From assembly GCF_000142905.1 (NCBI RefSeq), contig NW_013657644.1, positions 239,697 to 303,696 on the forward strand: a stretch of 64,000 nt of DNA, in the 5' to 3' direction. A program made the translations under genes and the position numbers. The notes beneath the pieces are model-generated. The model was not told the origin of the DNA. It saw only the letters and a program-made list of their open reading frames with translations, and searched no databases. Origin of the DNA: Thecamonas trahens ATCC 50062. Taxonomy: Eukaryota > Protista > Apusomonadida. Below, piece by piece: positions 1 to 64,000 of the stretch; position 1 is the stretch's first letter, and every line of letters begins with the position of its first letter.

Positions 1-25
1 GGTTTTCGACCGCCTCTCGGCCTTT

Positions 26-3000
26 GTGGCTGGAGGGCTCAACCATTCGAATGAGCTCCAGTCGCTGCTGCGAGAGCGGCAGGCCATCGAGGTCAAGTAC
101 TACAAGGCGCTTGGCAAGCTGTATGCCACACACAAGACGTCGTCGCGTGATCGGCCGCTCTCTGCGGCGTGGGTCTCGACTCTCAAGGAGCTCAAGAAGA
201 ACGCAGCAGTCCACAACGAGCTCGCGGATGGCCTCGGAGCGCTTGCCAGTGCGCTTGCGGGGACTACGACCGAGTTTGAGAAGCAGAGTCGGACGTTTGT
301 GGGCGAGGGCTCCAAGTCGATCAAGTCGCTGCAGTCTGCGTACAACGCGGTGAAGAAGGCTGCCGGCGGTGCCGATTCGACGCAGGCGGAGCTTGCGGAC
401 GCGGTTCAGGCGTACAAGCGGGCGCAGGCCAACCACAAGGCGAAGGACAAGGAGGTGACCAAGCTCGAGCGCAAGGTGTCGAACCTGGAGGAGAAGCTCT
501 CCGATTCCAAGCTAGTGCTTGCCGAGAAGGAGAAGGCGTCGCGAACGCAGCAGACGATGCTGCTTGGCCTGCTGGACATTTTCCAGGAGACGTCTAACGT
601 GTTCAACCGGTCGTTCCGGGCACAGTACGCCGAGCTTGCGCTCTCGCTGGAACGTGCGGCGCAGTCAGGCTACTCGCTCGCGCATCAGATGCGGACCGAC
701 ATCGAGAACATCAACTCGCGGCAAGAGCTGACGTCGTTTGTGGTCGAGATGGCGGACGAGTCGGACGCGGCGTCGCGAGTCTCGGTCATGTCGCTTGTCA
801 ACCCGACGGTCAAGGGCCGGCTGATGCTCAAGGAGTCTGGCGAGCACGCGTCCAAGTTTAAGGAGTACTTTTGTGTGTTCATGGCTTCGCAGTCGCGGCT
901 GTACTGGTTTGCACACGAGGCTGCGAGCGAGCCCGTAGGCTCGCTCCTCATTCCGAGTGGTGAGGACGTGGTCGGCGCTCTGCATGCCTCGCTCTACGCG
1001 CGACCTTACGCGTTGATGGTGTGTGGCGGCGAGACGACGCTCCACCTGTGCGCACCGTCTCAGCACAACTACACAGCGTGGCTCCGGGCGCTGCGCGAGG
1101 CGACGATGGGGCCGTCGGCGCGCGAGAAGCTGGACCGCGATGGTGGCTTTGCCACCTCGCTCGAGGTGACCGTCGGCGAGCTCAAGGGCTTGACCAAGTC
1201 TGGCGAGTACTACAGCCTGCTTGGGTTTGGCGACCGGGTTGTGGCGCGGACGTCCAAGACCGAGACGACAAACAAGCCGCTGTGGGGCGACAAGTTTGCC
1301 TTTGAGGAGCTCCCTGCAGGCTCGTCGTCGCTCTCAATCAAGGTGTTCAAGGACAAGCACACGACCAAGGGTGACAAGTTCCGCGGGTGGGCGTCGGTTG
1401 AGCTCGCCTCGATTCGGCCCAACACCATGACCGAGGCGTGGTACCCATTCACGGCGGCTGCGAGCGGTGAGGAGGTCGGGCGGCTGCGGCTGAAGATCAA
1501 GCACACGGTGCTCATTGTGCGACCGCAGGATCACTACGCGGCGCTGTTCCAAGCCATCGACGCGGATCCTGCGCGGATGGTGGCGTTCTGCGAGATGGTG
1601 CCTGCGGCGCTGCGGCAGGTCACGGCCGGGCACCTGCTCCACGTCTACCACGCGCGCGGGCAGGTTGTGCCATTCCTCCACAAGCTCATTCACCACGAGA
1701 TCTCCAACACCAACGATCCGGGCATCATCTTCCGCGGCAACTCGCTGACGACCAAGGCGCTGGACCACTTTATGAAGATGGTGGGCATGGAGTACCTGCA
1801 CGCCACGCTCGGCCCGGTCATTGCGGATATCTACGCGTGCAAGGTCTCGTGCGAGGTCGACGCAAGCCTCACGCCCGAGTCAAACGTGCGCAAGGCGTGG
1901 AAGACACTCAACGGATTCATCTCGGACGCATGGAACGCTATCGTGCACTCAGCCGACTCGTGCCCGGCTGGAATGGTCTCGATCTTTAACGCGATTTCAC
2001 GGGCATGCGCGTCCAAATGGCCCGAGCCCGAGCACGCCAACGTGCGATACATTGCAGTCTCGGGTTTCCTCTTCCTTCGCTTCTTTGTGCCAGCCATCCT
2101 CACTCCCAAGGTCTTTGACTTTTCGTCGGAGCAGCCGTCCAAGACCTCGGCCCGCACACTCACTCTTGTGGCCAAGACCATCCAGAACCTGGGCAACCTC
2201 GTCCAGTTTGGCAAGAAGGAGGCCTTTATGGCCGATGCCAACCCGTTCATTGTGGAGAACATTGAGGCGTTCAAAACGTTCATCGACTCGGTATCGTCGC
2301 TCTTGGCCAACCCGTCGCTGGTCAAGGTTCACGTCGACGCGGACCCCATCGGCCAGCACGCGGCAGCGCTCGCTGACCTCCTTGTCCAGCACTTGGATCG
2401 ACTCGACGAGTCGCCTCTCACCCAGCCCATTGCCGCTGTCTTTCGTTCGGCGCCGCTCTCGGAGCCGTTCTTGCCCGATGGCATTGTCCTCCCGCCACCG
2501 CCCGAGGGCGGACCCGGCGTCGACGACGAAGCGCTGCCCCCGCCGCCGGCCGGTCCGCCGCCGCCCGACTCACCCGAGGTGCTGCCGCCGCCGCCAAGTT
2601 GCCCTCCGCCACCGACCTCGCCGCCGACCTCGCCGCCGTCGCTCACCATCGATGCGGCGGCCAGCCCGGCAGCGTCCGGGGCGTCGCCGCCGGAACGACC
2701 ACCACCGCTCTCACCGGCATCAGCAATGATGGCGACGGCCGCGCCGCCACCGGAACGGCCGAAACGGGCGTCAACGATGCCGGCGACGGCGCAGCCGCCA
2801 GTGATCCGCGGGCGGTCAACGATGCCGTCGGGCGACGCGCAGAGCCAGTCTGCGGTGCTCGCGGCGGAGCTTTCCCAGCCGCGGCGCGGAGGCGGTGGCG
2901 CGGTGACGCTGGCGCGTGGCGTCAAGCCGCCCAAACTGCCCAAGCCGGCTGCGGCGCGACCACGGCGACAGTCGCTCAGCGGTGCGCTGGCCAGCAGTGG

Positions 3001-3103
3001 CGACGCCGGCTTGCCGCTGCCGAGCCCGCTCGAGCCGCCGAGCTCGCACGCTGCACCCCGTAGACCGCCCGAGCTCAAGCCGCCGTCGACAGCCGATCTG
3101 TAG
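26..3103 (+). CDS. Ras GTPase-activating protein: F-BAR-like coiled coil, PH, C2, RasGAP, proline-rich tail (5' end probably outside the window)
   Basis: RasGAP motifs IIFRGNSLTTK, FLFLRFFVPAILTPK and TLTLVAKTIQNLGN. PH (GRLMLK...YFCVF...AWLRALRE), C2 (NKPLWGDKFAF...VFKD), N-terminal ERQAIEVKYYKAL helical region, PxxP-rich C-terminus. No ATG at the ORF start. Confidence 0.9.
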   Translation: MAGGLNHSNELQSLLRERQAIEVKYYKALGKLYATHKTSSRDRPLSAAWVSTLKELKKNAAVHNELADGLGALASALAGTTTEFEKQSRTFVGEGSKSIKSLQSAYNAVKKAAGGADSTQAELADAVQAYKRAQANHKAKDKEVTKLERKVSNLEEKLSDSKLVLAEKEKASRTQQTMLLGLLDIFQETSNVFNRSFRAQYAELALSLERAAQSGYSLAHQMRTDIENINSRQELTSFVVEMADESDAASRVSVMSLVNPTVKGRLMLKESGEHASKFKEYFCVFMASQSRLYWFAHEAASEPVGSLLIPSGEDVVGALHASLYARPYALMVCGGETTLHLCAPSQHNYTAWLRALREATMGPSAREKLDRDGGFATSLEVTVGELKGLTKSGEYYSLLGFGDRVVARTSKTETTNKPLWGDKFAFEELPAGSSSLSIKVFKDKHTTKGDKFRGWASVELASIRPNTMTEAWYPFTAAASGEEVGRLRLKIKHTVLIVRPQDHYAALFQAIDADPARMVAFCEMVPAALRQVTAGHLLHVYHARGQVVPFLHKLIHHEISNTNDPGIIFRGNSLTTKALDHFMKMVGMEYLHATLGPVIADIYACKVSCEVDASLTPESNVRKAWKTLNGFISDAWNAIVHSADSCPAGMVSIFNAISRACASKWPEPEHANVRYIAVSGFLFLRFFVPAILTPKVFDFSSEQPSKTSARTLTLVAKTIQNLGNLVQFGKKEAFMADANPFIVENIEAFKTFIDSVSSLLANPSLVKVHVDADPIGQHAAALADLLVQHLDRLDESPLTQPIAAVFRSAPLSEPFLPDGIVLPPPPEGGPGVDDEALPPPPAGPPPPDSPEVLPPPPSCPPPPTSPPTSPPSLTIDAAASPAASGASPPERPPPLSPASAMMATAAPPPERPKRASTMPATAQPPVIRGRSTMPSGDAQSQSAVLAAELSQPRRGGGGAVTLARGVKPPKLPKPAAARPRRQSLSGALASSGDAGLPLPSPLEPPSSHAAPRRPPELKPPSTADL

Positions 3104-3129
3104 CGGGTGCATGTACGGGCGGGACGGGT

Positions 3130-4580
3130 TTATGAAGACGCAGCTGCGGCCGGGAACGACTCGTGGAGAGTGGCGTCGATGGCGGCAAAGTGGGTAAAGT
3201 AGGCCTCAAAGAGAGCGATGGCGAGAGCCGGATCGCGCGAGCCGCACATCTCGCGGGCCGAGTGCATGGAGAGCTGCGGGTTGCCCATATCGACGGTGCG
3301 GACGCCGAGGTGGGCCGAGGTCATGGGCCCGATGGTGGAGCCACAGGGGATGTCGTTGCGGCAGGCAAAGGCCTGGAGCGGGACGTCGGCGCGAGCGGCG
3401 ACCTCCTTGAGGATGGCGGCTGAGACGCCGGTGGTCGCGTAGCGCTCGCGGGCGTTGTACTTGATGACCGGGCCCTTGTTCATGGCTGGACGCGAGGTGT
3501 CCGGGTGCTTGGAGCGGTAGTTGGGGTGGGCGGCGTGGGCCATATCGGCTGAGACGAAGAACGACTTGCGGATGGTGCGGTCGTAGAGCGACGAGAGCTG
3601 GACGTCGGGCGAGCCAGCGGCGGCGGCAGCCTCTGCAAGGCCGTGGATGATACGCTCGACAAGGCGCTGGAGCAGGTTCGAGTTGGCGCCGTGTTCCGAC
3701 TGCGAGCCGACCTCCTCGTTGTCAAAGAGGGCGACAAGGCGGACGTTGGTGTCGTCGGCGAGCGAGTCGAGCGAGCCAAGCAGGCCGCGGAGGCCGCAGA
3801 ACGACATCATGAGGTTGTCGAGCTGCGAGGCAAAGATAAACTCGTTCTGGGCGCCGCCGAGCGTCCCGTCCTGCACATCGTACATGACGAGGTCAAAGTC
3901 GACAATGGCGTCGCGCGCGAGGCCAGCACACCCGTCTTCAGCAGCCAGCGCCTCGAGAAGGACATCGAGGAGGACGGTCGAATGGCCGAGCGAGACCTCA
4001 AACTCGGTGTCCGAGGTGGCGGCGGCGCCGGCGGGCGCGTCGTCGGTGGCAAAGGCAAGCTGGAAGGCCGAGCCGAGGACCGGCAGGAGCTCCGTCTCGG
4101 CGTTGAATGAGAAGCCCGAGTTGACCTTGCGGTCAAGATGGATGGCCAGGGTCGGGACGCGAAGCAGCGGGCGGTGGACGCGGACAAGGTGCGAGCCGAG
4201 CGAGCCATCGGCCTTGCGGACGACGACGCGGCCGGCGAGACCAAGGTCGCGATCAAACCACGAGTGAAGGATAGGCCCGCCATAGACCTCGACGCCGACA
4301 GTGAGCAGACCCTCGGAGGCCTTGTGCGAGATGGGCTTGACCTTGAGGCACGGCGAGTCGGTGTGAGCGCCGAGCATGGTAAAACCCGCTCCGGGCGTGT
4401 ACCCGCCACCGACGGCAAAGGCCATGACAGCCGACTGATTGCGGGTGACAAAGTACTTGCCGCCGGTCTCGAGCGTCCACACCTCTCCCTCGGCCAGCTC
4501 CACAAACCCAGCACCGAGCAGAGTCTCCCTTGTCGTTGCCACAGCGTGGAAAGCCGACGGCGAGGCGTTGATAAAGTCCA
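3130..4580 (-). CDS. DNPEP: Aspartyl aminopeptidase (M18 family); main exon, first exon probably in the N-gap
   Basis: Motifs SPSAFHAV, GAHTDSPCLKVKP, LDNL, FDNEEVGS, SADMAHAAHPNY, CGSTIGP and QLSMHSARE. Acceptor cag|TG GAC at 4581/4580. Confidence 0.93.
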
Positions 4581-5032
4581 CTGCAGCTGATGCGGTGGCG
4601 AGTGTCGGCGACGATGACGACTGTGTGTGTGTGTGGTGGGGGGTNNNNNNNNNNNNNNNNNNNNNNNNNNNNNNNNNNNNNNNNNNNNNNNNNNNNNNNN
4701 NNNNNNNNNNNNNNNNNNNNNNNNNNNNNNNNNNNNNNNNNNNNATCGACCCCCTTCGACCAGGGACGACGCCTTTATTCGCCTGGTCCAGAGGGCCAGA
4801 TTCAAGACCACCCGCCTACGAGAGCATCGGGGCGCGCATACATCAGGATGCGCTGGACGCCTACCGCTAGCAGCTGAACTTAAATCTGGTTCCTCAGCCT
4901 AATTTTGGCTCGACCGCGGGACCGATGACGGTGTCGACATCAACGGAGCTCTGCACGGTGATAACGAAGTCAAAGTCGCCGACATCGGCACAGACGACAG
5001 AAGGTATTTGGGGGTGGGTGGGTATGTGCATG

Positions 5033-5035
5033 TGC

Positions 5036-5080
<45 letters not shown>
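5033..5080. repeat. (TA)n(TG)n microsatellite
   Basis: Seen directly in the sequence. Confidence 0.9.
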
Positions 5081-5161
5081 CCTACCATTGTATGGGTGCT
5101 TGTGTTTGGAGAGATGTGTACCTTGGAGGTGACGGTGTCGTCGGCGTGAGTCCACGTGACA

Positions 5162-6736
5162 TCATGGCTTCTTCGGTTTGGCCTGTGGGTTCGTTTTGCT
5201 CATGTCTTCGTCCTCGGCTAGAGTGGGGAGAGGATCATACGTTCTCTCATTGTTGATGCTGATGTTGATGTTGTTATGGGCATGGGTAGGTATGGGCAAG
5301 GGATTGGTGGTGTCGGACGGTGACTAGGCGGATGGCGACTAGGTGGACCCACTGCTGCTGGCGTGACCATCGGCAAGGTGGCCGACACAGTCATCCGCCG
5401 CAAGACTGTGACTGGCTGTGGTAAAGTCAATGAGGTGGACAGTGGCGTTGTGCAGGTGGGCGATGACGATTGCCGGGCCAATGAGGAGGAGGGCAGCGAG
5501 CGGCGCACCGAGCGAGGGCGTGGCGACGAGCGGGGCAGACGGCGGCGAGTCGGGCGTGCCTAGGTCCCAAAAGACAAGCCGACCATCAGCGCCACCGGTG
5601 ATGAGGCCGTTGAGCGCAGGGACAAGGACGAGCGCAGCAATGAGGACCGGTTCACCGCAGGCGCGCCACTGCACTGCCCGCGACTCGAGATCCCAGCACA
5701 CCACCGAGCCATCCGAGGCCCCGCCGTAGACGGCACCGCCATGCGCCGCCAAAGCAGTGGTGCGGAAGCTGCCAGAGCCGGACGGGCGGGCCAGCTCGCC
5801 GACGAGAGTCAGGCCGGCAGTCTCCCAAACGCGGACGGCGCCCGGATGGGCTGTGACGATGCGGTGGCTGCTAGGGATCGAGCAGGCGGCATAGACAAAC
5901 TCGTTTGGAGCAGCTGCGGTGAGTTCGAGCGTGGTGGCGGCGAGCAATCCATCAACAGCGTCGAGAACAAGCGCCTCGCCGTCGCGCCAGAACAGCAGCA
6001 GCCGCGCCGTGTCCGGGTCGAGGGCGAGGGCGCCGGCTGGCGGCCCGCGATCAGCAAGTCCCGGCGGCGGCAGCAGGCGCCAGATGACCGAACCGAGACC
6101 ATCGGCAGTAGCATGCTCCACGTCTGACCCCTCGTTCGAATCCTTGTCGTCATCCGAGTCTGAGTCTGAGGCTGCAAAAGCGGCGCCGACCGCAGCCGAG
6201 GCGGCGGTGATGATCGGGCTGTCTGCACCTTGCGCCACGGCGGCCGCCACCGCACGGGCTGAGTTGCGCTCGTCGATGTGAACAACTGAGCCGTACGGCC
6301 CTGCCACAAGGAGAGCCTCACCCACAACTACACCATACCCGGCCGGAGCCAGCGGCTGGAGCGGGCAGAGGAGGGTGGTGGCTGGCAGGAGCGGGTCGAC
6401 CATGCGGATGCCAGCCCGCGGGGCGGCGACAACAACGACGTCTGCGACAGAGCACACAGCCTGGGCCTCGCCAGGCAGCAGCGTCACACTAGGCCTCGCA
6501 CACGCCCATGTCGTGGCGGCTACCGCTGCGCGACCGTACCAGGCTCGGCTGCAGCCGGCGGCAGCTGTCGACGGCCTTGGCCAGAAAGGATAGTCACGGG
6601 CAAGCAGGCTCACCCAGAGCAGACCATCAGAACAGAGGGCATGCATACGGGTGCATGTGGCGGCAAGGCGGCATACACTTGGGCCATCAAGCTGCCATGC
6701 GATGGCATGAACGAGTTCGATGGGGAGATCGATCAT
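5162..6736 (-). CDS. F-box/WD40-repeat protein (unspliced stop at 5339; possible terminal exon 5162-5217 after intron 5218-5352)
   Basis: N-terminal F-box MIDLPIELVHAIAWQL...LAATCTRM...LW. WD repeats GGASDGSVVCWD and TGGADGRLVFWD. Donor A|gtgggt and acceptor ctctag| give an in-frame TEDEDMSKTNPQAKPKKP* tail. Confidence 0.8.
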
Positions 6737-6784
6737 TATCCATTGCGGCAGCAGTGGAGCAGGTGGGGGGCTGAGAGCTGTTAC

Positions 6785-6972
6785 GGCTGTTTGTTCGAAT
6801 CGTTCGTTCGGATTGTTGGCAAGAATCGTTGGCAAGAATCGTTGGCTGTTGCTTGTTCGAATCGTTCGTTCGGATTGTTGGCAAGAATCGTTGGCAAGAA
6901 TCGTTGGCTGTTGTTCGTTCGAATCGTTCGTTCGAATCTTTGGCAAGAATCGTTGGCTGTTGTGTGTTCGTT
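6785..6972. repeat. Tandem minisatellite, about 62 bp x3, built of atcgttcgttcg / ggcaagaatcgtt subunits, just upstream of the F-box gene
   Basis: Unit ttgttcgaatcgttcgttcggattgttggcaagaatcgttggcaagaatcgttggctgttg occurs at 6791 and 6853, with a degenerate copy near 6915. Confidence 0.9.
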
Positions 6973-7683
6973 ATCATCCGTTAACGGCACCCCCTCTCTC
7001 ACACATTTGTACGTTTGCCGTTGCGCGCCGGTTTCTTTGCTGCCCTTTTGCAGCCGATATGGCTTGGTCACGCCACAGCTCCCCGACCGCCTCTGTGAAG
7101 CACTTTCTGGAAGTACCAAGGGGCATGCAGTAGTGACGTAGATGGAGTTGCCTCGCATACCGTGGTGTGTGTGTGTGGTGGGTGGGGGGGGGGGGNNNNN
7201 NNNNNNNNNNNNNNNNNNNNNNNNNNNNNNNNNNNNNNNNNNNNNNNNNNNNNNNNNNNNNNNNNNNNNNNNNNNNNNNNNNNNNNNNNNNNNNNTTGCG
7301 AAGCAGGCCTGGCTTTTTAGCAAGAGTGGGCGCCCAGTATAGTGTGGATGCACACGACCCGCGCCGCGCGGCGAGCGGAGCGGTCTTGTGGGCGAAGCCG
7401 AGCGGCCTCCGCCCTGACACTGACGGGACGTTGCTGGCGGTGCCGGTTGTAGCGGCGGTTGCGGTAGCAGGTGTGGGGGGGGGGAGGGGGGCGAGCAGCA
7501 GCTGGTGTTGCCGCTTTGCCAGGGGGTGTGGTGCGGGACAACCGACAGCGACCTGTGGAAAGGCCTTTTTTTTTTTCTTGCGACCGTTTTTCGCTCGCCA
7601 ACAGCCCATATCCCACGCTGACGCGTGCGCAGCAAGGCAAGCCAGCCATTAGCTCACCAACAACTTTGGGGCATTTGCAGATC

Positions 7684-8322
7684 ATGTCCAAGAAGTCGTC
7701 CAAGAAGTCCGGCAAGTCGTCCAAGTCGTCCAAGAAGTCGTCGAAGAAGTCCAAGTCGACCAAGTCGTCCAAGGCCTCGTCGGTCGCCCCTGGCTTCGGC
7801 TTTGGCGGCTACCCCGGCTACGGCTACGGCCAGCAGTTCGGCGGCTTCCCGCAGCAGCAGTTCGGCGGCTTCCCGCAGCAGCAGTTCGGCGGCGAGTTCT
7901 CGCAGTTCGGCGGCTTCCCGCAGCAGCAGCAGTTCGGCGGCGAGTTCTCGCAGTTCGGCGGCTTCCCGCAGCAGCAGCAGTTCGGCGGTGAGTTCTCGCA
8001 GTTCGGCGGCTTCCCGCAGCAGCAGCAGTTCGGCGGCGAGTTCTCGCAGTTCGGCGGCTTCCCGCAGCAGCAGCAGTTCGGCGGCTTCCCGCAGCAGTTC
8101 GGCGGCTTCCCGCAGCAGCAGTTTGGCGGCTACCCGGTCGCTGACGGCTCCGGCTACGAGGCGCAGCAGTTCGGCGGCTACGGCCAGCAGTTCGGCGGCT
8201 TCCCGCAGCAGCAGTTCGGCGGCTTCCCGCAGCAGCAGTTCGGCGGCTTCCCGCAGCAGCAGTTCGGCGGCTACGGCCAGTACCCCGGCTACGGCTACGG
8301 TGCTCCCGCCCAGCAGGAGTAA
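7684..8322 (+). CDS. Low-complexity protein: K/S-rich N-terminus plus (QQQFGGFP / QFGGEFS) repeats
   Basis: ATG at 7684, very strong C/G-ending codon bias like RPL3, tandem coding repeats, stop TAA at 8322. Confidence 0.8.
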   Translation: MSKKSSKKSGKSSKSSKKSSKKSKSTKSSKASSVAPGFGFGGYPGYGYGQQFGGFPQQQFGGFPQQQFGGEFSQFGGFPQQQQFGGEFSQFGGFPQQQQFGGEFSQFGGFPQQQQFGGEFSQFGGFPQQQQFGGFPQQFGGFPQQQFGGYPVADGSGYEAQQFGGYGQQFGGFPQQQFGGFPQQQFGGFPQQQFGGYGQYPGYGYGAPAQQE

Positions 8323-8583
8323 CTTGTTTGCCCCTTCTGTCTTGATTGCTGTCGTCGGCGCGTGAGCATCGACGCAGCCCGTCAAACTCTTCTAGCCTTT
8401 ACACCTTTGTTCTCTCTGTCCTCTCTCTTCTCCCCTCTTTCCCCTAATCACCGTGTTTGCTCCGGCCGAGCCGCGCCGTCCCAAAGTGTGACACCGTCTT
8501 TCCCCTCCCCCAACCACTCCACCCCACCTCCCCCCCCTCCCCCTCCCCCTTCCCAACCTTCTCCTCTCACATACTCTCAACCT

Positions 8584-9681
8584 ATGTCCGCGGTACCGCC
8601 CGGAAGGACGACACGCGCCGGCTGGGCCTACAACTCGGCAACTCTCGAGTACACACTCGCATGTGCCGTCGGCGAAGAACTGCACCTGCCTCCACCGCCT
8701 GCTGCCGGCACACTTCCTTCCTGGCTTCGTCCTACTGCCGCACACACATCGTCATACATCCTTGTCACACGCTCGCTATCTCTTGCCGGCGAGGCCGCCG
8801 CTGGTCGCTACCCGCTTGAGCCGCACCCAGACATCGGCTGGATCCCACGCTCATGCCTCGCGCTCGCCATCGTGCCTGCAGCTGCTGGTCTTGGTGACCG
8901 AGGCTCAGGCGAGCCGGACGTGGCGCAGAACGACAATATCTGGCAGGCGCTCGTTGAGCAGGCGTACGAGTGGTTTGTCGAGATGGCGACTGCCTTTGGC
9001 CTCGGACCATCGCATCCTGGCACAAGTGACGAGGTTGCCGGCGCAAGCGGCACCAGCGGCGATGATCGGCTGCCCACCATAAGCGGCTTGCCGCTGGCGG
9101 TCGTGGTCGCGATCAACCCATCGCAGGCCCAACCTGGTGTGCCGGAGCTCCTCGCTGCTGCGCTCGACTTTGTTGAGGCTAACGCGCTAGACGAGGAAGG
9201 CCTGTTTCGGATCAACGGATACATCAGGCAGCGGAAGCAGGCGCTCGCCGCCCTCGATCCGCAGATGCTTGCTGGAGCGCGGGTCCAGTTTTTGGTTGAT
9301 CCGGCAAGTGCGACCGATAGCGGGACCGACGCTGTGGTCCGCGACGGTGAGACTGTGCTCATCACACTGCCGTGCGTGCACACCGTTGCCTCACTAGTCA
9401 AGCACATCATCCGCGCGCTGCCCGAGCCGCTCATCAACGACGACGCGGTACGAATCCTGACCAGCGACAACGATGGCACGGGTGCACGATGGGAGCTGCT
9501 CGAAGCTGCAATCCCGTTTGAGGCGTACGCGCTGCTCAAGCGGCTGGCGAGGCACCTGGCAGCGGTTGTGGCCCATGAGGCCAGCAACCGTATGTCGGCC
9601 TCTGCGATCTCGATAGTCTTTGCCGGAACGATGGACGTCCCGCGCGAGGCTGTCATTGGCTTGCTGCAGGAGGCTCTGTGA
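8584..9681 (+). CDS. RhoGAP-domain protein with a degenerate N-terminal SH3-like segment
   Basis: RhoGAP motifs LDEEGLFRING (arginine finger), HTVASLVKHIIRALPEPLI and NRMSASAISIVFA. N-terminal RAGWAY...LACAVGEEL...GWIPRSCL is SH3-like. Confidence 0.85.
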   Translation: MSAVPPGRTTRAGWAYNSATLEYTLACAVGEELHLPPPPAAGTLPSWLRPTAAHTSSYILVTRSLSLAGEAAAGRYPLEPHPDIGWIPRSCLALAIVPAAAGLGDRGSGEPDVAQNDNIWQALVEQAYEWFVEMATAFGLGPSHPGTSDEVAGASGTSGDDRLPTISGLPLAVVVAINPSQAQPGVPELLAAALDFVEANALDEEGLFRINGYIRQRKQALAALDPQMLAGARVQFLVDPASATDSGTDAVVRDGETVLITLPCVHTVASLVKHIIRALPEPLINDDAVRILTSDNDGTGARWELLEAAIPFEAYALLKRLARHLAAVVAHEASNRMSASAISIVFAGTMDVPREAVIGLLQEAL

Positions 9682-9887
9682 TGTGTTTACGCCAGCATGC
9701 CGAGAGCGGCAGCACGGCCCGAGGGCTGAAAGTGGCAGCGCGGCCCGTTCACGGGGCATGCGTTGCCGCGGGGAGATGTGCGTGCGAGATGCGGCGGCAG
9801 CGCCGTCAGCCACACACACTGCCAGCCGACCACAGATAAAGTCGTGCAGCCGGGCAGCGAGGGCGATCAAGGGAGAAAGTCGCAGGC

Positions 9888-10705
9888 TCACGAGGCCTTG
9901 TAGAGAAGGACGCTCAGATTGCCGCCGTGGTACATATGCAGCAGATGCTGGACCTCATAGGTGACTTCAAAGCCAAAGCCCTGGCCGATGATGCAGTGCC
10001 AGGATGCGCCGTAGCGCTTGTCCATGACATCGGTGATCATCCTCGCCGCCGAGTCGTACTGGTTGTTGAACTTTTCCAGTGCTGTGATGACCGACTCCAT
10101 AGCGTCCAGCCGCATGTCCTCGTTCATATCCGAGTGCTGTTGTCATGGGTAGTGAGCGAGTGAGTGAGTGTGTTGACATCATCAACATGCCTGTGATGTC
10201 GCCGGGGCGAGTCGTGATGAGCACCCAGGCAAGGATCACATCACAGTACCCATAGCATCCACTCTCAAGCCAGCAGAGACACAGGTACCACATCATCATC
10301 AGCTGGGGCGGAGGGGGAGAAGGGGGGGTGTGGAGACCGACACAGCACACGACCGACCGCCAACAGCAAGACACCAGCAAGCAGCAGCAAGCAGCAGCCA
10401 CCGTACCCACAGTCACCATAGTCACCATCCACCATACCAACTTTGACGTTTCTACCCCCACTTCCCCACCACCTTCCCCTAATCCCCCCCCCCCCCCTTA
10501 CCCCCTACCCCCCCCCCCTGCCCCTGCCCCACGGCGCCAAAAATCAGCCATACGGCCCCCTCCCCCCCCGTTCCCGTTCACCCGCCACCACCACCACCAC
10601 CACCACCACCACCACCACCAGCATCACCACCAGTACCACTACCCTAGCACATACCTTGACAAGACCGTAGTTCATCTCACGGCGGATGTCCACCGGCTCG
10701 TCCAT
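9888..10705 (-). CDS. DNAL4: Axonemal dynein light chain 4 (LC8 family); exons 10655-10705 and 9888-10136
   Basis: Spliced protein MDEPVDIRREMNYGLVK|HSDMNEDMR...MDKRYGASWHCIIGQGFGFEVTYEV. Canonical gtatgt...acag intron in phase 0. Confidence 0.9.
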
Positions 10706-10918
10706 GCTGACTGTGCTTGGATGGAGTGAGGTGGTGATGTCGGTAGGTGGCGGTTGGCTCGGCCGTAGGAAGAGGGAGGGGGGGCGCTGGCTGGCCGTGA
10801 TTGGGCTGGAAGCGGTTAGGCGGGCTGGGCTGGGCTGGGCTAGCTGGTTGGGGGGGCACACCAACTACAGATCGCACATGCATGTGGGATGTGTTTGGGG
10901 GGGGGGGTATGCTAGCGG

Positions 10919-11625
10919 TTAGACAGATGGCTGTTGCGGAGCGGTGCCGGCCACAAAGGCCTCGCGGACGGCATCGATGCGGGACTGGAGCTCACGCTTG
11001 GCATCAGCACGCTGGCGGAGAAGAAGGCGGGCGGATTCGACGGCCTGAGAGCGCTCACCAAGGATACGCTTGATGCGAGCCATGGACTTGCGGGTCTTCT
11101 CCAGACGATGAGGGGCGGCCATGGGCCGGACCTGTGAGCGGGCGGCCTCGCGCTCCGAGTTGAGCTTGTTCCGCTCGCGGAGGAGCACAAACCACAGAGC
11201 ATGCAGCTCCTCCAGCGACTTGAGCCGCAGCTCCGATGCACTCCACGCGCGACCTGTCTCCATCGCCAGCATCAACCCCCGTGTGTGAGTCATCGCCCCC
11301 TCTCTCCCCTGGCCATGCCCATCCCGCCTCGCATCCAGCCGCCCCTGCCGCGCACGCCTCCCGGCGGGACCAGGCATGGCCCACGGGTTGCTGATGGCTA
11401 TGACGTACCGACAACAGGATGCTGTCCACGCTCAACGTCCATGTCTGTGAAAGCAGCGCGGACAGCAGCCGCAGCAGCAGTACCAGGCGTCTCACTCTCC
11501 TCCGTCTCGGTCATTGGCGAGGAAGGCACGACCGACGTCGCCTTGGCCGACAACATAGCCGCCACCGACAGGGCCTGTCGGCCGGTAGCCTGTGCAACCA
11601 TGCCTGTCCGGAAGAGCGCAAACAT
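10919..11625 (-). CDS. MRPL47: Mitochondrial ribosomal protein uL29m (L47); exons 11409-11625 and 10919-11253
   Basis: Motif GRAWSASELRLKSLEELHALWFVLLRERNKL...KSMARIKRILGER. Intron gtacgt...acag in phase 1. N-terminus resembles a mitochondrial presequence. Confidence 0.92.
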
Positions 11626-11822
11626 AACTATATCTCCACAACTTCTTCGCTCTCTTGTGTGTCTCCTAGTACAAGTGTACCAAGCTCTTGAGCGTGAGGT
11701 ACCCCTTTCCCCCCCGTGCCGCCCCCCCCTCTTCCCTTCCCCCCCACTCCTTTCAATTGACTTGTTCTCCTTTGCATGAATCAATGAATGTCCCCTCCCC
11801 TCGGCCCGTCAGCCTCGCCCCG

Positions 11823-11878
11823 ATTACCCGACACACGATCACCCGACACACGACGATCACCCGACACACGATCACCCG
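11823..11878. repeat. Short tandem repeat (acacgatcacccg) x3-4 upstream of MRPL47
   Basis: attacccgacacacgatcacccgacacacgacgatcacccgacacacgatcacccg. Confidence 0.8.
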
Positions 11879-12140
11879 CACTGCTCCTCCCTCGCCCACT
11901 CTCACGCTGACAAGGGCTTGCTTCCTCATGCCCACTCGCAGGTTTATGTATGCTCACTCATACTCGACCGGATGTCCATGGTTGATCGATGGTAGTTAGG
12001 ATGGAGCCACGTGGGCCGCAGCCGGTCCTCTCGGCGGTTGACGATGATGGAGATCATGGTGGTGACCGCAGTGGCGGGTCCGAGGGGTTTGGTGGGGCGG
12101 TGCGTGGCGGCGTGGGCAGAGGGGCCCGAGTTGGCGACGG

Positions 12141-12956
12141 TCATGGAACCCACATGGCGCCGCCAAACAAGGGAGTCGAGGGCCGCGAGCCGGTGAGCGA
12201 GTTGGTGGTGTAGAACGGATTGACGTGAAAGGTTGAAGCGGCATAGTCTGAGTTCCATGACCAGCCTGAGCTGAGGAACGAGTCTGCCGGCGAGGCGGGC
12301 GCCGATGCTGCGAATCGCGGGCGCGGCCGGCGACGGAGGGTAGTCGGCGGCGGTGACCAGCCGAGCGAGTGGACAGTGCCGGCGGCCGATGCTCGACGGA
12401 GTGGGGTAGCTGCCACCCACTGCGGCGGCGCTCGCGGCAGGCCTCGCACCGCCGCTCTCGGCCGCGCCCACAGCGGGAGCACCGGCAGCGGCGCGTGCCT
12501 TCCAAGCCCGGGCCCATACATTGGCAGCCGTGCCCGTCCGCGATCGCTCACCGCCTGCCGGCGCGGCGACGCTGCTTGGCCGTCGTCAGCTTTGTCCTGA
12601 GCGCGTGCCTGCCGCCGCCAGCCTGCGGCATGCCGCCGCAGCCCACCATGCGCCTGCTGCCCGTAGCCAGCCGGGATGGGGAGCGCCGCGTGCGCTGGAA
12701 GATGCGCAGGCAGAGGCGGGAGTGGCAGGGCCGGATAGACTCGGGCGGCGGGCGGGTGCAGGCCTTGACGCAGAGCGTGAGGAATGAGCGGAACGACAAC
12801 TGGGCCCATCACACCCGGCACAACAACCATCATCGGCTGCGGCGGTATGTGGAGAGCCATTGCATGTCGACGCACTTGCGGCGCTGCCCGTGGTCCTCGC
12901 CCAGGCGACGACACCACTGGCTCACCTGCCGGCCCTCGGTGGCGCGCACTCGGCAT
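12141..12956 (-). CDS. Hypothetical Pro/Arg-rich protein
   Basis: 271-aa ATG-initiated ORF filling the space between MRPL47 and RPL3. No recognisable domain. Confidence 0.35.
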   Translation of the reverse strand: MPSARHRGPAGEPVVSSPGRGPRAAPQVRRHAMALHIPPQPMMVVVPGVMGPVVVPLIPHALRQGLHPPAARVYPALPLPPLPAHLPAHAALPIPAGYGQQAHGGLRRHAAGWRRQARAQDKADDGQAASPRRQAVSDRGRARLPMYGPGLGRHAPLPVLPLWARPRAAVRGLPRAPPQWVAATPLRRASAAGTVHSLGWSPPPTTLRRRPRPRFAASAPASPADSFLSSGWSWNSDYAASTFHVNPFYTTNSLTGSRPSTPLFGGAMWVP

Positions 12957-13289
12957 GCTCCCTCACACGACAAGCTACAGAGACGGGCCGTTCCCACTTT
13001 CTCACGCTACACTCTGTCAAAAACCGGCCTGCAGCTCGCCGAGTCGTCCGAGCACGGCGCGGCGGGCAGGCGAAAGTGGCGGTGGACGAAGCGATGGGCG
13101 CGAACAGGCGGGATACGATGCCTGCAGGCAACGAAGGTGTGGTCGAAACGAGCGAGTGTGGTGGTTGCTGGTGGTGGCGGTGGAAGCGAATTGAGCTCGC
13201 GCGAATCTCCACCTCGCCTGTTTTCACTTTTGCTCGTTCGGCGCGAGCGCGACGACTATTTCACTGGCACCTCTCGCACATTTCAACAA

Positions 13290-14993
13290 AGTACGAAACC
13301 GAATTGCCTTTGTTCGACACCCAGCCGGAGCCTCGCCTCGGCCGGCCATACTCTCCCCTACCACTCCTTGCATACCCTGTAGAGGACCACCACATGCCAC
13401 TCGTGCTGCTTCCCGCTCTGCCAGCTTGTGTGGCCATGCTTCCACCCCTGAGCGCCGCTGTCCTGTCCTCCCCCTTTCCCCTCCCGTCGAGCTCATCATC
13501 ATCTTGGCGGCGCTTTTTTGGCGAGTGTCTGATCCCCCCCTCGGTCCCTCCCTTGCCCGAGGCATGGAGAGGTGAGCGTGAGAACACCGCCACGCCAACC
13601 ACCACCGCCCGGACCAGCTGCGCACCGCGCATGTATGACCTGTAGTGCTTCTCTCCAACGCTTGCGCTTTGCGACTGGAGTCGTCGGGTCGGCGCAGGAA
13701 AGCAGCCAGCGCCGTTTTCGGATAATCATCGAACTGTCGCCATCCACCACCACTCACGCCCCTTCCCCTTCCCCCTCCCCCCCTCTTGCAGTGTCGCACC
13801 GTAAGTTCTCTGCCCCCCGCCATGGGTCGCTCGGGTTCCTTCCGCGCAAGCGCGCGAAGCGCGTCCGCGGGCGCATTCGCCGCTTCCCGCGTGACGATGC
13901 GTCGCTCCCGCCGCACTGCACTGCGTTCATGGGCTACAAGGCCGGCATGACGCACATTGTGCGCGACATGGACAAGCCCGGCTCGAAGATCCACAAGAAG
14001 GAGGTCCTCGAGGCTGTGACGATCATCGAGACTCCCCCGATGGTTGTGATCGGCATTGTCGGCTACGTCGAGACCCCGCGCGGCCTCCGCGGCCTCACCA
14101 CTGTGTGGGCGCAGGAGCTTTCGACTGAGGTCAAGCGCCGGTTCTACAAGAACTGGTACCGCTCGAAGAAGAAGGCGTTCACCAAGTATGCCGCCAAGAT
14201 GAACTCGGGCAAGAAGTCCCTTGACGTCGAGTGCGCTCGCATCGAGAAGTACTGCAAGGTTGTGCGCGTCATCGCCCACACCCAGCCGTCGCGCACCTCG
14301 CTCCGCCTCAAGGCCGCCCACATCATGGAGATCCAGATCAACGGTGGCTCGATCGCCGACAAGGTCGCCTTTGCGCGCACCCTCCTCGAGAACCCGCTCA
14401 CCGTCGACCAGGTGTTCAACAAGGACGAGATGATCGACACCATTGCCGTCACCAAGGGTAAGGGTTTCGCTGGCGTCATTGCCCGCTGGGGCGTCTCGCG
14501 CCTCCCGCGCAAGACCCACCGTGGTCTCCGCAAGGTCGCCTGTATCGGTGCCTGGCACCCCGCCCGCGTGTCGTTCTCTGTCGCGCGTGCTGGTCAGCAG
14601 GGCTTCCACCACCGTACCGAGATCAACAAGAAGGTCTACCGCATCGGCCGTGGCATCCACACCGACGAGCAGGGTAACCGCGTCTTCAACAACGCCTCGA
14701 CCGACGTCGACATCACCAAGAAGTCGATCACGCCGATGGGTGGCTTCCCGCACTACGGTGTTGTCCGCGAGGACTTTGTCATGATCAAGGGTAACTGCCC
14801 GGGTGTCCGCAAGCGCGTCATCACCCTCCGCAAGTCGCTCTTTGCCCAGACCAACCGTGCCGCCACCGAGCAGGTCTCGCTCAAGTTCATCGACACCTCG
14901 TCGAAGATGGGCCACGGCCGCTTCCAGACCAAGGCCGAGCGCCTCGCCTTCGAGGGCCCGCGCAAGACCAAGACGACCTACGTCGAGGAGTAA
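13290..14993 (+). CDS. RPL3: 60S ribosomal protein L3 (uL3); start codon split A|TG by intron 13291-13791
   Basis: Motifs [28 protein letters not shown] and [12 protein letters not shown]. Acceptor ttgcag|TG TCG CAC at 13791/13792; donor caacaaA|gtacga at 13290/13291. Confidence 0.97.
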
Positions 14994-15212
14994 AAAATGT
15001 CTTTCAGGCAAATACCTGGTGCTCTCCGCCGCGGTCATGTCGACTGCCTTGCCTGTCTGCTCGTCTGCCCCACATCCCCTCCCCCTCTTCCCCCGCCGCG
15101 CCACCTTGACGCGTTTTCTCCGCACACGCACGCCCCCGGTTGGCGTTCACGTGTCTCGGGCACGGACCACTTCACCCACCCCCACCCCCACCCCCACCCA
15201 CTCATTGAGTTA

Positions 15213-16589
15213 ATGAGTCAACCCCAGGCCCCTTTTTCGGTGAATGGACCACAGATGACGACTCCAGCCGATGAGGCGAGACCAGGCGCTCGGGAAGTGG
15301 CCATATATGCAGGGAGGATGGCATTGGCTGGCCTGCTGTTCAACTGCCAGCCGTCTGAGCCTTACCTCACCGCGTATCTCAAGAACGATAAGGGACTCAC
15401 ATCGGATACTCTGGATGCCTCTGTCTGGCCATGGAACACATACTCTGCCGTACCATGGCTTCTGCTGGTGGCGCTCATGGCCGATATCGCCGGACCATGG
15501 CCTGTTCTTCTTCTTGGTGCTCTTCTTCGTCTCGCTACCCGTAATCTCCTTCTCTTTGCCTCGGGCGTCCCGGCCATGGCCGCCGCTCAGGTCACGTACG
15601 CAGGCGCATCGGCTGTCAACACCATCTACTTTGCCTACGTCTACATCGCCGTCCCACGCAAACACTACGCCGCAGTCACAGGCATTGTCCATGCAGCCTG
15701 GCACGCTGGCAATCTCGTCGGATCGGCGGCCGGCCAAGCGTACGTCTCGGCCCACGGCGGAGTCCATCACGCGCCGCTCGCTCATCTCTTCTACGCCTCG
15801 CTTTTGTTTACCTCGTGTGGCACAGCGTCGCTTTTTCTCCTTCCCTCGCCGCGGGCTGCGCTGCCGCCGTCGGTCTTCTCGCTTGCCCGCGGCCTCCGCA
15901 CGGCGCTGTCCGCCATTGCGGCCCTCTACGACCACGCCGTCGTCCGTGCATGGTCGCTGTGGTGGATCGCGGTCTACGGTGCCCACTACGTCATCGGAAA
16001 CTACTACCAGACTCAGTTCTCCGACATCCGCCCGCACGACGACAAGGCCTACGGTGCTGTGGAGATGATCATCGAAGCCGGTTCGACCCTCGCCTCGGGC
16101 CTCCCGCTGGTCCTTGCCGCGGCCTCGCTGGCCTCGGCCTCGACTACCGCCGCCCTTGGCTCACTCTTGCTCTCGGGCTGCTACTTTGCGTCGACTCGAC
16201 TCACCTCGTCGGTCTACTACTCGTTTGCCTTCAACACTGCTGCCATCACCGCCTTTGCCGGCCTGTATGCCGTCGCCTCCAATGCCATCGGCCGCGTTCA
16301 CGGCGGCTCGGACGTCGATTCGGACGCACCGCTCGTTGCCGACCCTCACTACGCCGTCGTCTTTGCGCTCAACACCCTTGTCGCCCTTGGCCTCGCCACT
16401 ATCGGCCAGGCCACTGGCGTTCACGCCGGCTACCACACCAACGACTACTACGTGCTTGCTGCCATTGTCACGCTCGCCGCTGCTGTTGCCATCACCGGCC
16501 ACGGCATCATCACCGCCATGGTCCGCTCTTCGCCGCCGCTCCCGGCCACTCGCCCGCTCCTCGAGTCGGCGGCCTCGATTAACATCTGA
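15213..16589 (+). CDS. Reduced folate/thiamine carrier (SLC19 family, MFS)
   Basis: QPSEPYLTAYL...VWPWNTYS signature, WSLWW motif, multiple hydrophobic TM segments. Confidence 0.85.
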   Translation: MSQPQAPFSVNGPQMTTPADEARPGAREVAIYAGRMALAGLLFNCQPSEPYLTAYLKNDKGLTSDTLDASVWPWNTYSAVPWLLLVALMADIAGPWPVLLLGALLRLATRNLLLFASGVPAMAAAQVTYAGASAVNTIYFAYVYIAVPRKHYAAVTGIVHAAWHAGNLVGSAAGQAYVSAHGGVHHAPLAHLFYASLLFTSCGTASLFLLPSPRAALPPSVFSLARGLRTALSAIAALYDHAVVRAWSLWWIAVYGAHYVIGNYYQTQFSDIRPHDDKAYGAVEMIIEAGSTLASGLPLVLAAASLASASTTAALGSLLLSGCYFASTRLTSSVYYSFAFNTAAITAFAGLYAVASNAIGRVHGGSDVDSDAPLVADPHYAVVFALNTLVALGLATIGQATGVHAGYHTNDYYVLAAIVTLAAAVAITGHGIITAMVRSSPPLPATRPLLESAASINI

Positions 16590-16601
16590 GAGCGCGAGTG
16601 T

Positions 16602-18359
16602 TCAATCGTTGTTCCCGGCTGCTTGTGCGGCGTTGGCCATCGAGACCGGCGGCGGCGGAATGGTGTGGCCGAGTGCGTCGGCGAGCATGGTCATGACCTC
16701 ATCGCAAGTGGCGAAGATACGGAGAGCGGCAAACTTGTCAAACGGTGTCTTCTGCAGATTGACAATGACCAGCGCGCCGCCCGACTCAAAGATGAGCTGC
16801 GGCAGATCGCAGGCCGGCGACACCCGCATCGAGGTGCCGAGGACCAGCGCAACATCGCCAGCGGCCGACGCTGCATGCGCCGTCGCGTACTGGTCTTCTG
16901 GCAGCGCCTCGCCAAAGTTGACGATCGAGTCAACCAGCTCGCCGTCGCACCCCTCGGCTTCGCACCGCCGCCCGGTCTTATGGTCCGCCCGGCAGCCTGC
17001 GGCAGTTGTGTCAAACGGCCGATCATACTCGACGCCGCACGCACGGCAGCGCTCGAGGTAGCAGTTGCCGTGGAGCTCCGAGATAGAGGTCCGCGGCACG
17101 CCCGACAGCCGATGCAGCCCGTCAAGGTTCGTCGACACGATGTGCTGCAGTGGGTTGTCACTGTCCGCGAGCATGCTTGCCAGCGCCATGTGCGCTGTTG
17201 TCGGCACTGCCTGGTCCATCCGGATCTCACACTTGGCGGCGAGGCCCTTGGCGGCCATGGTCCACACGCCCGAAGGGCCGCGGTAGTCCGGAATCTTGGC
17301 CGCCGTCGAGATGCCGGCCCCTGTGTACGCTACCACATGCTGCGCTGACTTGATCAGCTCGGCCAGCTCGGCGACCTTGGCCGCCAGTACCTCGGGCTCG
17401 TCGCGGTACTCGACAATGTCCTCGTCCTTGCTGTGACCGTACTGCCCACCGCCACCGGCGGCGATCACCGCCGCTGTTGTTGTCACCCTCGTCTCGGTCT
17501 CGCGGAGCGAGTCAGCGTTAAAGTTGGAGATGGCGGCGTTGAGCGAGCCAATCGGAGGAGCTTGCGGCGGAGGCACCATCGGTGCCGGCTCGGGATACGC
17601 TTCGGTCGCCTGCGCCTTGGGCGCCTTGGCATGGATGACCCTGTCCATCAGCTCGGCGAGCCGGGCCGTGTTGCGCTGGTGACGCTCGGTGTCGGCCGCC
17701 AGCCGGGTCGACGTTGTCACGTGGCCGATGCCCTCGCGGACCATGGCCTCGCTCACCAGGTTCCACTCGCCAGACTCGGGGTCCTTGATCCGGACCGTCG
17801 CCACCTGTGTGTGGGTTGTCCCAGCCTCGGTTGGGACAGAGTCCGGGACGGCGTAGCCTGCACCATCCGGCAGGGCGAGCGTGCCCGATGCGCCTGCTCC
17901 AGCATCGAGCTCCTTGCACCCAACGGCGAGGACGACCCGGGCGCTCGATCCGCACGCAACCATGGCCTTGGGCACGGTCTTGGCCCACATGCTCGGCAGC
18001 GCAAGCGTGACATCCTCGCTCATGTCGACGGTCACCGTGTGGGCGCCGACGCCAGCCTTGGCCGCCACCACCGCCATCTGCTGGCACGAGATGATCTCCA
18101 ACACACCCGAGATGATAGTCGAGCGCACCTCGACGGTGCACCCGGAGCACTCCATGATGACAACCTTGGCAACCTTGCGGGCAGTGACCACGATCCGGCT
18201 CGCCGAGCAGCCACGGATGAGCACAGCATCGCCCATGCCTGCCATGCCGTCGTCCACCGTCACCTCGCCATCGACCACGTCGACGACCTCGGCGGCCGGC
18301 TTGCGCCGCAGCGCAAACTTAAGCACGTTCACCAGTCCGTCTGTCTCAGCAGCTGCCAT
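16602..18359 (-). CDS. Class IV (SIRT6/7-like) sirtuin fused to an N-terminal C-CAP-like beta-helix and a WH2/thymosin-like motif
   Basis: Sirtuin motifs YTGAGISTAAKIPDYRGPSGVWT, STNLDGLH, ELHGN, CxxC zinc, IVNFGE, LGTSMRV and IVNLQKT. N-terminal IRGCSASRIVV...KVVIMECSGCTVEV...SGVLEIISC repeats; LNAAISNFNADSLRETET. Confidence 0.9.
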   Translation of the reverse strand: MAAAETDGLVNVLKFALRRKPAAEVVDVVDGEVTVDDGMAGMGDAVLIRGCSASRIVVTARKVAKVVIMECSGCTVEVRSTIISGVLEIISCQQMAVVAAKAGVGAHTVTVDMSEDVTLALPSMWAKTVPKAMVACGSSARVVLAVGCKELDAGAGASGTLALPDGAGYAVPDSVPTEAGTTHTQVATVRIKDPESGEWNLVSEAMVREGIGHVTTSTRLAADTERHQRNTARLAELMDRVIHAKAPKAQATEAYPEPAPMVPPPQAPPIGSLNAAISNFNADSLRETETRVTTTAAVIAAGGGGQYGHSKDEDIVEYRDEPEVLAAKVAELAELIKSAQHVVAYTGAGISTAAKIPDYRGPSGVWTMAAKGLAAKCEIRMDQAVPTTAHMALASMLADSDNPLQHIVSTNLDGLHRLSGVPRTSISELHGNCYLERCRACGVEYDRPFDTTAAGCRADHKTGRRCEAEGCDGELVDSIVNFGEALPEDQYATAHAASAAGDVALVLGTSMRVSPACDLPQLIFESGGALVIVNLQKTPFDKFAALRIFATCDEVMTMLADALGHTIPPPPVSMANAAQAAGNND

Positions 18360-18529
18360 TGTGTAGCAAGATGTATGTAAGTATGTGTGGAAGATGCTAG
18401 GATTTCCCGAGAATGTCGCCATCATCGTCACCTTTTGTACCTCGCCGCTTTGGGCACGGCTGGTGTTGGTTGCTGCTTCTTCCGAACTTGCGAAGGATTT
18501 CATGGAAGGAATGCTCCCCTTTTTTGGGG

Positions 18530-18680
18530 ATTACCGAACGAGCGATTACTGTTGAACGAAACGAGTTAGCCATAATGCATGAACGAACGATTGTGAATGA
18601 TTATGATGAGGTTCGAACGGGACGGGACGATTGTGAACGCATTGTGTTCATGAGCGATTACGCATGAACAAACGATATGG
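18530..18680. promoter_or_regulatory. AT-richer divergent intergenic region with repeated gaacgaacgattgtgaa-like motifs
   Basis: gaacgagcgatta, gaacgaacgattgtgaa, gacgattgtgaac and gaacaaacgat lie between divergently transcribed genes. Confidence 0.4.
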
Positions 18681-18783
18681 CCTTTCAATCGGCGAGACGG
18701 GCAGTCACCTCTGGTCGAGCCAGTAACGGTACCGTGGTTGTGAAGACAGGCCAGGCAGGCCAAGTAGACCCACCCACCCAGCA

Positions 18784-18814
<31 letters not shown>

Positions 18815-18843
18815 CAGACGCATATACACTCTCGCACGGCCCT

Positions 18844-20604
18844 ATGACCGAGTACGGTGATGCAGCAGCCCTGTTTGGCCTCGGTGGCTGGCAAGGCGAC
18901 GAGGCCGGCGCGGCGATAGGCGGCGGAAGCGACTCGGCATCGGCCGGTGACGGCGCGGCGATCGAGGGGAGCAGCAGGGGGCGACCAGCTGAGCCTCCGC
19001 CTGCGCATGCGCTTGCGGCGGGCCAGGCTGTGTGGCGGAGCGTGTTTGGTCGCAGCGAGTCGGGCTTGTGGTCCAGGCTCGAGCCGGTCCTCCTCGCTGC
19101 CCTCGAGTCGGCCACCGGGCTGGCCATTGCTCCGGCCGATGGGGTGGCCTTGGCAAGGATCCTGACCGGTGGCTCACAGAATGCACCAGTCGGCACGATT
19201 GTAACCCGCGCTCGCTTCGATAACGTCGTGCGATGGCTTGGCCCGCTGCCTGTCCTCGTCCTCCGCCTGCGACATCTTCTGCAGCGCGGCGGATGCGCGT
19301 GGTTCCATGGCGAGATCAGCTCGTCAGCGGCGGCGACCGTGCTCGATGCCGCCGGTACAGGTCCAGGCACTTTCCTTGTCCGCTTCTCGGTCTCGCAAGC
19401 TGCCGAGGGCGGGTACTCGGTCTCACTGCTCGATGCTGGGGGCGCCGTCCGCCACTACAACGGCCTGCGCTCGCTACACTCGTCGGATGCATCATCGTAC
19501 ATGATGTTTGAGAACGCGCTGTACCCCTCGGTCGTCGATTTTGTCCACTCGGAGATCGCAAGCATTGTAGCGTCGACCTTGCCCGCACCATCCTCGCCGT
19601 TGGTCACCATCGAGCCCACCCCCCTCTACGCCTGCCCGGGCTCGATCTTTGCTGATCTTGTGTGGGACGCCGGCGCTCGGCTCGACGCTGCGCCATTTGC
19701 GCTCTTTGCCGCCTATCCCAACATGCTGGCTCCACCGCCGTCGCCATCGAGCCCGTCAAGCCTGCTCCTCGGCTCGCTGTCGAGTTCGTCACTGGCAGGC
19801 TCTGAAGATAGCTCGCGGTCGGGTCATTCTACTGCGCTCACCAGCGCGCTGGTCAGCGCGGTCGGTCCTGGCGATCCGGCCGCCGCTGTCCGGCGCCTCG
19901 TCACCGCCGTCCGCGAGCGGCTCTCACTCGGCCTCAAAGCTGCCAGCGTCATGGTCACCACCACCTCGGTTGTGCCTGTCCTGGCTGGTTTCCTTCTTCA
20001 CTCGCGCGCACCGACCGTCCAGATCGCCGCCACACACGCCATCGGCCTTCTTGTGTCGCGCCTCCGGCTCGTGGCGCCGGCTGATGCCGATGTCCTCTCT
20101 GTCTTGATTGACCAGGCTCATGTCCTACATCTGCCGCGCATGCTGGCCACCCTCCTTCAGGCCCGGATCTCCATCCCAGAGCGTATGGTGGTGGCCGACA
20201 CGCTCATGGCGGTCCTCGGCCTCTCGCCCGTTCTTGTTGAGCAGGCGCTCGCTGACTCGGTTGCTCGCTCCATCGCTGTAGTTGGAACCAACACCGTTCA
20301 CCCACCACTCCTTGCCGAGCTCCTCAACATGCTCACCCTACTGTTGTCCACTCCTGGCGGGCTCGACGTTCTTGCCGCTGCTGGTGCCGTCGACCTCGTC
20401 GCCCGGATCCTTGGCCCCTACCCGGTCCCGCCGTCGCCACCGGTCCCATCCGCCCGCTTTCCGCCCGCGCCCGCTTTACCGGGCTCGGTCTTCCGCTCGG
20501 CTGCCATTGCCGCCGCCCGTGCCTTTACCGCTGCCGGCCTCTGCGACTGGTCCATGCTGCCGCCCGAGCTTGCCAACGACGCGGCGCCGCAGGGCTCAGC
20601 ATGA
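18844..20604 (+). CDS. SH2-domain protein with C-terminal ARM-like helical repeats
   Basis: SH2 signature AWFHGEISSSAAATVL...PGTFLVRFS...YSVS...VRHY. Hydrophobic helical repeats downstream. Confidence 0.8.
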   Translation: MTEYGDAAALFGLGGWQGDEAGAAIGGGSDSASAGDGAAIEGSSRGRPAEPPPAHALAAGQAVWRSVFGRSESGLWSRLEPVLLAALESATGLAIAPADGVALARILTGGSQNAPVGTIVTRARFDNVVRWLGPLPVLVLRLRHLLQRGGCAWFHGEISSSAAATVLDAAGTGPGTFLVRFSVSQAAEGGYSVSLLDAGGAVRHYNGLRSLHSSDASSYMMFENALYPSVVDFVHSEIASIVASTLPAPSSPLVTIEPTPLYACPGSIFADLVWDAGARLDAAPFALFAAYPNMLAPPPSPSSPSSLLLGSLSSSSLAGSEDSSRSGHSTALTSALVSAVGPGDPAAAVRRLVTAVRERLSLGLKAASVMVTTTSVVPVLAGFLLHSRAPTVQIAATHAIGLLVSRLRLVAPADADVLSVLIDQAHVLHLPRMLATLLQARISIPERMVVADTLMAVLGLSPVLVEQALADSVARSIAVVGTNTVHPPLLAELLNMLTLLLSTPGGLDVLAAAGAVDLVARILGPYPVPPSPPVPSARFPPAPALPGSVFRSAAIAAARAFTAAGLCDWSMLPPELANDAAPQGSA

Positions 20605-23313
20605 GTATGCGCTCTCGTCTGTAAACGAGCCTGTCGAGTACGTGTCGAGGTTAATGACACCGCGCAGGCCAGCGACAGCCGCTTTCTCGCCGGTGTTCGG
20701 CTCGGTCCGCGACGGCAGGACCGTAGATTGCCCGCAAGACGCCTCGGCGTCCGCGTACGGCTCAGCTGGGCTACCGCGAACCAACCACGACCACGCCATT
20801 GCCTGTCCGCCGTCGACGTAGACTGCGCGTGCCAGCGCAGTTGCTACCAACGCCGCGCCCGCCACACCCGCCATACCTGCGATGATCACCGCCGTGATCT
20901 GGATACTGGCAGTCTGCGGCATTGCGTTGACCGGGCCGAGCCCGACCACCGCCAGCGCCGCCACCGCCAACGCAGATCCAAACTCGCCGGTGGCTGACGG
21001 GTCGCGACTCGTTGTCAGTAGAGTCATGACCCCTGCTCCAAGTACGGTCGTTGCCACGACGATGGCGGCGCAGCCACCCGCCACAAGCTGGCCCGTGCCG
21101 CGCGTCAGCAGGCTGACCATTGCTGCGAGTCCCGCGAGCGCGGCGCTCGACACGGGCAGGCTTGCAAGGACCGCACCCATGCTACGCGCGAGCACGCTCT
21201 TCCAATGGGTCTCACTCGAGTAGTCGAGGCCAACTGCGTTAGTGATGCACGCCATGACAGCCTGCTCGCCGCTCCGGGAGCTGCCACCCAGCAGCGCCAC
21301 GTGGAGGAGACACGTTGCCACAACTAGCACACCTACAACAACAACGACGCTGATCACCAGAGTCCGTGCCCGCAGCACACTCATCAGCGCTACTTGCGCG
21401 GCCGCCGCCTGCCGCAGCACCACCAATCGTGCCACAGCACTCACCGGCATGACGACCAATGCCCACAGCACTGCGCCACCGGTAGAGAGCCGGGGCACAT
21501 CGCCACCAGCAAGGCCGCCAAATATGCCGCTCACGGCCCAGCCAAGCGCAGAACCAAACGTCATGTTGGACGCGAGTCCGGCTGCAATCGCTGCGACAAC
21601 CAGTGCAACGGAACCAGCGGCAGTCATGGCCAACGCCAGCTCGCGCCATGCAACTGAGGCTCGCCGGGCACTCGCAAGCGGCGTTGGCAACCACGGAAGG
21701 TTGCGGAGCGACCGCAACACGTATGTGCCAGGCACTGCCCCGGCACGGAGCACCATCCACGCCGGCGCAGTGTTAGCCGGCGCAATCGGGGCGAGGCTCA
21801 GCGGGAGCTCGACCACCTCTCCCGCGGCCGAGCTGGGCATGACGACTGCCGACGCTACCAACCAGTCGTCGCCGGCCGGATCAAACGCCCGGACGAGAAC
21901 AGTGGCCGGGTGCTCGCGGACGTCGATGATGGCCGACTCGGGCCATGACGGGTTGCGGCTCCAGGCGACAACCTGTGACGCCAAGCGCGACATTGCCAGT
22001 CGACCATACCACACCCGTGCCACACTCCGGGCCATCCACGCTCGCCACCCACGCTCCTCGACAGGCGTCACCGCTGTGGCGTACAGCGCAATCGGCGCCC
22101 GCTCGCTTCGCCCTGTCGTTTTCGCCGCCCGTCCCGCCAGACTCGCCGGCAACGCACCGGCAAACACCACAAGCCAGCTGCCAACAGCCACCAGGACGCC
22201 GCCAATGACCAGCGCGCCACCAGGCGCATCCCACCCACCCGGCAGCGCCTGGAGCGCCGCCATCGAGCTGGCAGCAACTAGCAGCCGCGACGTCGGACAG
22301 CCCACCGCAAGTGCAGCCGTCGCCACAACCAGAGCGCCAGCAATGAGCAGCGCCCCACCCAAGGCTGTTGCACGCGCCATTCGCGGCGCAATGGACGCAG
22401 CGAGCTGTACACTGGCATCCGCCACTGCCCCGGACGCTGGCAAGACATCATTCGCCAGCGCGGCCCCGGGGCGAGGATCAAACGCATCTGCGTCCTCCGA
22501 GTACGAGTGGTTCGAGTGGTAGACCTCCATGTGTGCAGCAGCATCGACGACGTACACGTGGGGCTTGATAGCAAGTGGGCGGGCCGGGCCAGTCTCGGGC
22601 GGATCCTCGTCCAGCACCAACAGCCGCGGAGGCAGATCATCATCCGATGAGCGCAACCGCGGCGTGACACGCATGGCCATCACAGGCGTCGAAGACATGC
22701 CTCCAGGCACCACAGGCAGCACATGCAGCGAGTCAAAGGTGGCTTGTAGGTCTTCCTCTGCTGGCAGCTGTCTCAGCTCTGCCAGCTCCTCGGCAGGAAT
22801 GGCCAGCCGACCGCTTGCTCTCTTCGAGCGGGCAGAGTGTGTCGATGATGACGCTGATGACGCTGATGACGCTGATGACGCGGATGCCGATGACGATGAG
22901 ATTGGTGACGACAAAGTGACAGAGGAAGCACTAGATGATGAGACTGGTACCGATGACGATGACGATGACACCCTTTCCCGTCGACCACCAGACCCTCGTC
23001 GACTGCCGCGGCCTCTGCCACCAGGCCCTCGCCCACTGCCACGGCCACTGCTGCCAGGCGCGACACCCGAGGTACTGCTCGACATGTCACGCAGTAGACG
23101 TCCCGTGTTAGACGCTCTACGGCCGCTGCGTCGGTTGTGTCTTGATCCACTCATACTGAGTGAGGTGGCCGTGGCCGTGTCTACGGCTGTGGCGGTGGTT
23201 GCGGCTGTGGCTGGCGGGTAGCGTTCCAGCGGCTGCCAGGCAAGGCAGACGGGCTGACGGGCGGAGAGGCACGGCGGGGTGAGCGCGGTTCCTGGCGCGG
23301 CATATTGTGACAT
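20596..23313 (-). CDS. Multi-pass membrane protein with degenerate K-channel-like TM-pore-TM modules and a C2-like domain
   Basis: Ser-rich N-terminus. Segments MTFGSALGWAVSGIFGGLAGGDVP and EFGSALAVAALAVVGLGPVNAMPQT. NPSWPE...VRAFDPAGDDWLVASAVV is C2-like. Confidence 0.6.
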   Translation of the reverse strand: MSQYAAPGTALTPPCLSARQPVCLAWQPLERYPPATAATTATAVDTATATSLSMSGSRHNRRSGRRASNTGRLLRDMSSSTSGVAPGSSGRGSGRGPGGRGRGSRRGSGGRRERVSSSSSSVPVSSSSASSVTLSSPISSSSASASSASSASSASSSTHSARSKRASGRLAIPAEELAELRQLPAEEDLQATFDSLHVLPVVPGGMSSTPVMAMRVTPRLRSSDDDLPPRLLVLDEDPPETGPARPLAIKPHVYVVDAAAHMEVYHSNHSYSEDADAFDPRPGAALANDVLPASGAVADASVQLAASIAPRMARATALGGALLIAGALVVATAALAVGCPTSRLLVAASSMAALQALPGGWDAPGGALVIGGVLVAVGSWLVVFAGALPASLAGRAAKTTGRSERAPIALYATAVTPVEERGWRAWMARSVARVWYGRLAMSRLASQVVAWSRNPSWPESAIIDVREHPATVLVRAFDPAGDDWLVASAVVMPSSAAGEVVELPLSLAPIAPANTAPAWMVLRAGAVPGTYVLRSLRNLPWLPTPLASARRASVAWRELALAMTAAGSVALVVAAIAAGLASNMTFGSALGWAVSGIFGGLAGGDVPRLSTGGAVLWALVVMPVSAVARLVVLRQAAAAQVALMSVLRARTLVISVVVVVGVLVVATCLLHVALLGGSSRSGEQAVMACITNAVGLDYSSETHWKSVLARSMGAVLASLPVSSAALAGLAAMVSLLTRGTGQLVAGGCAAIVVATTVLGAGVMTLLTTSRDPSATGEFGSALAVAALAVVGLGPVNAMPQTASIQITAVIIAGMAGVAGAALVATALARAVYVDGGQAMAWSWLVRGSPAEPYADAEASCGQSTVLPSRTEPNTGEKAAVAGLRGVINLDTYSTGSFTDESAYSC

Positions 23314-23467
23314 GATGATGTGATCGGATGGATGTGGTGGTGTTATCGGACGATCGGACGAACGGACGAACAGGTTGAGAGTTTTGGGTTGGTGAGCTCG
23401 TAGGCTGGGCTCGTGGACTGGTGGGCTGATGAGCGAGACCCGAGAGGATTTGATGATGCACGCAGAG

Positions 23468-25324
23468 CTAGGCTTGCTGCGCTTCCAGCCAACGGGAGAT
23501 GGTGCCGGGCCATCCCCACTCGCGGGTGATGGCCCGGAGCTGATCGAGCGCCGCTGGTGCGGTAGTTCCTTCGAGCGCACGAGCGATGGCGGCGTGGACG
23601 TGTGAGGTGTTGAGGGTGTAGGCGGCAAAGCGCGCTCCGAGGAGCGGACTGGACGAGAGGGGGAATATCGGTGTGTCCTGAATAGCTGCTAGTTTTGGCT
23701 GCGCAGCATTGAGAACGGCAGCAGTGCCGGCGGCGATCCGAGCGTCGGCGTGGTCGAGAAGTGGGAGGAGGTTGGGCAGACCGGCGACATGCCATCGCTG
23801 GGCATGGATCTGCTCCGCCGCCGCCAGCTCGCCACGCTCGACAAGCACAACGCTAACACTGATGGCTGTCGAGTCGATGGGCGCAATGAGGAGGATTGCA
23901 ATGGCTGCTAGCCCGATGCGCATCAGTCGCCGCCACAGCCACAGGTTTGTCTTGTGTGCCCGGATCTTGTACGCCACTGCGCCGCAGCCGGCAAGCACGG
24001 CCACGACACCCACAAAGCCAAAGATCTTGGGCAGCGTGCATCCGTTGAATCGAATGTATTCGATCAGTCGCCACAACGCAAAACAGCCCATGGTGCCGCA
24101 TCCACTCGCCAGCGCCAGGCCGAGTCGGCGCAGCGTCGGATGCTCGCGATCGAGACCAAGCCGTTGTGAGAAGACTGCGAGCGTGAGTGACGCCGTCATC
24201 ACCAGCGCCACAACCAGCCAAACTGCGGCGTGCTTGGTGATGCCCGAAAACGTCCCGATGGCAGCGTCAAGCGCGCGCCCGGACATAGCCGCGTCGTCGG
24301 GAAGCCCAAGGGTCCACGCCGGCGGCGCCACGCCGAGCGCAAAGAGCGGCACGCAGACGGCAACGTCGGACGCCACAAATACGGCTATAACCACAACAGC
24401 TGCCGCGAGAGTTGCAGCCCCGAGCCGATGCCGAAGGCTGTGTGGATCAGCGTTATCGCTGCTAACCGCGTCGTCGTCCTCGTCGATCGCCAGCATCGAC
24501 TCGCACGCCGCGCGCACCGGAAAGGCAAGCACAGACGCGAGTCCTGCCCAGACCACGGCACGCCCCACGCCTGGAATCCATGCCATTACGTCCCAGATGA
24601 CCTCTACTGACGCGATGAGCTTGGCAACCAGGGCTGCAAACACCGGATTGGCGTTCTGCAGCACGCCGCAGAGCGCGGCGGCAACAGCGCTTGCGGCAGC
24701 GGCCATGGCAGCGCCATGGACCATCATCACCATCGACGACTCTTCCGATCCAGTGGCGATCGCAAGACTGCGCCGCAGGCCAGCAGCCCATTCAAGTGCA
24801 GCCCGAAGCGGGCCTTCAACGGCCGTCCGCGCAGCAGAGACCAACGTCTCACCGACGTCTGTCGTCTGCGCCGCCCGCGCAAAGATGCAACCGTAGGTAA
24901 AGATGACGTGCATGGCAGAGGCACTCCACCAGCTGGTTGCCACTAGAAGTGTCAAAATTGCCGACGACAAGTCTGCCTGCGGCTGTATACCCAGCACCAC
25001 CGCCCATGTCATCGTGAGCATGGCTGGCACTACGAGGACTTCATCGCCCAGGCCGAGGACAAGTGCCACATCGTCAGCGAGACTCCTCTCGCACCCCAAC
25101 GTTCCCATTGCTAGGCCAGAGAGTAGTGCGGTGGCAAATATTGCTGGCCAGTTAACAGCGGCGTGCGGGGGCTGTGGTACCTGCTCTGGTGATGATGATG
25201 GCTGTGGTGGCGGCGGTGTCGGTGGCTCGCCGTCATCGTCGCGCTGCGCGAGCGCATCGCCGATCACAACATGGACATCCTCATCGTCTTGCTGCAGCTC
25301 CGACTCGGGACGTAGGGCATCCAT
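23468..25324 (-). CDS. Polytopic membrane protein, DUF4153/DUF4173-like
   Basis: About 10-12 TM segments. WRLIEYIRFNGCTLPKIFG resembles the R-x-x-x-Y-x-x-x-YG-LT-x-x-R motif of that family. Confidence 0.6.
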   Translation of the reverse strand: MDALRPESELQQDDEDVHVVIGDALAQRDDDGEPPTPPPPQPSSSPEQVPQPPHAAVNWPAIFATALLSGLAMGTLGCERSLADDVALVLGLGDEVLVVPAMLTMTWAVVLGIQPQADLSSAILTLLVATSWWSASAMHVIFTYGCIFARAAQTTDVGETLVSAARTAVEGPLRAALEWAAGLRRSLAIATGSEESSMVMMVHGAAMAAAASAVAAALCGVLQNANPVFAALVAKLIASVEVIWDVMAWIPGVGRAVVWAGLASVLAFPVRAACESMLAIDEDDDAVSSDNADPHSLRHRLGAATLAAAVVVIAVFVASDVAVCVPLFALGVAPPAWTLGLPDDAAMSGRALDAAIGTFSGITKHAAVWLVVALVMTASLTLAVFSQRLGLDREHPTLRRLGLALASGCGTMGCFALWRLIEYIRFNGCTLPKIFGFVGVVAVLAGCGAVAYKIRAHKTNLWLWRRLMRIGLAAIAILLIAPIDSTAISVSVVLVERGELAAAEQIHAQRWHVAGLPNLLPLLDHADARIAAGTAAVLNAAQPKLAAIQDTPIFPLSSSPLLGARFAAYTLNTSHVHAAIARALEGTTAPAALDQLRAITREWGWPGTISRWLEAQQA

Positions 25325-25968
25325 GACTGTACCACACCGACTTTCCGACCAATTGTAAGTCCACGGAAGTCTGCGATTGCTTCCATCCCTCCACACCTTT
25401 TTGTGTCCATCAGCTCGTCGCTGACCTCGCCGCTTGGGAGTCTCCTTTCCATGACCTCATCCACCTCGTCAAACCCAGCGCCACGTCCACATAGCCCGCG
25501 ATACTTACACCTTCCAACACCATCCGTTCTCGGCAGGCACGGCCAGGCACCGATTCCCTTTCATCGTCAGCTTAAAGCAGCTCATCCATGCAACGAACCG
25601 TACGCGTATTGCCATCGATCGTCGAGGTGGCGATTGTCGGAAGCGATTTGCCGACGACGAGGCATAGTCCACGATCCCAACATCTTTCACACTCTCCTTT
25701 CCCAGCAATTGTACCTCAGCACCGATCATCCTTCAAAGTCAGCGTAAAATAGCTCATCCATGAATCCTTTGCCATGTGGCCGTCAAGCGCGGTCGGGCGG
25801 GGGCGATCCGAGCGTGAGCGTTCGGTCGAGTGAGTCGGCAGCGAGTTGGCGGCGAGTCGGAGGAGTGAGAAGGACAATGGCGCGAGCAAGAAGAAGGACA
25901 GGGAAGAGGAAGAGCGTGTGGCGTCTGACACGTCTCAAAGGAGATTGCCAAGCAAAGAAGAATACAGG

Positions 25969-28900
25969 GATGGAGGGAGAGGAGGTGCTGGTGGCTGTGC
26001 CTGGGGTAGCTGCGCTACGACCTGTATTGCTGCCGGCTGTGCGACCTGACCTTCCACCCGGCTTTGACCTGGAGATGTGGACGGGCGGAGCGAGTAAGGC
26101 CAAGGCGACGACCGAGGCAGAGACGGAGGTAGAGACGGAGACGGAGACGGAGGTAGAGACGGAGGCAAAGGCAAAGACGGAGACGGAGACCGAGATGGAG
26201 ACGGAGTCCGAGGCGGATGGCCGGGAGGCAGGAGGACCAAGCTCACAGGCTGATGGGGAAGTCCATGGCGTGGACAGCACCAGCTCGGACCAGCGTGTAG
26301 TCGAGCCGGGCGCGGCTGTGGCTCCTGTTGCTTCCGATGGCTGGTCGTCAGAGTCGGATGAAGGTCCCGTCTGCAGGGTGTGTAGGGTTGGGGATGGCGA
26401 CTTGTTTGCTCCGTGTCAGTGTGCTGGATCCATGCGGTACATTCATCAAGAGTGTCTCGAGCAGTGGCTCAATGTCTCTCACGCAGAGTCGTGCGAGGTA
26501 TGTGGCCATGCCTTTGCCTTTCAGCCCATCTTTGATGCTGCTGCGCCGCCTACCCTTCCGTGGTCGGCCGTCATGGCTGGCCTTGTGGCTCGCAGCATGG
26601 GTGCAGCGTCCAACGCGGCACGCATTGGTGCCGTGGTCCTGGCCTGGTTTGTGGTTGTACCGCTTGTCGTCGCTCGAAGCATCCTGGTCCAGATCGGTGC
26701 CATGCCGTGGTCGAGTCTGTTCTCGCTGCGGCCGCCGATCGACGGCCTGCCGACATTGATGACCGAGGCTATGCTCGCGCCTCTGCGCGAGATAGACCAT
26801 GCGCCCGCCGCCTTGCCGCCGCTGGTAGAGTGGGCGGCAGCCGACGTGGCCCAAGGCCGAGACAGCTCGCTGCTTTGGCTGGCGGCATCGACTCTGTCGC
26901 AAGCGCTGGTCGGCACTGTCGCCTGTGTCGGCATCTTGGGCATTCTACTCTCGATCGTGGTGGCAACCGAGTATGTTGCGAGTCAAGGCCTTGACTACGC
27001 CTCGCTGTATGGCCCAAGGGCTGAGGTTGAGGGCGAGGCCGAGGACGAGGGTGAGGTCGAGGCCGAGACTGCGGATGGTGCGGATCCTGGTCCAGCAGCG
27101 GGTGCAGAACCAGTAGAGCTCAATGATGGCGTCGATGCTGAAGGTGATGGTGAAGGTGATGGTGGCGGCGACGGCGATGGTCACGCTGCAGCCGCTGACG
27201 ATGGACGGCTTGTCTGGGGCTTTGGCGGCGCCGAGAACGGTGGTGGGCGCAACGGCCACGATGGTCACGACGGCAACGTGGTGCTGGACGGCCTAGGCCT
27301 CGACGCCGACCTCGGTTTTGGCGCCCGAGGCGACGGGGCGCTCGGCGCCCCAGGCGACGCGTTGGACGTTCACCACGACGAGCTCGGCGAGTTCCTGGAT
27401 GACGACGAGCTCGGGCTGGGCGAGGGCAATCTCGGATTCCGCGAGATTGTGGGCCTCGATGGCGACTGGACCGCGCTCGCGGAGAACGTCTTTACCATTG
27501 GCCTGGTGTTTGTGGGGGTGACAGCAGTCGGCCTCTCTGCACCGCTCATTGTGGGCGGCGTGTTCCACGCACAGTTTCCTGCAGCCGGCCCGGCGTCTGT
27601 GCGGCGCAAGCTTGTGCTGGGCTACGGCATGCTTGCCGTGGTGGCGAGTGCAATGTGGGCGACGCGGATGCTGCTTGGGCGGCGGGCGCGGATGTTTGAC
27701 TTGCCGTGTAGCGTGGTGTGGATGAGCTGGCAGTACGTGCGGCTTGTGGTGTGCACCCTCACCGAGCTCGTTGCTTTTCCGTTTGTGACGGGCTGGCTGG
27801 TCGATCTTGCCTCGCTCCCGCTGGCGATTGAGGGAACGACTCTATCGTCGCGAAAGGCGTTTGCGCGCGAAGCCCCGATAGCATCGGCGGTGCTGCACTG
27901 GTCGTTTGGCATGGGCTACATGATTCTGCTCTCGCTTCTTGTCCAGCGGCTCCGGCGTGTGCTCCGACGCGGAGTCCTGTGGTTCCTCCGTGATCCGGAT
28001 GATCCCGAGTTCCAGCCCTTTCGCGAGATGTTGGAGATTCCGATGCTTCGGCTTGTCCGGCGGATTCTTCTCTCGGTTGTGCTCTATGTGCTGCATATTG
28101 GATGCGTAGTGGGCGTGCCGGTCTACCTTGCGCGGCGCGTGACCAGGGCGCTCGCGCTTCCAGCGACGTCTACGACTGCGCCGCCGATGCAGACTTTGGT
28201 TAATGTCCTCCTCCTGCATGCACTGGTCCCCGTCATCTTTGCTCTCGTGCCGCAAGTCCAGACTGGCCTCGACTCGCTGCTGCGTGGATTGTTCCAGATG
28301 GCGGCGCGGCCGACCGGACTTGCGTGGTACCTGTTTGACGACGAAGCCGACGGCGAGAATGAGGCCGAGCAAGCGGAGCGGCTGGAGCGCGGCGAGACGC
28401 AAAGCCTGGTATTTTTTTGCAGGTCGGATCGCTGCTGGCGCTACTGTGGGCGGCGTGTGTGGCTGTGGCTACGGCTGGGCTCCTCCTTCCGTACCTCATG
28501 GGCTACATCATCGCGCTCGGCCTCGGGTTCTCGATGGAGTCTGGCGCACATGCGGTGTACCTCGGCGGCGCAGCGATGCTGCTTGGCGCACGTGGCGTGC
28601 AGGAGCTGCCGCGACTCGCTGCTGCGATTTCGTGGCACCGACTGGCCGGCGCTGCCAAGCTGACGGTGCTTGTGGCAGCGTGGTGCGGGTTGGTGGCGCC
28701 GCTCACCGGCCTAGTGCTCCAGCACGTGGTCGTCTTCCCGCTGGTGGTAGGCGAGGGACAGACTCCGGTTGTGGCACCGCTGTCCTTCTTTGACCTGGCT
28801 GGCGGGCTTTTGGTCTCGACTGGTGCAGCGCGGATTGCGGCGTCTGTCCCTGGGCCGACACCCTGGCTCCCGTTTGGCTGGATTCTGCGCGAGATCGATG

Positions 28901-29181
28901 AGAGCCTCGGCACGCCGCCACTGGGGCGCGCGCTACGGTACTTAGTCGCCCCTGTCGCCCTGCTCGAGGTGCTCTTCCTGGCGCTGCCTTACGCGGCTGC
29001 GCTGGTTGCCGGGCCAGGGTTGAGCGAGAGTATCCTTCTCTACGGCCACGGCTGCGTGGTTGCAGCAGCCGTCGCAAGCTGCGCCGCGCGCTACGGCTGG
29101 CAGTGGCTTGTGCAGATGCGCGAGGATCTGCACCGGGAGCGGTTTTTGGTGGGAACGAGGCTGGTCAATGCACAGGAGTGA
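25969..29181 (+). CDS. MARCH6: RINGv (RING-CH) membrane E3 ubiquitin ligase MARCH6/Doa10; reading frame changes at about 28412-28418
   Basis: RING-CH domain CRVCR...PCQCAGSMRYIHQECLEQWL...CEVC. TD domain FPFVTGWLVD...LRRGVLWFLRDPDDPEFQP. The C-terminal RERFLVGTRLVN lies in the -1 frame. Confidence 0.9.
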
Positions 29182-29257
29182 AGCTGAAAAGCGCGAGGCG
29201 AAGGCGGCAGTGTTTGTGCGGGTGCAGAAAAGAGTGTGGTCCAGGTAGGCAAAAGCG

Positions 29258-31241
29258 TCAGGGGTCCGAGCCGGAGCGAAAGGCAAACGGGTCGGCGTTG
29301 GCCTCTGTCTGCGGCTCGTCAAAGAGCGAGACGTCGCGCTTGCCGGCGGCAAGGTTGCGCTGGCGCTTGAGTGCCGACGGGGAGCAGGCATGGAGTTTGG
29401 CGACCGGCGACGAGCCCATGCGTTTGCGGCGGCCGCGGCGCGAGTAGGTGCGCGCAGTGACGACCGCCGGGTTTGGCGGAGCGCGATTCTGTCGCTGCTC
29501 CTGGGCCCGTCGCTGCCAGACCGGGATGTCGTTTGCGCGCGACGGCTGCTGCGGTGGCTGCGATGACTTGCTCGACAGCGGTGGCGATGGCGAGAGCGAG
29601 AGTGAGAGCGAGGCCCGGATGGAAGGGTCTCGATGCGGCCTGGTTGCGAGCTGGGGCTCAGGCTCGGGCTTGGGCTCTGGTGCCGGCTTGAGCGGCGGGT
29701 TTGAGGCTGAATCATGCCCCGAGTCGTGTGCCGAGGCGGGGGCCGAGGCCGAGCCGCTGCTGCTGTCGCAGGGCGCGGCGTACGATGGGCTGACTCGCGT
29801 GGCCACCGGCTTGCCCTTGCGATTGTGCCTGTGCTTGTGCTTGTGCTTGTGCTTGCGCTTGTGTCTTGGACGTGGTGGGACGAGCGCGGCGGTGGCGAGA
29901 TGCTGGGTGCGGGTGGGCGAGACGTGGAGAAGCGAAGCGGCGCGAGCATGCTCGCGCTCGCGGAGCTCGGCGCGCTCGCGCTCTGCGGCAAGCTGGGCGA
30001 GCTGGAGCTTGTTCTTCTCGCGCAGAAGCTCGTTTTCGCTGCGGGCGTGGCCGAGCTGGAGCTTGGTCTCGGCAAGCGAGGCGCGAAGGGCGGCGATGTC
30101 GTCTGCGGCGGCCTTGGCCCGGGCGTCTGCGCGGTCTGCGGCGGCGGATGCGGTCTGCAGCTTGTGGGTGAGCGAGCCGACGCGCGCGTCGGCGGCAGCA
30201 GTCTTTGCGGCAGCGGAGCGAGCAGCAACTTTGAGCGAGGTGATTTCGGCGACGAGAGCCTCGATCTGCAGCTCTTGGTCGGTGTTGTCGGTCTCAAGAT
30301 CGCGAAGCTGGACCAAGACCTCGTTCTTGAACTTGCCGGCGCGCCCCACTGCCTGCTCAAGCGCACCGATCTTGGCCTGGTACGCGTCCATCTGGAGGAG
30401 CAGCGCCGAGAGGCGGCGGTCCTGGGTCTCACTCTGAGTCGAGACCTCTTCCAGCTGGGCAACAATCGACCGGTACGAGAGACTTAGCTCGGCGTGCGCG
30501 TCCTTGGCCTCGCGCGCCTCGGTTTCTAGCTCCTTGAACTTGCGCCGCCAGTTGTCCATCCGCATCCGCTGCTCGCGTGCCTCGGCCTGCATGTGCGCAG
30601 CGGCTGAGAGAAGCTCAGCTGAGAGCGCGCCGCCAACACCGTGACCCGTTACGCCGCTCCGCAGCTTGCGCAGCGGCTCGGCCTCGGCGAGGTGGTCGTT
30701 GCTGGGACCTGCGTCGAGAGGGCGCGCACGACGTCGCGTCGCGGCGAAAAATGGGTTGATCAACCGCGCGATCAACCGCGTAGCGGAAAAAGGTCGTAGA
30801 GTCCAAGCGGCGCGGCTCTGTGGTGAGTGCGAAGGGGGGAGGGGGCATGGGCATGGACAAGGCAGGACCAGGTACAAGGAAGCTTACCAGCGCGGTGCGG
30901 ATGCGGCCCTGTGATGCGCAGATGGTGGGTGCCGAGCCTCCGCGGCGGCGGCTGGGGGTACGGGTCCATCGATGCTGGCCCAGCGAGGAGAAGCTGGTTC
31001 TGGGAGGCACGATGCGATCGCGGAACGCTGTCATGGCGCTCGCGGTCATGCCCACGCATTGCGCGCTCGTGGTGCTGGCTTGCATGTGGCCGGTAGCCAT
31101 CCATCCGTCCGTGTGAAGCCTGCTGGCCTTCTCCGGCCTCGTTGGCCCACATCCCGCGGAAGTACTCCATGCCCTGCGCTGGCGACAAGCGTGTAGCCCA
31201 GTGTACAGGCTTGGACGATCTGATCCAGCGGCCGCCTGCAT
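29258..31241 (-). CDS. Coiled-coil protein; exon 29258-30817 plus a probable upstream exon beyond intron 30818-30887
   Basis: Long heptad-rich region (RRKFKELETEARE...ENELLREKNK) and KH-repeat tail. The gtaagc...cacag intron joins in phase 0. The 5' end is uncertain. Confidence 0.6.
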
Positions 31242-31359
31242 TCATTGAATGATTGCCAATCGGGTCCAGTCTGTTCCAACCTGCGGCGTGACGGCGTACC
31301 TGTCGCTGATGAGCGCGCTGTGGCCACGGCCGGGCCGGGTTGTGGCGCGAGCTCCTGAC

Positions 31360-34300
31360 ATGACCTTGAGCAGCGGCATCGCGAGCGGACCACACCTTGG
31401 CTGGCTCCACGAACCGTGCTTCAACCCCAGCCACGCTCCATGGCTTCGTGGCGGGTCGTCGCGAGCGTGCTACGAGTGCTGCCTGGAGGCGGTGGTGGCG
31501 GCGCTGGGTCCAGGAAAAGGTCGTGGCGATCAAAGCCGCGCCGATCGCGATCTCGCCACTGCGCGGCAGGACGAAGCAGACTTGTCTGTGGCTGGGCATG
31601 GGCTGAGCTGGCTATGCGCAGAAGGCCTCTCGGCCGTGTGCGAGGCGGCAAGCAATGGACGACAGCCTGGGCTGGAGTTGGCACTCGTGGACGCGACTGC
31701 GGGCGCTCTGGTCGCCGGGCTGAGCACGCAGGGCCTGGCGGTGGCGGCTGCGCGTACGTTGGCCCCAGGCGGTGCTGGCTGGCTCGACGCGGTTGTGACC
31801 CAGGTGGCTGACGGTTGGGCAGATGCTGGCGTGCTGGCGGCTGCAAGTGCACTGTGGGTCCTCGGCCGTGGGTTGCGGTTGTGGGCGCCTGTCGCGCGCG
31901 GGCTGGAGCTTGCGGCCGGCGGCGGGATCGGGTTTGGTGCACTGGCCGCAGCATGGGCTCACGGCGAGCTCGACGCCGGGCTCGATGCGGTGCTCGACAG
32001 CGTGCTGGGAGAAGAAGCCGAGTTGGGCAAATGCGGCGATGGATGCGCCTGGCTCCACGAGGTCCTGCTAGAGCTGCTGGTTCCGCTTGCAGTGGTTGAT
32101 TGCACGCCCGGCAATCGGGCGAGGGCAAGCAAGTGCCTAGCGCGGATGCTCGAGGCGAGCCGCCGGCTGGTACCGGCAGGATGCAGTGGTGCGGGCCAGG
32201 AGCTTGTTGGCGCGGTGTGCGCAACCGTGTCGGCTGGTGACTGGGGCCGCGGGGTGGAGCGTGCGGCGACGGCATGGATGGAGGCGTGGATTGAGGCGGC
32301 GCTCTCGCGAGAGGATGCCGGCAGAGCTGGGCCTAGATATGTGGGCTTTGTGGACGCGCTTGCGGACGAGGTCTTTGACGCGCAAAGCCTCGTTTCGGGA
32401 CTTGTTGCCCAACGGCGCGGCGCGCCAGCGGTGGCGGCGACGATGCTGACCCGGCTCGTAGCGAGCCGCGCGGTGGTGTCTCAGGTCCCGCAGCTGCTGC
32501 ATGCGTGCATGTCAGTGGTGTCGTCGCGTGTCAGTCGCGGGTTGCGTCTCGACGACGATGCGGTGCAAGCTGTGCTTGGGCTTGTGGAAGAAATGGCGGC
32601 GCAGCTCGGAGAAGTGGTGAGCACGGCGGTGTGCGAAAGGAGTGGGCGTGTGGTGGCTGCTCTCGTTGATGGGCTTTCTGCGCTTGCCCACGAGTCACGC
32701 GACGGCCTGCTTGCGGCACTGGGCTTGTGGCAAAGCATAGCGAAGTGCGCCGGTGAAGCGCTGATTGAGGTGGGCGCGGAGCTTGTTCTCAGCTGGGCGC
32801 ATCTCATCGAGGCGCTCGTGCGGCTGAAGATTGACGTCCAAGTTGTGGCGGAGCTGGTGGCACTTGCTGCCGCCGCCGCATTGAGCTCGGCGTCGAGCTC
32901 TCTTGCTGTCGGCCGGCTTCTGAATGATCTTGTTCTCCCAGCCCTGGTTGTTAGGCCGGTGATCGAGCTTGTGCTCGAGTCGCTTGCGCCGAGCACGGTG
33001 GCCGAGTTTGTGCATGGACTGGCGACGATTGTGGTGCAGGCATCGGCCAGCGGCGACGGCGCCCGCGGCTGTGTACTTGTGCTGGCTGCCAATTCTTCGG
33101 TTGAGACCGGGGGCGCGGTAGTCACCAAGCTCCGCGACGTGGTGGGTGCACTGCCTGTCGGCGCGGCACATCTTCTAGAGCCGCTTGAGTGCAGCGGATG
33201 CCTGGCGGGTGTGTCGTGCGCAGGCACGCGGCTCGGACCGCGGTTGCAGGCTGTGCTTGGCCTCTTGCTCCGGGCACCGGGCTGGGCGCTGCCGTGCGCG
33301 ACGCACCCCACGGTCGAGCTCAGCAGCGAGTGCGTGGTGTGGCTGGCGAGAATGATCCAGGTTTTGCGCGACGAGCTGTGTGCATGCCTCGGGTCGGCGG
33401 CGGCGCTGGCACGGCTGGTGGGCACGCTCCGGCATCCGCCGTGGGTCATCGCGGCGAGCAGCAAAGCGGGCGGGCTTGTGGCGCGGCTGGCGCTGGTCCT
33501 TGCGGCGGATCCATGTGCTGCAGACGAGTTTGTGCCGAGCCCACCAGAGCTTCGGGTCTTGATGCGGGCGGGCGAGGTCGAGAGTGTGGCACGAGTTGTC
33601 AACGTGCTTAGTCAGTGCGAGGCCGGCCGGCCGGCACTGGTGTGGTTGCTGGCGTGCGACGCCGTGTTTCGGCTGGCCGTCGATGTGGCGGCGCGGGTGG
33701 CGAGGCGGACGCGGCAGGAGATGGCGGCGACTGCGATGTGGCTCCTGAAGACCAAGGGCAATCCAGCAGGTGTGCTCGTGGCGGTCGAGGTTGCAGAGGC
33801 AAGCGTGAGCGGAACCGTGGACATGATCCGCGAGGTTTTTGAGGCGGCACCGGCGCGGAGCGCGGCGTCGCTTGTGGTGCCGCTGGTTTGGCACGCCGGA
33901 CTCTTTGACGCCTACGATGGCGCGAGCTCGACCGGGCTCAGCGTCTCGCGTGCGATGCTTGATGCGTGCTTTAGGGCAGCGGTGTGCGGCGAGGAGCTGT
34001 TTACCGAGCAGGGTGTGTGGGAATCGGTGTTGGCTGTGGCCCGGGCTGCGTCGCAGGCGTGTAGCCTACAGCGCAGCAGCTGCATCGGCGGAGCCCTCGA
34101 GGTGCTAGCGCGGGCAAAGACACTCTTCAAGCTCGAGGCGCACTTGAGTGGGCGGAGCGAGGGCCGTGCGTGCCGAGTCCTGGACGAGATGTTCTGCTCG
34201 TGCGATGTGCGGGCGCAGGTGGCCAGCGTCGGGGCAAGCATCGCGAGCCATGCCGGAGTGATGGCGCAGTACGTGGCAAGCCTGTTTCCGGAGCGAGACA

Positions 34301-34839
34301 CGTTGGGCGAGTTTGAGCTTTGTGTACAGCTTTCGCACGCGGCACGGGAAAGCGGGCTGTGGATGGCGGAGCGGAGCGTGGACGTGCGGCTACTTGCGGT
34401 GGCCGAGGGCCTCGCTGATGATGGCGAGGCGGCGTACGTTGCAGTGGCGGCAACATCGCTGATTGTGCCACGGCTTGAGGCTGTAGCCGACGCGGTGGGT
34501 CTGGGCGTCAAGGTGGCTGTGCTGGAGGCCGTGGTGCGGTTTGAGGCGGCGGCGACCAACATGCGGCTGTTTGGGGTGCCGGCGATGCTGGCGCGGGTGG
34601 CTGCGCGGGGCCGACTCCCTGTCGGGGTCCAGCGGCGGGTAGCTGCGCTGAGCGCGGCGGTGACGGCGTCGGCAAGCGGAATGCGGATGGTGCCGGCGAC
34701 GAGCGGGAGCGAGGGTTTCGGTGATGCCATCTGCACGCCGCTTGCCGTGGTGGTGGCGAGCCCGTGGCGGTACGAGGCTAGCGAGGCGGGGGAGGCGCTG
34801 AGCGAGGAGGCGGCGTCGCCGCGGTTGCTCCAGCAGTAA
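31360..34839 (+). CDS. Large ARM/HEAT-like helical protein, possible MEI1/PRD1 homolog
   Basis: About 1160 aa of Ala/Leu/Val-rich helical sequence. N-terminal H-x-P-W-L...R-x-C-x-x-C-x-L-E motif. Confidence 0.6.
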   Translation: MTLSSGIASGPHLGWLHEPCFNPSHAPWLRGGSSRACYECCLEAVVAALGPGKGRGDQSRADRDLATARQDEADLSVAGHGLSWLCAEGLSAVCEAASNGRQPGLELALVDATAGALVAGLSTQGLAVAAARTLAPGGAGWLDAVVTQVADGWADAGVLAAASALWVLGRGLRLWAPVARGLELAAGGGIGFGALAAAWAHGELDAGLDAVLDSVLGEEAELGKCGDGCAWLHEVLLELLVPLAVVDCTPGNRARASKCLARMLEASRRLVPAGCSGAGQELVGAVCATVSAGDWGRGVERAATAWMEAWIEAALSREDAGRAGPRYVGFVDALADEVFDAQSLVSGLVAQRRGAPAVAATMLTRLVASRAVVSQVPQLLHACMSVVSSRVSRGLRLDDDAVQAVLGLVEEMAAQLGEVVSTAVCERSGRVVAALVDGLSALAHESRDGLLAALGLWQSIAKCAGEALIEVGAELVLSWAHLIEALVRLKIDVQVVAELVALAAAAALSSASSSLAVGRLLNDLVLPALVVRPVIELVLESLAPSTVAEFVHGLATIVVQASASGDGARGCVLVLAANSSVETGGAVVTKLRDVVGALPVGAAHLLEPLECSGCLAGVSCAGTRLGPRLQAVLGLLLRAPGWALPCATHPTVELSSECVVWLARMIQVLRDELCACLGSAAALARLVGTLRHPPWVIAASSKAGGLVARLALVLAADPCAADEFVPSPPELRVLMRAGEVESVARVVNVLSQCEAGRPALVWLLACDAVFRLAVDVAARVARRTRQEMAATAMWLLKTKGNPAGVLVAVEVAEASVSGTVDMIREVFEAAPARSAASLVVPLVWHAGLFDAYDGASSTGLSVSRAMLDACFRAAVCGEELFTEQGVWESVLAVARAASQACSLQRSSCIGGALEVLARAKTLFKLEAHLSGRSEGRACRVLDEMFCSCDVRAQVASVGASIASHAGVMAQYVASLFPERDTLGEFELCVQLSHAARESGLWMAERSVDVRLLAVAEGLADDGEAAYVAVAATSLIVPRLEAVADAVGLGVKVAVLEAVVRFEAAATNMRLFGVPAMLARVAARGRLPVGVQRRVAALSAAVTASASGMRMVPATSGSEGFGDAICTPLAVVVASPWRYEASEAGEALSEEAASPRLLQQ

Positions 34840-34882
34840 ATCGAGTGATGCGCGTGGAAGACTGGGAGGGACGTGGTCGCGT

Positions 34883-36259
34883 TTACGGCTCGGGGTTGTC
34901 GTCCTGGAGGGAGCGGAGGATAGAGCCAAAGATGGCGCGGCGCTTCTGGTGCGAAGTGATGGAGTCCTGTGTGAGGGCAACGAGGGCGTGCTGCAGGTCG
35001 ACTTCACGGCGGGCGTGGAAGCGGGTGAGCTCGGCCTGGAGGCCGGCGGTGATCTCGTCAAAGGCCATCTGGTACTCGCGGGCCTTGTCGTCGAGGGCGT
35101 CGATCTTGGACTCGAGCTTTGCGACGGCAGACTCCTTGCCAGGCTTTTCGCGGGCCTTGTCGAGAGCGGCGCGCTTTGCGTCGCCCGCGGCGACAGTGTC
35201 CTGCCACTTGATGTATGCCTCGGCGCGGGCGACGAGGGCAGCGCGAGCGAGGTATGAGCCGCGAACGTACTCACCGAGGGTGGCGCCAAAGGTCTCAAAG
35301 ACGGAAGTGGAGAGCTCGCGGTCGATGAGCGAGACGCGGTACATGCCGTCGCCGGTGGCGGTGATCCACTGGGCGAGCGGCGGCTGCGAGAGCTCGGCGA
35401 GGCCGGTAGCTTCGTCGGAGAAGCCGTCGAGGACGTCGGCAATGTCGACAAAGACGCGAGCCTGGGCCTTGAGGCCGGAAGCGGTGGCCTTGAGGCCTGC
35501 GGAGAGGTGGTCGAGCTGGTCCTGAGCCATGGAGAACTCGTCGTTCTCCTGCAGGTTGGCGGCGTGGAGGCGGGCCATGGAGAACGAGGTCACCTTGGAG
35601 AAGATGTCGCGGGCGAGGTTCTTGGAGCTCGGCAGCGGGGTTTCGGACTCGAGGAACTCGATGGTGACCGAGGAGCGGGCCAGGCGCGGGTGAGCAGCAA
35701 TGGTCCTCAGGAACTTCTGCAGGCCGCGGCGGCGGTACTGAAGGAAGAAGGCGTCAAACTTGTTGTACTCGCGCTTCTCGGGCAGCGGCGGGATGATGAC
35801 GCCCGGGTAGCGATCGAGGAGCTCGGACTGAAGCCAGAGGAAGTCACGGTAGCGGCGGACGACGGTGAACGAGGTGCCTGCAAACACATCCTCGGTCGTC
35901 TTGGTCGAGACGGCATAGGTGGTGAAGGCGCCAGCGCCCTTGGCACCCTTCTCCTTCGACTTGGCCACCTGGACCTCGATCTCTACATCGGGCACCTCTC
36001 CATCGACCACTCCCCGCGAGTAGGTCCTTGCTCTCCGTGGCGGGGAGACCGACCTCGAGTACGACCGCGAGCGCGAGGGCGAGCGTGACCGTGACCGTGA
36101 CCGAGACCGAGACCGAGACAACGAGCACGAGCGCGAGAGCGATGGTGACCGCGACCGCGAGCGAGACGGAGTTGGAGACCTAGGCCGAGAGCGGGGAGGA
36201 GATGGAGAACGTGACCGGGAGTCACCTCCAGGCGAGATCGACCGGGACCGCGAGTAGCT
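34883..36259 (-). CDS. Sorting nexin (PX-BAR) with an N-terminal RS-rich region; first exon probably in the gap
   Basis: PX domain VVRRYRDFLWL...YPGVIIPPLPEK...RRRGLQKFL...HPRL, followed by a BAR coiled coil ending ELTRFHARREVDL. Acceptor catag| at 36260. Confidence 0.9.
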   Translation of the reverse strand, partial: SYSRSRSISPGGDSRSRSPSPPRSRPRSPTPSRSRSRSPSLSRSCSLSRSRSRSRSRSRSPSRSRSYSRSVSPPRRARTYSRGVVDGEVPDVEIEVQVAKSKEKGAKGAGAFTTYAVSTKTTEDVFAGTSFTVVRRYRDFLWLQSELLDRYPGVIIPPLPEKREYNKFDAFFLQYRRRGLQKFLRTIAAHPRLARSSVTIEFLESETPLPSSKNLARDIFSKVTSFSMARLHAANLQENDEFSMAQDQLDHLSAGLKATASGLKAQARVFVDIADVLDGFSDEATGLAELSQPPLAQWITATGDGMYRVSLIDRELSTSVFETFGATLGEYVRGSYLARAALVARAEAYIKWQDTVAAGDAKRAALDKAREKPGKESAVAKLESKIDALDDKAREYQMAFDEITAGLQAELTRFHARREVDLQHALVALTQDSITSHQKRRAIFGSILRSLQDDNPEP

Positions 36260-36507
36260 CTATGTGTGAAGGTGGTGAGTGGCAGTGGTGGTGACGGTGC
36301 AGGGGCGGGGGNNNNNNNNNNNNNNNNNNNNNNNNNNNNNNNNNNNNNNNNNNNNNNNNNNNNNNNNNNNNNNNNNNNNNNNNNNNNNNNNNNNNNNNNN
36401 NNNNNNNNNNNTCAAAATATTCCCCAAAACAAAAAAAGCCAAAAAAACACATAACAAAAGAAAAAAAGGGGGGGGGGGATTTCCCCCTACAAAACAAAAC
36501 CACGGTC

Positions 36508-39500
36508 ATGATGCAGAGTGGACGCAGCGGACGGAATGAGCGACGGCTGGGAAGAGTCGGACTGACCAAGTGGGTGGCAGAGGTATCTGGCCTGCCGGTG
36601 TCGTCCTTTGCTGACTTGGCGGATGGTCGTGCCTTTCTGGCCATTCTCGCCCATGTCTTTCCCCGTCGGGTCTCGCTTGCGGTCGCTGCAGACAACGCCT
36701 CATCGTCAAAGGGCATTTCAAAGAACTTTGCTCTCATTCGGGAACTCGTTGCCACCGCTCGGATACCCTTTAACGATGCCGATGTCATCCCTCTGCTCAA
36801 TGGCAGCTTCAAGGCAACTCTTGAGTTCCTCCAGGCGCTGCACACAACTTGGCCTGATCTCCCGCCGCGGAGCGCCAGTGCGTCCGGTCCGTCGCAAGCC
36901 GGCGAGGCTCACTCGCCCGCGAAAGCGCTACTGACAGGTTCGCGGGTGGCACGCCGCGGCGGCGCACGTAGACTGCCGCCAGGATCGGCATCGCCCCGCC
37001 GCCCGCGTGGCACCCTCTCGGCACCGGCCCACAAAGGTACCCGCCTGCGGCGTAGACCCGGACGGGCCGGGACGGCGCTGCCGGCGCTGCGCTCGCCGGA
37101 GCGAGCTGTCTCGCGCGCTGAGGGCGAGAAGCAGCCGCTGCTACCGCCGATTGCCCACGCACCTCGCGCGACGTACTCGGCGCCGCGCTCCCGATTCAAC
37201 GCCGCTGTCCGCTGGCTCCTCCAGGCCATTCTCCACACACCGGAGCTGAACGACGTGGCCGCGCCGCATCTTGGCGCGCTCCGCACCGGCCTCCTTGTGG
37301 CTTCGTCCGACGACGCCGGGCGCAACGCCGAGAGCCAGAACCTGCTGCGGTCGGGCGTGGCCTACCGGCTGGGCATGCTCGCGCTGTTTGATGAAGACTT
37401 GCTAGTTGACGACGGCCGCGCGAGCGGTGCGCCCGGCGAGCCCGTCCCCGAGCACGCCGTCGTTGTCCACCGTGCTCTGTTGCGTGCCATCTACGAGCGC
37501 GGCGGCGAGGCCGAGTCGCTCGACCCGCACATCCTTGCCTCAAACAAGCCGTTCTCGCGGTCGGCGCACTCAGCGCTTCTTGCATCGCTCATGGTGCTCT
37601 ACGTCGAAGCTGTCCTCGACCTTGACGCCGTAGTGGACCACGTGCGGACGGTGACGGCCACCTTTGATCCCATATCCGAGGTCCCGTACTCGGCCGAGCA
37701 AGCTGTCCTCATGTGGCTGTCCAAGGCGGCGGCGGCGGCGGCGGAGCACACAGCGTCGCTGGCGGCGAGCTCGGCATCTCTGCCGCAGCCAATCGCGCCT
37801 CCTGCGCCTGTCCGCAACGCGTCAACCGACCTCGCCGACGGCAAGGTCCTCAGCCTCGCCCTGGCCTACTACACGCCGACAGTGGTGCCGGTGTGGAACG
37901 TGGCTACCGGATTGGAGCTGAGCCTCTCGGACGCTTTTGCCAACCTCGAGCTCGTGCGTCAAGGCGCCGATGCGCTCGGCGTGGCTCTCCCGTTTGCACC
38001 CGAGGACATTGTCTACGCCGACGAGGCGCTCGAGCCGCTCATCATGGTCTGGCTGGTCGATGTCTTTGAGGCGGCGGCGGCTCTCGACCCGCGGTCGCGA
38101 CTCTCGTACATCTCGCGGGCGGCGGCGTCACGGACCGGCAGCTCGGTGCGGCTGACGTCCGAGCTCGACGCGCTCGGCTCAGCAACAGCCGTGGTCGTGC
38201 CGTCGCGGCGCGGCCCGCGGATTACCCCGCTCGCCCACGTCGACGACGGCATGGACGACTTTGAGCTGCTGGAGCAGCAGCTGGCTTCCGGCGCTGAGCT
38301 GGATGCAAGCGCCGCCGACGACAGCGAGGGCCAGCTCTCACCCGAGGACGCCCAGCTGCTGGTCAACACCAAGCACAACATGTATGCTCTCGAGCCCGAG
38401 CCGGTCGACGCCGTCGACTGGAGTGCGTCTGAGGACGGCACAGCCACCCCAAGCGAGCGCGAGCCACGAGTCCGCTTTGTCGACGCGCCGCCGTCGCCCG
38501 GCCCGGCGCCGCGCGCAGAGTCGCTGGCTCCGACAGAGCTGCCACCGCTCCAGCGCTCGCCGTCCCCCAAATTGCCACTCCAGCGCTCGCCGTCACCCAG
38601 TACCTCTTCGCCGCCACTGGCTACGTCGACGCCACTGGGCAAGACTGCAGCCGAGGGCAACGAGCACGGCAGCGACGCCGACGAGGCCTGGACACCACGG
38701 CCGACGTCTGCGTCGTCGACGTCGTCGCGGTCATCGCTCACGCTGCTCGACGTGGTCGAGGCGCGCCGCGCGGCGTCGCCGGTGCCCGGCCGGCTGCGAA
38801 CGCCACTTTACTCGCCGCATGCACCGCCGACGTCTCGCCTCGCCGATGAGCGCTCGCCACACGGCTCGCTAGACTTGACCGATGAGGGGCCGTCGTCTGA
38901 CACCGCAGCTGACGCCGAGTCGGCACCGAGCCCAGCGACACCAGCATCGTCGTTTGCTGCCCCACTGTCGCTCCCAGGCGGGTATGCGTCGTCGAGCTCA
39001 TCGTCGGATGGTGGCGAGCGGCCGTACAGCCCCGACGGGCCGCGTGGCCACTACGACGACCCGTTTGATGCCGAGACGCCACGGACGCCGCTTGAGCGGC
39101 CGACGACCGCTCCGTCAGGCTCCCCAAGCCAGAACCAGAGCCAGACGGCTCGGCTTGCGGCGCTGGAGCGGGAGCGAAAGCTGATGCGGATCGAGCTGGA
39201 GCGACAGCGACGTGAGATTGACGAGGCGCGGGCAGCCAAGAAGTTGCAGCGGACGGCTGCACGCAAGCAGGCCGGGCGCCGAGCTGTCTTTGCACACCGC
39301 GAGAGCGCAGCGGGGCAGTCGCGGTCGCCGCTGCAGGCAGCCGCCCTGCCTGTAGCGTCACCTCAACCCGAGCCCGAGCCCGAGCCGGAGTCGCCGGCGC
39401 CACCGACTGCCGCCGAGCTGGAGATCGAGCGGCTGCGCCGCGAAGTCGAGGAGCTCAAGGCCGAGCAGCAGCGACTGCAGGTTGAGCAACTACAGAAGGA

Positions 39501-40695
39501 AGTAGCCTCGCTGCGGGAGCAGGTCTCGAACGCGTCGCAATTGTCGATGTTCTCGTACGCGGCGTCGACAATTGCGTCGCCGCCAGACACCGGACTTGTC
39601 GAGTCGATGCTCTCGGAGCCGGAGCCGTCGTCGCTTCCGCCGTGGTTTCTGGCTCGCGGAAACGAGCGGTCGATGACGGCCGGCCTCCCGCCGCCACCGC
39701 CGCCGCTGGTGGGCACAGGTGCGGCGATAACACCGCCAGTGCCGCATCGCGCACCGCCAGTCGACCGACCCGCCGAGGCGTCCCAACGCCCCGAGCCAGT
39801 GGCAGCCGAGCCGAACGCGACGGTGCTGGACCTGGCGTCAGACTCGGGATCAGACAACGGCGAGTGCGTCGGCGACGAGCAGCATGCGAGTATTGCCCCT
39901 CCCGAGTCGCCGCCGCGCAAGGCCGAGGCGTTTGTGGTTGCAGACGAGGCGGACAACGAGGAGGCGTTACAGGCGCGGCTTGCTGCCAAGCGCGCGGCGA
40001 TGGAGCGGAAGCGCGAGTCGTTTCTGCGTAAGCGCGAGGCGCGTCGGGTGCGGCGTGAGACGAAAGCGGCAGCCAAGGCCGAGGCGGCGGCGCGGGCCAA
40101 GGCGGCCGCCGAAGCGGCAGCCAAGGCCGAGGCAGCGGCAGCGAGCGCCAAAGCGGCGGCGGCGACTCGGCTGGAGGCGCGGCGTGCGGCGCGAACCCGG
40201 ACGACGGCGCCTATTGTAGCGCAGGATCTGAGCGCGCCGCTGCGCGTGGAGCCGGCGCCACTGTCGAATGCGAAAAAGGTGCGCAACGCTATTGTATCGC
40301 GACTGCTCGCAGGATACTCGTCGGCGCCACAGTGCCAGGCGGTGCTGGCGGCGATGGACAAGGCACGCGACGAGTACACCAGCTACTTGCTGCTTGTGGT
40401 GCAGCACCCGCACATCTCGTTCCGGGCGCTGTACGGCTACGACGTGGCAACCGGGCGGGTAGACAAGATTGTGGGCAAGGGGCCGGCGTCGCTGACCAAC
40501 TTTAAGCACATCGGCGGGTTCTTCAAGTACGAGACCGGCTCGCGGTCGTTTGTGCAGCTGCGGACCAAGCACCTCGCGCCGACGGTGGATGCTGTTGTTA
40601 TCCATCCCGACTACCTGCGCAAGCGTAAGCAGGCGCGGATGTTTGCAGCGGCCGGCAGGAGCAGCGGAGCGCAAGCGGGCGCGTCGACACCTTAA
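36508..40695 (+). CDS. CAMSAP: CAMSAP/Patronin family microtubule minus-end protein (CH domains, coiled coils, CKK)
   Basis: C-terminal CKK domain SNAKKVRNAI...FRALYGYD...GKGP...FFKYETGSRSF...TVDAV. CAMSAP CH domain EQAVLMWL...DLADGKVL...YYTP. Confidence 0.88.
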   Translation: MMQSGRSGRNERRLGRVGLTKWVAEVSGLPVSSFADLADGRAFLAILAHVFPRRVSLAVAADNASSSKGISKNFALIRELVATARIPFNDADVIPLLNGSFKATLEFLQALHTTWPDLPPRSASASGPSQAGEAHSPAKALLTGSRVARRGGARRLPPGSASPRRPRGTLSAPAHKGTRLRRRPGRAGTALPALRSPERAVSRAEGEKQPLLPPIAHAPRATYSAPRSRFNAAVRWLLQAILHTPELNDVAAPHLGALRTGLLVASSDDAGRNAESQNLLRSGVAYRLGMLALFDEDLLVDDGRASGAPGEPVPEHAVVVHRALLRAIYERGGEAESLDPHILASNKPFSRSAHSALLASLMVLYVEAVLDLDAVVDHVRTVTATFDPISEVPYSAEQAVLMWLSKAAAAAAEHTASLAASSASLPQPIAPPAPVRNASTDLADGKVLSLALAYYTPTVVPVWNVATGLELSLSDAFANLELVRQGADALGVALPFAPEDIVYADEALEPLIMVWLVDVFEAAAALDPRSRLSYISRAAASRTGSSVRLTSELDALGSATAVVVPSRRGPRITPLAHVDDGMDDFELLEQQLASGAELDASAADDSEGQLSPEDAQLLVNTKHNMYALEPEPVDAVDWSASEDGTATPSEREPRVRFVDAPPSPGPAPRAESLAPTELPPLQRSPSPKLPLQRSPSPSTSSPPLATSTPLGKTAAEGNEHGSDADEAWTPRPTSASSTSSRSSLTLLDVVEARRAASPVPGRLRTPLYSPHAPPTSRLADERSPHGSLDLTDEGPSSDTAADAESAPSPATPASSFAAPLSLPGGYASSSSSSDGGERPYSPDGPRGHYDDPFDAETPRTPLERPTTAPSGSPSQNQSQTARLAALERERKLMRIELERQRREIDEARAAKKLQRTAARKQAGRRAVFAHRESAAGQSRSPLQAAALPVASPQPEPEPEPESPAPPTAAELEIERLRREVEELKAEQQRLQVEQLQKEVASLREQVSNASQLSMFSYAASTIASPPDTGLVESMLSEPEPSSLPPWFLARGNERSMTAGLPPPPPPLVGTGAAITPPVPHRAPPVDRPAEASQRPEPVAAEPNATVLDLASDSGSDNGECVGDEQHASIAPPESPPRKAEAFVVADEADNEEALQARLAAKRAAMERKRESFLRKREARRVRRETKAAAKAEAAARAKAAAEAAAKAEAAAASAKAAAATRLEARRAARTRTTAPIVAQDLSAPLRVEPAPLSNAKKVRNAIVSRLLAGYSSAPQCQAVLAAMDKARDEYTSYLLLVVQHPHISFRALYGYDVATGRVDKIVGKGPASLTNFKHIGGFFKYETGSRSFVQLRTKHLAPTVDAVVIHPDYLRKRKQARMFAAAGRSSGAQAGASTP

Positions 40696-40962
40696 CCCTC
40701 AAGCATCATCGAGTCATTCACTTTGAGACGCGCGACAACGCGTCCGAACGACCATGCCGTTGACTTCCAGGTCACCGGTCGATACTGCGCGACGCCTGCT
40801 TGGCCTGCGGCTTGAGGTGGGAGGCGCGCCCGCACGCGATGGCGGCCGACACGAGACGCCCGCCTGAAGGATGCCCGAGTTGCCGTCGCGGTGACGACGC
40901 CGACGACCGGGAAGGAGACCGTGCCAGAGTTGAACACAGCGGCCAGACGGGCAAGTGGTGGC

Positions 40963-41062
40963 ACGCCATCTTGTACTGGGTTCTGGACGCCGCGTACGTG
41001 CTCTACGCTGACGCCATCTTGTACTGGGTTCTGGACGCCGCGTACGTGCTCTACGCTGACGC
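40963..41062. repeat. Perfect 48-bp tandem duplication
   Basis: acgccatcttgtactgggttctggacgccgcgtacgtgctctacgctg occurs at 40963 and 41011. Confidence 0.95.
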
Positions 41063-41348
41063 GAGCCCACGCCCTGCCATGACTCGCGTGGCTTTTCTCT
41101 ACGACATCATCGACGCCCTCGCCGCCAGCGCCGCGCCGTCGCACAAGCGGAAGCGCACCTCTGCAGCAGCCGGAAGCTTCATGGTAAGCGATCGCGGCCG
41201 CGGACCTTTTGCGCCGCGTGCAGCGTCCATCTCTGCATCGTCGACTGTTTTCTGTTGTGGCCCATCAGTGGCCACAGCAGCCATTAACACATTGTACTAC
41301 TCTGCTACCACGATTGATGGAGGTTGTAAAGGGTTACAGCGTCCAGCA

Positions 41349-42809
41349 TCAGATGCCGATCCATGCGTCGGCGGCCTCGGTGCACCAGTCGCAGAGGTCG
41401 TCCCGAGCGGCGAGGGCGCGCGGCGACCAGGCTGGCACGGCGTCGGTCGGCGTGAACTGGTCGATGAACGAGATCTCCTTGTTGGGCACGTCGGGCATGT
41501 AGCCGCGGAGCCGGTGGATGTAGCCGGTAAAGGTCGATTTGCGGGTTCCGAAGAAGAGGCGGGCACGGGCGCAGACGAGCTGGTCGAGCATGGGAAAGGT
41601 GGACGACGGCGGCGGGTCGTTGAGGACCGGCAGCAAGTTATCGAGGAAAAGGACCGTCCCGGACGCAGCAGCGCGCTCCTGGACGAGTGGCTCAAAGTAC
41701 TTGCGGTCGACCTCGTCGGTGGCGATGTACAGCGTCTCGCCGGGCAGCAGGTACGGAGCAACGTTGCGTGTGATCGAGTTGGCATCGATCCATGACTCTT
41801 TGAACTGAAAGTCGTTGCGTCGGACGTGGAGACATGTGAATGGTGTGGTGCCGAACGGCTTGAGTAGCGCCAGCGCAGTGTCGAACAGGTGGTCGGCGTA
41901 GCGGACGCCGTTGCGAATCGCTCGCTTGATGGCGAGCTCGAGCACCGTGTCCTCGAACCAGAAGAACCGGTAAAAGTTGCCGAGGAGACAGCGGTCAAAG
42001 TGGAGGACACGCGCCTCGTTCCACTGCGCGTTGTCGACTTCAACAAGCGGGAAATCCTCGACGTTGGCAAAGGTGATGAGCCGCATGGCCGCATTGGTCA
42101 TCTCGGTCGAGGTGAGGAGCGTCGAGGTGGCGATCGACGGGCAGCGCGGCACGCAGTGGATGGCACGATAGCCGCCTCCATGTGAGGGAAGCTTGACCAC
42201 ATGCACACCGTCTAGGTCGACAATGCCCTCGTACTCGGAATCGACCATGCCTTGCGGGAGCCCATCATCGCCGCGCTCGCGATGAGCCAGATACGGCTTG
42301 AGCCCAAAGCTGCGCCGGAAGTCGTCCATGGTCACGACGCTGAGGCCCGGAGTAGAGGTGAGAGCGCCGAGGTCCAAGACGTCACCGATTGGAGTCCGAC
42401 CAAGGAAGAGTAGATCTGGCTCTGTGGGCACCACCAGGGTGCGGCCTGTGGCCATGGCGAGCGCGGCGGCGATCTCGAGCGACATGCGCATGTTGGAGAG
42501 GCCTGCGAGGCCACCCCACGGCTCAAAGGTGAGATACTTGTCATTTGCGGGCGGAACACGTTGCGATGCGGGGATGCCTTCGTTGCCCAGCATCCAATAC
42601 CGCATACCCACCGGGACATCGTCATTCGAGAGCGATGCCAGTGAGACCGGCGGCTGGCGGGGAGCAACGAGCGAGACGACAGGCCGTGTGTCGCACGAGG
42701 CGTAGAGCACGCCGAGGAAGGCTGTGAGAAGGGCGAGGACCACGAGCACGCATGCCACTGCCCGCATGAGCAGTGCGTATCCGCTTCCGGGCCGCGTGTA
42801 CCGGAGCAT
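41349..42809 (-). CDS. GDP-fucose protein O-fucosyltransferase-like (POFUT/GT68-type) type II membrane glycosyltransferase
   Basis: N-terminal signal anchor. Motifs GLSNMR...RTLVVP, CLHVRRNDF, LYIATDE and LDQLVCARARLFFGTRKSTFT. Confidence 0.85.
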   Translation of the reverse strand: MLRYTRPGSGYALLMRAVACVLVVLALLTAFLGVLYASCDTRPVVSLVAPRQPPVSLASLSNDDVPVGMRYWMLGNEGIPASQRVPPANDKYLTFEPWGGLAGLSNMRMSLEIAAALAMATGRTLVVPTEPDLLFLGRTPIGDVLDLGALTSTPGLSVVTMDDFRRSFGLKPYLAHRERGDDGLPQGMVDSEYEGIVDLDGVHVVKLPSHGGGYRAIHCVPRCPSIATSTLLTSTEMTNAAMRLITFANVEDFPLVEVDNAQWNEARVLHFDRCLLGNFYRFFWFEDTVLELAIKRAIRNGVRYADHLFDTALALLKPFGTTPFTCLHVRRNDFQFKESWIDANSITRNVAPYLLPGETLYIATDEVDRKYFEPLVQERAAASGTVLFLDNLLPVLNDPPPSSTFPMLDQLVCARARLFFGTRKSTFTGYIHRLRGYMPDVPNKEISFIDQFTPTDAVPAWSPRALAARDDLCDWCTEAADAWIGI

Positions 42810-43130
42810 GCAGTGGGGAGTGGCTGGCTGGCTGGCTGTGTCTGCAGCGGGAGGAGGAGTGTGGGGTGGGGAGGCTGACGACGAGTGTGCGGGGGGGAGG
42901 GGGGGAGGGGGGTGACGGGGGGGGGATGCAACAATTTTTTTTACCACTATCACCCCCCTTCTCCGCCACCTCCAAATGCGGCATGAGTGCGGGCGCCTCG
43001 CGTTACGTGGCAGGCCGGCCAGCAAGCGCAGGGAGGGCGGGCGGGGGAGGGGAGGGGACGGGCCGGGAGGGAAGGGGACGAGGCGATACTTGACTTGGAC
43101 AAGGGCGAGGAGAGCAAGGAAAAGGGGAGA

Positions 43131-44878
43131 ATGCATGCAACACCACCGCCTACGCCGCCTATGACGCCGCGGAGCATTCAGCATGCGCTCCGTGCGCGGG
43201 CGTCGGCAGGAGCGTCCAAGGTCAGGGCAAGCGCCTCGTCGGTGGTTCGGACCACGCTCTCTGTCCTCCAGCACTCGCTCTCTCTCTCGGATCGCATTGT
43301 TCATTGGCTCATTCAGTCTCGTCTGGCAAGCCGTCTCCTCCTTCCCCGCAACTGGCTCGCTATCACCTGCCTCCTGATCTTGCCCTACGTGGCTTACCTT
43401 GCTCCGTCGTCTCAGCCTGGTTGGGCTCCCCTGACTCTCAAGGTCGGCCTCACTTCGCTCGCGCTATGGCTGGCAGGCCAGCTCCTTGCTACGCTGACCT
43501 CGATCTATGTTGCCCGCCGTTGGGTCTTCATCCCCAGGCCCACCAAGGGCGCTCCGCTCACCAGCGAGCCGCTGGTCATGGTTCGTCGTAACGCCACCCG
43601 CAAGTCATGGTCGCCGAACCGGCTCAAGCCGCCGCAGGTCCTTCGATGGGACATTCTCGGCGTGGGTATGTCGTTTATGTTTGGCAAGATCACCGCTATT
43701 CCGCTCTGGCGCCCGCTCCGGGCCCCGATCTTCAGCGCATGGGCCAAGCTCTTCCACGCCAAAGTCGACGAGGCCGAGCACGCGCTCGACCACTACGCCT
43801 CGTTGCAAGATTTTTTCACCCGCGCGCTCAAGCCCGGCCTCCGCCCTGTGGCCGACTCGATCCTCACCTCGCCCGTCGACGGCACAGTGGTGGTGGTCGG
43901 CCCGGTCGAGTCGGACCGCGTCGAGCAAGTCAAGGGCGTCACGTACTCGCTGACCCAGTTTCTCGGACAGGACTCGGCGACCCTTATCGACTCGGCGTCG
44001 CTCCCGCGTGAGGCCGATGCCCATGACGACGCCCCGGGCCTCCCGCGCGAGGTTCTCGACGCACAGCGAGTCAACGACGACGACATTGCGCAGGAGGCGC
44101 TCGAGCTCCTCTCGCACTCGGACGGCTACGACTCGGCGTCATCACTGCTCTCGCTCACCTCGCACCCTGTCGAGTCGCTCCTCACCGTCATTCCCGAGTC
44201 TGAAATCACACTCGAGTCGCAGTCGGAGTTGCGGATGCGGTCGCGCGGGCCGTCGGCGCAGGCCGGCGACAACGGGCCCCGCGCCGGCTCGCCAGCCTTT
44301 GCTGGACCGGCCGGTGTCGACAGTGGGCTCGGCATCGCGCCCGAGCCCGACCTCTCCGAGCCAACGACTCGGCTGTATCACATGGTCATGTACCTCGCGC
44401 CTGGTGACTACCATCGGGTTCACTCGCCGGCCAACGTTAACTTTGACACGCTCCGGCACTTTCCGGGCACCCTCTTCCCCATCTCGCCGATTGTGGCGCG
44501 ACTCATTCCGGACCTCTTTTCGCTCAACGAGCGCGTAGTCATGACCGGCGAGTGGGACTTTGGCTTTTCTCGCAGACTCTTGTTGGCGCCTACAACGTCG
44601 GCTCCATCCAGATCAACTTTGACTCGCAGACCAAGACCAACCGGCTGCTCCGCGACTTCCGCTGCCCCAACCTCGAGCTCTTCTCCTTTGGTGGCGTCGG
44701 CTGCTTTGCCTACAACCGCAACTATGAGAAGCCGATCGAACTCGCAAAGGGCGAGGAGCTGGGTCTCTTCAACCTTGGCTCCACCGTCGTTCTCGTCTTT
44801 GAAGCTCCTCTCGACTTTGAGTTCACCGTCGGCCCCGGCGACAAGGTCCGCATGGGCCAGGCCATCGGCCGCGTCTGA
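43131..44878 (+). CDS. PISD: Phosphatidylserine decarboxylase (mitochondrial PSD1 type); reading frame changes at about 44565-44568
   Basis: Frame 1 holds FFTRALKPGLRP, SPVDG, EQVKGVTYSL, YLAPGDYHRVHSP and NERVV. The -1 frame holds VGAYNVGSI and the FNLGST autocleavage motif. Confidence 0.93.
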
Positions 44879-45377
44879 GAAGTACAGTAGCTACGGCAAT
44901 GAAAGGAGACAAGGCTTGAGACGTGATCTGGAGCCGTGTCATGTCTGGGCAGTAGCCGCTTGTGCTTCCCGAGGCTAGACGTTGATCTGTTCAGCCGACA
45001 ATCGTCTGTCTACGCATTCGCCGGATGCTGCCAGTCCACGCCCACCGACTGGCAACCATCGACCACCAGCCGCCAACCCGGGAGCCAGGGCCAAGGCCAA
45101 GCGCACCCCACCCCACCACCACCACCACCACCACCAACCACCAACCACCGCCACCGCTACCCACTAGCTAGTCAGCCACCCTTTCTCCATCTCCACCATG
45201 TCCACTGCCCGACGCAGGCGGCCACCACAGTCGCGACGGGCAGAGGGGGTGGCCAGCAACGGAAGGAGTGGTGGTGGACAGAGGCGACACGCGCTGCGGA
45301 AACTGCCCAAGTTTACAGCAGGCCACACACGGCTATCTACTCATGGATCATCCATTTCAACACGATTGAGGATTGCC

Positions 45378-47782
45378 ATGGCTCGGACTCAAGTCAGTGT
45401 ACCAAACCATCAGCAGGAGGGGAGGGCCAGGCGAGGTGGTCCTCTCGGATCAAGTCAACGTGGTCTGCCTCTGGCTCCACCTCCGCCTGTCATCGATCTG
45501 GCGCCATCTCCGCCACCACCGGCGTCAGACGCATCGAGTGATAGTGGACGTCCGGTCGTGACACACTCGTCAAGTCACTTGCTCTCGGCACCAGGAACGT
45601 CAGATGACACGCTGCCGTCGCTCTCGATGTCGTTGCGGAGATCGTACTCGCTGTCAAACACCGATGAGGTGTTCTACCTGCCAGACCCCAAGGCTCTGCC
45701 AACTTACGACACCGCCCACCAGGCCATCGACCGCAAGACTGCCATTCCGTCCGGCCCGGTAGCGTCAGCCAAGCCGCAGCCACAGCCGAGTGGACATCGG
45801 TCAATATCTGCGGACCACAGCCTGGCCGGGACCCGGTCGCGGCTTCACGGTGCGGCCGCGCACTCGCACTCTCACGGACGGATCCAGCTGGCGAAAGCCA
45901 TTCGTGGGGCGCGGGCGTCGTCGACAAGGCCCAAGTTTGTGCGCGAGCTCGAGCGGTTCATTGCGTCCGAGCTGGCGGCGCTTAAGGATGCCACCGGGAC
46001 CGAGGCCGAGCCGGTGTACATTGCGCGCGAGCGGGTCCAGATCTTCCGCGAGGTCTTTGCGCTCCTCATCGAGGAGTTTGACGTCTACAAGTCCCTCCTC
46101 GCCACCATCAAGTCCGAGTACGAGGCGGCACTGAGCACGGTCTCGCGCGAGGTCGACGCCCTGCGCCCGATGCGTCCGGCGCTCGCCACGCTCAAGCGCG
46201 AGACTACCGACGAGGTGGCGCGTCTGCAGGACGAACATGCCCGGGTGGTGGCCCAGCTCAAGGCCCAGCGGACGGCGATGCAGGAGCACATGGCCAAGCA
46301 GCGTGCGCAGCTCGAGGCCGAACAGGCAGAAAAGGCCGCCCTCCACGACCGCTTGCTCACCGCGGAGACGCTCACTCAGCACAAGTCTCAGATGCACAAG
46401 CTCCTCTACGATCGCATCCATGCCAAGGACGCAGAGCTCGCAGTGGCGCTCTCGGCGCATCGCGACATCTCGGCCAAGTACGCGGCGTCAAAGAAGCGAC
46501 TCGAGGACGTTCTCTTTGAGTTGCGCCAGACCGAGGATGACTTGGTCATCCTCCGCAAGTCGCTGCAGGAGATGCGGCCGGCGGCCGAGGTGGCGGCGCT
46601 AGAAGAAGCTGCCGCCGCCGACGCGGCAACCATTGCCTCCCTCGAAGCCGCGCTGTCTGCGGCCGAGGAGCAGCTCCGCATGGCCCGAGCCCAGAGCTCG
46701 CGGGCCGAGGCGGCAGCTGCCGGCGGCGGCGAAGCCGGCACCGCTGTTTCCAGCGGACAGGCAACGCCTTTGGGCGAGCGCTCGATCTCGGGCCCACACG
46801 GCTTGCAAGGTGTCTGGGGCCATAGCGGCTCAGCCGGCGACGTCGACTCTGGTCGGGCCGCGGCGCTGTGGGCGATTTGGTCGTCAGACTTTGCGCTGCT
46901 CTCGCACACCAACCAGCTCGCGCTGCGGCGGATGGTTGCCGCGGGCGCTAGTGTCGACGAGGTTGTCGCGGTCCTCATGCAGGGCCTGGTCGAGCTGGAG
47001 CGCCGGTCCGGTGTCCGGGCCCGGATCCCCGAAGCCGAGACCGATCTCGATCGGACCGAGCTGGCAGCGCGGATGCGGCAGTCGCAGCCGGGCGAGTTTC
47101 CTGCACCGGGCACCGGGCCGAACGTGCCGACATATCGCGCCACCGACGCACCGGTCCCCAACCTGCAGTTTGGCAAGCGCAAGACCGAGGATATGATTGC
47201 GGCCATCTGGGCGGCGCGGGACGAGAGTAAGAGCGGAGTCGACCTCGAGACCTTCCTCACCCAGTGGTCACACAAGCGGTACGGTCCACGAGCGGCGCTC
47301 ATGATGATCAACCTCGAAGAGGCGTGTCTGGTGTGGTCAGCCGACCCGGACTGCGCACTGTACCTGGCCATCATCCACAACGCCGTGCCCGAGTCTGTCC
47401 GCCACGATGAGGCATCCGAGGTCGACACCGTCATCGCCCATCTCCGTGACGCCGACGCTGCCGTCAACGGCGGGCGGGCCAAGGGCAAGCTCCTGCTCAC
47501 CCAGATGGTCAAGGCCCTTCTGTCGGCCTTCCCGACAAGACTGATGCCCAGCTCGACGCCCTCGTTGGAGAGCTCAAGTACGGCCTCACCCGCGGCTTTG
47601 GCGTCCGCACCGGCAACAACTCTCCGAACCCACCCATCCGCTACGAGGCCCTCTTTGAGGATGACAAGTTTGCCTCACAATCGCCCTTTGCTGAAGAGCT
47701 CCGCCACCAGCATCTCGAGGCAGCGCTCCAGCGCGACACATCCCCTCCGACCTCACCATCCACTAACGATGCCATCCAGTAG
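45378..47782 (+). CDS. Translin-associated factor X-interacting protein 1 (TSNAXIP1)-like coiled-coil protein; reading frame changes at about 47530
   Basis: TSNAXIP1_N-like PKFVRELERFI...RVQIFREVF..LIEEFDVYKSLLATIKSEYE; FPAPGTGPNVPTYR; ADPDCALYLAI. The C-terminal YEALFEDD...QSPFAEEL lies in the -1 frame. Confidence 0.75.
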
Positions 47783-47815
47783 CGATGCCATCCAGTAGCG
47801 ATGCCATGTAGCGAC
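47764..47815. repeat. Short tandem repeat (cgatgccatccagtag) x2-3
   Basis: aacgatgccatccagtagcgatgccatccagtagcgatgccatgtagcga. Confidence 0.8.
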
Positions 47816-47986
47816 ACAAATGCAGTACCGATAGATGCACACCGATTGCCATGACTGCTGCAGTCAGTGGTAGTCAGCAGCTGGCCGGCCAGCTCCTTTG
47901 CCGCCCGTCGGCTGTAGCCAAGCTAGCGAGAGCAAGAGGTGGAGCCACTTGACGCCGACACGCGGGACTCAGTAATCGACGGAGCC

Positions 47987-49474
47987 ATGTCCGAGACGAA
48001 CAGTACAGGCACAGGAGGCGGGAACAGTGGAAGTGGTACCGGACAAGGGGGCGAGGGCAGTGGTACCATGGACGTGCCCGCCATGTCCAGCCCCACCGGG
48101 TCCAGCCCAACCAGGTCGTCGACAGCAACGACGACGACAGCGACGACAGCAACGACGGCGACAACATCGACCAGTTTGACCAGGACGGGAACAGGGGCGG
48201 CCGGAGGAGGAGCGGGGGGAGGGAGCTTTGCAGGGAGTGTGCTGAAGGATGGCGTGTTTGTGGATCCGTCTGGCAATGCCATGGATGTGGTCTCCTGGCT
48301 CACCGAGCATCTGCAACATGCTTGGGGCTCGACGGCTTGGTTGGTGCCGGGTGTGCTCAAGGCAGCGGCGTCGAGATTCTCAGTCCTCTCGGCAAAGATC
48401 AAGGCAAAGCTTGTTCTCTCTTTTGTGGTACTCAAGCCAAAGCGGTTTGCAGAGTTTGCTGATGCTGCAGATGCCATTGCTCAGGCGGCTGCCAAGGACT
48501 CGGACGAGTGGGTCCGCACCATTGCCGCCATTGCAAGCCATATCAACGCCGATCGCTCTTGGATTGACACCGCAAAGCTGCTCGAGTCCAATGACGCTGG
48601 CGGCTTGGAGATCATGCGGAGACTGGCTGCAGTTGCTGATGCTGCTCTCAATTCTCGCCAGGCGCAGCCGGCGCTGAGTCGCCGGGAGGACACCCTCATT
48701 GCCTCGGCGACGGGCCCGAAGGACGTGCCGGCAGCCGCGCCAAAGCCGTACACCATCTCGATCGCCGCGTCCCCCGACAACCGGCCAAGATTTGCGTGGG
48801 AGCCGCGCCCGGCGGCCGAGAAGGAGCTCGAGCAGAGCCGGCGACCGGCGGCCAAGCCGATAGCCAAGCCGTTGGGCCGGCCGGCTATACGGCCGTCGCT
48901 GTCAGCATCGTCACCATCGGTAGCAGCGGGACTTCGCGGGCGTGGACGTGGGCGCGGGCGCGGGCGCGGGCTCACTGCCGAGCAGCTGCAAGCCCGCAAG
49001 GCTGCCCGCGAGGCCGAAGCCCGCCGTGCCCGCGAGCGCGCCGAGCGGCGCAAGGCTGCGCCCGTTGTCGTTGACGCCGCTCAGGTCGAGGCCGAGGCCG
49101 CCGCCGCCCGCGAGGCCGAGGCCCGCGCCAAGGCTGCCGCTCGCGAGGCCGAAAAAGAGGCCAAGAAGGCTGCGCGCAAGGCCGCTCGCGAAGCCAAGCG
49201 CAAGGCTCTCCGCGAAGAGCTCAAGCGCAAGCGCGACGAGGATCGCGCCGCCGCTGTCGCCGCCGCTGGCATCGACGCCCCAGTCACCAAGAAGGCCAAG
49301 ACCAACGACGGAACAGCAAGCCCCACCGCGTCATCAGCCAGCCAAGGCGCTGCTGGTGAGTGTGATGAGGCCAATCCCGAGGCTGGCGGCGTGATGGGGC
49401 CGGCCGGCGGAGATGGTGGAGACGGCGGAGCGGCGGCAACGACGGGAGCGGAGGCAGCGGCGGAAGGCGAGTAA
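47987..49474 (+). CDS. NELFA: Negative elongation factor A (NELF-A)-like protein
   Basis: WLTEHL...W...LVPGVLKAAASRFSVLSAKIKAKLVLSF...AAKDSDEWVRTIA matches the NELF-A N-terminal pattern. Basic coiled-coil tail. Confidence 0.75.
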   Translation: MSETNSTGTGGGNSGSGTGQGGEGSGTMDVPAMSSPTGSSPTRSSTATTTTATTATTATTSTSLTRTGTGAAGGGAGGGSFAGSVLKDGVFVDPSGNAMDVVSWLTEHLQHAWGSTAWLVPGVLKAAASRFSVLSAKIKAKLVLSFVVLKPKRFAEFADAADAIAQAAAKDSDEWVRTIAAIASHINADRSWIDTAKLLESNDAGGLEIMRRLAAVADAALNSRQAQPALSRREDTLIASATGPKDVPAAAPKPYTISIAASPDNRPRFAWEPRPAAEKELEQSRRPAAKPIAKPLGRPAIRPSLSASSPSVAAGLRGRGRGRGRGRGLTAEQLQARKAAREAEARRARERAERRKAAPVVVDAAQVEAEAAAAREAEARAKAAAREAEKEAKKAARKAAREAKRKALREELKRKRDEDRAAAVAAAGIDAPVTKKAKTNDGTASPTASSASQGAAGECDEANPEAGGVMGPAGGDGGDGGAAATTGAEAAAEGE

Positions 49475-49524
49475 ACCCGACTCGGGAAGGAGGGGGGGGT
49501 CTGGGTGTGTAGGACAGAGGCGAC

Positions 49525-50565
49525 ATGGCAGACACATACAACGGGCGACTCAAACCAGGAGCTTACAAGGGCGTGCTGGGCGCGAGTGAGTCGCACGACA
49601 CGCTGTCGGCCACCAAGGCCAAAGTCGATGAGTTGGCGGCGCTGGTGGCCGGCGCTCGGCATGTGGTCGTTCATACTGGTGCGGGCATCTCGGTCGGGGC
49701 TGGCATCGCAGACTTTCGATCAGCGACGGGCGTGTGGACGGCAGAGGCGGTGGCGGCTGGGGAGCTGGATGTGGAAGATATGGGCAAAGTGAGCTCGGCA
49801 TCAAGACCGCCGTCTGAGGCCATGGACGCTGTCGCTGCTCACGGCTTTCGAGCCGCCCGCCCGACGTATGTCCATCGGGCGCTTTCCTTTCTTGTCGCGC
49901 GAGGCATCGTTGCCTTTATCGTCTCGCAGAACGTAGACGGCTTGCATCTGCGGGCAGGTACGCCGGCAAGCAAAATTGCTGAGCTCCATGGGAACGTCTT
50001 TAAGGAGTGGTGCGCCAAGTGCGGTGCCGGGTACGTGGGCAAGGTCGAGCTCAAGTCGGTCGGTTTCAAGCCGACAGGTCGAGTCTGTCTCCGCTGTAGG
50101 GGGCCGATGCTCGATTGCATACTCGACTGGGATGATGCGCTGCCGGCAAACGCGCTAGACGCGGCCATTGCCCACTCGCGGGCGGCGGACCTCTCGATTG
50201 TCCTGGGTTCGTCGCTCCAGATCGCCCCGGCCCGCGGACTGCCGGTCCGGACAACACGTAAGAATGGCAAGGCTGCTCCAGGTGCGCTCGCTGTTGTCAA
50301 CCTTCAGCCAACTTGTGTCGACCGCCATGCTGCTGTTCGCATCGGGTACGATGTCCAGGGTGTCATGGCTATGCTGATGGAGCGATTGGGGCTGGGCGAG
50401 GCGCTGGGCACATGGGAGGCACCGCCGCCTGTACTCGGCTGGATCGACGCACCTGAGTCGCCACAGGCAGCAGCGCGAAGCACCCGCAAGCGAGGGCAAA
50501 GGCCGTCGACTGATGAAGAGCCCAGCCTGGCGCCAGCTGTCAAGAGGAGCAAGGGTTTAGAGTGA
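49525..50565 (+). CDS. SIRT6: NAD-dependent deacylase, SIRT6-like (class IV sirtuin)
   Basis: Motifs HTGAGISVGAGIADFRSATGVWT, SQNVDGLH, ELHGN, CxxC, ILDWDDALP, LGSSLQIAP and VVNLQPT. C-terminal basic NLS-like sequence. Confidence 0.9.
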   Translation: MADTYNGRLKPGAYKGVLGASESHDTLSATKAKVDELAALVAGARHVVVHTGAGISVGAGIADFRSATGVWTAEAVAAGELDVEDMGKVSSASRPPSEAMDAVAAHGFRAARPTYVHRALSFLVARGIVAFIVSQNVDGLHLRAGTPASKIAELHGNVFKEWCAKCGAGYVGKVELKSVGFKPTGRVCLRCRGPMLDCILDWDDALPANALDAAIAHSRAADLSIVLGSSLQIAPARGLPVRTTRKNGKAAPGALAVVNLQPTCVDRHAAVRIGYDVQGVMAMLMERLGLGEALGTWEAPPPVLGWIDAPESPQAAARSTRKRGQRPSTDEEPSLAPAVKRSKGLE

Positions 50566-53500
50566 TGGCGGCGTCGGCGAAGGCGGTGACGAGCATGCAG
50601 CACTTTTCGCGGCGGCGAGCTGGTCGCGGAGCACACTGAGCTGCGCCTCGTGAGAGATGTGCACGCGGAACAGGTTGCGATCGCGCTGGGTGAGTTCGGC
50701 CTGGAGCCTGTCGATCTCATTGCGGAGATTGGTAGTCTCAGAGGTGACGTCGCGAAGGGCCGACGACTCGCCGTGGAACAACGGGGTGGCATGGAGCTCG
50801 TCATCGGTGACAAGGAGATGGGCAACGTCGCGAGAGGCAGTGGTGGCGCCCGCGCGCAACGCCGGCGACACGCCGCCCTTGCCGTCGGCGGTGACACCAA
50901 GGCCGAGCACGGTCATGACCCACCAGTTTCGCTTTCGAATCCACGGCAGCAGTCGCAGGTTGGCGAGGATGGCGAGGAGAATGAACAGCAGGAACACAAA
51001 CGAGATGACGACAACGATGATGTGGTCGAGCGTTCCGATGTCGGTCGACGACAAGTTGCTCACCTGGTCCGCCGACGAAAACAGTCGCAGCTCGGCCTGG
51101 ACAAGGAGCACCGCCACGATGAGAGAGACGAGCGAGACAAGCTCGGCGAGGTTGACCAGCGAGGTCGAGAACGGCGCCCACCAGCCCTGGAGCGCAAGCT
51201 CGGCACCGAGGACAGAGACCACCGCCAGCGGGCCAAACGACGAGGTCGGCGCCGTGATCGAGAGCACGACCGTGACAAAGATGCGCCGGGCGGTGAAAAA
51301 CATCTCGAACCACCATGCGCCCGGCCGGAATGACTCGTAAAGGATCGAGTACTTGGTGCGGACGGCAAGCGAGTCGAGGGCGCCCGTTTGCGCGGCATAG
51401 AAGACAACGCCGTGAGCGTAAAAAAGGGCAATCGTGTACACAATCATGGCCCCCGTCCCCCACCACGCCATACGGACGTAGTCGTGCTCTTGTCGCGAGC
51501 AGCGGATCCACGGCGCGGCGCGCATGTACAAATCGCCGTCACCCGGCACGCCCGACGAGTCGCACGAAAAGAGCGAGAGGTAGATGCCAAGAACGGGAAA
51601 GTAGACCATGTACAGGATGGCAATCAAGATGGAGATGATGAGCCATAACAGCCGGTGGAGGCGGGTCGTAATCCTGGTGTAGATGGCCCCGGCAAGCGCT
51701 TGGGCATCCTGACGGTGCCGTACGCTGCGCCGCAGCCACCAGCCACGGACAACGAGCCAGCAGGCGTACACGCCAAAAACAAGTAGCGCAAAGGCGGCGT
51801 AGATGAGCGGCCCCAACATGACGAGGACAAGAATGGTGGGATATGTGCTGGCAAACGACGTGCGCGAACAGATACTGGGCGTGACAATGAAAATGCCGTT
51901 GTTGAAGACGCGAAAGAACGAGAAGAGTTGCGGGAGAGTGATCGGAAGCGTAATTACGTTCATGGTCTGGAACCAGATGGTGGTGACCTTGTAAAAGCCC
52001 GAGTTGACCGCGAGCGTCTGGCGGACTTCCCACAACGGAATGTCGCCGAGAAAGCCTCCAAAACTCTGGTGAGCATCGACAGTGCCTGTGCGAGTCGACT
52101 CGTTGATCGGGTTCGCCATGAGCGGGGTTCGGAGGTCGGCGGTGCCGATGCCAGACGTCTTGGCAGCTTCGAGGTCAAGAGGGAGCGAGGAGCGGACCAG
52201 AAAGTGAAAAGAGACTACAACAAAGAGAAACAGCTCAACCATGAGGGCGGTTGTGGACATCGCATACGAGGCTGCGGCAACGGTGATGCAGCCGACGAGG
52301 ATGCCGACAAGAAGAAGCTCTCGCCAGTAGGTGCGAAGAAAGAGCGGGATCGACGGGTTGCGGTGGTACGCCGCGCGGCGCTTGGCCCGCATCGGGTTCT
52401 GCTCGCGGGCGCGGAGAACAATCAAGGCGGTAAGTGCAGCAGTGATCATGAGCGACGAGGTGACGGCGTTGATCTTGCTCGACGCGGCCGAGCTGCAGTG
52501 GCGGCACTCGCCTTGGATGTAGTAAAAGTAGCCGTCGGCACACTGCGAGCAGAGCCGGCCGTAGTAGCCCGGCAGGCAAAGGTCACCAGTGCAATTGAGC
52601 CGGACGGTGTCGGGCTCGGTGGCGTACGGCACGCAAGTCACGTTTCCAAACGGGTTGCAAACCGAGGTCCGGTGAATGTTGACGGTTGAGGTGCACGGCA
52701 CAAAGGCTGAGGCGGCCGAGGACTGCGGCGCCGGCCAGTAGCCGACGGCGGGCTGAACGGCGCGCGAGCTGGCGGCCGTGGTGGCACAAAGCCTGCCGTC
52801 GGAGCAGTATGAGACGGCGGTCCGACACCCAGTGGTGGCGTTTGGAGAGGCCGAGACAACTCCGGTGTAGCCTTGGATGCATGAGCAGAGCTGATAGCGG
52901 TAGTAGGACGGGTCGATGGAGACGACCGAGCGCCGTGAGGAGTCAGTGAGGCCGGGACACGCGTAGTGATCCAGCGGGAACTTGCGCTCGGTAACCGGGT
53001 CCGGCACGAGGAACGACTCGACCGGAGTGACGCTCGCTATCATCCGGGCGTTACCATGCAACGAGAGGAAGCGGAGATTGGTGGCGAGGGCAACGGCAAA
53101 CGAAAGCGGGATGCTGCCGACAAAGTCGTTGTCGGAGAGATCGAGGGTGGAGAGGCCGTACGGCAGGTTGAACGATGAAGCGAGGGCAGTGCGCGGAAGT
53201 CGACCCTCGAGCCTGTTGCTCGACAAATCCAGGTAAGAGATCGAGGGAAGAGGAGCAGAGTGTCCGATGCGAGCTGGCCGCCGATGCTGTTCTCGCTCAT
53301 GATGAGCGTTTCCATCGAGACAATGCTAGTCCGTCCGGCGTCGACGCAAAACGGCCAGTTGCTGGCCACTGCGCCGGGTGGTGCACGCATCATGCGAGTC
53401 AGCGCCTGAAGAAGCGAAGAGCCGCCAAATGCACGCGGATTGGCGCTCACGTCCAGGAAACGGAGATTTGCAGTCCACTTGCAGACAAACTGCGTCTGTG

Positions 53501-54848
53501 AGAGGAAGAGAGCCTCGACGTAGAAGACAATCGGTGGCGCAGCGAGTGCGTTGGCACGAAGTGAGAGGAACTTCAGTGACGGCTGTTCGTCGACGTTCCA
53601 GTCAAGGCCGTTGATGGCATTGTTGGAGAGGTCGAGGAGCGAGAGCGAGCCGAGGCTTCCGATGCTTGCCGGAACTTGCCCCGTCAAGTTGTTCGACCGA
53701 AGAAAGAGGCCGACAAGAGCGGCGCAGTCGCCCAGCTCCGGGGGGATGGGACCGGTGAGCTTGTTGTCCGAGAAGTCAATGTGGACAGCAGAGCACGAGG
53801 GAGGAAACAGGCCATCCAGCGAGCCGGTTAGCCTGTTTGAGCTGAGCGTGAGGTTCCCGAGCGATGCGCAAAGAGCGAGGGTGAGCGATGGCGGAAGCTC
53901 GCCGTGAAGCGAGTTGTAAGAAAGATCAAAGGTGCTGAGGGAGGCATTTGCCGAGAACCTGTCCGGGATCGTTCCCGTGAGGAGGTTCATGGCAAGATCG
54001 ACGTGCGCGAGCGCTGGGTTCCCGACATACGACGGTGGAATGATGCCGGAAAAGCTGTTTGCGCGGAGTGATATGGAGGCCATGCCAGGGGTATTGGCCA
54101 GCCAGGCAGGGAGCGTTCCGCTGAGACTGTTTGCAGAGAAGTCCAGATAGCGCAGGTTCGACCAGGTGGCCGGGCGGGTAGGCGGGAGCTCGCCAACCAT
54201 ATTGACTGCCGAGACGGACAAGAAAGTAGCCCGCAAGTTGAAGAGCGCAGGCGGGATCGGGGCCGGTGCCAGGTCGAGACCCTTGAGGTAGACTTTGCTC
54301 AAGTTGGGCATGTCGGCGAGACAGTCTGGCAGCGAGCCCGTGACCAGCGGAGCGTTGATGATGCCGATGACCGACATCGGCTTGACGGCACAGATAGCGT
54401 CCGAAAAGTCCCCGACGAGGTTGTTCGAGTTGATGAACATGCCAGCGAGCGAAGAGCTGTGGTTTGAAGTGAGGAGCCATGCCCACGGCAAGCAGCCAAA
54501 GTCATCGATACGATAGCAACAGGGATTAGACTCTGGTTCTTCCCATCCATAGTTGGTATCCCAATGAAGACCACCGAGACCATGATACCACTCCAGCAGC
54601 GCAGCCTTTTCCTCCTTTGGAAGGCATTGATCATCCATGTTGCGGGTACGATCCCAGGTGAGCTCGCCCACCGGTTTCCGGACACGATTCGCAGCAAGAG
54701 CCACCTTGGCTTCAGCAAGCTCTACCGAGGGGGACGACCTCGGCATGGAAGCGCAATTGACAGAGAGAGATGCAGTAAGGAAGAGAGCGACGAGAATGAG
54801 GAGTGTGGCCGTGGTGCTCCCATGGGCGGTGGTGGAGGTGCAGGACAT
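50557..54848 (-). CDS. Large LRR, Cys-rich, multi-TM receptor-like protein; reading frame changes at about 53245
   Basis: Signal/TM segment, LRRNT-like cap, many plant-type LRRs (LxxLDLSxNxLxGxIP), CLPGYYGRLCSQCADGY, TM block with LYESFRPGAWWFE, C-terminal coiled coil. Confidence 0.85.
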
Positions 54849-54996
54849 GGCGGGCAAGTTGAGTGTGGTGTGACGCCTCGCTGAAAGAAATTGGCCCACC
54901 TGCGTGCGGCGTGAGCAGATGCGGATTGCACGCAATGTTCAATGGCTACGTGCGGAAAAGGCAAGAGAGCCTCGTGGGAGATGTTGGCCATCGCGT

Positions 54997-56258
54997 TTAT
55001 GGTCGGGGCGAGGGAATGGTTGGGCGCCATGGAACTTTCCAAGACTTGGCGAGATCGTCGCGGGCGTCAGAGGTGAAGATCTCGGCGAGCTCGTCGGTGG
55101 ACGCAAGGTAGATACGGCGGACAGCTGGGGGTGCAGCACCCGAGGCGGCGGTGGCCTTTGGGCCGACCGGAGGCGGAGGCTGGATGGGGAGTGGAATGCC
55201 GTCGGCGGAGGGGAGGGCGTGCATGGGGCGGATGGCGATGCGCTTGACGCCGCGGCGGTCGATGTCCAGCAGGCGGCCGCCGCGCTTGTACACATCGGGG
55301 CTGCGGTGGGACGACCGCGAACGAACCTGAGACATGACCTTACTCAAAACCATGTCCCAGTCAGCCTGGACGAGCTTGCGACGCTCGGCGCGGCGGAGGC
55401 CAAGCGCACGCTTGCGCTTGTGGCGCTCGATCTTGGCGATGCGACGGGCCTCGGACTCTGCCGGATCGGCATTGTTGTCAGGATCTGGCGCGCTTGCCTC
55501 ACCACGGTTGGAGCTGGAAGACGAGTCCGAGAGCCAGCCAGCGTCGCCGCTGTGCGCATTGACGCCGTCTTCGTCGTCGTCGTCATCGTCGTTGTTGACG
55601 AGCTCACCGCCGCCACCGTTTGCAGTGGAAGAGGCGGTGAGCGAGTCGGGATGAGCGTTGAGCTTTGCGCGCTCGATGGCGACTGCGCGAGCCATGAGCA
55701 TTTGCAGACGCGAGCGGCGGGCCTTTCGGTGCGAGCCTGCGGCGGTGACCGAGGCGGTGGCCGCCGACGCCAGACGCTCCTGCCGTCGGCGCATCCGCTC
55801 TGCGCGAACGTTCTTGGTGTCAAAGCCCTTGATGCCCCACTCTGCAGCCAAGCCAGAGGCAGCATCGGTAGAGGCGGCGGCCCGCTTGGCTCGACCAGGA
55901 AGGCCTGAACTTGGCGCCGAGTGGAGTGGATGGCTACCACGGATGCGCGGGTCGAGTCGCTTGAGTAAGCGATCCAGACCACGCTGATGGGCATCAACCT
56001 GAGCGATGGGTTTGTCAAGAAAACATCATCAGGAATGAGTTCAACTCCAGGCAGCGATGTCGTCTTCTTTGCCTCTGACCGTCGACTCCTCAGCGCCCTT
56101 CCTTTTGCCTCCTTCCTCGACGCAGCTGCGTTCTCCCTTGCTCGCCGCCTGGTCATCTGAGCCACCACCCTCTTCCGAGACGAAGTGTCCAACTCGGCTT
56201 CCAAGGACGCCACCAGCGAGTCCAGCGCATCCCTTCGTGGTTGACGACTTCGTTGCAT
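54997..56258 (-). CDS. Hypothetical basic/acidic protein; two ORFs joined by a probable -1 frame change at about 56014-56025
   Basis: MQRSRQPRRDALDSL...IPDDVF continues as LDKPIAQVDAHQRGLDRLLKRLDPR...AAEWGIKGF in the -1 frame. Confidence 0.55.
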
Positions 56259-56323
56259 GTGGGTGTGGGTGTAGGAAGGGGGGGGGGGATGGGTGTAGTG
56301 GGCGACCTTGTGGTTGGGCCTGG

Positions 56324-57404
56324 CAGACAGCCGACTGACCAACTGTGGACCTGTGAGCGGAACAGGATGCTGTGCCGAACCCACCGATGTCATGCACATG
56401 TGTACCCAGAGTCTCGGTAACCGACCGAGTGGTCGTTCCGCTAGCTCGATGACTTGAAAGATTTCCATACGTTTACTGCGCTGGCCATCAATGTCAGCAC
56501 ATCGTACCGATTGGTACGGTACATGAGCGCCCATCGCAAGCTCGCGCGTAGTTTCGAGATCAAGGTAATGGGCGTCGGCATTGTGGTCGGGCATCGTTAT
56601 CAGAAGATTGGGTGGGTGGCTGGCTGGGTGGCTTTCTGATCCTCTGGAGCCGATTGCGTCGATGCCATCGGAGCTCTTTGCAAAGTATGGTGCCAGCTAC
56701 TTTGCCTCACGCTGCCGGTGGCGAGTGTCAGTGAGTGGCAGCAGACGCGGCGGCGACACTGGCTATCGTTGTACTCTGTCCACCGCTGCCGACCATACGG
56801 TACACCTCACTCTACGGACACACACACACACACACACGAGTACCTGAAGGCATGAAATCGATTCAGAATAGGCCCAGACAGCCGACTGACCAACTGTGGA
56901 CCTGTGAGCGGAACAGGATGCTGTGCCGAACCCACCGATGTCATGCACATGTGTACCCAGAGTCTCGGTAACCGACCGAGTGGTCGTTCCGCTAGCTCGA
57001 TGACTTGAAAGATTTCCATACGTTTACTGCGCTGGCCATCAATGTCAGCACATCGTACCGATTGGTACGGTACATGAGCGCCCATCGCAAGCTCGCGCGT
57101 AGTTTCGAGATCAAGGTAATGGGCGTCGGCATTGTGGTCGGGCATCGTTATCAGAAGATTGGGTGGGTGGCTGGCTGGGTGGCTTTCTGATCCTCTGGAG
57201 CCGATTGCGTCGATGCCATCGGAGCTCTTTGCAAAGTATGGTGCCAGCTACTTTGCCTCACGCTGCCGGTGGCGAGTGTCAGTGAGTGGCAGCAGACGCG
57301 GCGACGACACTGGCTATCGTTGTACTCTGTCCACCGCTGCCGACCATACGGTACACCTCACTCTACGGACACACACACACACACACACCGAGTACCTGAA
57401 GGCA
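56324..57404. repeat. Near-perfect direct tandem duplication, period about 551 bp, each copy ending in a (CA)n tract
   Basis: cagacagccgactgaccaactgtgg...gagtacctgaaggcat occurs at about 56324-56852 and 56875-57404. The copies differ by at least one substitution (cggcgacact vs cgacgacact) and in (CA)n length. Confidence 0.95.
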
Positions 57405-57473
57405 TTGTTGCGTTGCTTGTGTGCTTAGTATCTGTCTTGCGTGGTCGCTGCTCGGTTGTGACTGCTGGGTGAC

Positions 57474-58802
57474 ATGGCTCGTGGACGGACGGGACGGAGC
57501 AGGGGACGAGGAGGAGCAGATAGTGGCAGTGCTGGTGGTAGCAGTACTGGTGGCAATGATGGAGGATCTGGGGCGAGGGCAAACAAGAAGGGCAGCGGAA
57601 AGGGTGGGCAAGGCAAGGGCAAGAGCAAGGCGGCTGGTTCGGGCGAGTCGGCCTTTGCGCCCGAGCCGACCTTGTGCTGCTTCCACGACAAGGCGGCAAA
57701 GGTGGAGATCGATGCGCTGGTGGCAACGCCGTGCATGCAAATCATGGTGTCGGGTGGTACAGATGGAACGTTGGCTATGTGGCTCCCGTTTGAGGTACTG
57801 GCGGAGGGCAAGGCCATTTCGATGAAGGCTCGTAAGGAGCATGGTATGTCGCTGGCGTACTCGGCCGTGCCTGAGGTCTGCTGGGCGTTCAAAAAGGAGC
57901 GGATCACCACCGGACTCTCACGGATGACGGTCAAAGCTGTCCGCGACGCAGCCCGGGGCACGGAAGCCGTTTCGGCACTCGCGCTCCACCCGGAGGCGGC
58001 GTGGATTGCGGCCGGTGGCGCCGACGGGTCTTTGGCGGTGCATGGCGTCCGCGGAGCGCCCGGCGCGCTGCTCGCCACGCTAGACGAGCATCGCGGGCGG
58101 GTCAACGGCCTTGCGCTGGTGGGTGATAGCAGTGAGACGGCACTTGTCTCTGTGGGGGCTGACGGCCTTGCGCGGGTGTACGACCTGAGCCACGGCGCGC
58201 CGAGCGTCGAGGTGGATCTCGCGACGCCACTGACTGCAGTGGCGGCGCTGGAGTCAGGGCTTGGACCGCGGGTGGCGCTCACCGACTTTGTGGGCACAAC
58301 CCGGGTGTGGGATGTTCGGACGAGCATCGATGAGGCGCTCGAGCTGCAGTCGCGGCTGTCAACGCCGGCGCTGTCGGTGGCGGTCGAGGGCGACGCTGTG
58401 TACGTCGGGCACCGCGAGCACCAGGGCTGGGCACACGTCATTGTCCACGACGTGACGGCTGGCAAGCTGCGGGCGGACATCAAAATGGAGTTTGGCTCGG
58501 GGCCCGCGCTGAGCATTGCGCCGATTCCACCCGGTGACTGGGCGGCTGGCCACATCATGGTCGGTTGCTCGAGCGGCGTCCACAAGTACGACGCCAGAAG
58601 CGCAAGCAGCAGGGAGACCCGGTTTGCCGGCTGTGTGGCTGGGCCGGAGACCCCGATTGCCGCCATTGTCACTGCTGTCGACCAGCCGCTGGTGGCCACT
58701 GCCGGCGGCTCGCGCGGCATGGTCATTCCCTCGGCAAGCAATGAGCTGTTTGTGTACACCGTTCCATCGCGGGGTGGTTCTGCTGCCTCACGTTCAAGCT
58801 GA
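57474..58802 (+). CDS. WD40-repeat protein
   Basis: Repeats SGGTDGTLAMW, AAGGADGSLAVH, EHRGRVNGL...SVGADGLARVYD and GTTRVWD. Confidence 0.8.
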   Translation: MARGRTGRSRGRGGADSGSAGGSSTGGNDGGSGARANKKGSGKGGQGKGKSKAAGSGESAFAPEPTLCCFHDKAAKVEIDALVATPCMQIMVSGGTDGTLAMWLPFEVLAEGKAISMKARKEHGMSLAYSAVPEVCWAFKKERITTGLSRMTVKAVRDAARGTEAVSALALHPEAAWIAAGGADGSLAVHGVRGAPGALLATLDEHRGRVNGLALVGDSSETALVSVGADGLARVYDLSHGAPSVEVDLATPLTAVAALESGLGPRVALTDFVGTTRVWDVRTSIDEALELQSRLSTPALSVAVEGDAVYVGHREHQGWAHVIVHDVTAGKLRADIKMEFGSGPALSIAPIPPGDWAAGHIMVGCSSGVHKYDARSASSRETRFAGCVAGPETPIAAIVTAVDQPLVATAGGSRGMVIPSASNELFVYTVPSRGGSAASRSS

Positions 58803-58968
58803 TGCTGATGCTGATTGTAAATGTCGACGATGGCAGTTGGGGGGGGGGGGGGGGGGGGGGGGAGCATTGGCCTCGTCCGGTGACACTGCTCTGCTTGCGT
58901 TTGAAGGGGAGACTGGCGGCAGCGGGAGCAGGAGGAATAGTGGCTCGGAGCGAGGGCTGAGGACGGGT

Positions 58969-59853
58969 ATGGGGGAGATAGGAGGTCGACACGGGGGGAA
59001 GCGGCGTATACGACTGGCGGTTCTGGCTGGGGTGGTGGCGGCACTGGCAGTGGTCCTGGCGCTGTACGCACCGCGGCCGATGCACCGGCCGGCGCTGTTG
59101 GGCAGACTACATCATCCGGTGCCACGGCTGGCTGGCGCAAGTGAGCTGGTGGTGGTGGCTGGCCACACAGTGTTTGCCGGTGCGTCGTTTGTTGGGGCCA
59201 TGGACTCACCCGATGGCTGGCTTCTCCAGCCTTATCAAGTGGCTCAGATCGATGCCATCCTCGACCACATCCGGACAGGCGTGGCCATTGCCGCAGCCAA
59301 TCCAGAGGCGGTACTGGTCTTTACAGGCGGCGCAACGCATGCCGAGGTCCAGCGATCAGAAGCCGAGTCGTACCTGCATGCGGCAGACGCGGCAGATTGG
59401 TTCGGCGAGCCAGAGGTGGCGCGGCGGACGGTGACCGAGAACGCCGCGCGCGACTCGCTGGAGAACCTGCTGTTCTCGATCTGTCGATTTCGCGAGGTGA
59501 CGGGGCGGCTCCCGGCACGGATTACCGTCGTGTCGTTTGAGTTTAAGCGCAATCGCTTCACCAACGTCCATCGCGCCGCACTCGGCTTCCCGGCCGAGTG
59601 CTTCTCGTTTGTTGGCAACCACGTCGCGGATGATGCCAGCGCCGACCTCGACGCCCACACCCGCACCGCTTTTAGCGCTGATCCATTTGGTTGCGGCGCG
59701 CCGCTGGCCGCCAAGAAGCAGGCCCGTAACCCGTTTGCTACCTCGATCGGCTACCCGATGGGTTGTCCGGAGCTCTCGGCACTCTTTGAATGCGAGCTTG
59801 TGGATGCGACGCTGCTGCCGTGGGGCGATGGTGGCTGGTGCAGTGGCAATTGA
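58969..59853 (+). CDS. DUF218-like Rossmann-fold protein (yeast YOR238W-like) with N-terminal TM anchor
   Basis: Motifs LVVVAGH, LVFTGGAT, SEAESY, ARDSLENLLFSICRFRE, ITVVSFEFKRNRF and DPFGC...KKQARNPF. Confidence 0.8.
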   Translation: MGEIGGRHGGKRRIRLAVLAGVVAALAVVLALYAPRPMHRPALLGRLHHPVPRLAGASELVVVAGHTVFAGASFVGAMDSPDGWLLQPYQVAQIDAILDHIRTGVAIAAANPEAVLVFTGGATHAEVQRSEAESYLHAADAADWFGEPEVARRTVTENAARDSLENLLFSICRFREVTGRLPARITVVSFEFKRNRFTNVHRAALGFPAECFSFVGNHVADDASADLDAHTRTAFSADPFGCGAPLAAKKQARNPFATSIGYPMGCPELSALFECELVDATLLPWGDGGWCSGN

Positions 59854-60425
59854 ACCCTGTTCCGACAATGAAGTCGGGTGGAACCGGCTGCGTGGCCTCT
59901 GGCAGTGCGAGTTGCGCGTCATGTCCGCGCGTCATGCCGCGCGTCATGTTGTCGCTAAAAACCAGCGGCGCGTTGGCGTAGGCAATGAATCCGGCGGAGC
60001 GGACGACACAAATTTTAAAAGAACAAAAACCTGGGCGCACGCGCCGACATCGGGTCAACGTTCGTATCTTCGGCAACGCTTCTCTCGCCTTTGCAGGCAG
60101 GGTAAGTGACGGCCTTGTACGGAAAGTGGTGCAGGTTTCTTCAGCAAGGAGTCACAAAGACGACAACCACCCAAGCACGTGTGTGACATTGTGCTCCATC
60201 CATCTACCTCTTTGTCGACATCGTGTTGCTGACGCTGAGGCTTTCCTTTCGCTCCGCGTCTCGGCTGCCTTTGTTCCGCTCGTGACGTCGGTGGTCGTCG
60301 ACTGACACGTGGACCGCATCAAATTGGGCCATTCATTCGGTGGCGCTACGTTTTTTTTTCTTGTGCTTCTTCTTTCTCGAAGAGACATCACCACCGGCTA
60401 CGGCTCTGGTTGCAGCGTGTGGCTG

Positions 60426-62030
60426 ATGACAGAGGCATCGTCGGCGCAGTCGCTCTCGGTGAGCAGCTCGCGGTACGCCAGCGAGTATGATGAGCTCGGC
60501 CAGCTCGGGTTTGGAGGCTTTGGCTCGGTGTTTCGGGTTCGCGCGCGGCTGGACGGGCACCTGTATGCGGTGAAAAAGGTGGTGCTCCCGCCCAACGCCT
60601 CGCCACTGCCGGCGCGTGAGCGGAAGGAAGTACAGCTCCTTGCGCGGATCTCGAATCATCCGCACATTGTGCGCTACTTTTCGTCGTGGGTGGAGCGGGT
60701 GCTCCGGGCTGACGTCATGTGCGACGAGGACGACGAGTCGGGACTCGGCGAGTCGTGGTCGATGATCTCGCTGGCGTCGTCTGACTCGATCGGCGGGACC
60801 GCACGCGGGCTTTTCTTTCTCGACGAACACAGCAGCGAGAGTGGAGGGGATGATGACGGCAGCAATGCGCCGGTCGTGGAGGCGCGGGTGGGCGGCGAGG
60901 AAGTCGACGTGCTGTTTGTGCAGATGGAGCTGTGCTCGGACCTGACGCTCCGTGAGTGGCTGGACGATCCGGACCGGAGCGTGGACCGCGAGGTGAACCT
61001 GCGGATCCTGTCGCAGCTGCTTGCGGCACTGCAGCATGTGCACGCCTTTAACGTTGTTCATCGCGACATCAAGCCGGCCAACGTGTTCCTCGAGTCAAAC
61101 ACGGTTGTCAAGCTCGGCGACTTTGGCCTTGCGACGTCGATCTTTGAGCAGTGTGGGGTGCCGCCGCCGGCAGAGGCGAGCTCGGCAGGAGGCGGCGAGG
61201 CTGCATCGATGGGTCTGCTGAGGATCCCGAGTGCAGCAGCGCCTGGAGGTGGGTTGGGCACAGCGCGATCGATCCCGTCGGATGTGTCTGAGGCTGGCAA
61301 CCTGACGCAGGGTCTCGGATCGACGTTGTACGCAGCGCCGGAGCAGGTCGATGGTGACGGGCGGTACGGAACCGGTGCCGACATGTTTTCGGTCGGCCTT
61401 GTGATGGTCGAGATGTTCCTCCCGCCGTTTACCACGATGATGGAGCGGGTGCGGACGCTCGAGGCGGCACGCGCAGGCCACCTCGATCCGCAGATCTACT
61501 CAGCGTACCCGCAGGTGGCAGACCTCATTGCGTCCCTGCTTGTGGTGGACAGCGAGCGGCCGACGGCGGCGGCGCTGCTGCGGCACCCGGTGTTTGAGCC
61601 TGTGTGGGTCGGGTCGGCGACCGGCTCGGACATGGCATCGTACTCGCCGACCTCGTGGCACTGGGGCACGCCGCCGGCATCGCCTATGGGCGGCAGCAAA
61701 GCCGGGCGGGCACGGGCACACTCGGGTTTTGACGGCCCTTGGGAGCTGAGCGCCGAAGGCGGCGACGACCCCGGCAGCTCACCGGCCCGCGGCGCGTCGC
61801 CGCTCCTACGCGTCGCACCGCCGCCGAGCCCCTCGGGCTCACCGCCGTTTGCGCTCACCCCGCCGCCGTGTCATGGGTGCAGCCAGCGCGAGACAGGCAT
61901 GGAAAAGCTGTCGACCAAGCTGCAGGCGTCGGAGGCGCGGGTGGCGCAGCTCGAGGCCTACATCCGCTCGCTCGGGGCGGTACCGCCGCTGGCGCCCGCG
62001 CCGTCGTCGCTACCGCGAACCTGGTCATGA
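60426..62030 (+). CDS. eIF2-alpha kinase family Ser/Thr kinase (HRI/PERK-like catalytic domain)
   Basis: SRYASEYDELGQLGFGGFGSVF, LDGHLYAVKK, HPHIVRYFSSWVE, acidic kinase insert, LFVQMELC, HRDIKPAN, LGDFGLA, YAAPEQ, FTTMMER. Confidence 0.9.
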   Translation: MTEASSAQSLSVSSSRYASEYDELGQLGFGGFGSVFRVRARLDGHLYAVKKVVLPPNASPLPARERKEVQLLARISNHPHIVRYFSSWVERVLRADVMCDEDDESGLGESWSMISLASSDSIGGTARGLFFLDEHSSESGGDDDGSNAPVVEARVGGEEVDVLFVQMELCSDLTLREWLDDPDRSVDREVNLRILSQLLAALQHVHAFNVVHRDIKPANVFLESNTVVKLGDFGLATSIFEQCGVPPPAEASSAGGGEAASMGLLRIPSAAAPGGGLGTARSIPSDVSEAGNLTQGLGSTLYAAPEQVDGDGRYGTGADMFSVGLVMVEMFLPPFTTMMERVRTLEAARAGHLDPQIYSAYPQVADLIASLLVVDSERPTAAALLRHPVFEPVWVGSATGSDMASYSPTSWHWGTPPASPMGGSKAGRARAHSGFDGPWELSAEGGDDPGSSPARGASPLLRVAPPPSPSGSPPFALTPPPCHGCSQRETGMEKLSTKLQASEARVAQLEAYIRSLGAVPPLAPAPSSLPRTWS

Positions 62031-62490
62031 CGGCCACGTCGCGCTGGACATGTTCGGCTCTTCAACAAACAGCATCTCAAACTCGCCCGTCCGCTCTAGC
62101 TTTCCCCTCTTGCCGCAGTACAGGATGAGATGACCAGCGTGGAGCTCGGTGTATCCGCCACGGAGGCTGAAGATCTCCCCGGGCTCCAGCATGCTCCCGA
62201 CGTCATCCCACACCGCAAACGTGACAGAACCGGTGGCATCAGCCACCTTGAACGTCGTCACCTTTGCGCCCGACTTGATCGTCCGCACTCCTGTGTGACA
62301 TTGTGGGTGAGCAGGACAGTTGTGAGTGTGTGTATGTGGAGCTGGCCGCCTGACCCGCGCGCCCTCCCGCCACCGACCCACCGACCAGCACAGGCATACC
62401 GAGCTTGTCGAGCACCACAAATGCAGTGTTGACGACCCTCAGCTCGGGAGTGAGCTCAGCAATGGAGGCATCAACCCCTGTCTGGGCCAT
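62025..62490 (-). CDS. NABP: SOSS complex subunit B (NABP/hSSB1-type OB-fold ssDNA-binding protein); exons 62400-62490 and 62025-62290
   Basis: Spliced protein ...NTAFVVLDKL|GVRTIKSG...KVADATGSVTFAVWD...LEPGEI...LYCGKRGKLERTGEFEMLFVEEPNMS. Intron gtatgc...acag. Confidence 0.9.
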
Positions 62491-62727
62491 GGCAGGATCC
62501 TCGTCGAGATGAGTGTGGTCGTCACGACCAGATTGGGGGGGGGGGGGGGGGGGCAACCGACTCGTCCGCCTTGCCGACTTGCCCTGGCCTCAGCCCACGC
62601 CACTCCACTCACCACCACCACACCACCACCACCACCACCACCACCACTACACCACTACACCACACACACACACACATACACACAGACCACAGACCACACA
62701 CATTCCACAAACTCCATAGACGGTGAC

Positions 62728-63634
62728 ATGTCTGGAACACCATCCGCAAACCGTCGCACGCGGTCGTTGAAGGGTCGCCGTCGGGTCGCCACGCCCACCT
62801 CCAACCGCCAGGCCGTCAAGTTCCTGACCCAGAGGTAAGTGATGGACCTGGGAAGGAAGGAGGGGGGGGGAAGGGAGGGGAGGGGAGGGGAGGGGAGGGG
62901 AGGGGAGGGGAGATAGACTCATGCAGAAGGAACGGTTGGGAATCGATCGGGATCGGATGGTTGGGCTTGGGTTGTGGTGGATTGCGCGGTGTGTGTGGCT
63001 GGTGTCTGACGGGCGGATGGGGATGGGCTGGGTTGGGCGACTGGGGCTTGCGGGCGAGGGATTGTGTACTGGTGGTGGTGGTGGTGGTGGTATTGCTGCT
63101 TTGGTTGAATTCTGGTCGAAATCAATGCCCTCGTCTTCGGCGCTGTTGCTGTTGCTGGGCCATCGTCGCAGGGCCAAGGAGCGGGAGGCACGGAGGGAGG
63201 CCAAGCTGGCACAGCTGGATCACGAGCAAAGGGAGCTGGACTTTCAGTATGTGCAAAAGGTGAAAGAAGCCAACGATATGTTGTTGACGCTGGCACCGAC
63301 CAAGCAGTATCGGGTGTTCAAGGCTCATGCGCGGGCCGAGCTGCGCATCCACTTGTACCAGAAGGACGACCTGCTGAAGGACCTTTCCATCGACCGTTTC
63401 CGGCGCGAGTACAAGCGGCTGCTGGTAGAGATCGAGCGCCGCGAGTCGCAGGCTCGCATGGGTCTCTCTGCTCGCTCGCGCGCAGAGACGGCCAAGCAGC
63501 GGCGGCAGGCCACCCGGCAGGAGATGCAGTCTGTCCTTCTCGACACCACCCGGCTCATCGGCCGACTCCGCGATCAGCTCGAGGAGCTCGAGTCCAAGGG
63601 CGGGTCCTTCTCGCCCTACATCGAGCGCCGTTAG
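62728..63634 (+). CDS. Hypothetical coiled-coil protein; exons 62728-62834 and 63172-63634
   Basis: Donor AG|gtaagt and acceptor cgcag|G join in frame. Charged helical sequence. Confidence 0.65.
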
Positions 63635-64000
63635 CGCCTGCCTCTTTCCCATGGGCCCAGCATGGTGATCTTGACCTCACCCTCTTGCCCTTTCTGGACC
63701 GCATTCTGCTCGCTAGCATCTACTGTAGATCCGCATGAAGCCGTTTGCAAACGCCTTATCCCCATCATCACCTTCCCCATCTAGCACCACCATCCCCCAA
63801 CAACAGTATGGCCATCAACAGTGTGGCCATCCACATCATGGCTGTCTTCATCATCGCCATCGCCATTGTCGCCATCACCAACATTAACATCATCGTCATC
63901 ACCATCACCATCACTGGCCTCGCCACCATCACCATCATAATCACCCCAACCCCAACCCCAACCCCAACCCCAACCCCAACCCCACCCACTCTCCTCCCTC

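Follow-up and report, generated by a model that had tools for sequence, protein, structure and literature searches.

Five genes in the 64,000-nucleotide stretch of the Thecamonas trahens genome analysed here (the window) appear to be split between two reading frames, which raises the question of whether the organism recodes its nuclear messages or whether bases have been lost from the assembly. A sequence-only reading kept assembly error as its default and also proposed an undescribed nuclear recoding or editing system; pervasive -1 recoding without a signal in a nuclear genome would, if true, be unprecedented. We put at about 93% the probability that all five breaks stem from base-call errors in the consensus of the draft assembly. 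The contig does not resemble human DNA: it has a GC content of 64%, is dense in genes and poor in introns, and carries a protist-type gene content.

Four of the five proposed splits (MARCH6, PISD, TSNAXIP1-like and the LRR receptor) are real frame breaks in the sequence, each repaired by the addition of one base; the fifth is weak and could not be localised. Every confirmed break is one base short, in agreement with the uniform -1 direction claimed earlier. In the MARCH6/Doa10-like gene (plus strand, about 25760-29181), Pfam profiles show that the upstream frame, 25760-28417, carries RINGv and that the -1 frame, 28417-29178, carries MARCHF6_C, with the break at a T7 run (28412-28418). In PISD (plus strand, about 43233-44875), positions 62-130 of the PS_Dcarbxylase profile are matched in one frame and positions 134-198 in the next. 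The conserved GFFS is split here as GF/FS, and since GEWDFGF and FSQTLVGAYNVG abut without a gap when aligned with homologues reading GFFS, exactly one base is missing at the TTTT of 44565-44568. Placement to the base was feasible at this T4 run and probably at the MARCH6 T7 run only. In the TSNAXIP1-like gene (plus strand, TTCCC at 47529-47533, downstream piece 47531-47779) and the LRR-receptor gene (minus strand, sense-strand TTCCC at 53245-53249), the codon statistics change frame at the places given earlier, and LRR matches flank the latter break, which falls between two leucine-rich repeats. Both positions hold to within 10 nt on either side; the loss may have occurred in TT, in CCC or at a single base.

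The sequences and coordinates first given agree with the window except at the fifth site, which was shifted by one: GTT TTC TTG occupies 56024-56016 of the minus strand. There, the frame change in the hypothetical gene would fall somewhere within 55900-56025 (minus strand), for which the claimed site (56016-56024) is the upstream limit only; the coding score of the upstream frame is about zero, and neither piece has a Pfam match. Because a protein database search for PISD yielded no relative above 43% identity, and a search of the assembly found no second copy of any of the five sites, we infer rather than see the missing bases, which are probably present in the organism's DNA. A 100-N scaffold gap at 36312-36411 is unrelated to the five breaks: it separates two divergent genes at their 5' ends, the closest of the five sites is about 8 kb away, and no broken frame runs across it. 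An Rfam search of the window gave no matches.

The claim that the affected base is always a pyrimidine is secure at two sites and lies within chance overall. Sense-strand runs of at least three bases number 519 for A, 3086 for C, 2812 for G and 2029 for T, so that C or T accounts for 61% of them, and with this supply five pyrimidines out of five have a probability of about 0.1. The pentamer TTCCC is present 132 times and GGGAA 45 times.

An independent sample of about 205 kb of coding sequence outside the window in the same 28.7-Mb assembly yielded 23 further breaks with one base missing. Seven or eight of the 17 dynein heavy chain genes have unbroken frames of 4037-4841 amino acids, and the remainder are broken one to three times, a scatter that fits the Poisson prediction at about one event per 14 kb. 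Paralogue BLAST combined with a codon-model Viterbi search resolved ten broken dynein genes into 14 events with one base missing and two with one base extra. Overall, coding sequence contains about one break per 10-14 kb, and deletions outnumber insertions by about 9:1 in the main scaffolds. At several junctions the longest sense-strand run is G, as at AERG/DEDELY in C68 (GGG), and GGG or GGGG junctions are also found in C42a, C16, C14b, C35 (two) and C83; for the last of these contigs no redundant partner was found. TTCCC is over-represented, appearing at 5 of 27 junctions against a background of only 0.52 per kb.

Some calls were discarded. A naive GC3-periodicity frame track proved too noisy and was dropped, and most "one base extra" calls of the Viterbi search were false. 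Within the window, calls at 22808 and 36012 fell in Ser-rich/RS-rich low-complexity stretches where the true frame is open throughout, and the Viterbi calls at 29261 and 34886 marked gene ends. A BLAST frame map queried with every long open frame picked up contaminating matches in the wrong frame and played a supporting role only.

Since C or G adjoins almost every junction in this GC-rich DNA and placement by homology is therefore usually ambiguous, junction bases were assigned through a likelihood model, not by hand; the test relies on a codon model with a resolution of 10 codons on either side. Under maximum likelihood, a strand-symmetric error model driven by run length fits the 23 events outside the window, with posterior counts (A 0.1, C 12.4, G 7.6, T 2.8) close to those expected from opportunity (A 0.9, C 12.0, G 8.0, T 2.1). 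Adding T/A and C/G asymmetry terms brought no significant improvement (2dLL = 2.1, 2 df), and a model restricted nearly to pyrimidines was about 4 log units worse, or some 60-fold less likely. The interval for the pyrimidine weight, about 0.5-10, includes 1 and reflects modest power. Within that power, the base composition of the breaks is strand-symmetric, and after correction for the supply of runs the errors show no preference for the coding strand. G runs hold about one third of the posterior mass. Error per run, taken as posterior events divided by available runs, rises from about 0.04% at a true length of 3 to 1.3% at 4 and 4.5% at 5 or more, and this climb with run length holds whatever the base.

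Redundant contigs illustrate the same kind of discordance directly, at a locus other than the five sites. Contig C88 shares 99% identity with its main-scaffold copy, C22:296.8-307.8k, and these copies of one locus disagree in run length through about 17 indels of one base each, which affect runs of all four bases. Some of the indels cluster (three within 14 nt), and a 13-nt indel breaks a WD40 frame; the frame-breaking copy may be either contig.

The breaks exist, and breaks of the same kind, dependent on run length, occur genome-wide. That the defect is scattered through the genome, extends to sense-strand G runs, depends on run length and shows itself in disagreement between duplicate contigs argues for ordinary assembly error over recoding, and so bears out the default of the sequence-only reading. 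One base would have been lost from a short homopolymer in the consensus: a true T8 would be recorded as T7 in MARCH6, a true T5 as T4 in PISD, and the TSNAXIP1-like and LRR genes would each have lost a base from a TT or CCC run. In the organism, the genes would then be intact and normally translated. The pyrimidine bias would be a product of run supply and free site choice, because the coding strand has more T/C than A/G runs and the earlier placements could be chosen freely within wide feasible intervals.

Homopolymer indel errors in draft consensus sequences from flow-based or long-read data are likewise single-base changes in runs of any base on either strand, with a rate that depends on run length, and they too strike otherwise intact genes at scattered places, make gene models look frameshifted and differ from one redundant contig to another. 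Frameshifts and premature stops brought in by indel errors have been described (PMC8445201). The present case differs in that the runs are short (2-4 bases as observed) and about nine in ten events are deletions. An excess of deletions of about 9:1 would need a bias of the platform or the consensus procedure and counts against assembly error, as does the concentration of junctions at TTCCC, for which the complement GGGAA, with 45 sites, is too rare for a test of symmetry.

Ribosomal frameshifting would leave the genomic sequence correct and have the ribosome re-read one base, slipping efficiently by -1 at Phe/Pro codons (UUU/UUC, CCN) with the aid of a tRNA-Phe that lacks wybutosine. We consider this very improbable, even though the precondition of a slippery tRNA-Phe, for which a check of the TYW genes had been suggested, was borne out: TYW1 (PF08608), TYW2 and TYW3 (PF02676) were not detected in the genome, where only one TRM5/TYW2-type methyltransferase gene was found. 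A Phe codon lies at or beside the junction at all five window sites as originally placed and, judged from the printed junctions, at about 6-7 of the other 23, and TTCCC recurs at the five junctions noted above; yet about two thirds of the junctions elsewhere lack a Phe codon, and the share held by G runs does not fit. Canonical -1 programmed frameshifting, as outlined in PMC4759687, combines a slippery heptamer, a spacer and a downstream structure. Here too one base would be read twice, but none of the five contexts (A TTT TTT, C TTT TCT, C TTC CCG, C TTC CCT and T TTC TTG) contains a heptamer X XXY YYZ in the zero frame, and folding of the 100 nt downstream is no stronger than that of shuffled sequences (z = 0.50, -0.05, -0.19, 0.60 and -1.35, pseudoknots left out). 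For PISD and other essential enzymes with a single gene copy, shifting would have to approach 100%, and we know of no site without a signal that achieves this. Half of the 14-kb dynein genes need no shift at all, events with one base extra occur too, and redundant contigs differ at exactly such runs. In Euplotes, the frameshift motif ends in a stop codon. The two cases are alike in that many nuclear genes need a frame change for a full protein, and for Euplotes the account in PMC4759687 gives genome and transcriptome support for pervasive +1 frameshifting; here the shift would be -1, with neither a stop codon nor a motif involved, and the breaks are seen in genomic DNA. Neither a slippery heptamer nor a downstream structure was found at the sites, and the independent sample is not confined to pyrimidines; the proposed nuclear recoding or editing is accordingly not supported and does not stand as a biological claim. 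There is likewise only a very slim chance that a subset of breaks at UUU/UUC-C contexts, such as the recurrent TTCCC, represents genuine -1 recoding on top of ordinary assembly errors at other runs, in an organism that has apparently lost the wybutosine pathway.

Co-transcriptional slippage or insertional RNA editing would instead place a U or C into the mRNA at runs. Each confirmed break does call for an added base, and the T7 run of MARCH6 is close to lengths at which polymerases stutter, but the remaining sites are runs of 2-4 bases, far below known slippage lengths, and a search for a long homopolymer or a defined editing motif found only the run of seven in MARCH6. Beyond the run the flanks share no motif, sense-strand G-run sites exist, and the rate climbs with run length for any base, as sequencing chemistry would give; we therefore regard this explanation as extremely unlikely. 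Editing in Physarum is mitochondrial and dense, with insertions spaced roughly a few tens of bases apart, and is not tied to homopolymer length. Single C or U additions would restore frames here as they do there, but the genes in question are nuclear and the events fall about once per 10 kb. It is highly unlikely that the indels are real in the DNA, whether as pseudogenes, mutations fixed in the culture line or heterozygous indels collapsed into the consensus. Collapsed alleles are a known source of apparent frameshifts in assemblies (PMC8445201), and the differences between C88 and C22 could be partly allelic. However, events at this density affect PISD and many axonemal dyneins, with codon bias and conserved motifs intact on both sides, and the three one-base indels within 14 nt of C88 resemble read errors rather than alleles. 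For MARCH6 alone, a micro-intron of 14 nt (28409-28422) would restore the frame: it begins with GT, ends with AG, is T-rich and has a length of 2 modulo 3. GT...AG pairs of suitable length (11-29 nt) are not enriched, however: 8 of the 27 junctions overlap one, and so do 31% of coding positions picked at random. The PISD break leaves no space for any intron, the kinase and dynein genes read through intronless, and a T7 run is the type of site that fails elsewhere, which leaves the micro-intron extremely unlikely.

By extrapolation of the observed rate, short runs across the 28.7-Mb assembly have probably lost single bases at something like a thousand places or more. Any gene model, "pseudogene", "micro-intron" or "truncated domain" derived from it should be read with deletion errors in mind. 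The deletion bias, the TTCCC hot spot and the lack of detectable wybutosine genes form an unexplained remainder, of which the apparent wybutosine loss is a separate point of interest.

In each of five genes of the window, the sequence-only reading had described a -1 frame change at a Phe codon or pyrimidine run. All five sequence contexts were found where it had placed them, apart from a one-base shift at the fifth, and three-frame translation, Pfam and codon statistics upheld four of the five breaks. The upstream frame of MARCH6 (25760-28417) encodes RINGv. MARCHF6_C follows in the -1 frame (28417-29178), and seven T in a row (28412-28418) lie at the break. In PISD, PS_Dcarbxylase positions 62-130 match up to 44567 and positions 134-198 from 44567 onward. 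Alignment with seven homologues, the closest relative found being 43% identical, revealed that the two pieces join without gap or overlap (GEWDFGF / FSQTLVGAYNVG, where homologues have GFFS); hence exactly one base is missing in TTTT at 44565-44568. Codon statistics change frame sharply in the TSNAXIP1-like gene and in the LRR-receptor gene (minus strand), the latter with Pfam leucine-rich repeats on either side of the break. The missing base is not placeable in these two genes: TT, CCC and adjacent single bases all fit. The break in the hypothetical gene (minus strand) is weak. Its supposed frame upstream of 56020 has a coding score of about zero, neither piece has a Pfam match, and the position given for it marks only where the downstream frame first opens. 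We found no second copy of any of the five sites within the assembly.

With a probability of about 93%, we attribute the frame breaks to an artefact in the consensus of the draft assembly; as sequence, the observation is largely real. Assembly error had been the default explanation from the outset, and it gains support from breaks elsewhere in the genome, their dependence on run length, the involvement of G runs, and disagreements between two copies of one region. The alternative, a recoding system acting at Phe codons, fared poorly. An in-frame X XXY YYZ heptamer is absent from all five sites, the 100 nt after each site fold no better than dinucleotide shuffles (z 0.60 to -1.35), and most junctions outside the window have no Phe codon. 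The 14-nt GT...AG unit at MARCH6 does not speak for splicing of a micro-intron: such right-phase pairs overlap 8 of 27 junctions against 31% of random coding positions. At PISD, an intron would not fit between the abutting pieces.

Searching the genome with the dynein AAA1 family identified 17 dynein heavy chain genes, of which 7-8 are unbroken frames of 4037-4841 amino acids, while the remaining ones are broken. Several form a single open frame of about 14 kb without introns. Ten broken genes were sampled, and their breaks were located by paralogue BLAST and a codon-usage Viterbi path permitting one-base skips (+0.27 nats per in-frame codon, -0.40 per off-frame codon). This yielded 14 events in which one base is missing; with other genes on the same pieces, 23 such events outside the window were vetted. 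The C14a dynein also showed two one-base-extra events about 70 nt apart (sense positions ~6460-6540); lying on either side of FYFLSDDELLEILG, they move this conserved dynein motif into a third frame, in contrast to the prevailing deletions. The breaks are not confined to pyrimidines. Contexts among the 23 include TTTT, TTCCC and CCCC, and also sense-strand GGG or GGGG, at C68 (AERG|DEDELY), C42a (the RV.ANLH motif), C16, C14b, C35 (two) and C83.

The apparent restriction to coding-strand pyrimidines stems from base composition and site choice. In 253 kb of coding sequence (window and other scaffolds), sense-strand runs of at least 3 number 519 for A, 3086 for C, 2812 for G and 2029 for T. Pyrimidines thus make up 61%, so that five of five has a probability of about 0.1, a value that ignores the earlier reader's freedom to choose sites inside intervals about 100 codons wide and does not go beyond chance. 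Placing the missing base by hand gives ambiguous results in DNA rich in GC, so we fitted a likelihood model covering all one-base insertions up to 45 nt to either side of a junction. Three quantities set the weight of an insertion: how well the repaired frame scores under the codon model, a freely fitted weight for the true length of the run, and base terms. The likelihood was normalised by run opportunities in coding sequence. For the 23 events, the strand-symmetric model gave posterior counts of A 0.1, C 12.4, G 7.6 and T 2.8, against expected counts of 0.9, 12.0, 8.0 and 2.1. Adding T/A and C/G asymmetry terms gained only 2ΔLL = 2.1 (2 df, not significant); a pyrimidine weight of 100 versus 1 was about 4 log-likelihood units worse (support interval ~0.5-10). 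According to the fitted weights, practically every event falls in a run whose true length is at least 3, with implied rates per run of ~0.04% (length 3), 1.3% (length 4) and 4.5% (length 5 or more), a pattern that, under this model, fits sequencing chemistry and not a codon-specific process.

Two kinase matches with identical scores led to a redundant copy of C22:296.8-307.8k, the 12.7-kb contig C88 (99% identical). About 17 one-base indels (GG/GGG, CC/CCC, AA/AAA, TT/TTT, GGG/GGGG) distinguish the two copies; some are clustered, with three within 14 nt. A 13-nt indel disturbs the reading frame of a WD40 protein in C22, an extra G at C88:1219 disrupts a frame intact in C22, and C88:10094-10171 scores better as coding in the C22 version. 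Hence both over-calls and under-calls, for all four bases, are present in the project's data. C88 is a leftover contig duplicating part of a main scaffold; such redundant low-quality contigs swell assembly size and gene counts.

Two features are unexplained: deletions outnumber insertions by about 9:1 in the main scaffolds, and TTCCC turns up at more junctions (5 of 27) than its frequency would predict. The complementary GGGAA had no events against 1.7 expected, with 45 coding-strand sites (132 for TTCCC) too few for this to have meaning.

A surprise came from the wybutosine genes, whose inspection had also been proposed. Neither TYW1 (PF08608) nor TYW3 (PF02676) was detected in the whole genome, and only one TRM5/TYW2-type methyltransferase was found (C16:311470-311853), which suggests that Thecamonas trahens may lack wybutosine. 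Some other eukaryotes are known to have lost the pathway, and its loss alone does not give efficient frameshifting.

The window (C36:239697-303696 of a 28.7-Mb assembly in 131 scaffolds) has a GC content of ~64%, with dense genes and almost no introns. Its 100-N gap (36312-36411) separates two divergent genes at their 5' ends; the nearest break site is about 8 kb away, and none of the window's breaks has a frame crossing the gap. Detector calls at 22808 and 36012 were false positives in low-complexity Ser-rich and RS-rich regions. A long Arg-Ser dipeptide tract (35900-36260, minus strand) lies at the N-terminus of a PX-domain sorting nexin, in frame with the PX domain, and its codon usage misleads codon-based frame detectors. 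At the end of the TSNAXIP1-like gene, a 16-nt unit in three tandem copies, the last partial (47767-47811), carries a TAG in each; these stops (47780, 47796, 47809) cover all three frames, so that the shifted and unshifted frames both end in ...DAIQ and a stop. Adjoining the hypothetical gene, 56413-57306 matches about 30 other genome loci at 64-68% DNA identity, probably as a protein domain family present in many copies. Finally, a dispersed repeat of about 630 bp (40696-41330; more than 50 genome copies, 70-94% identity) has TTAA on its left flank, inverted ends CCCT...AGGG and an internal 49-nt tandem duplication, and its first 60 nt also match inverted beside other copies; the repeat resembles a piggyBac-type non-autonomous element.
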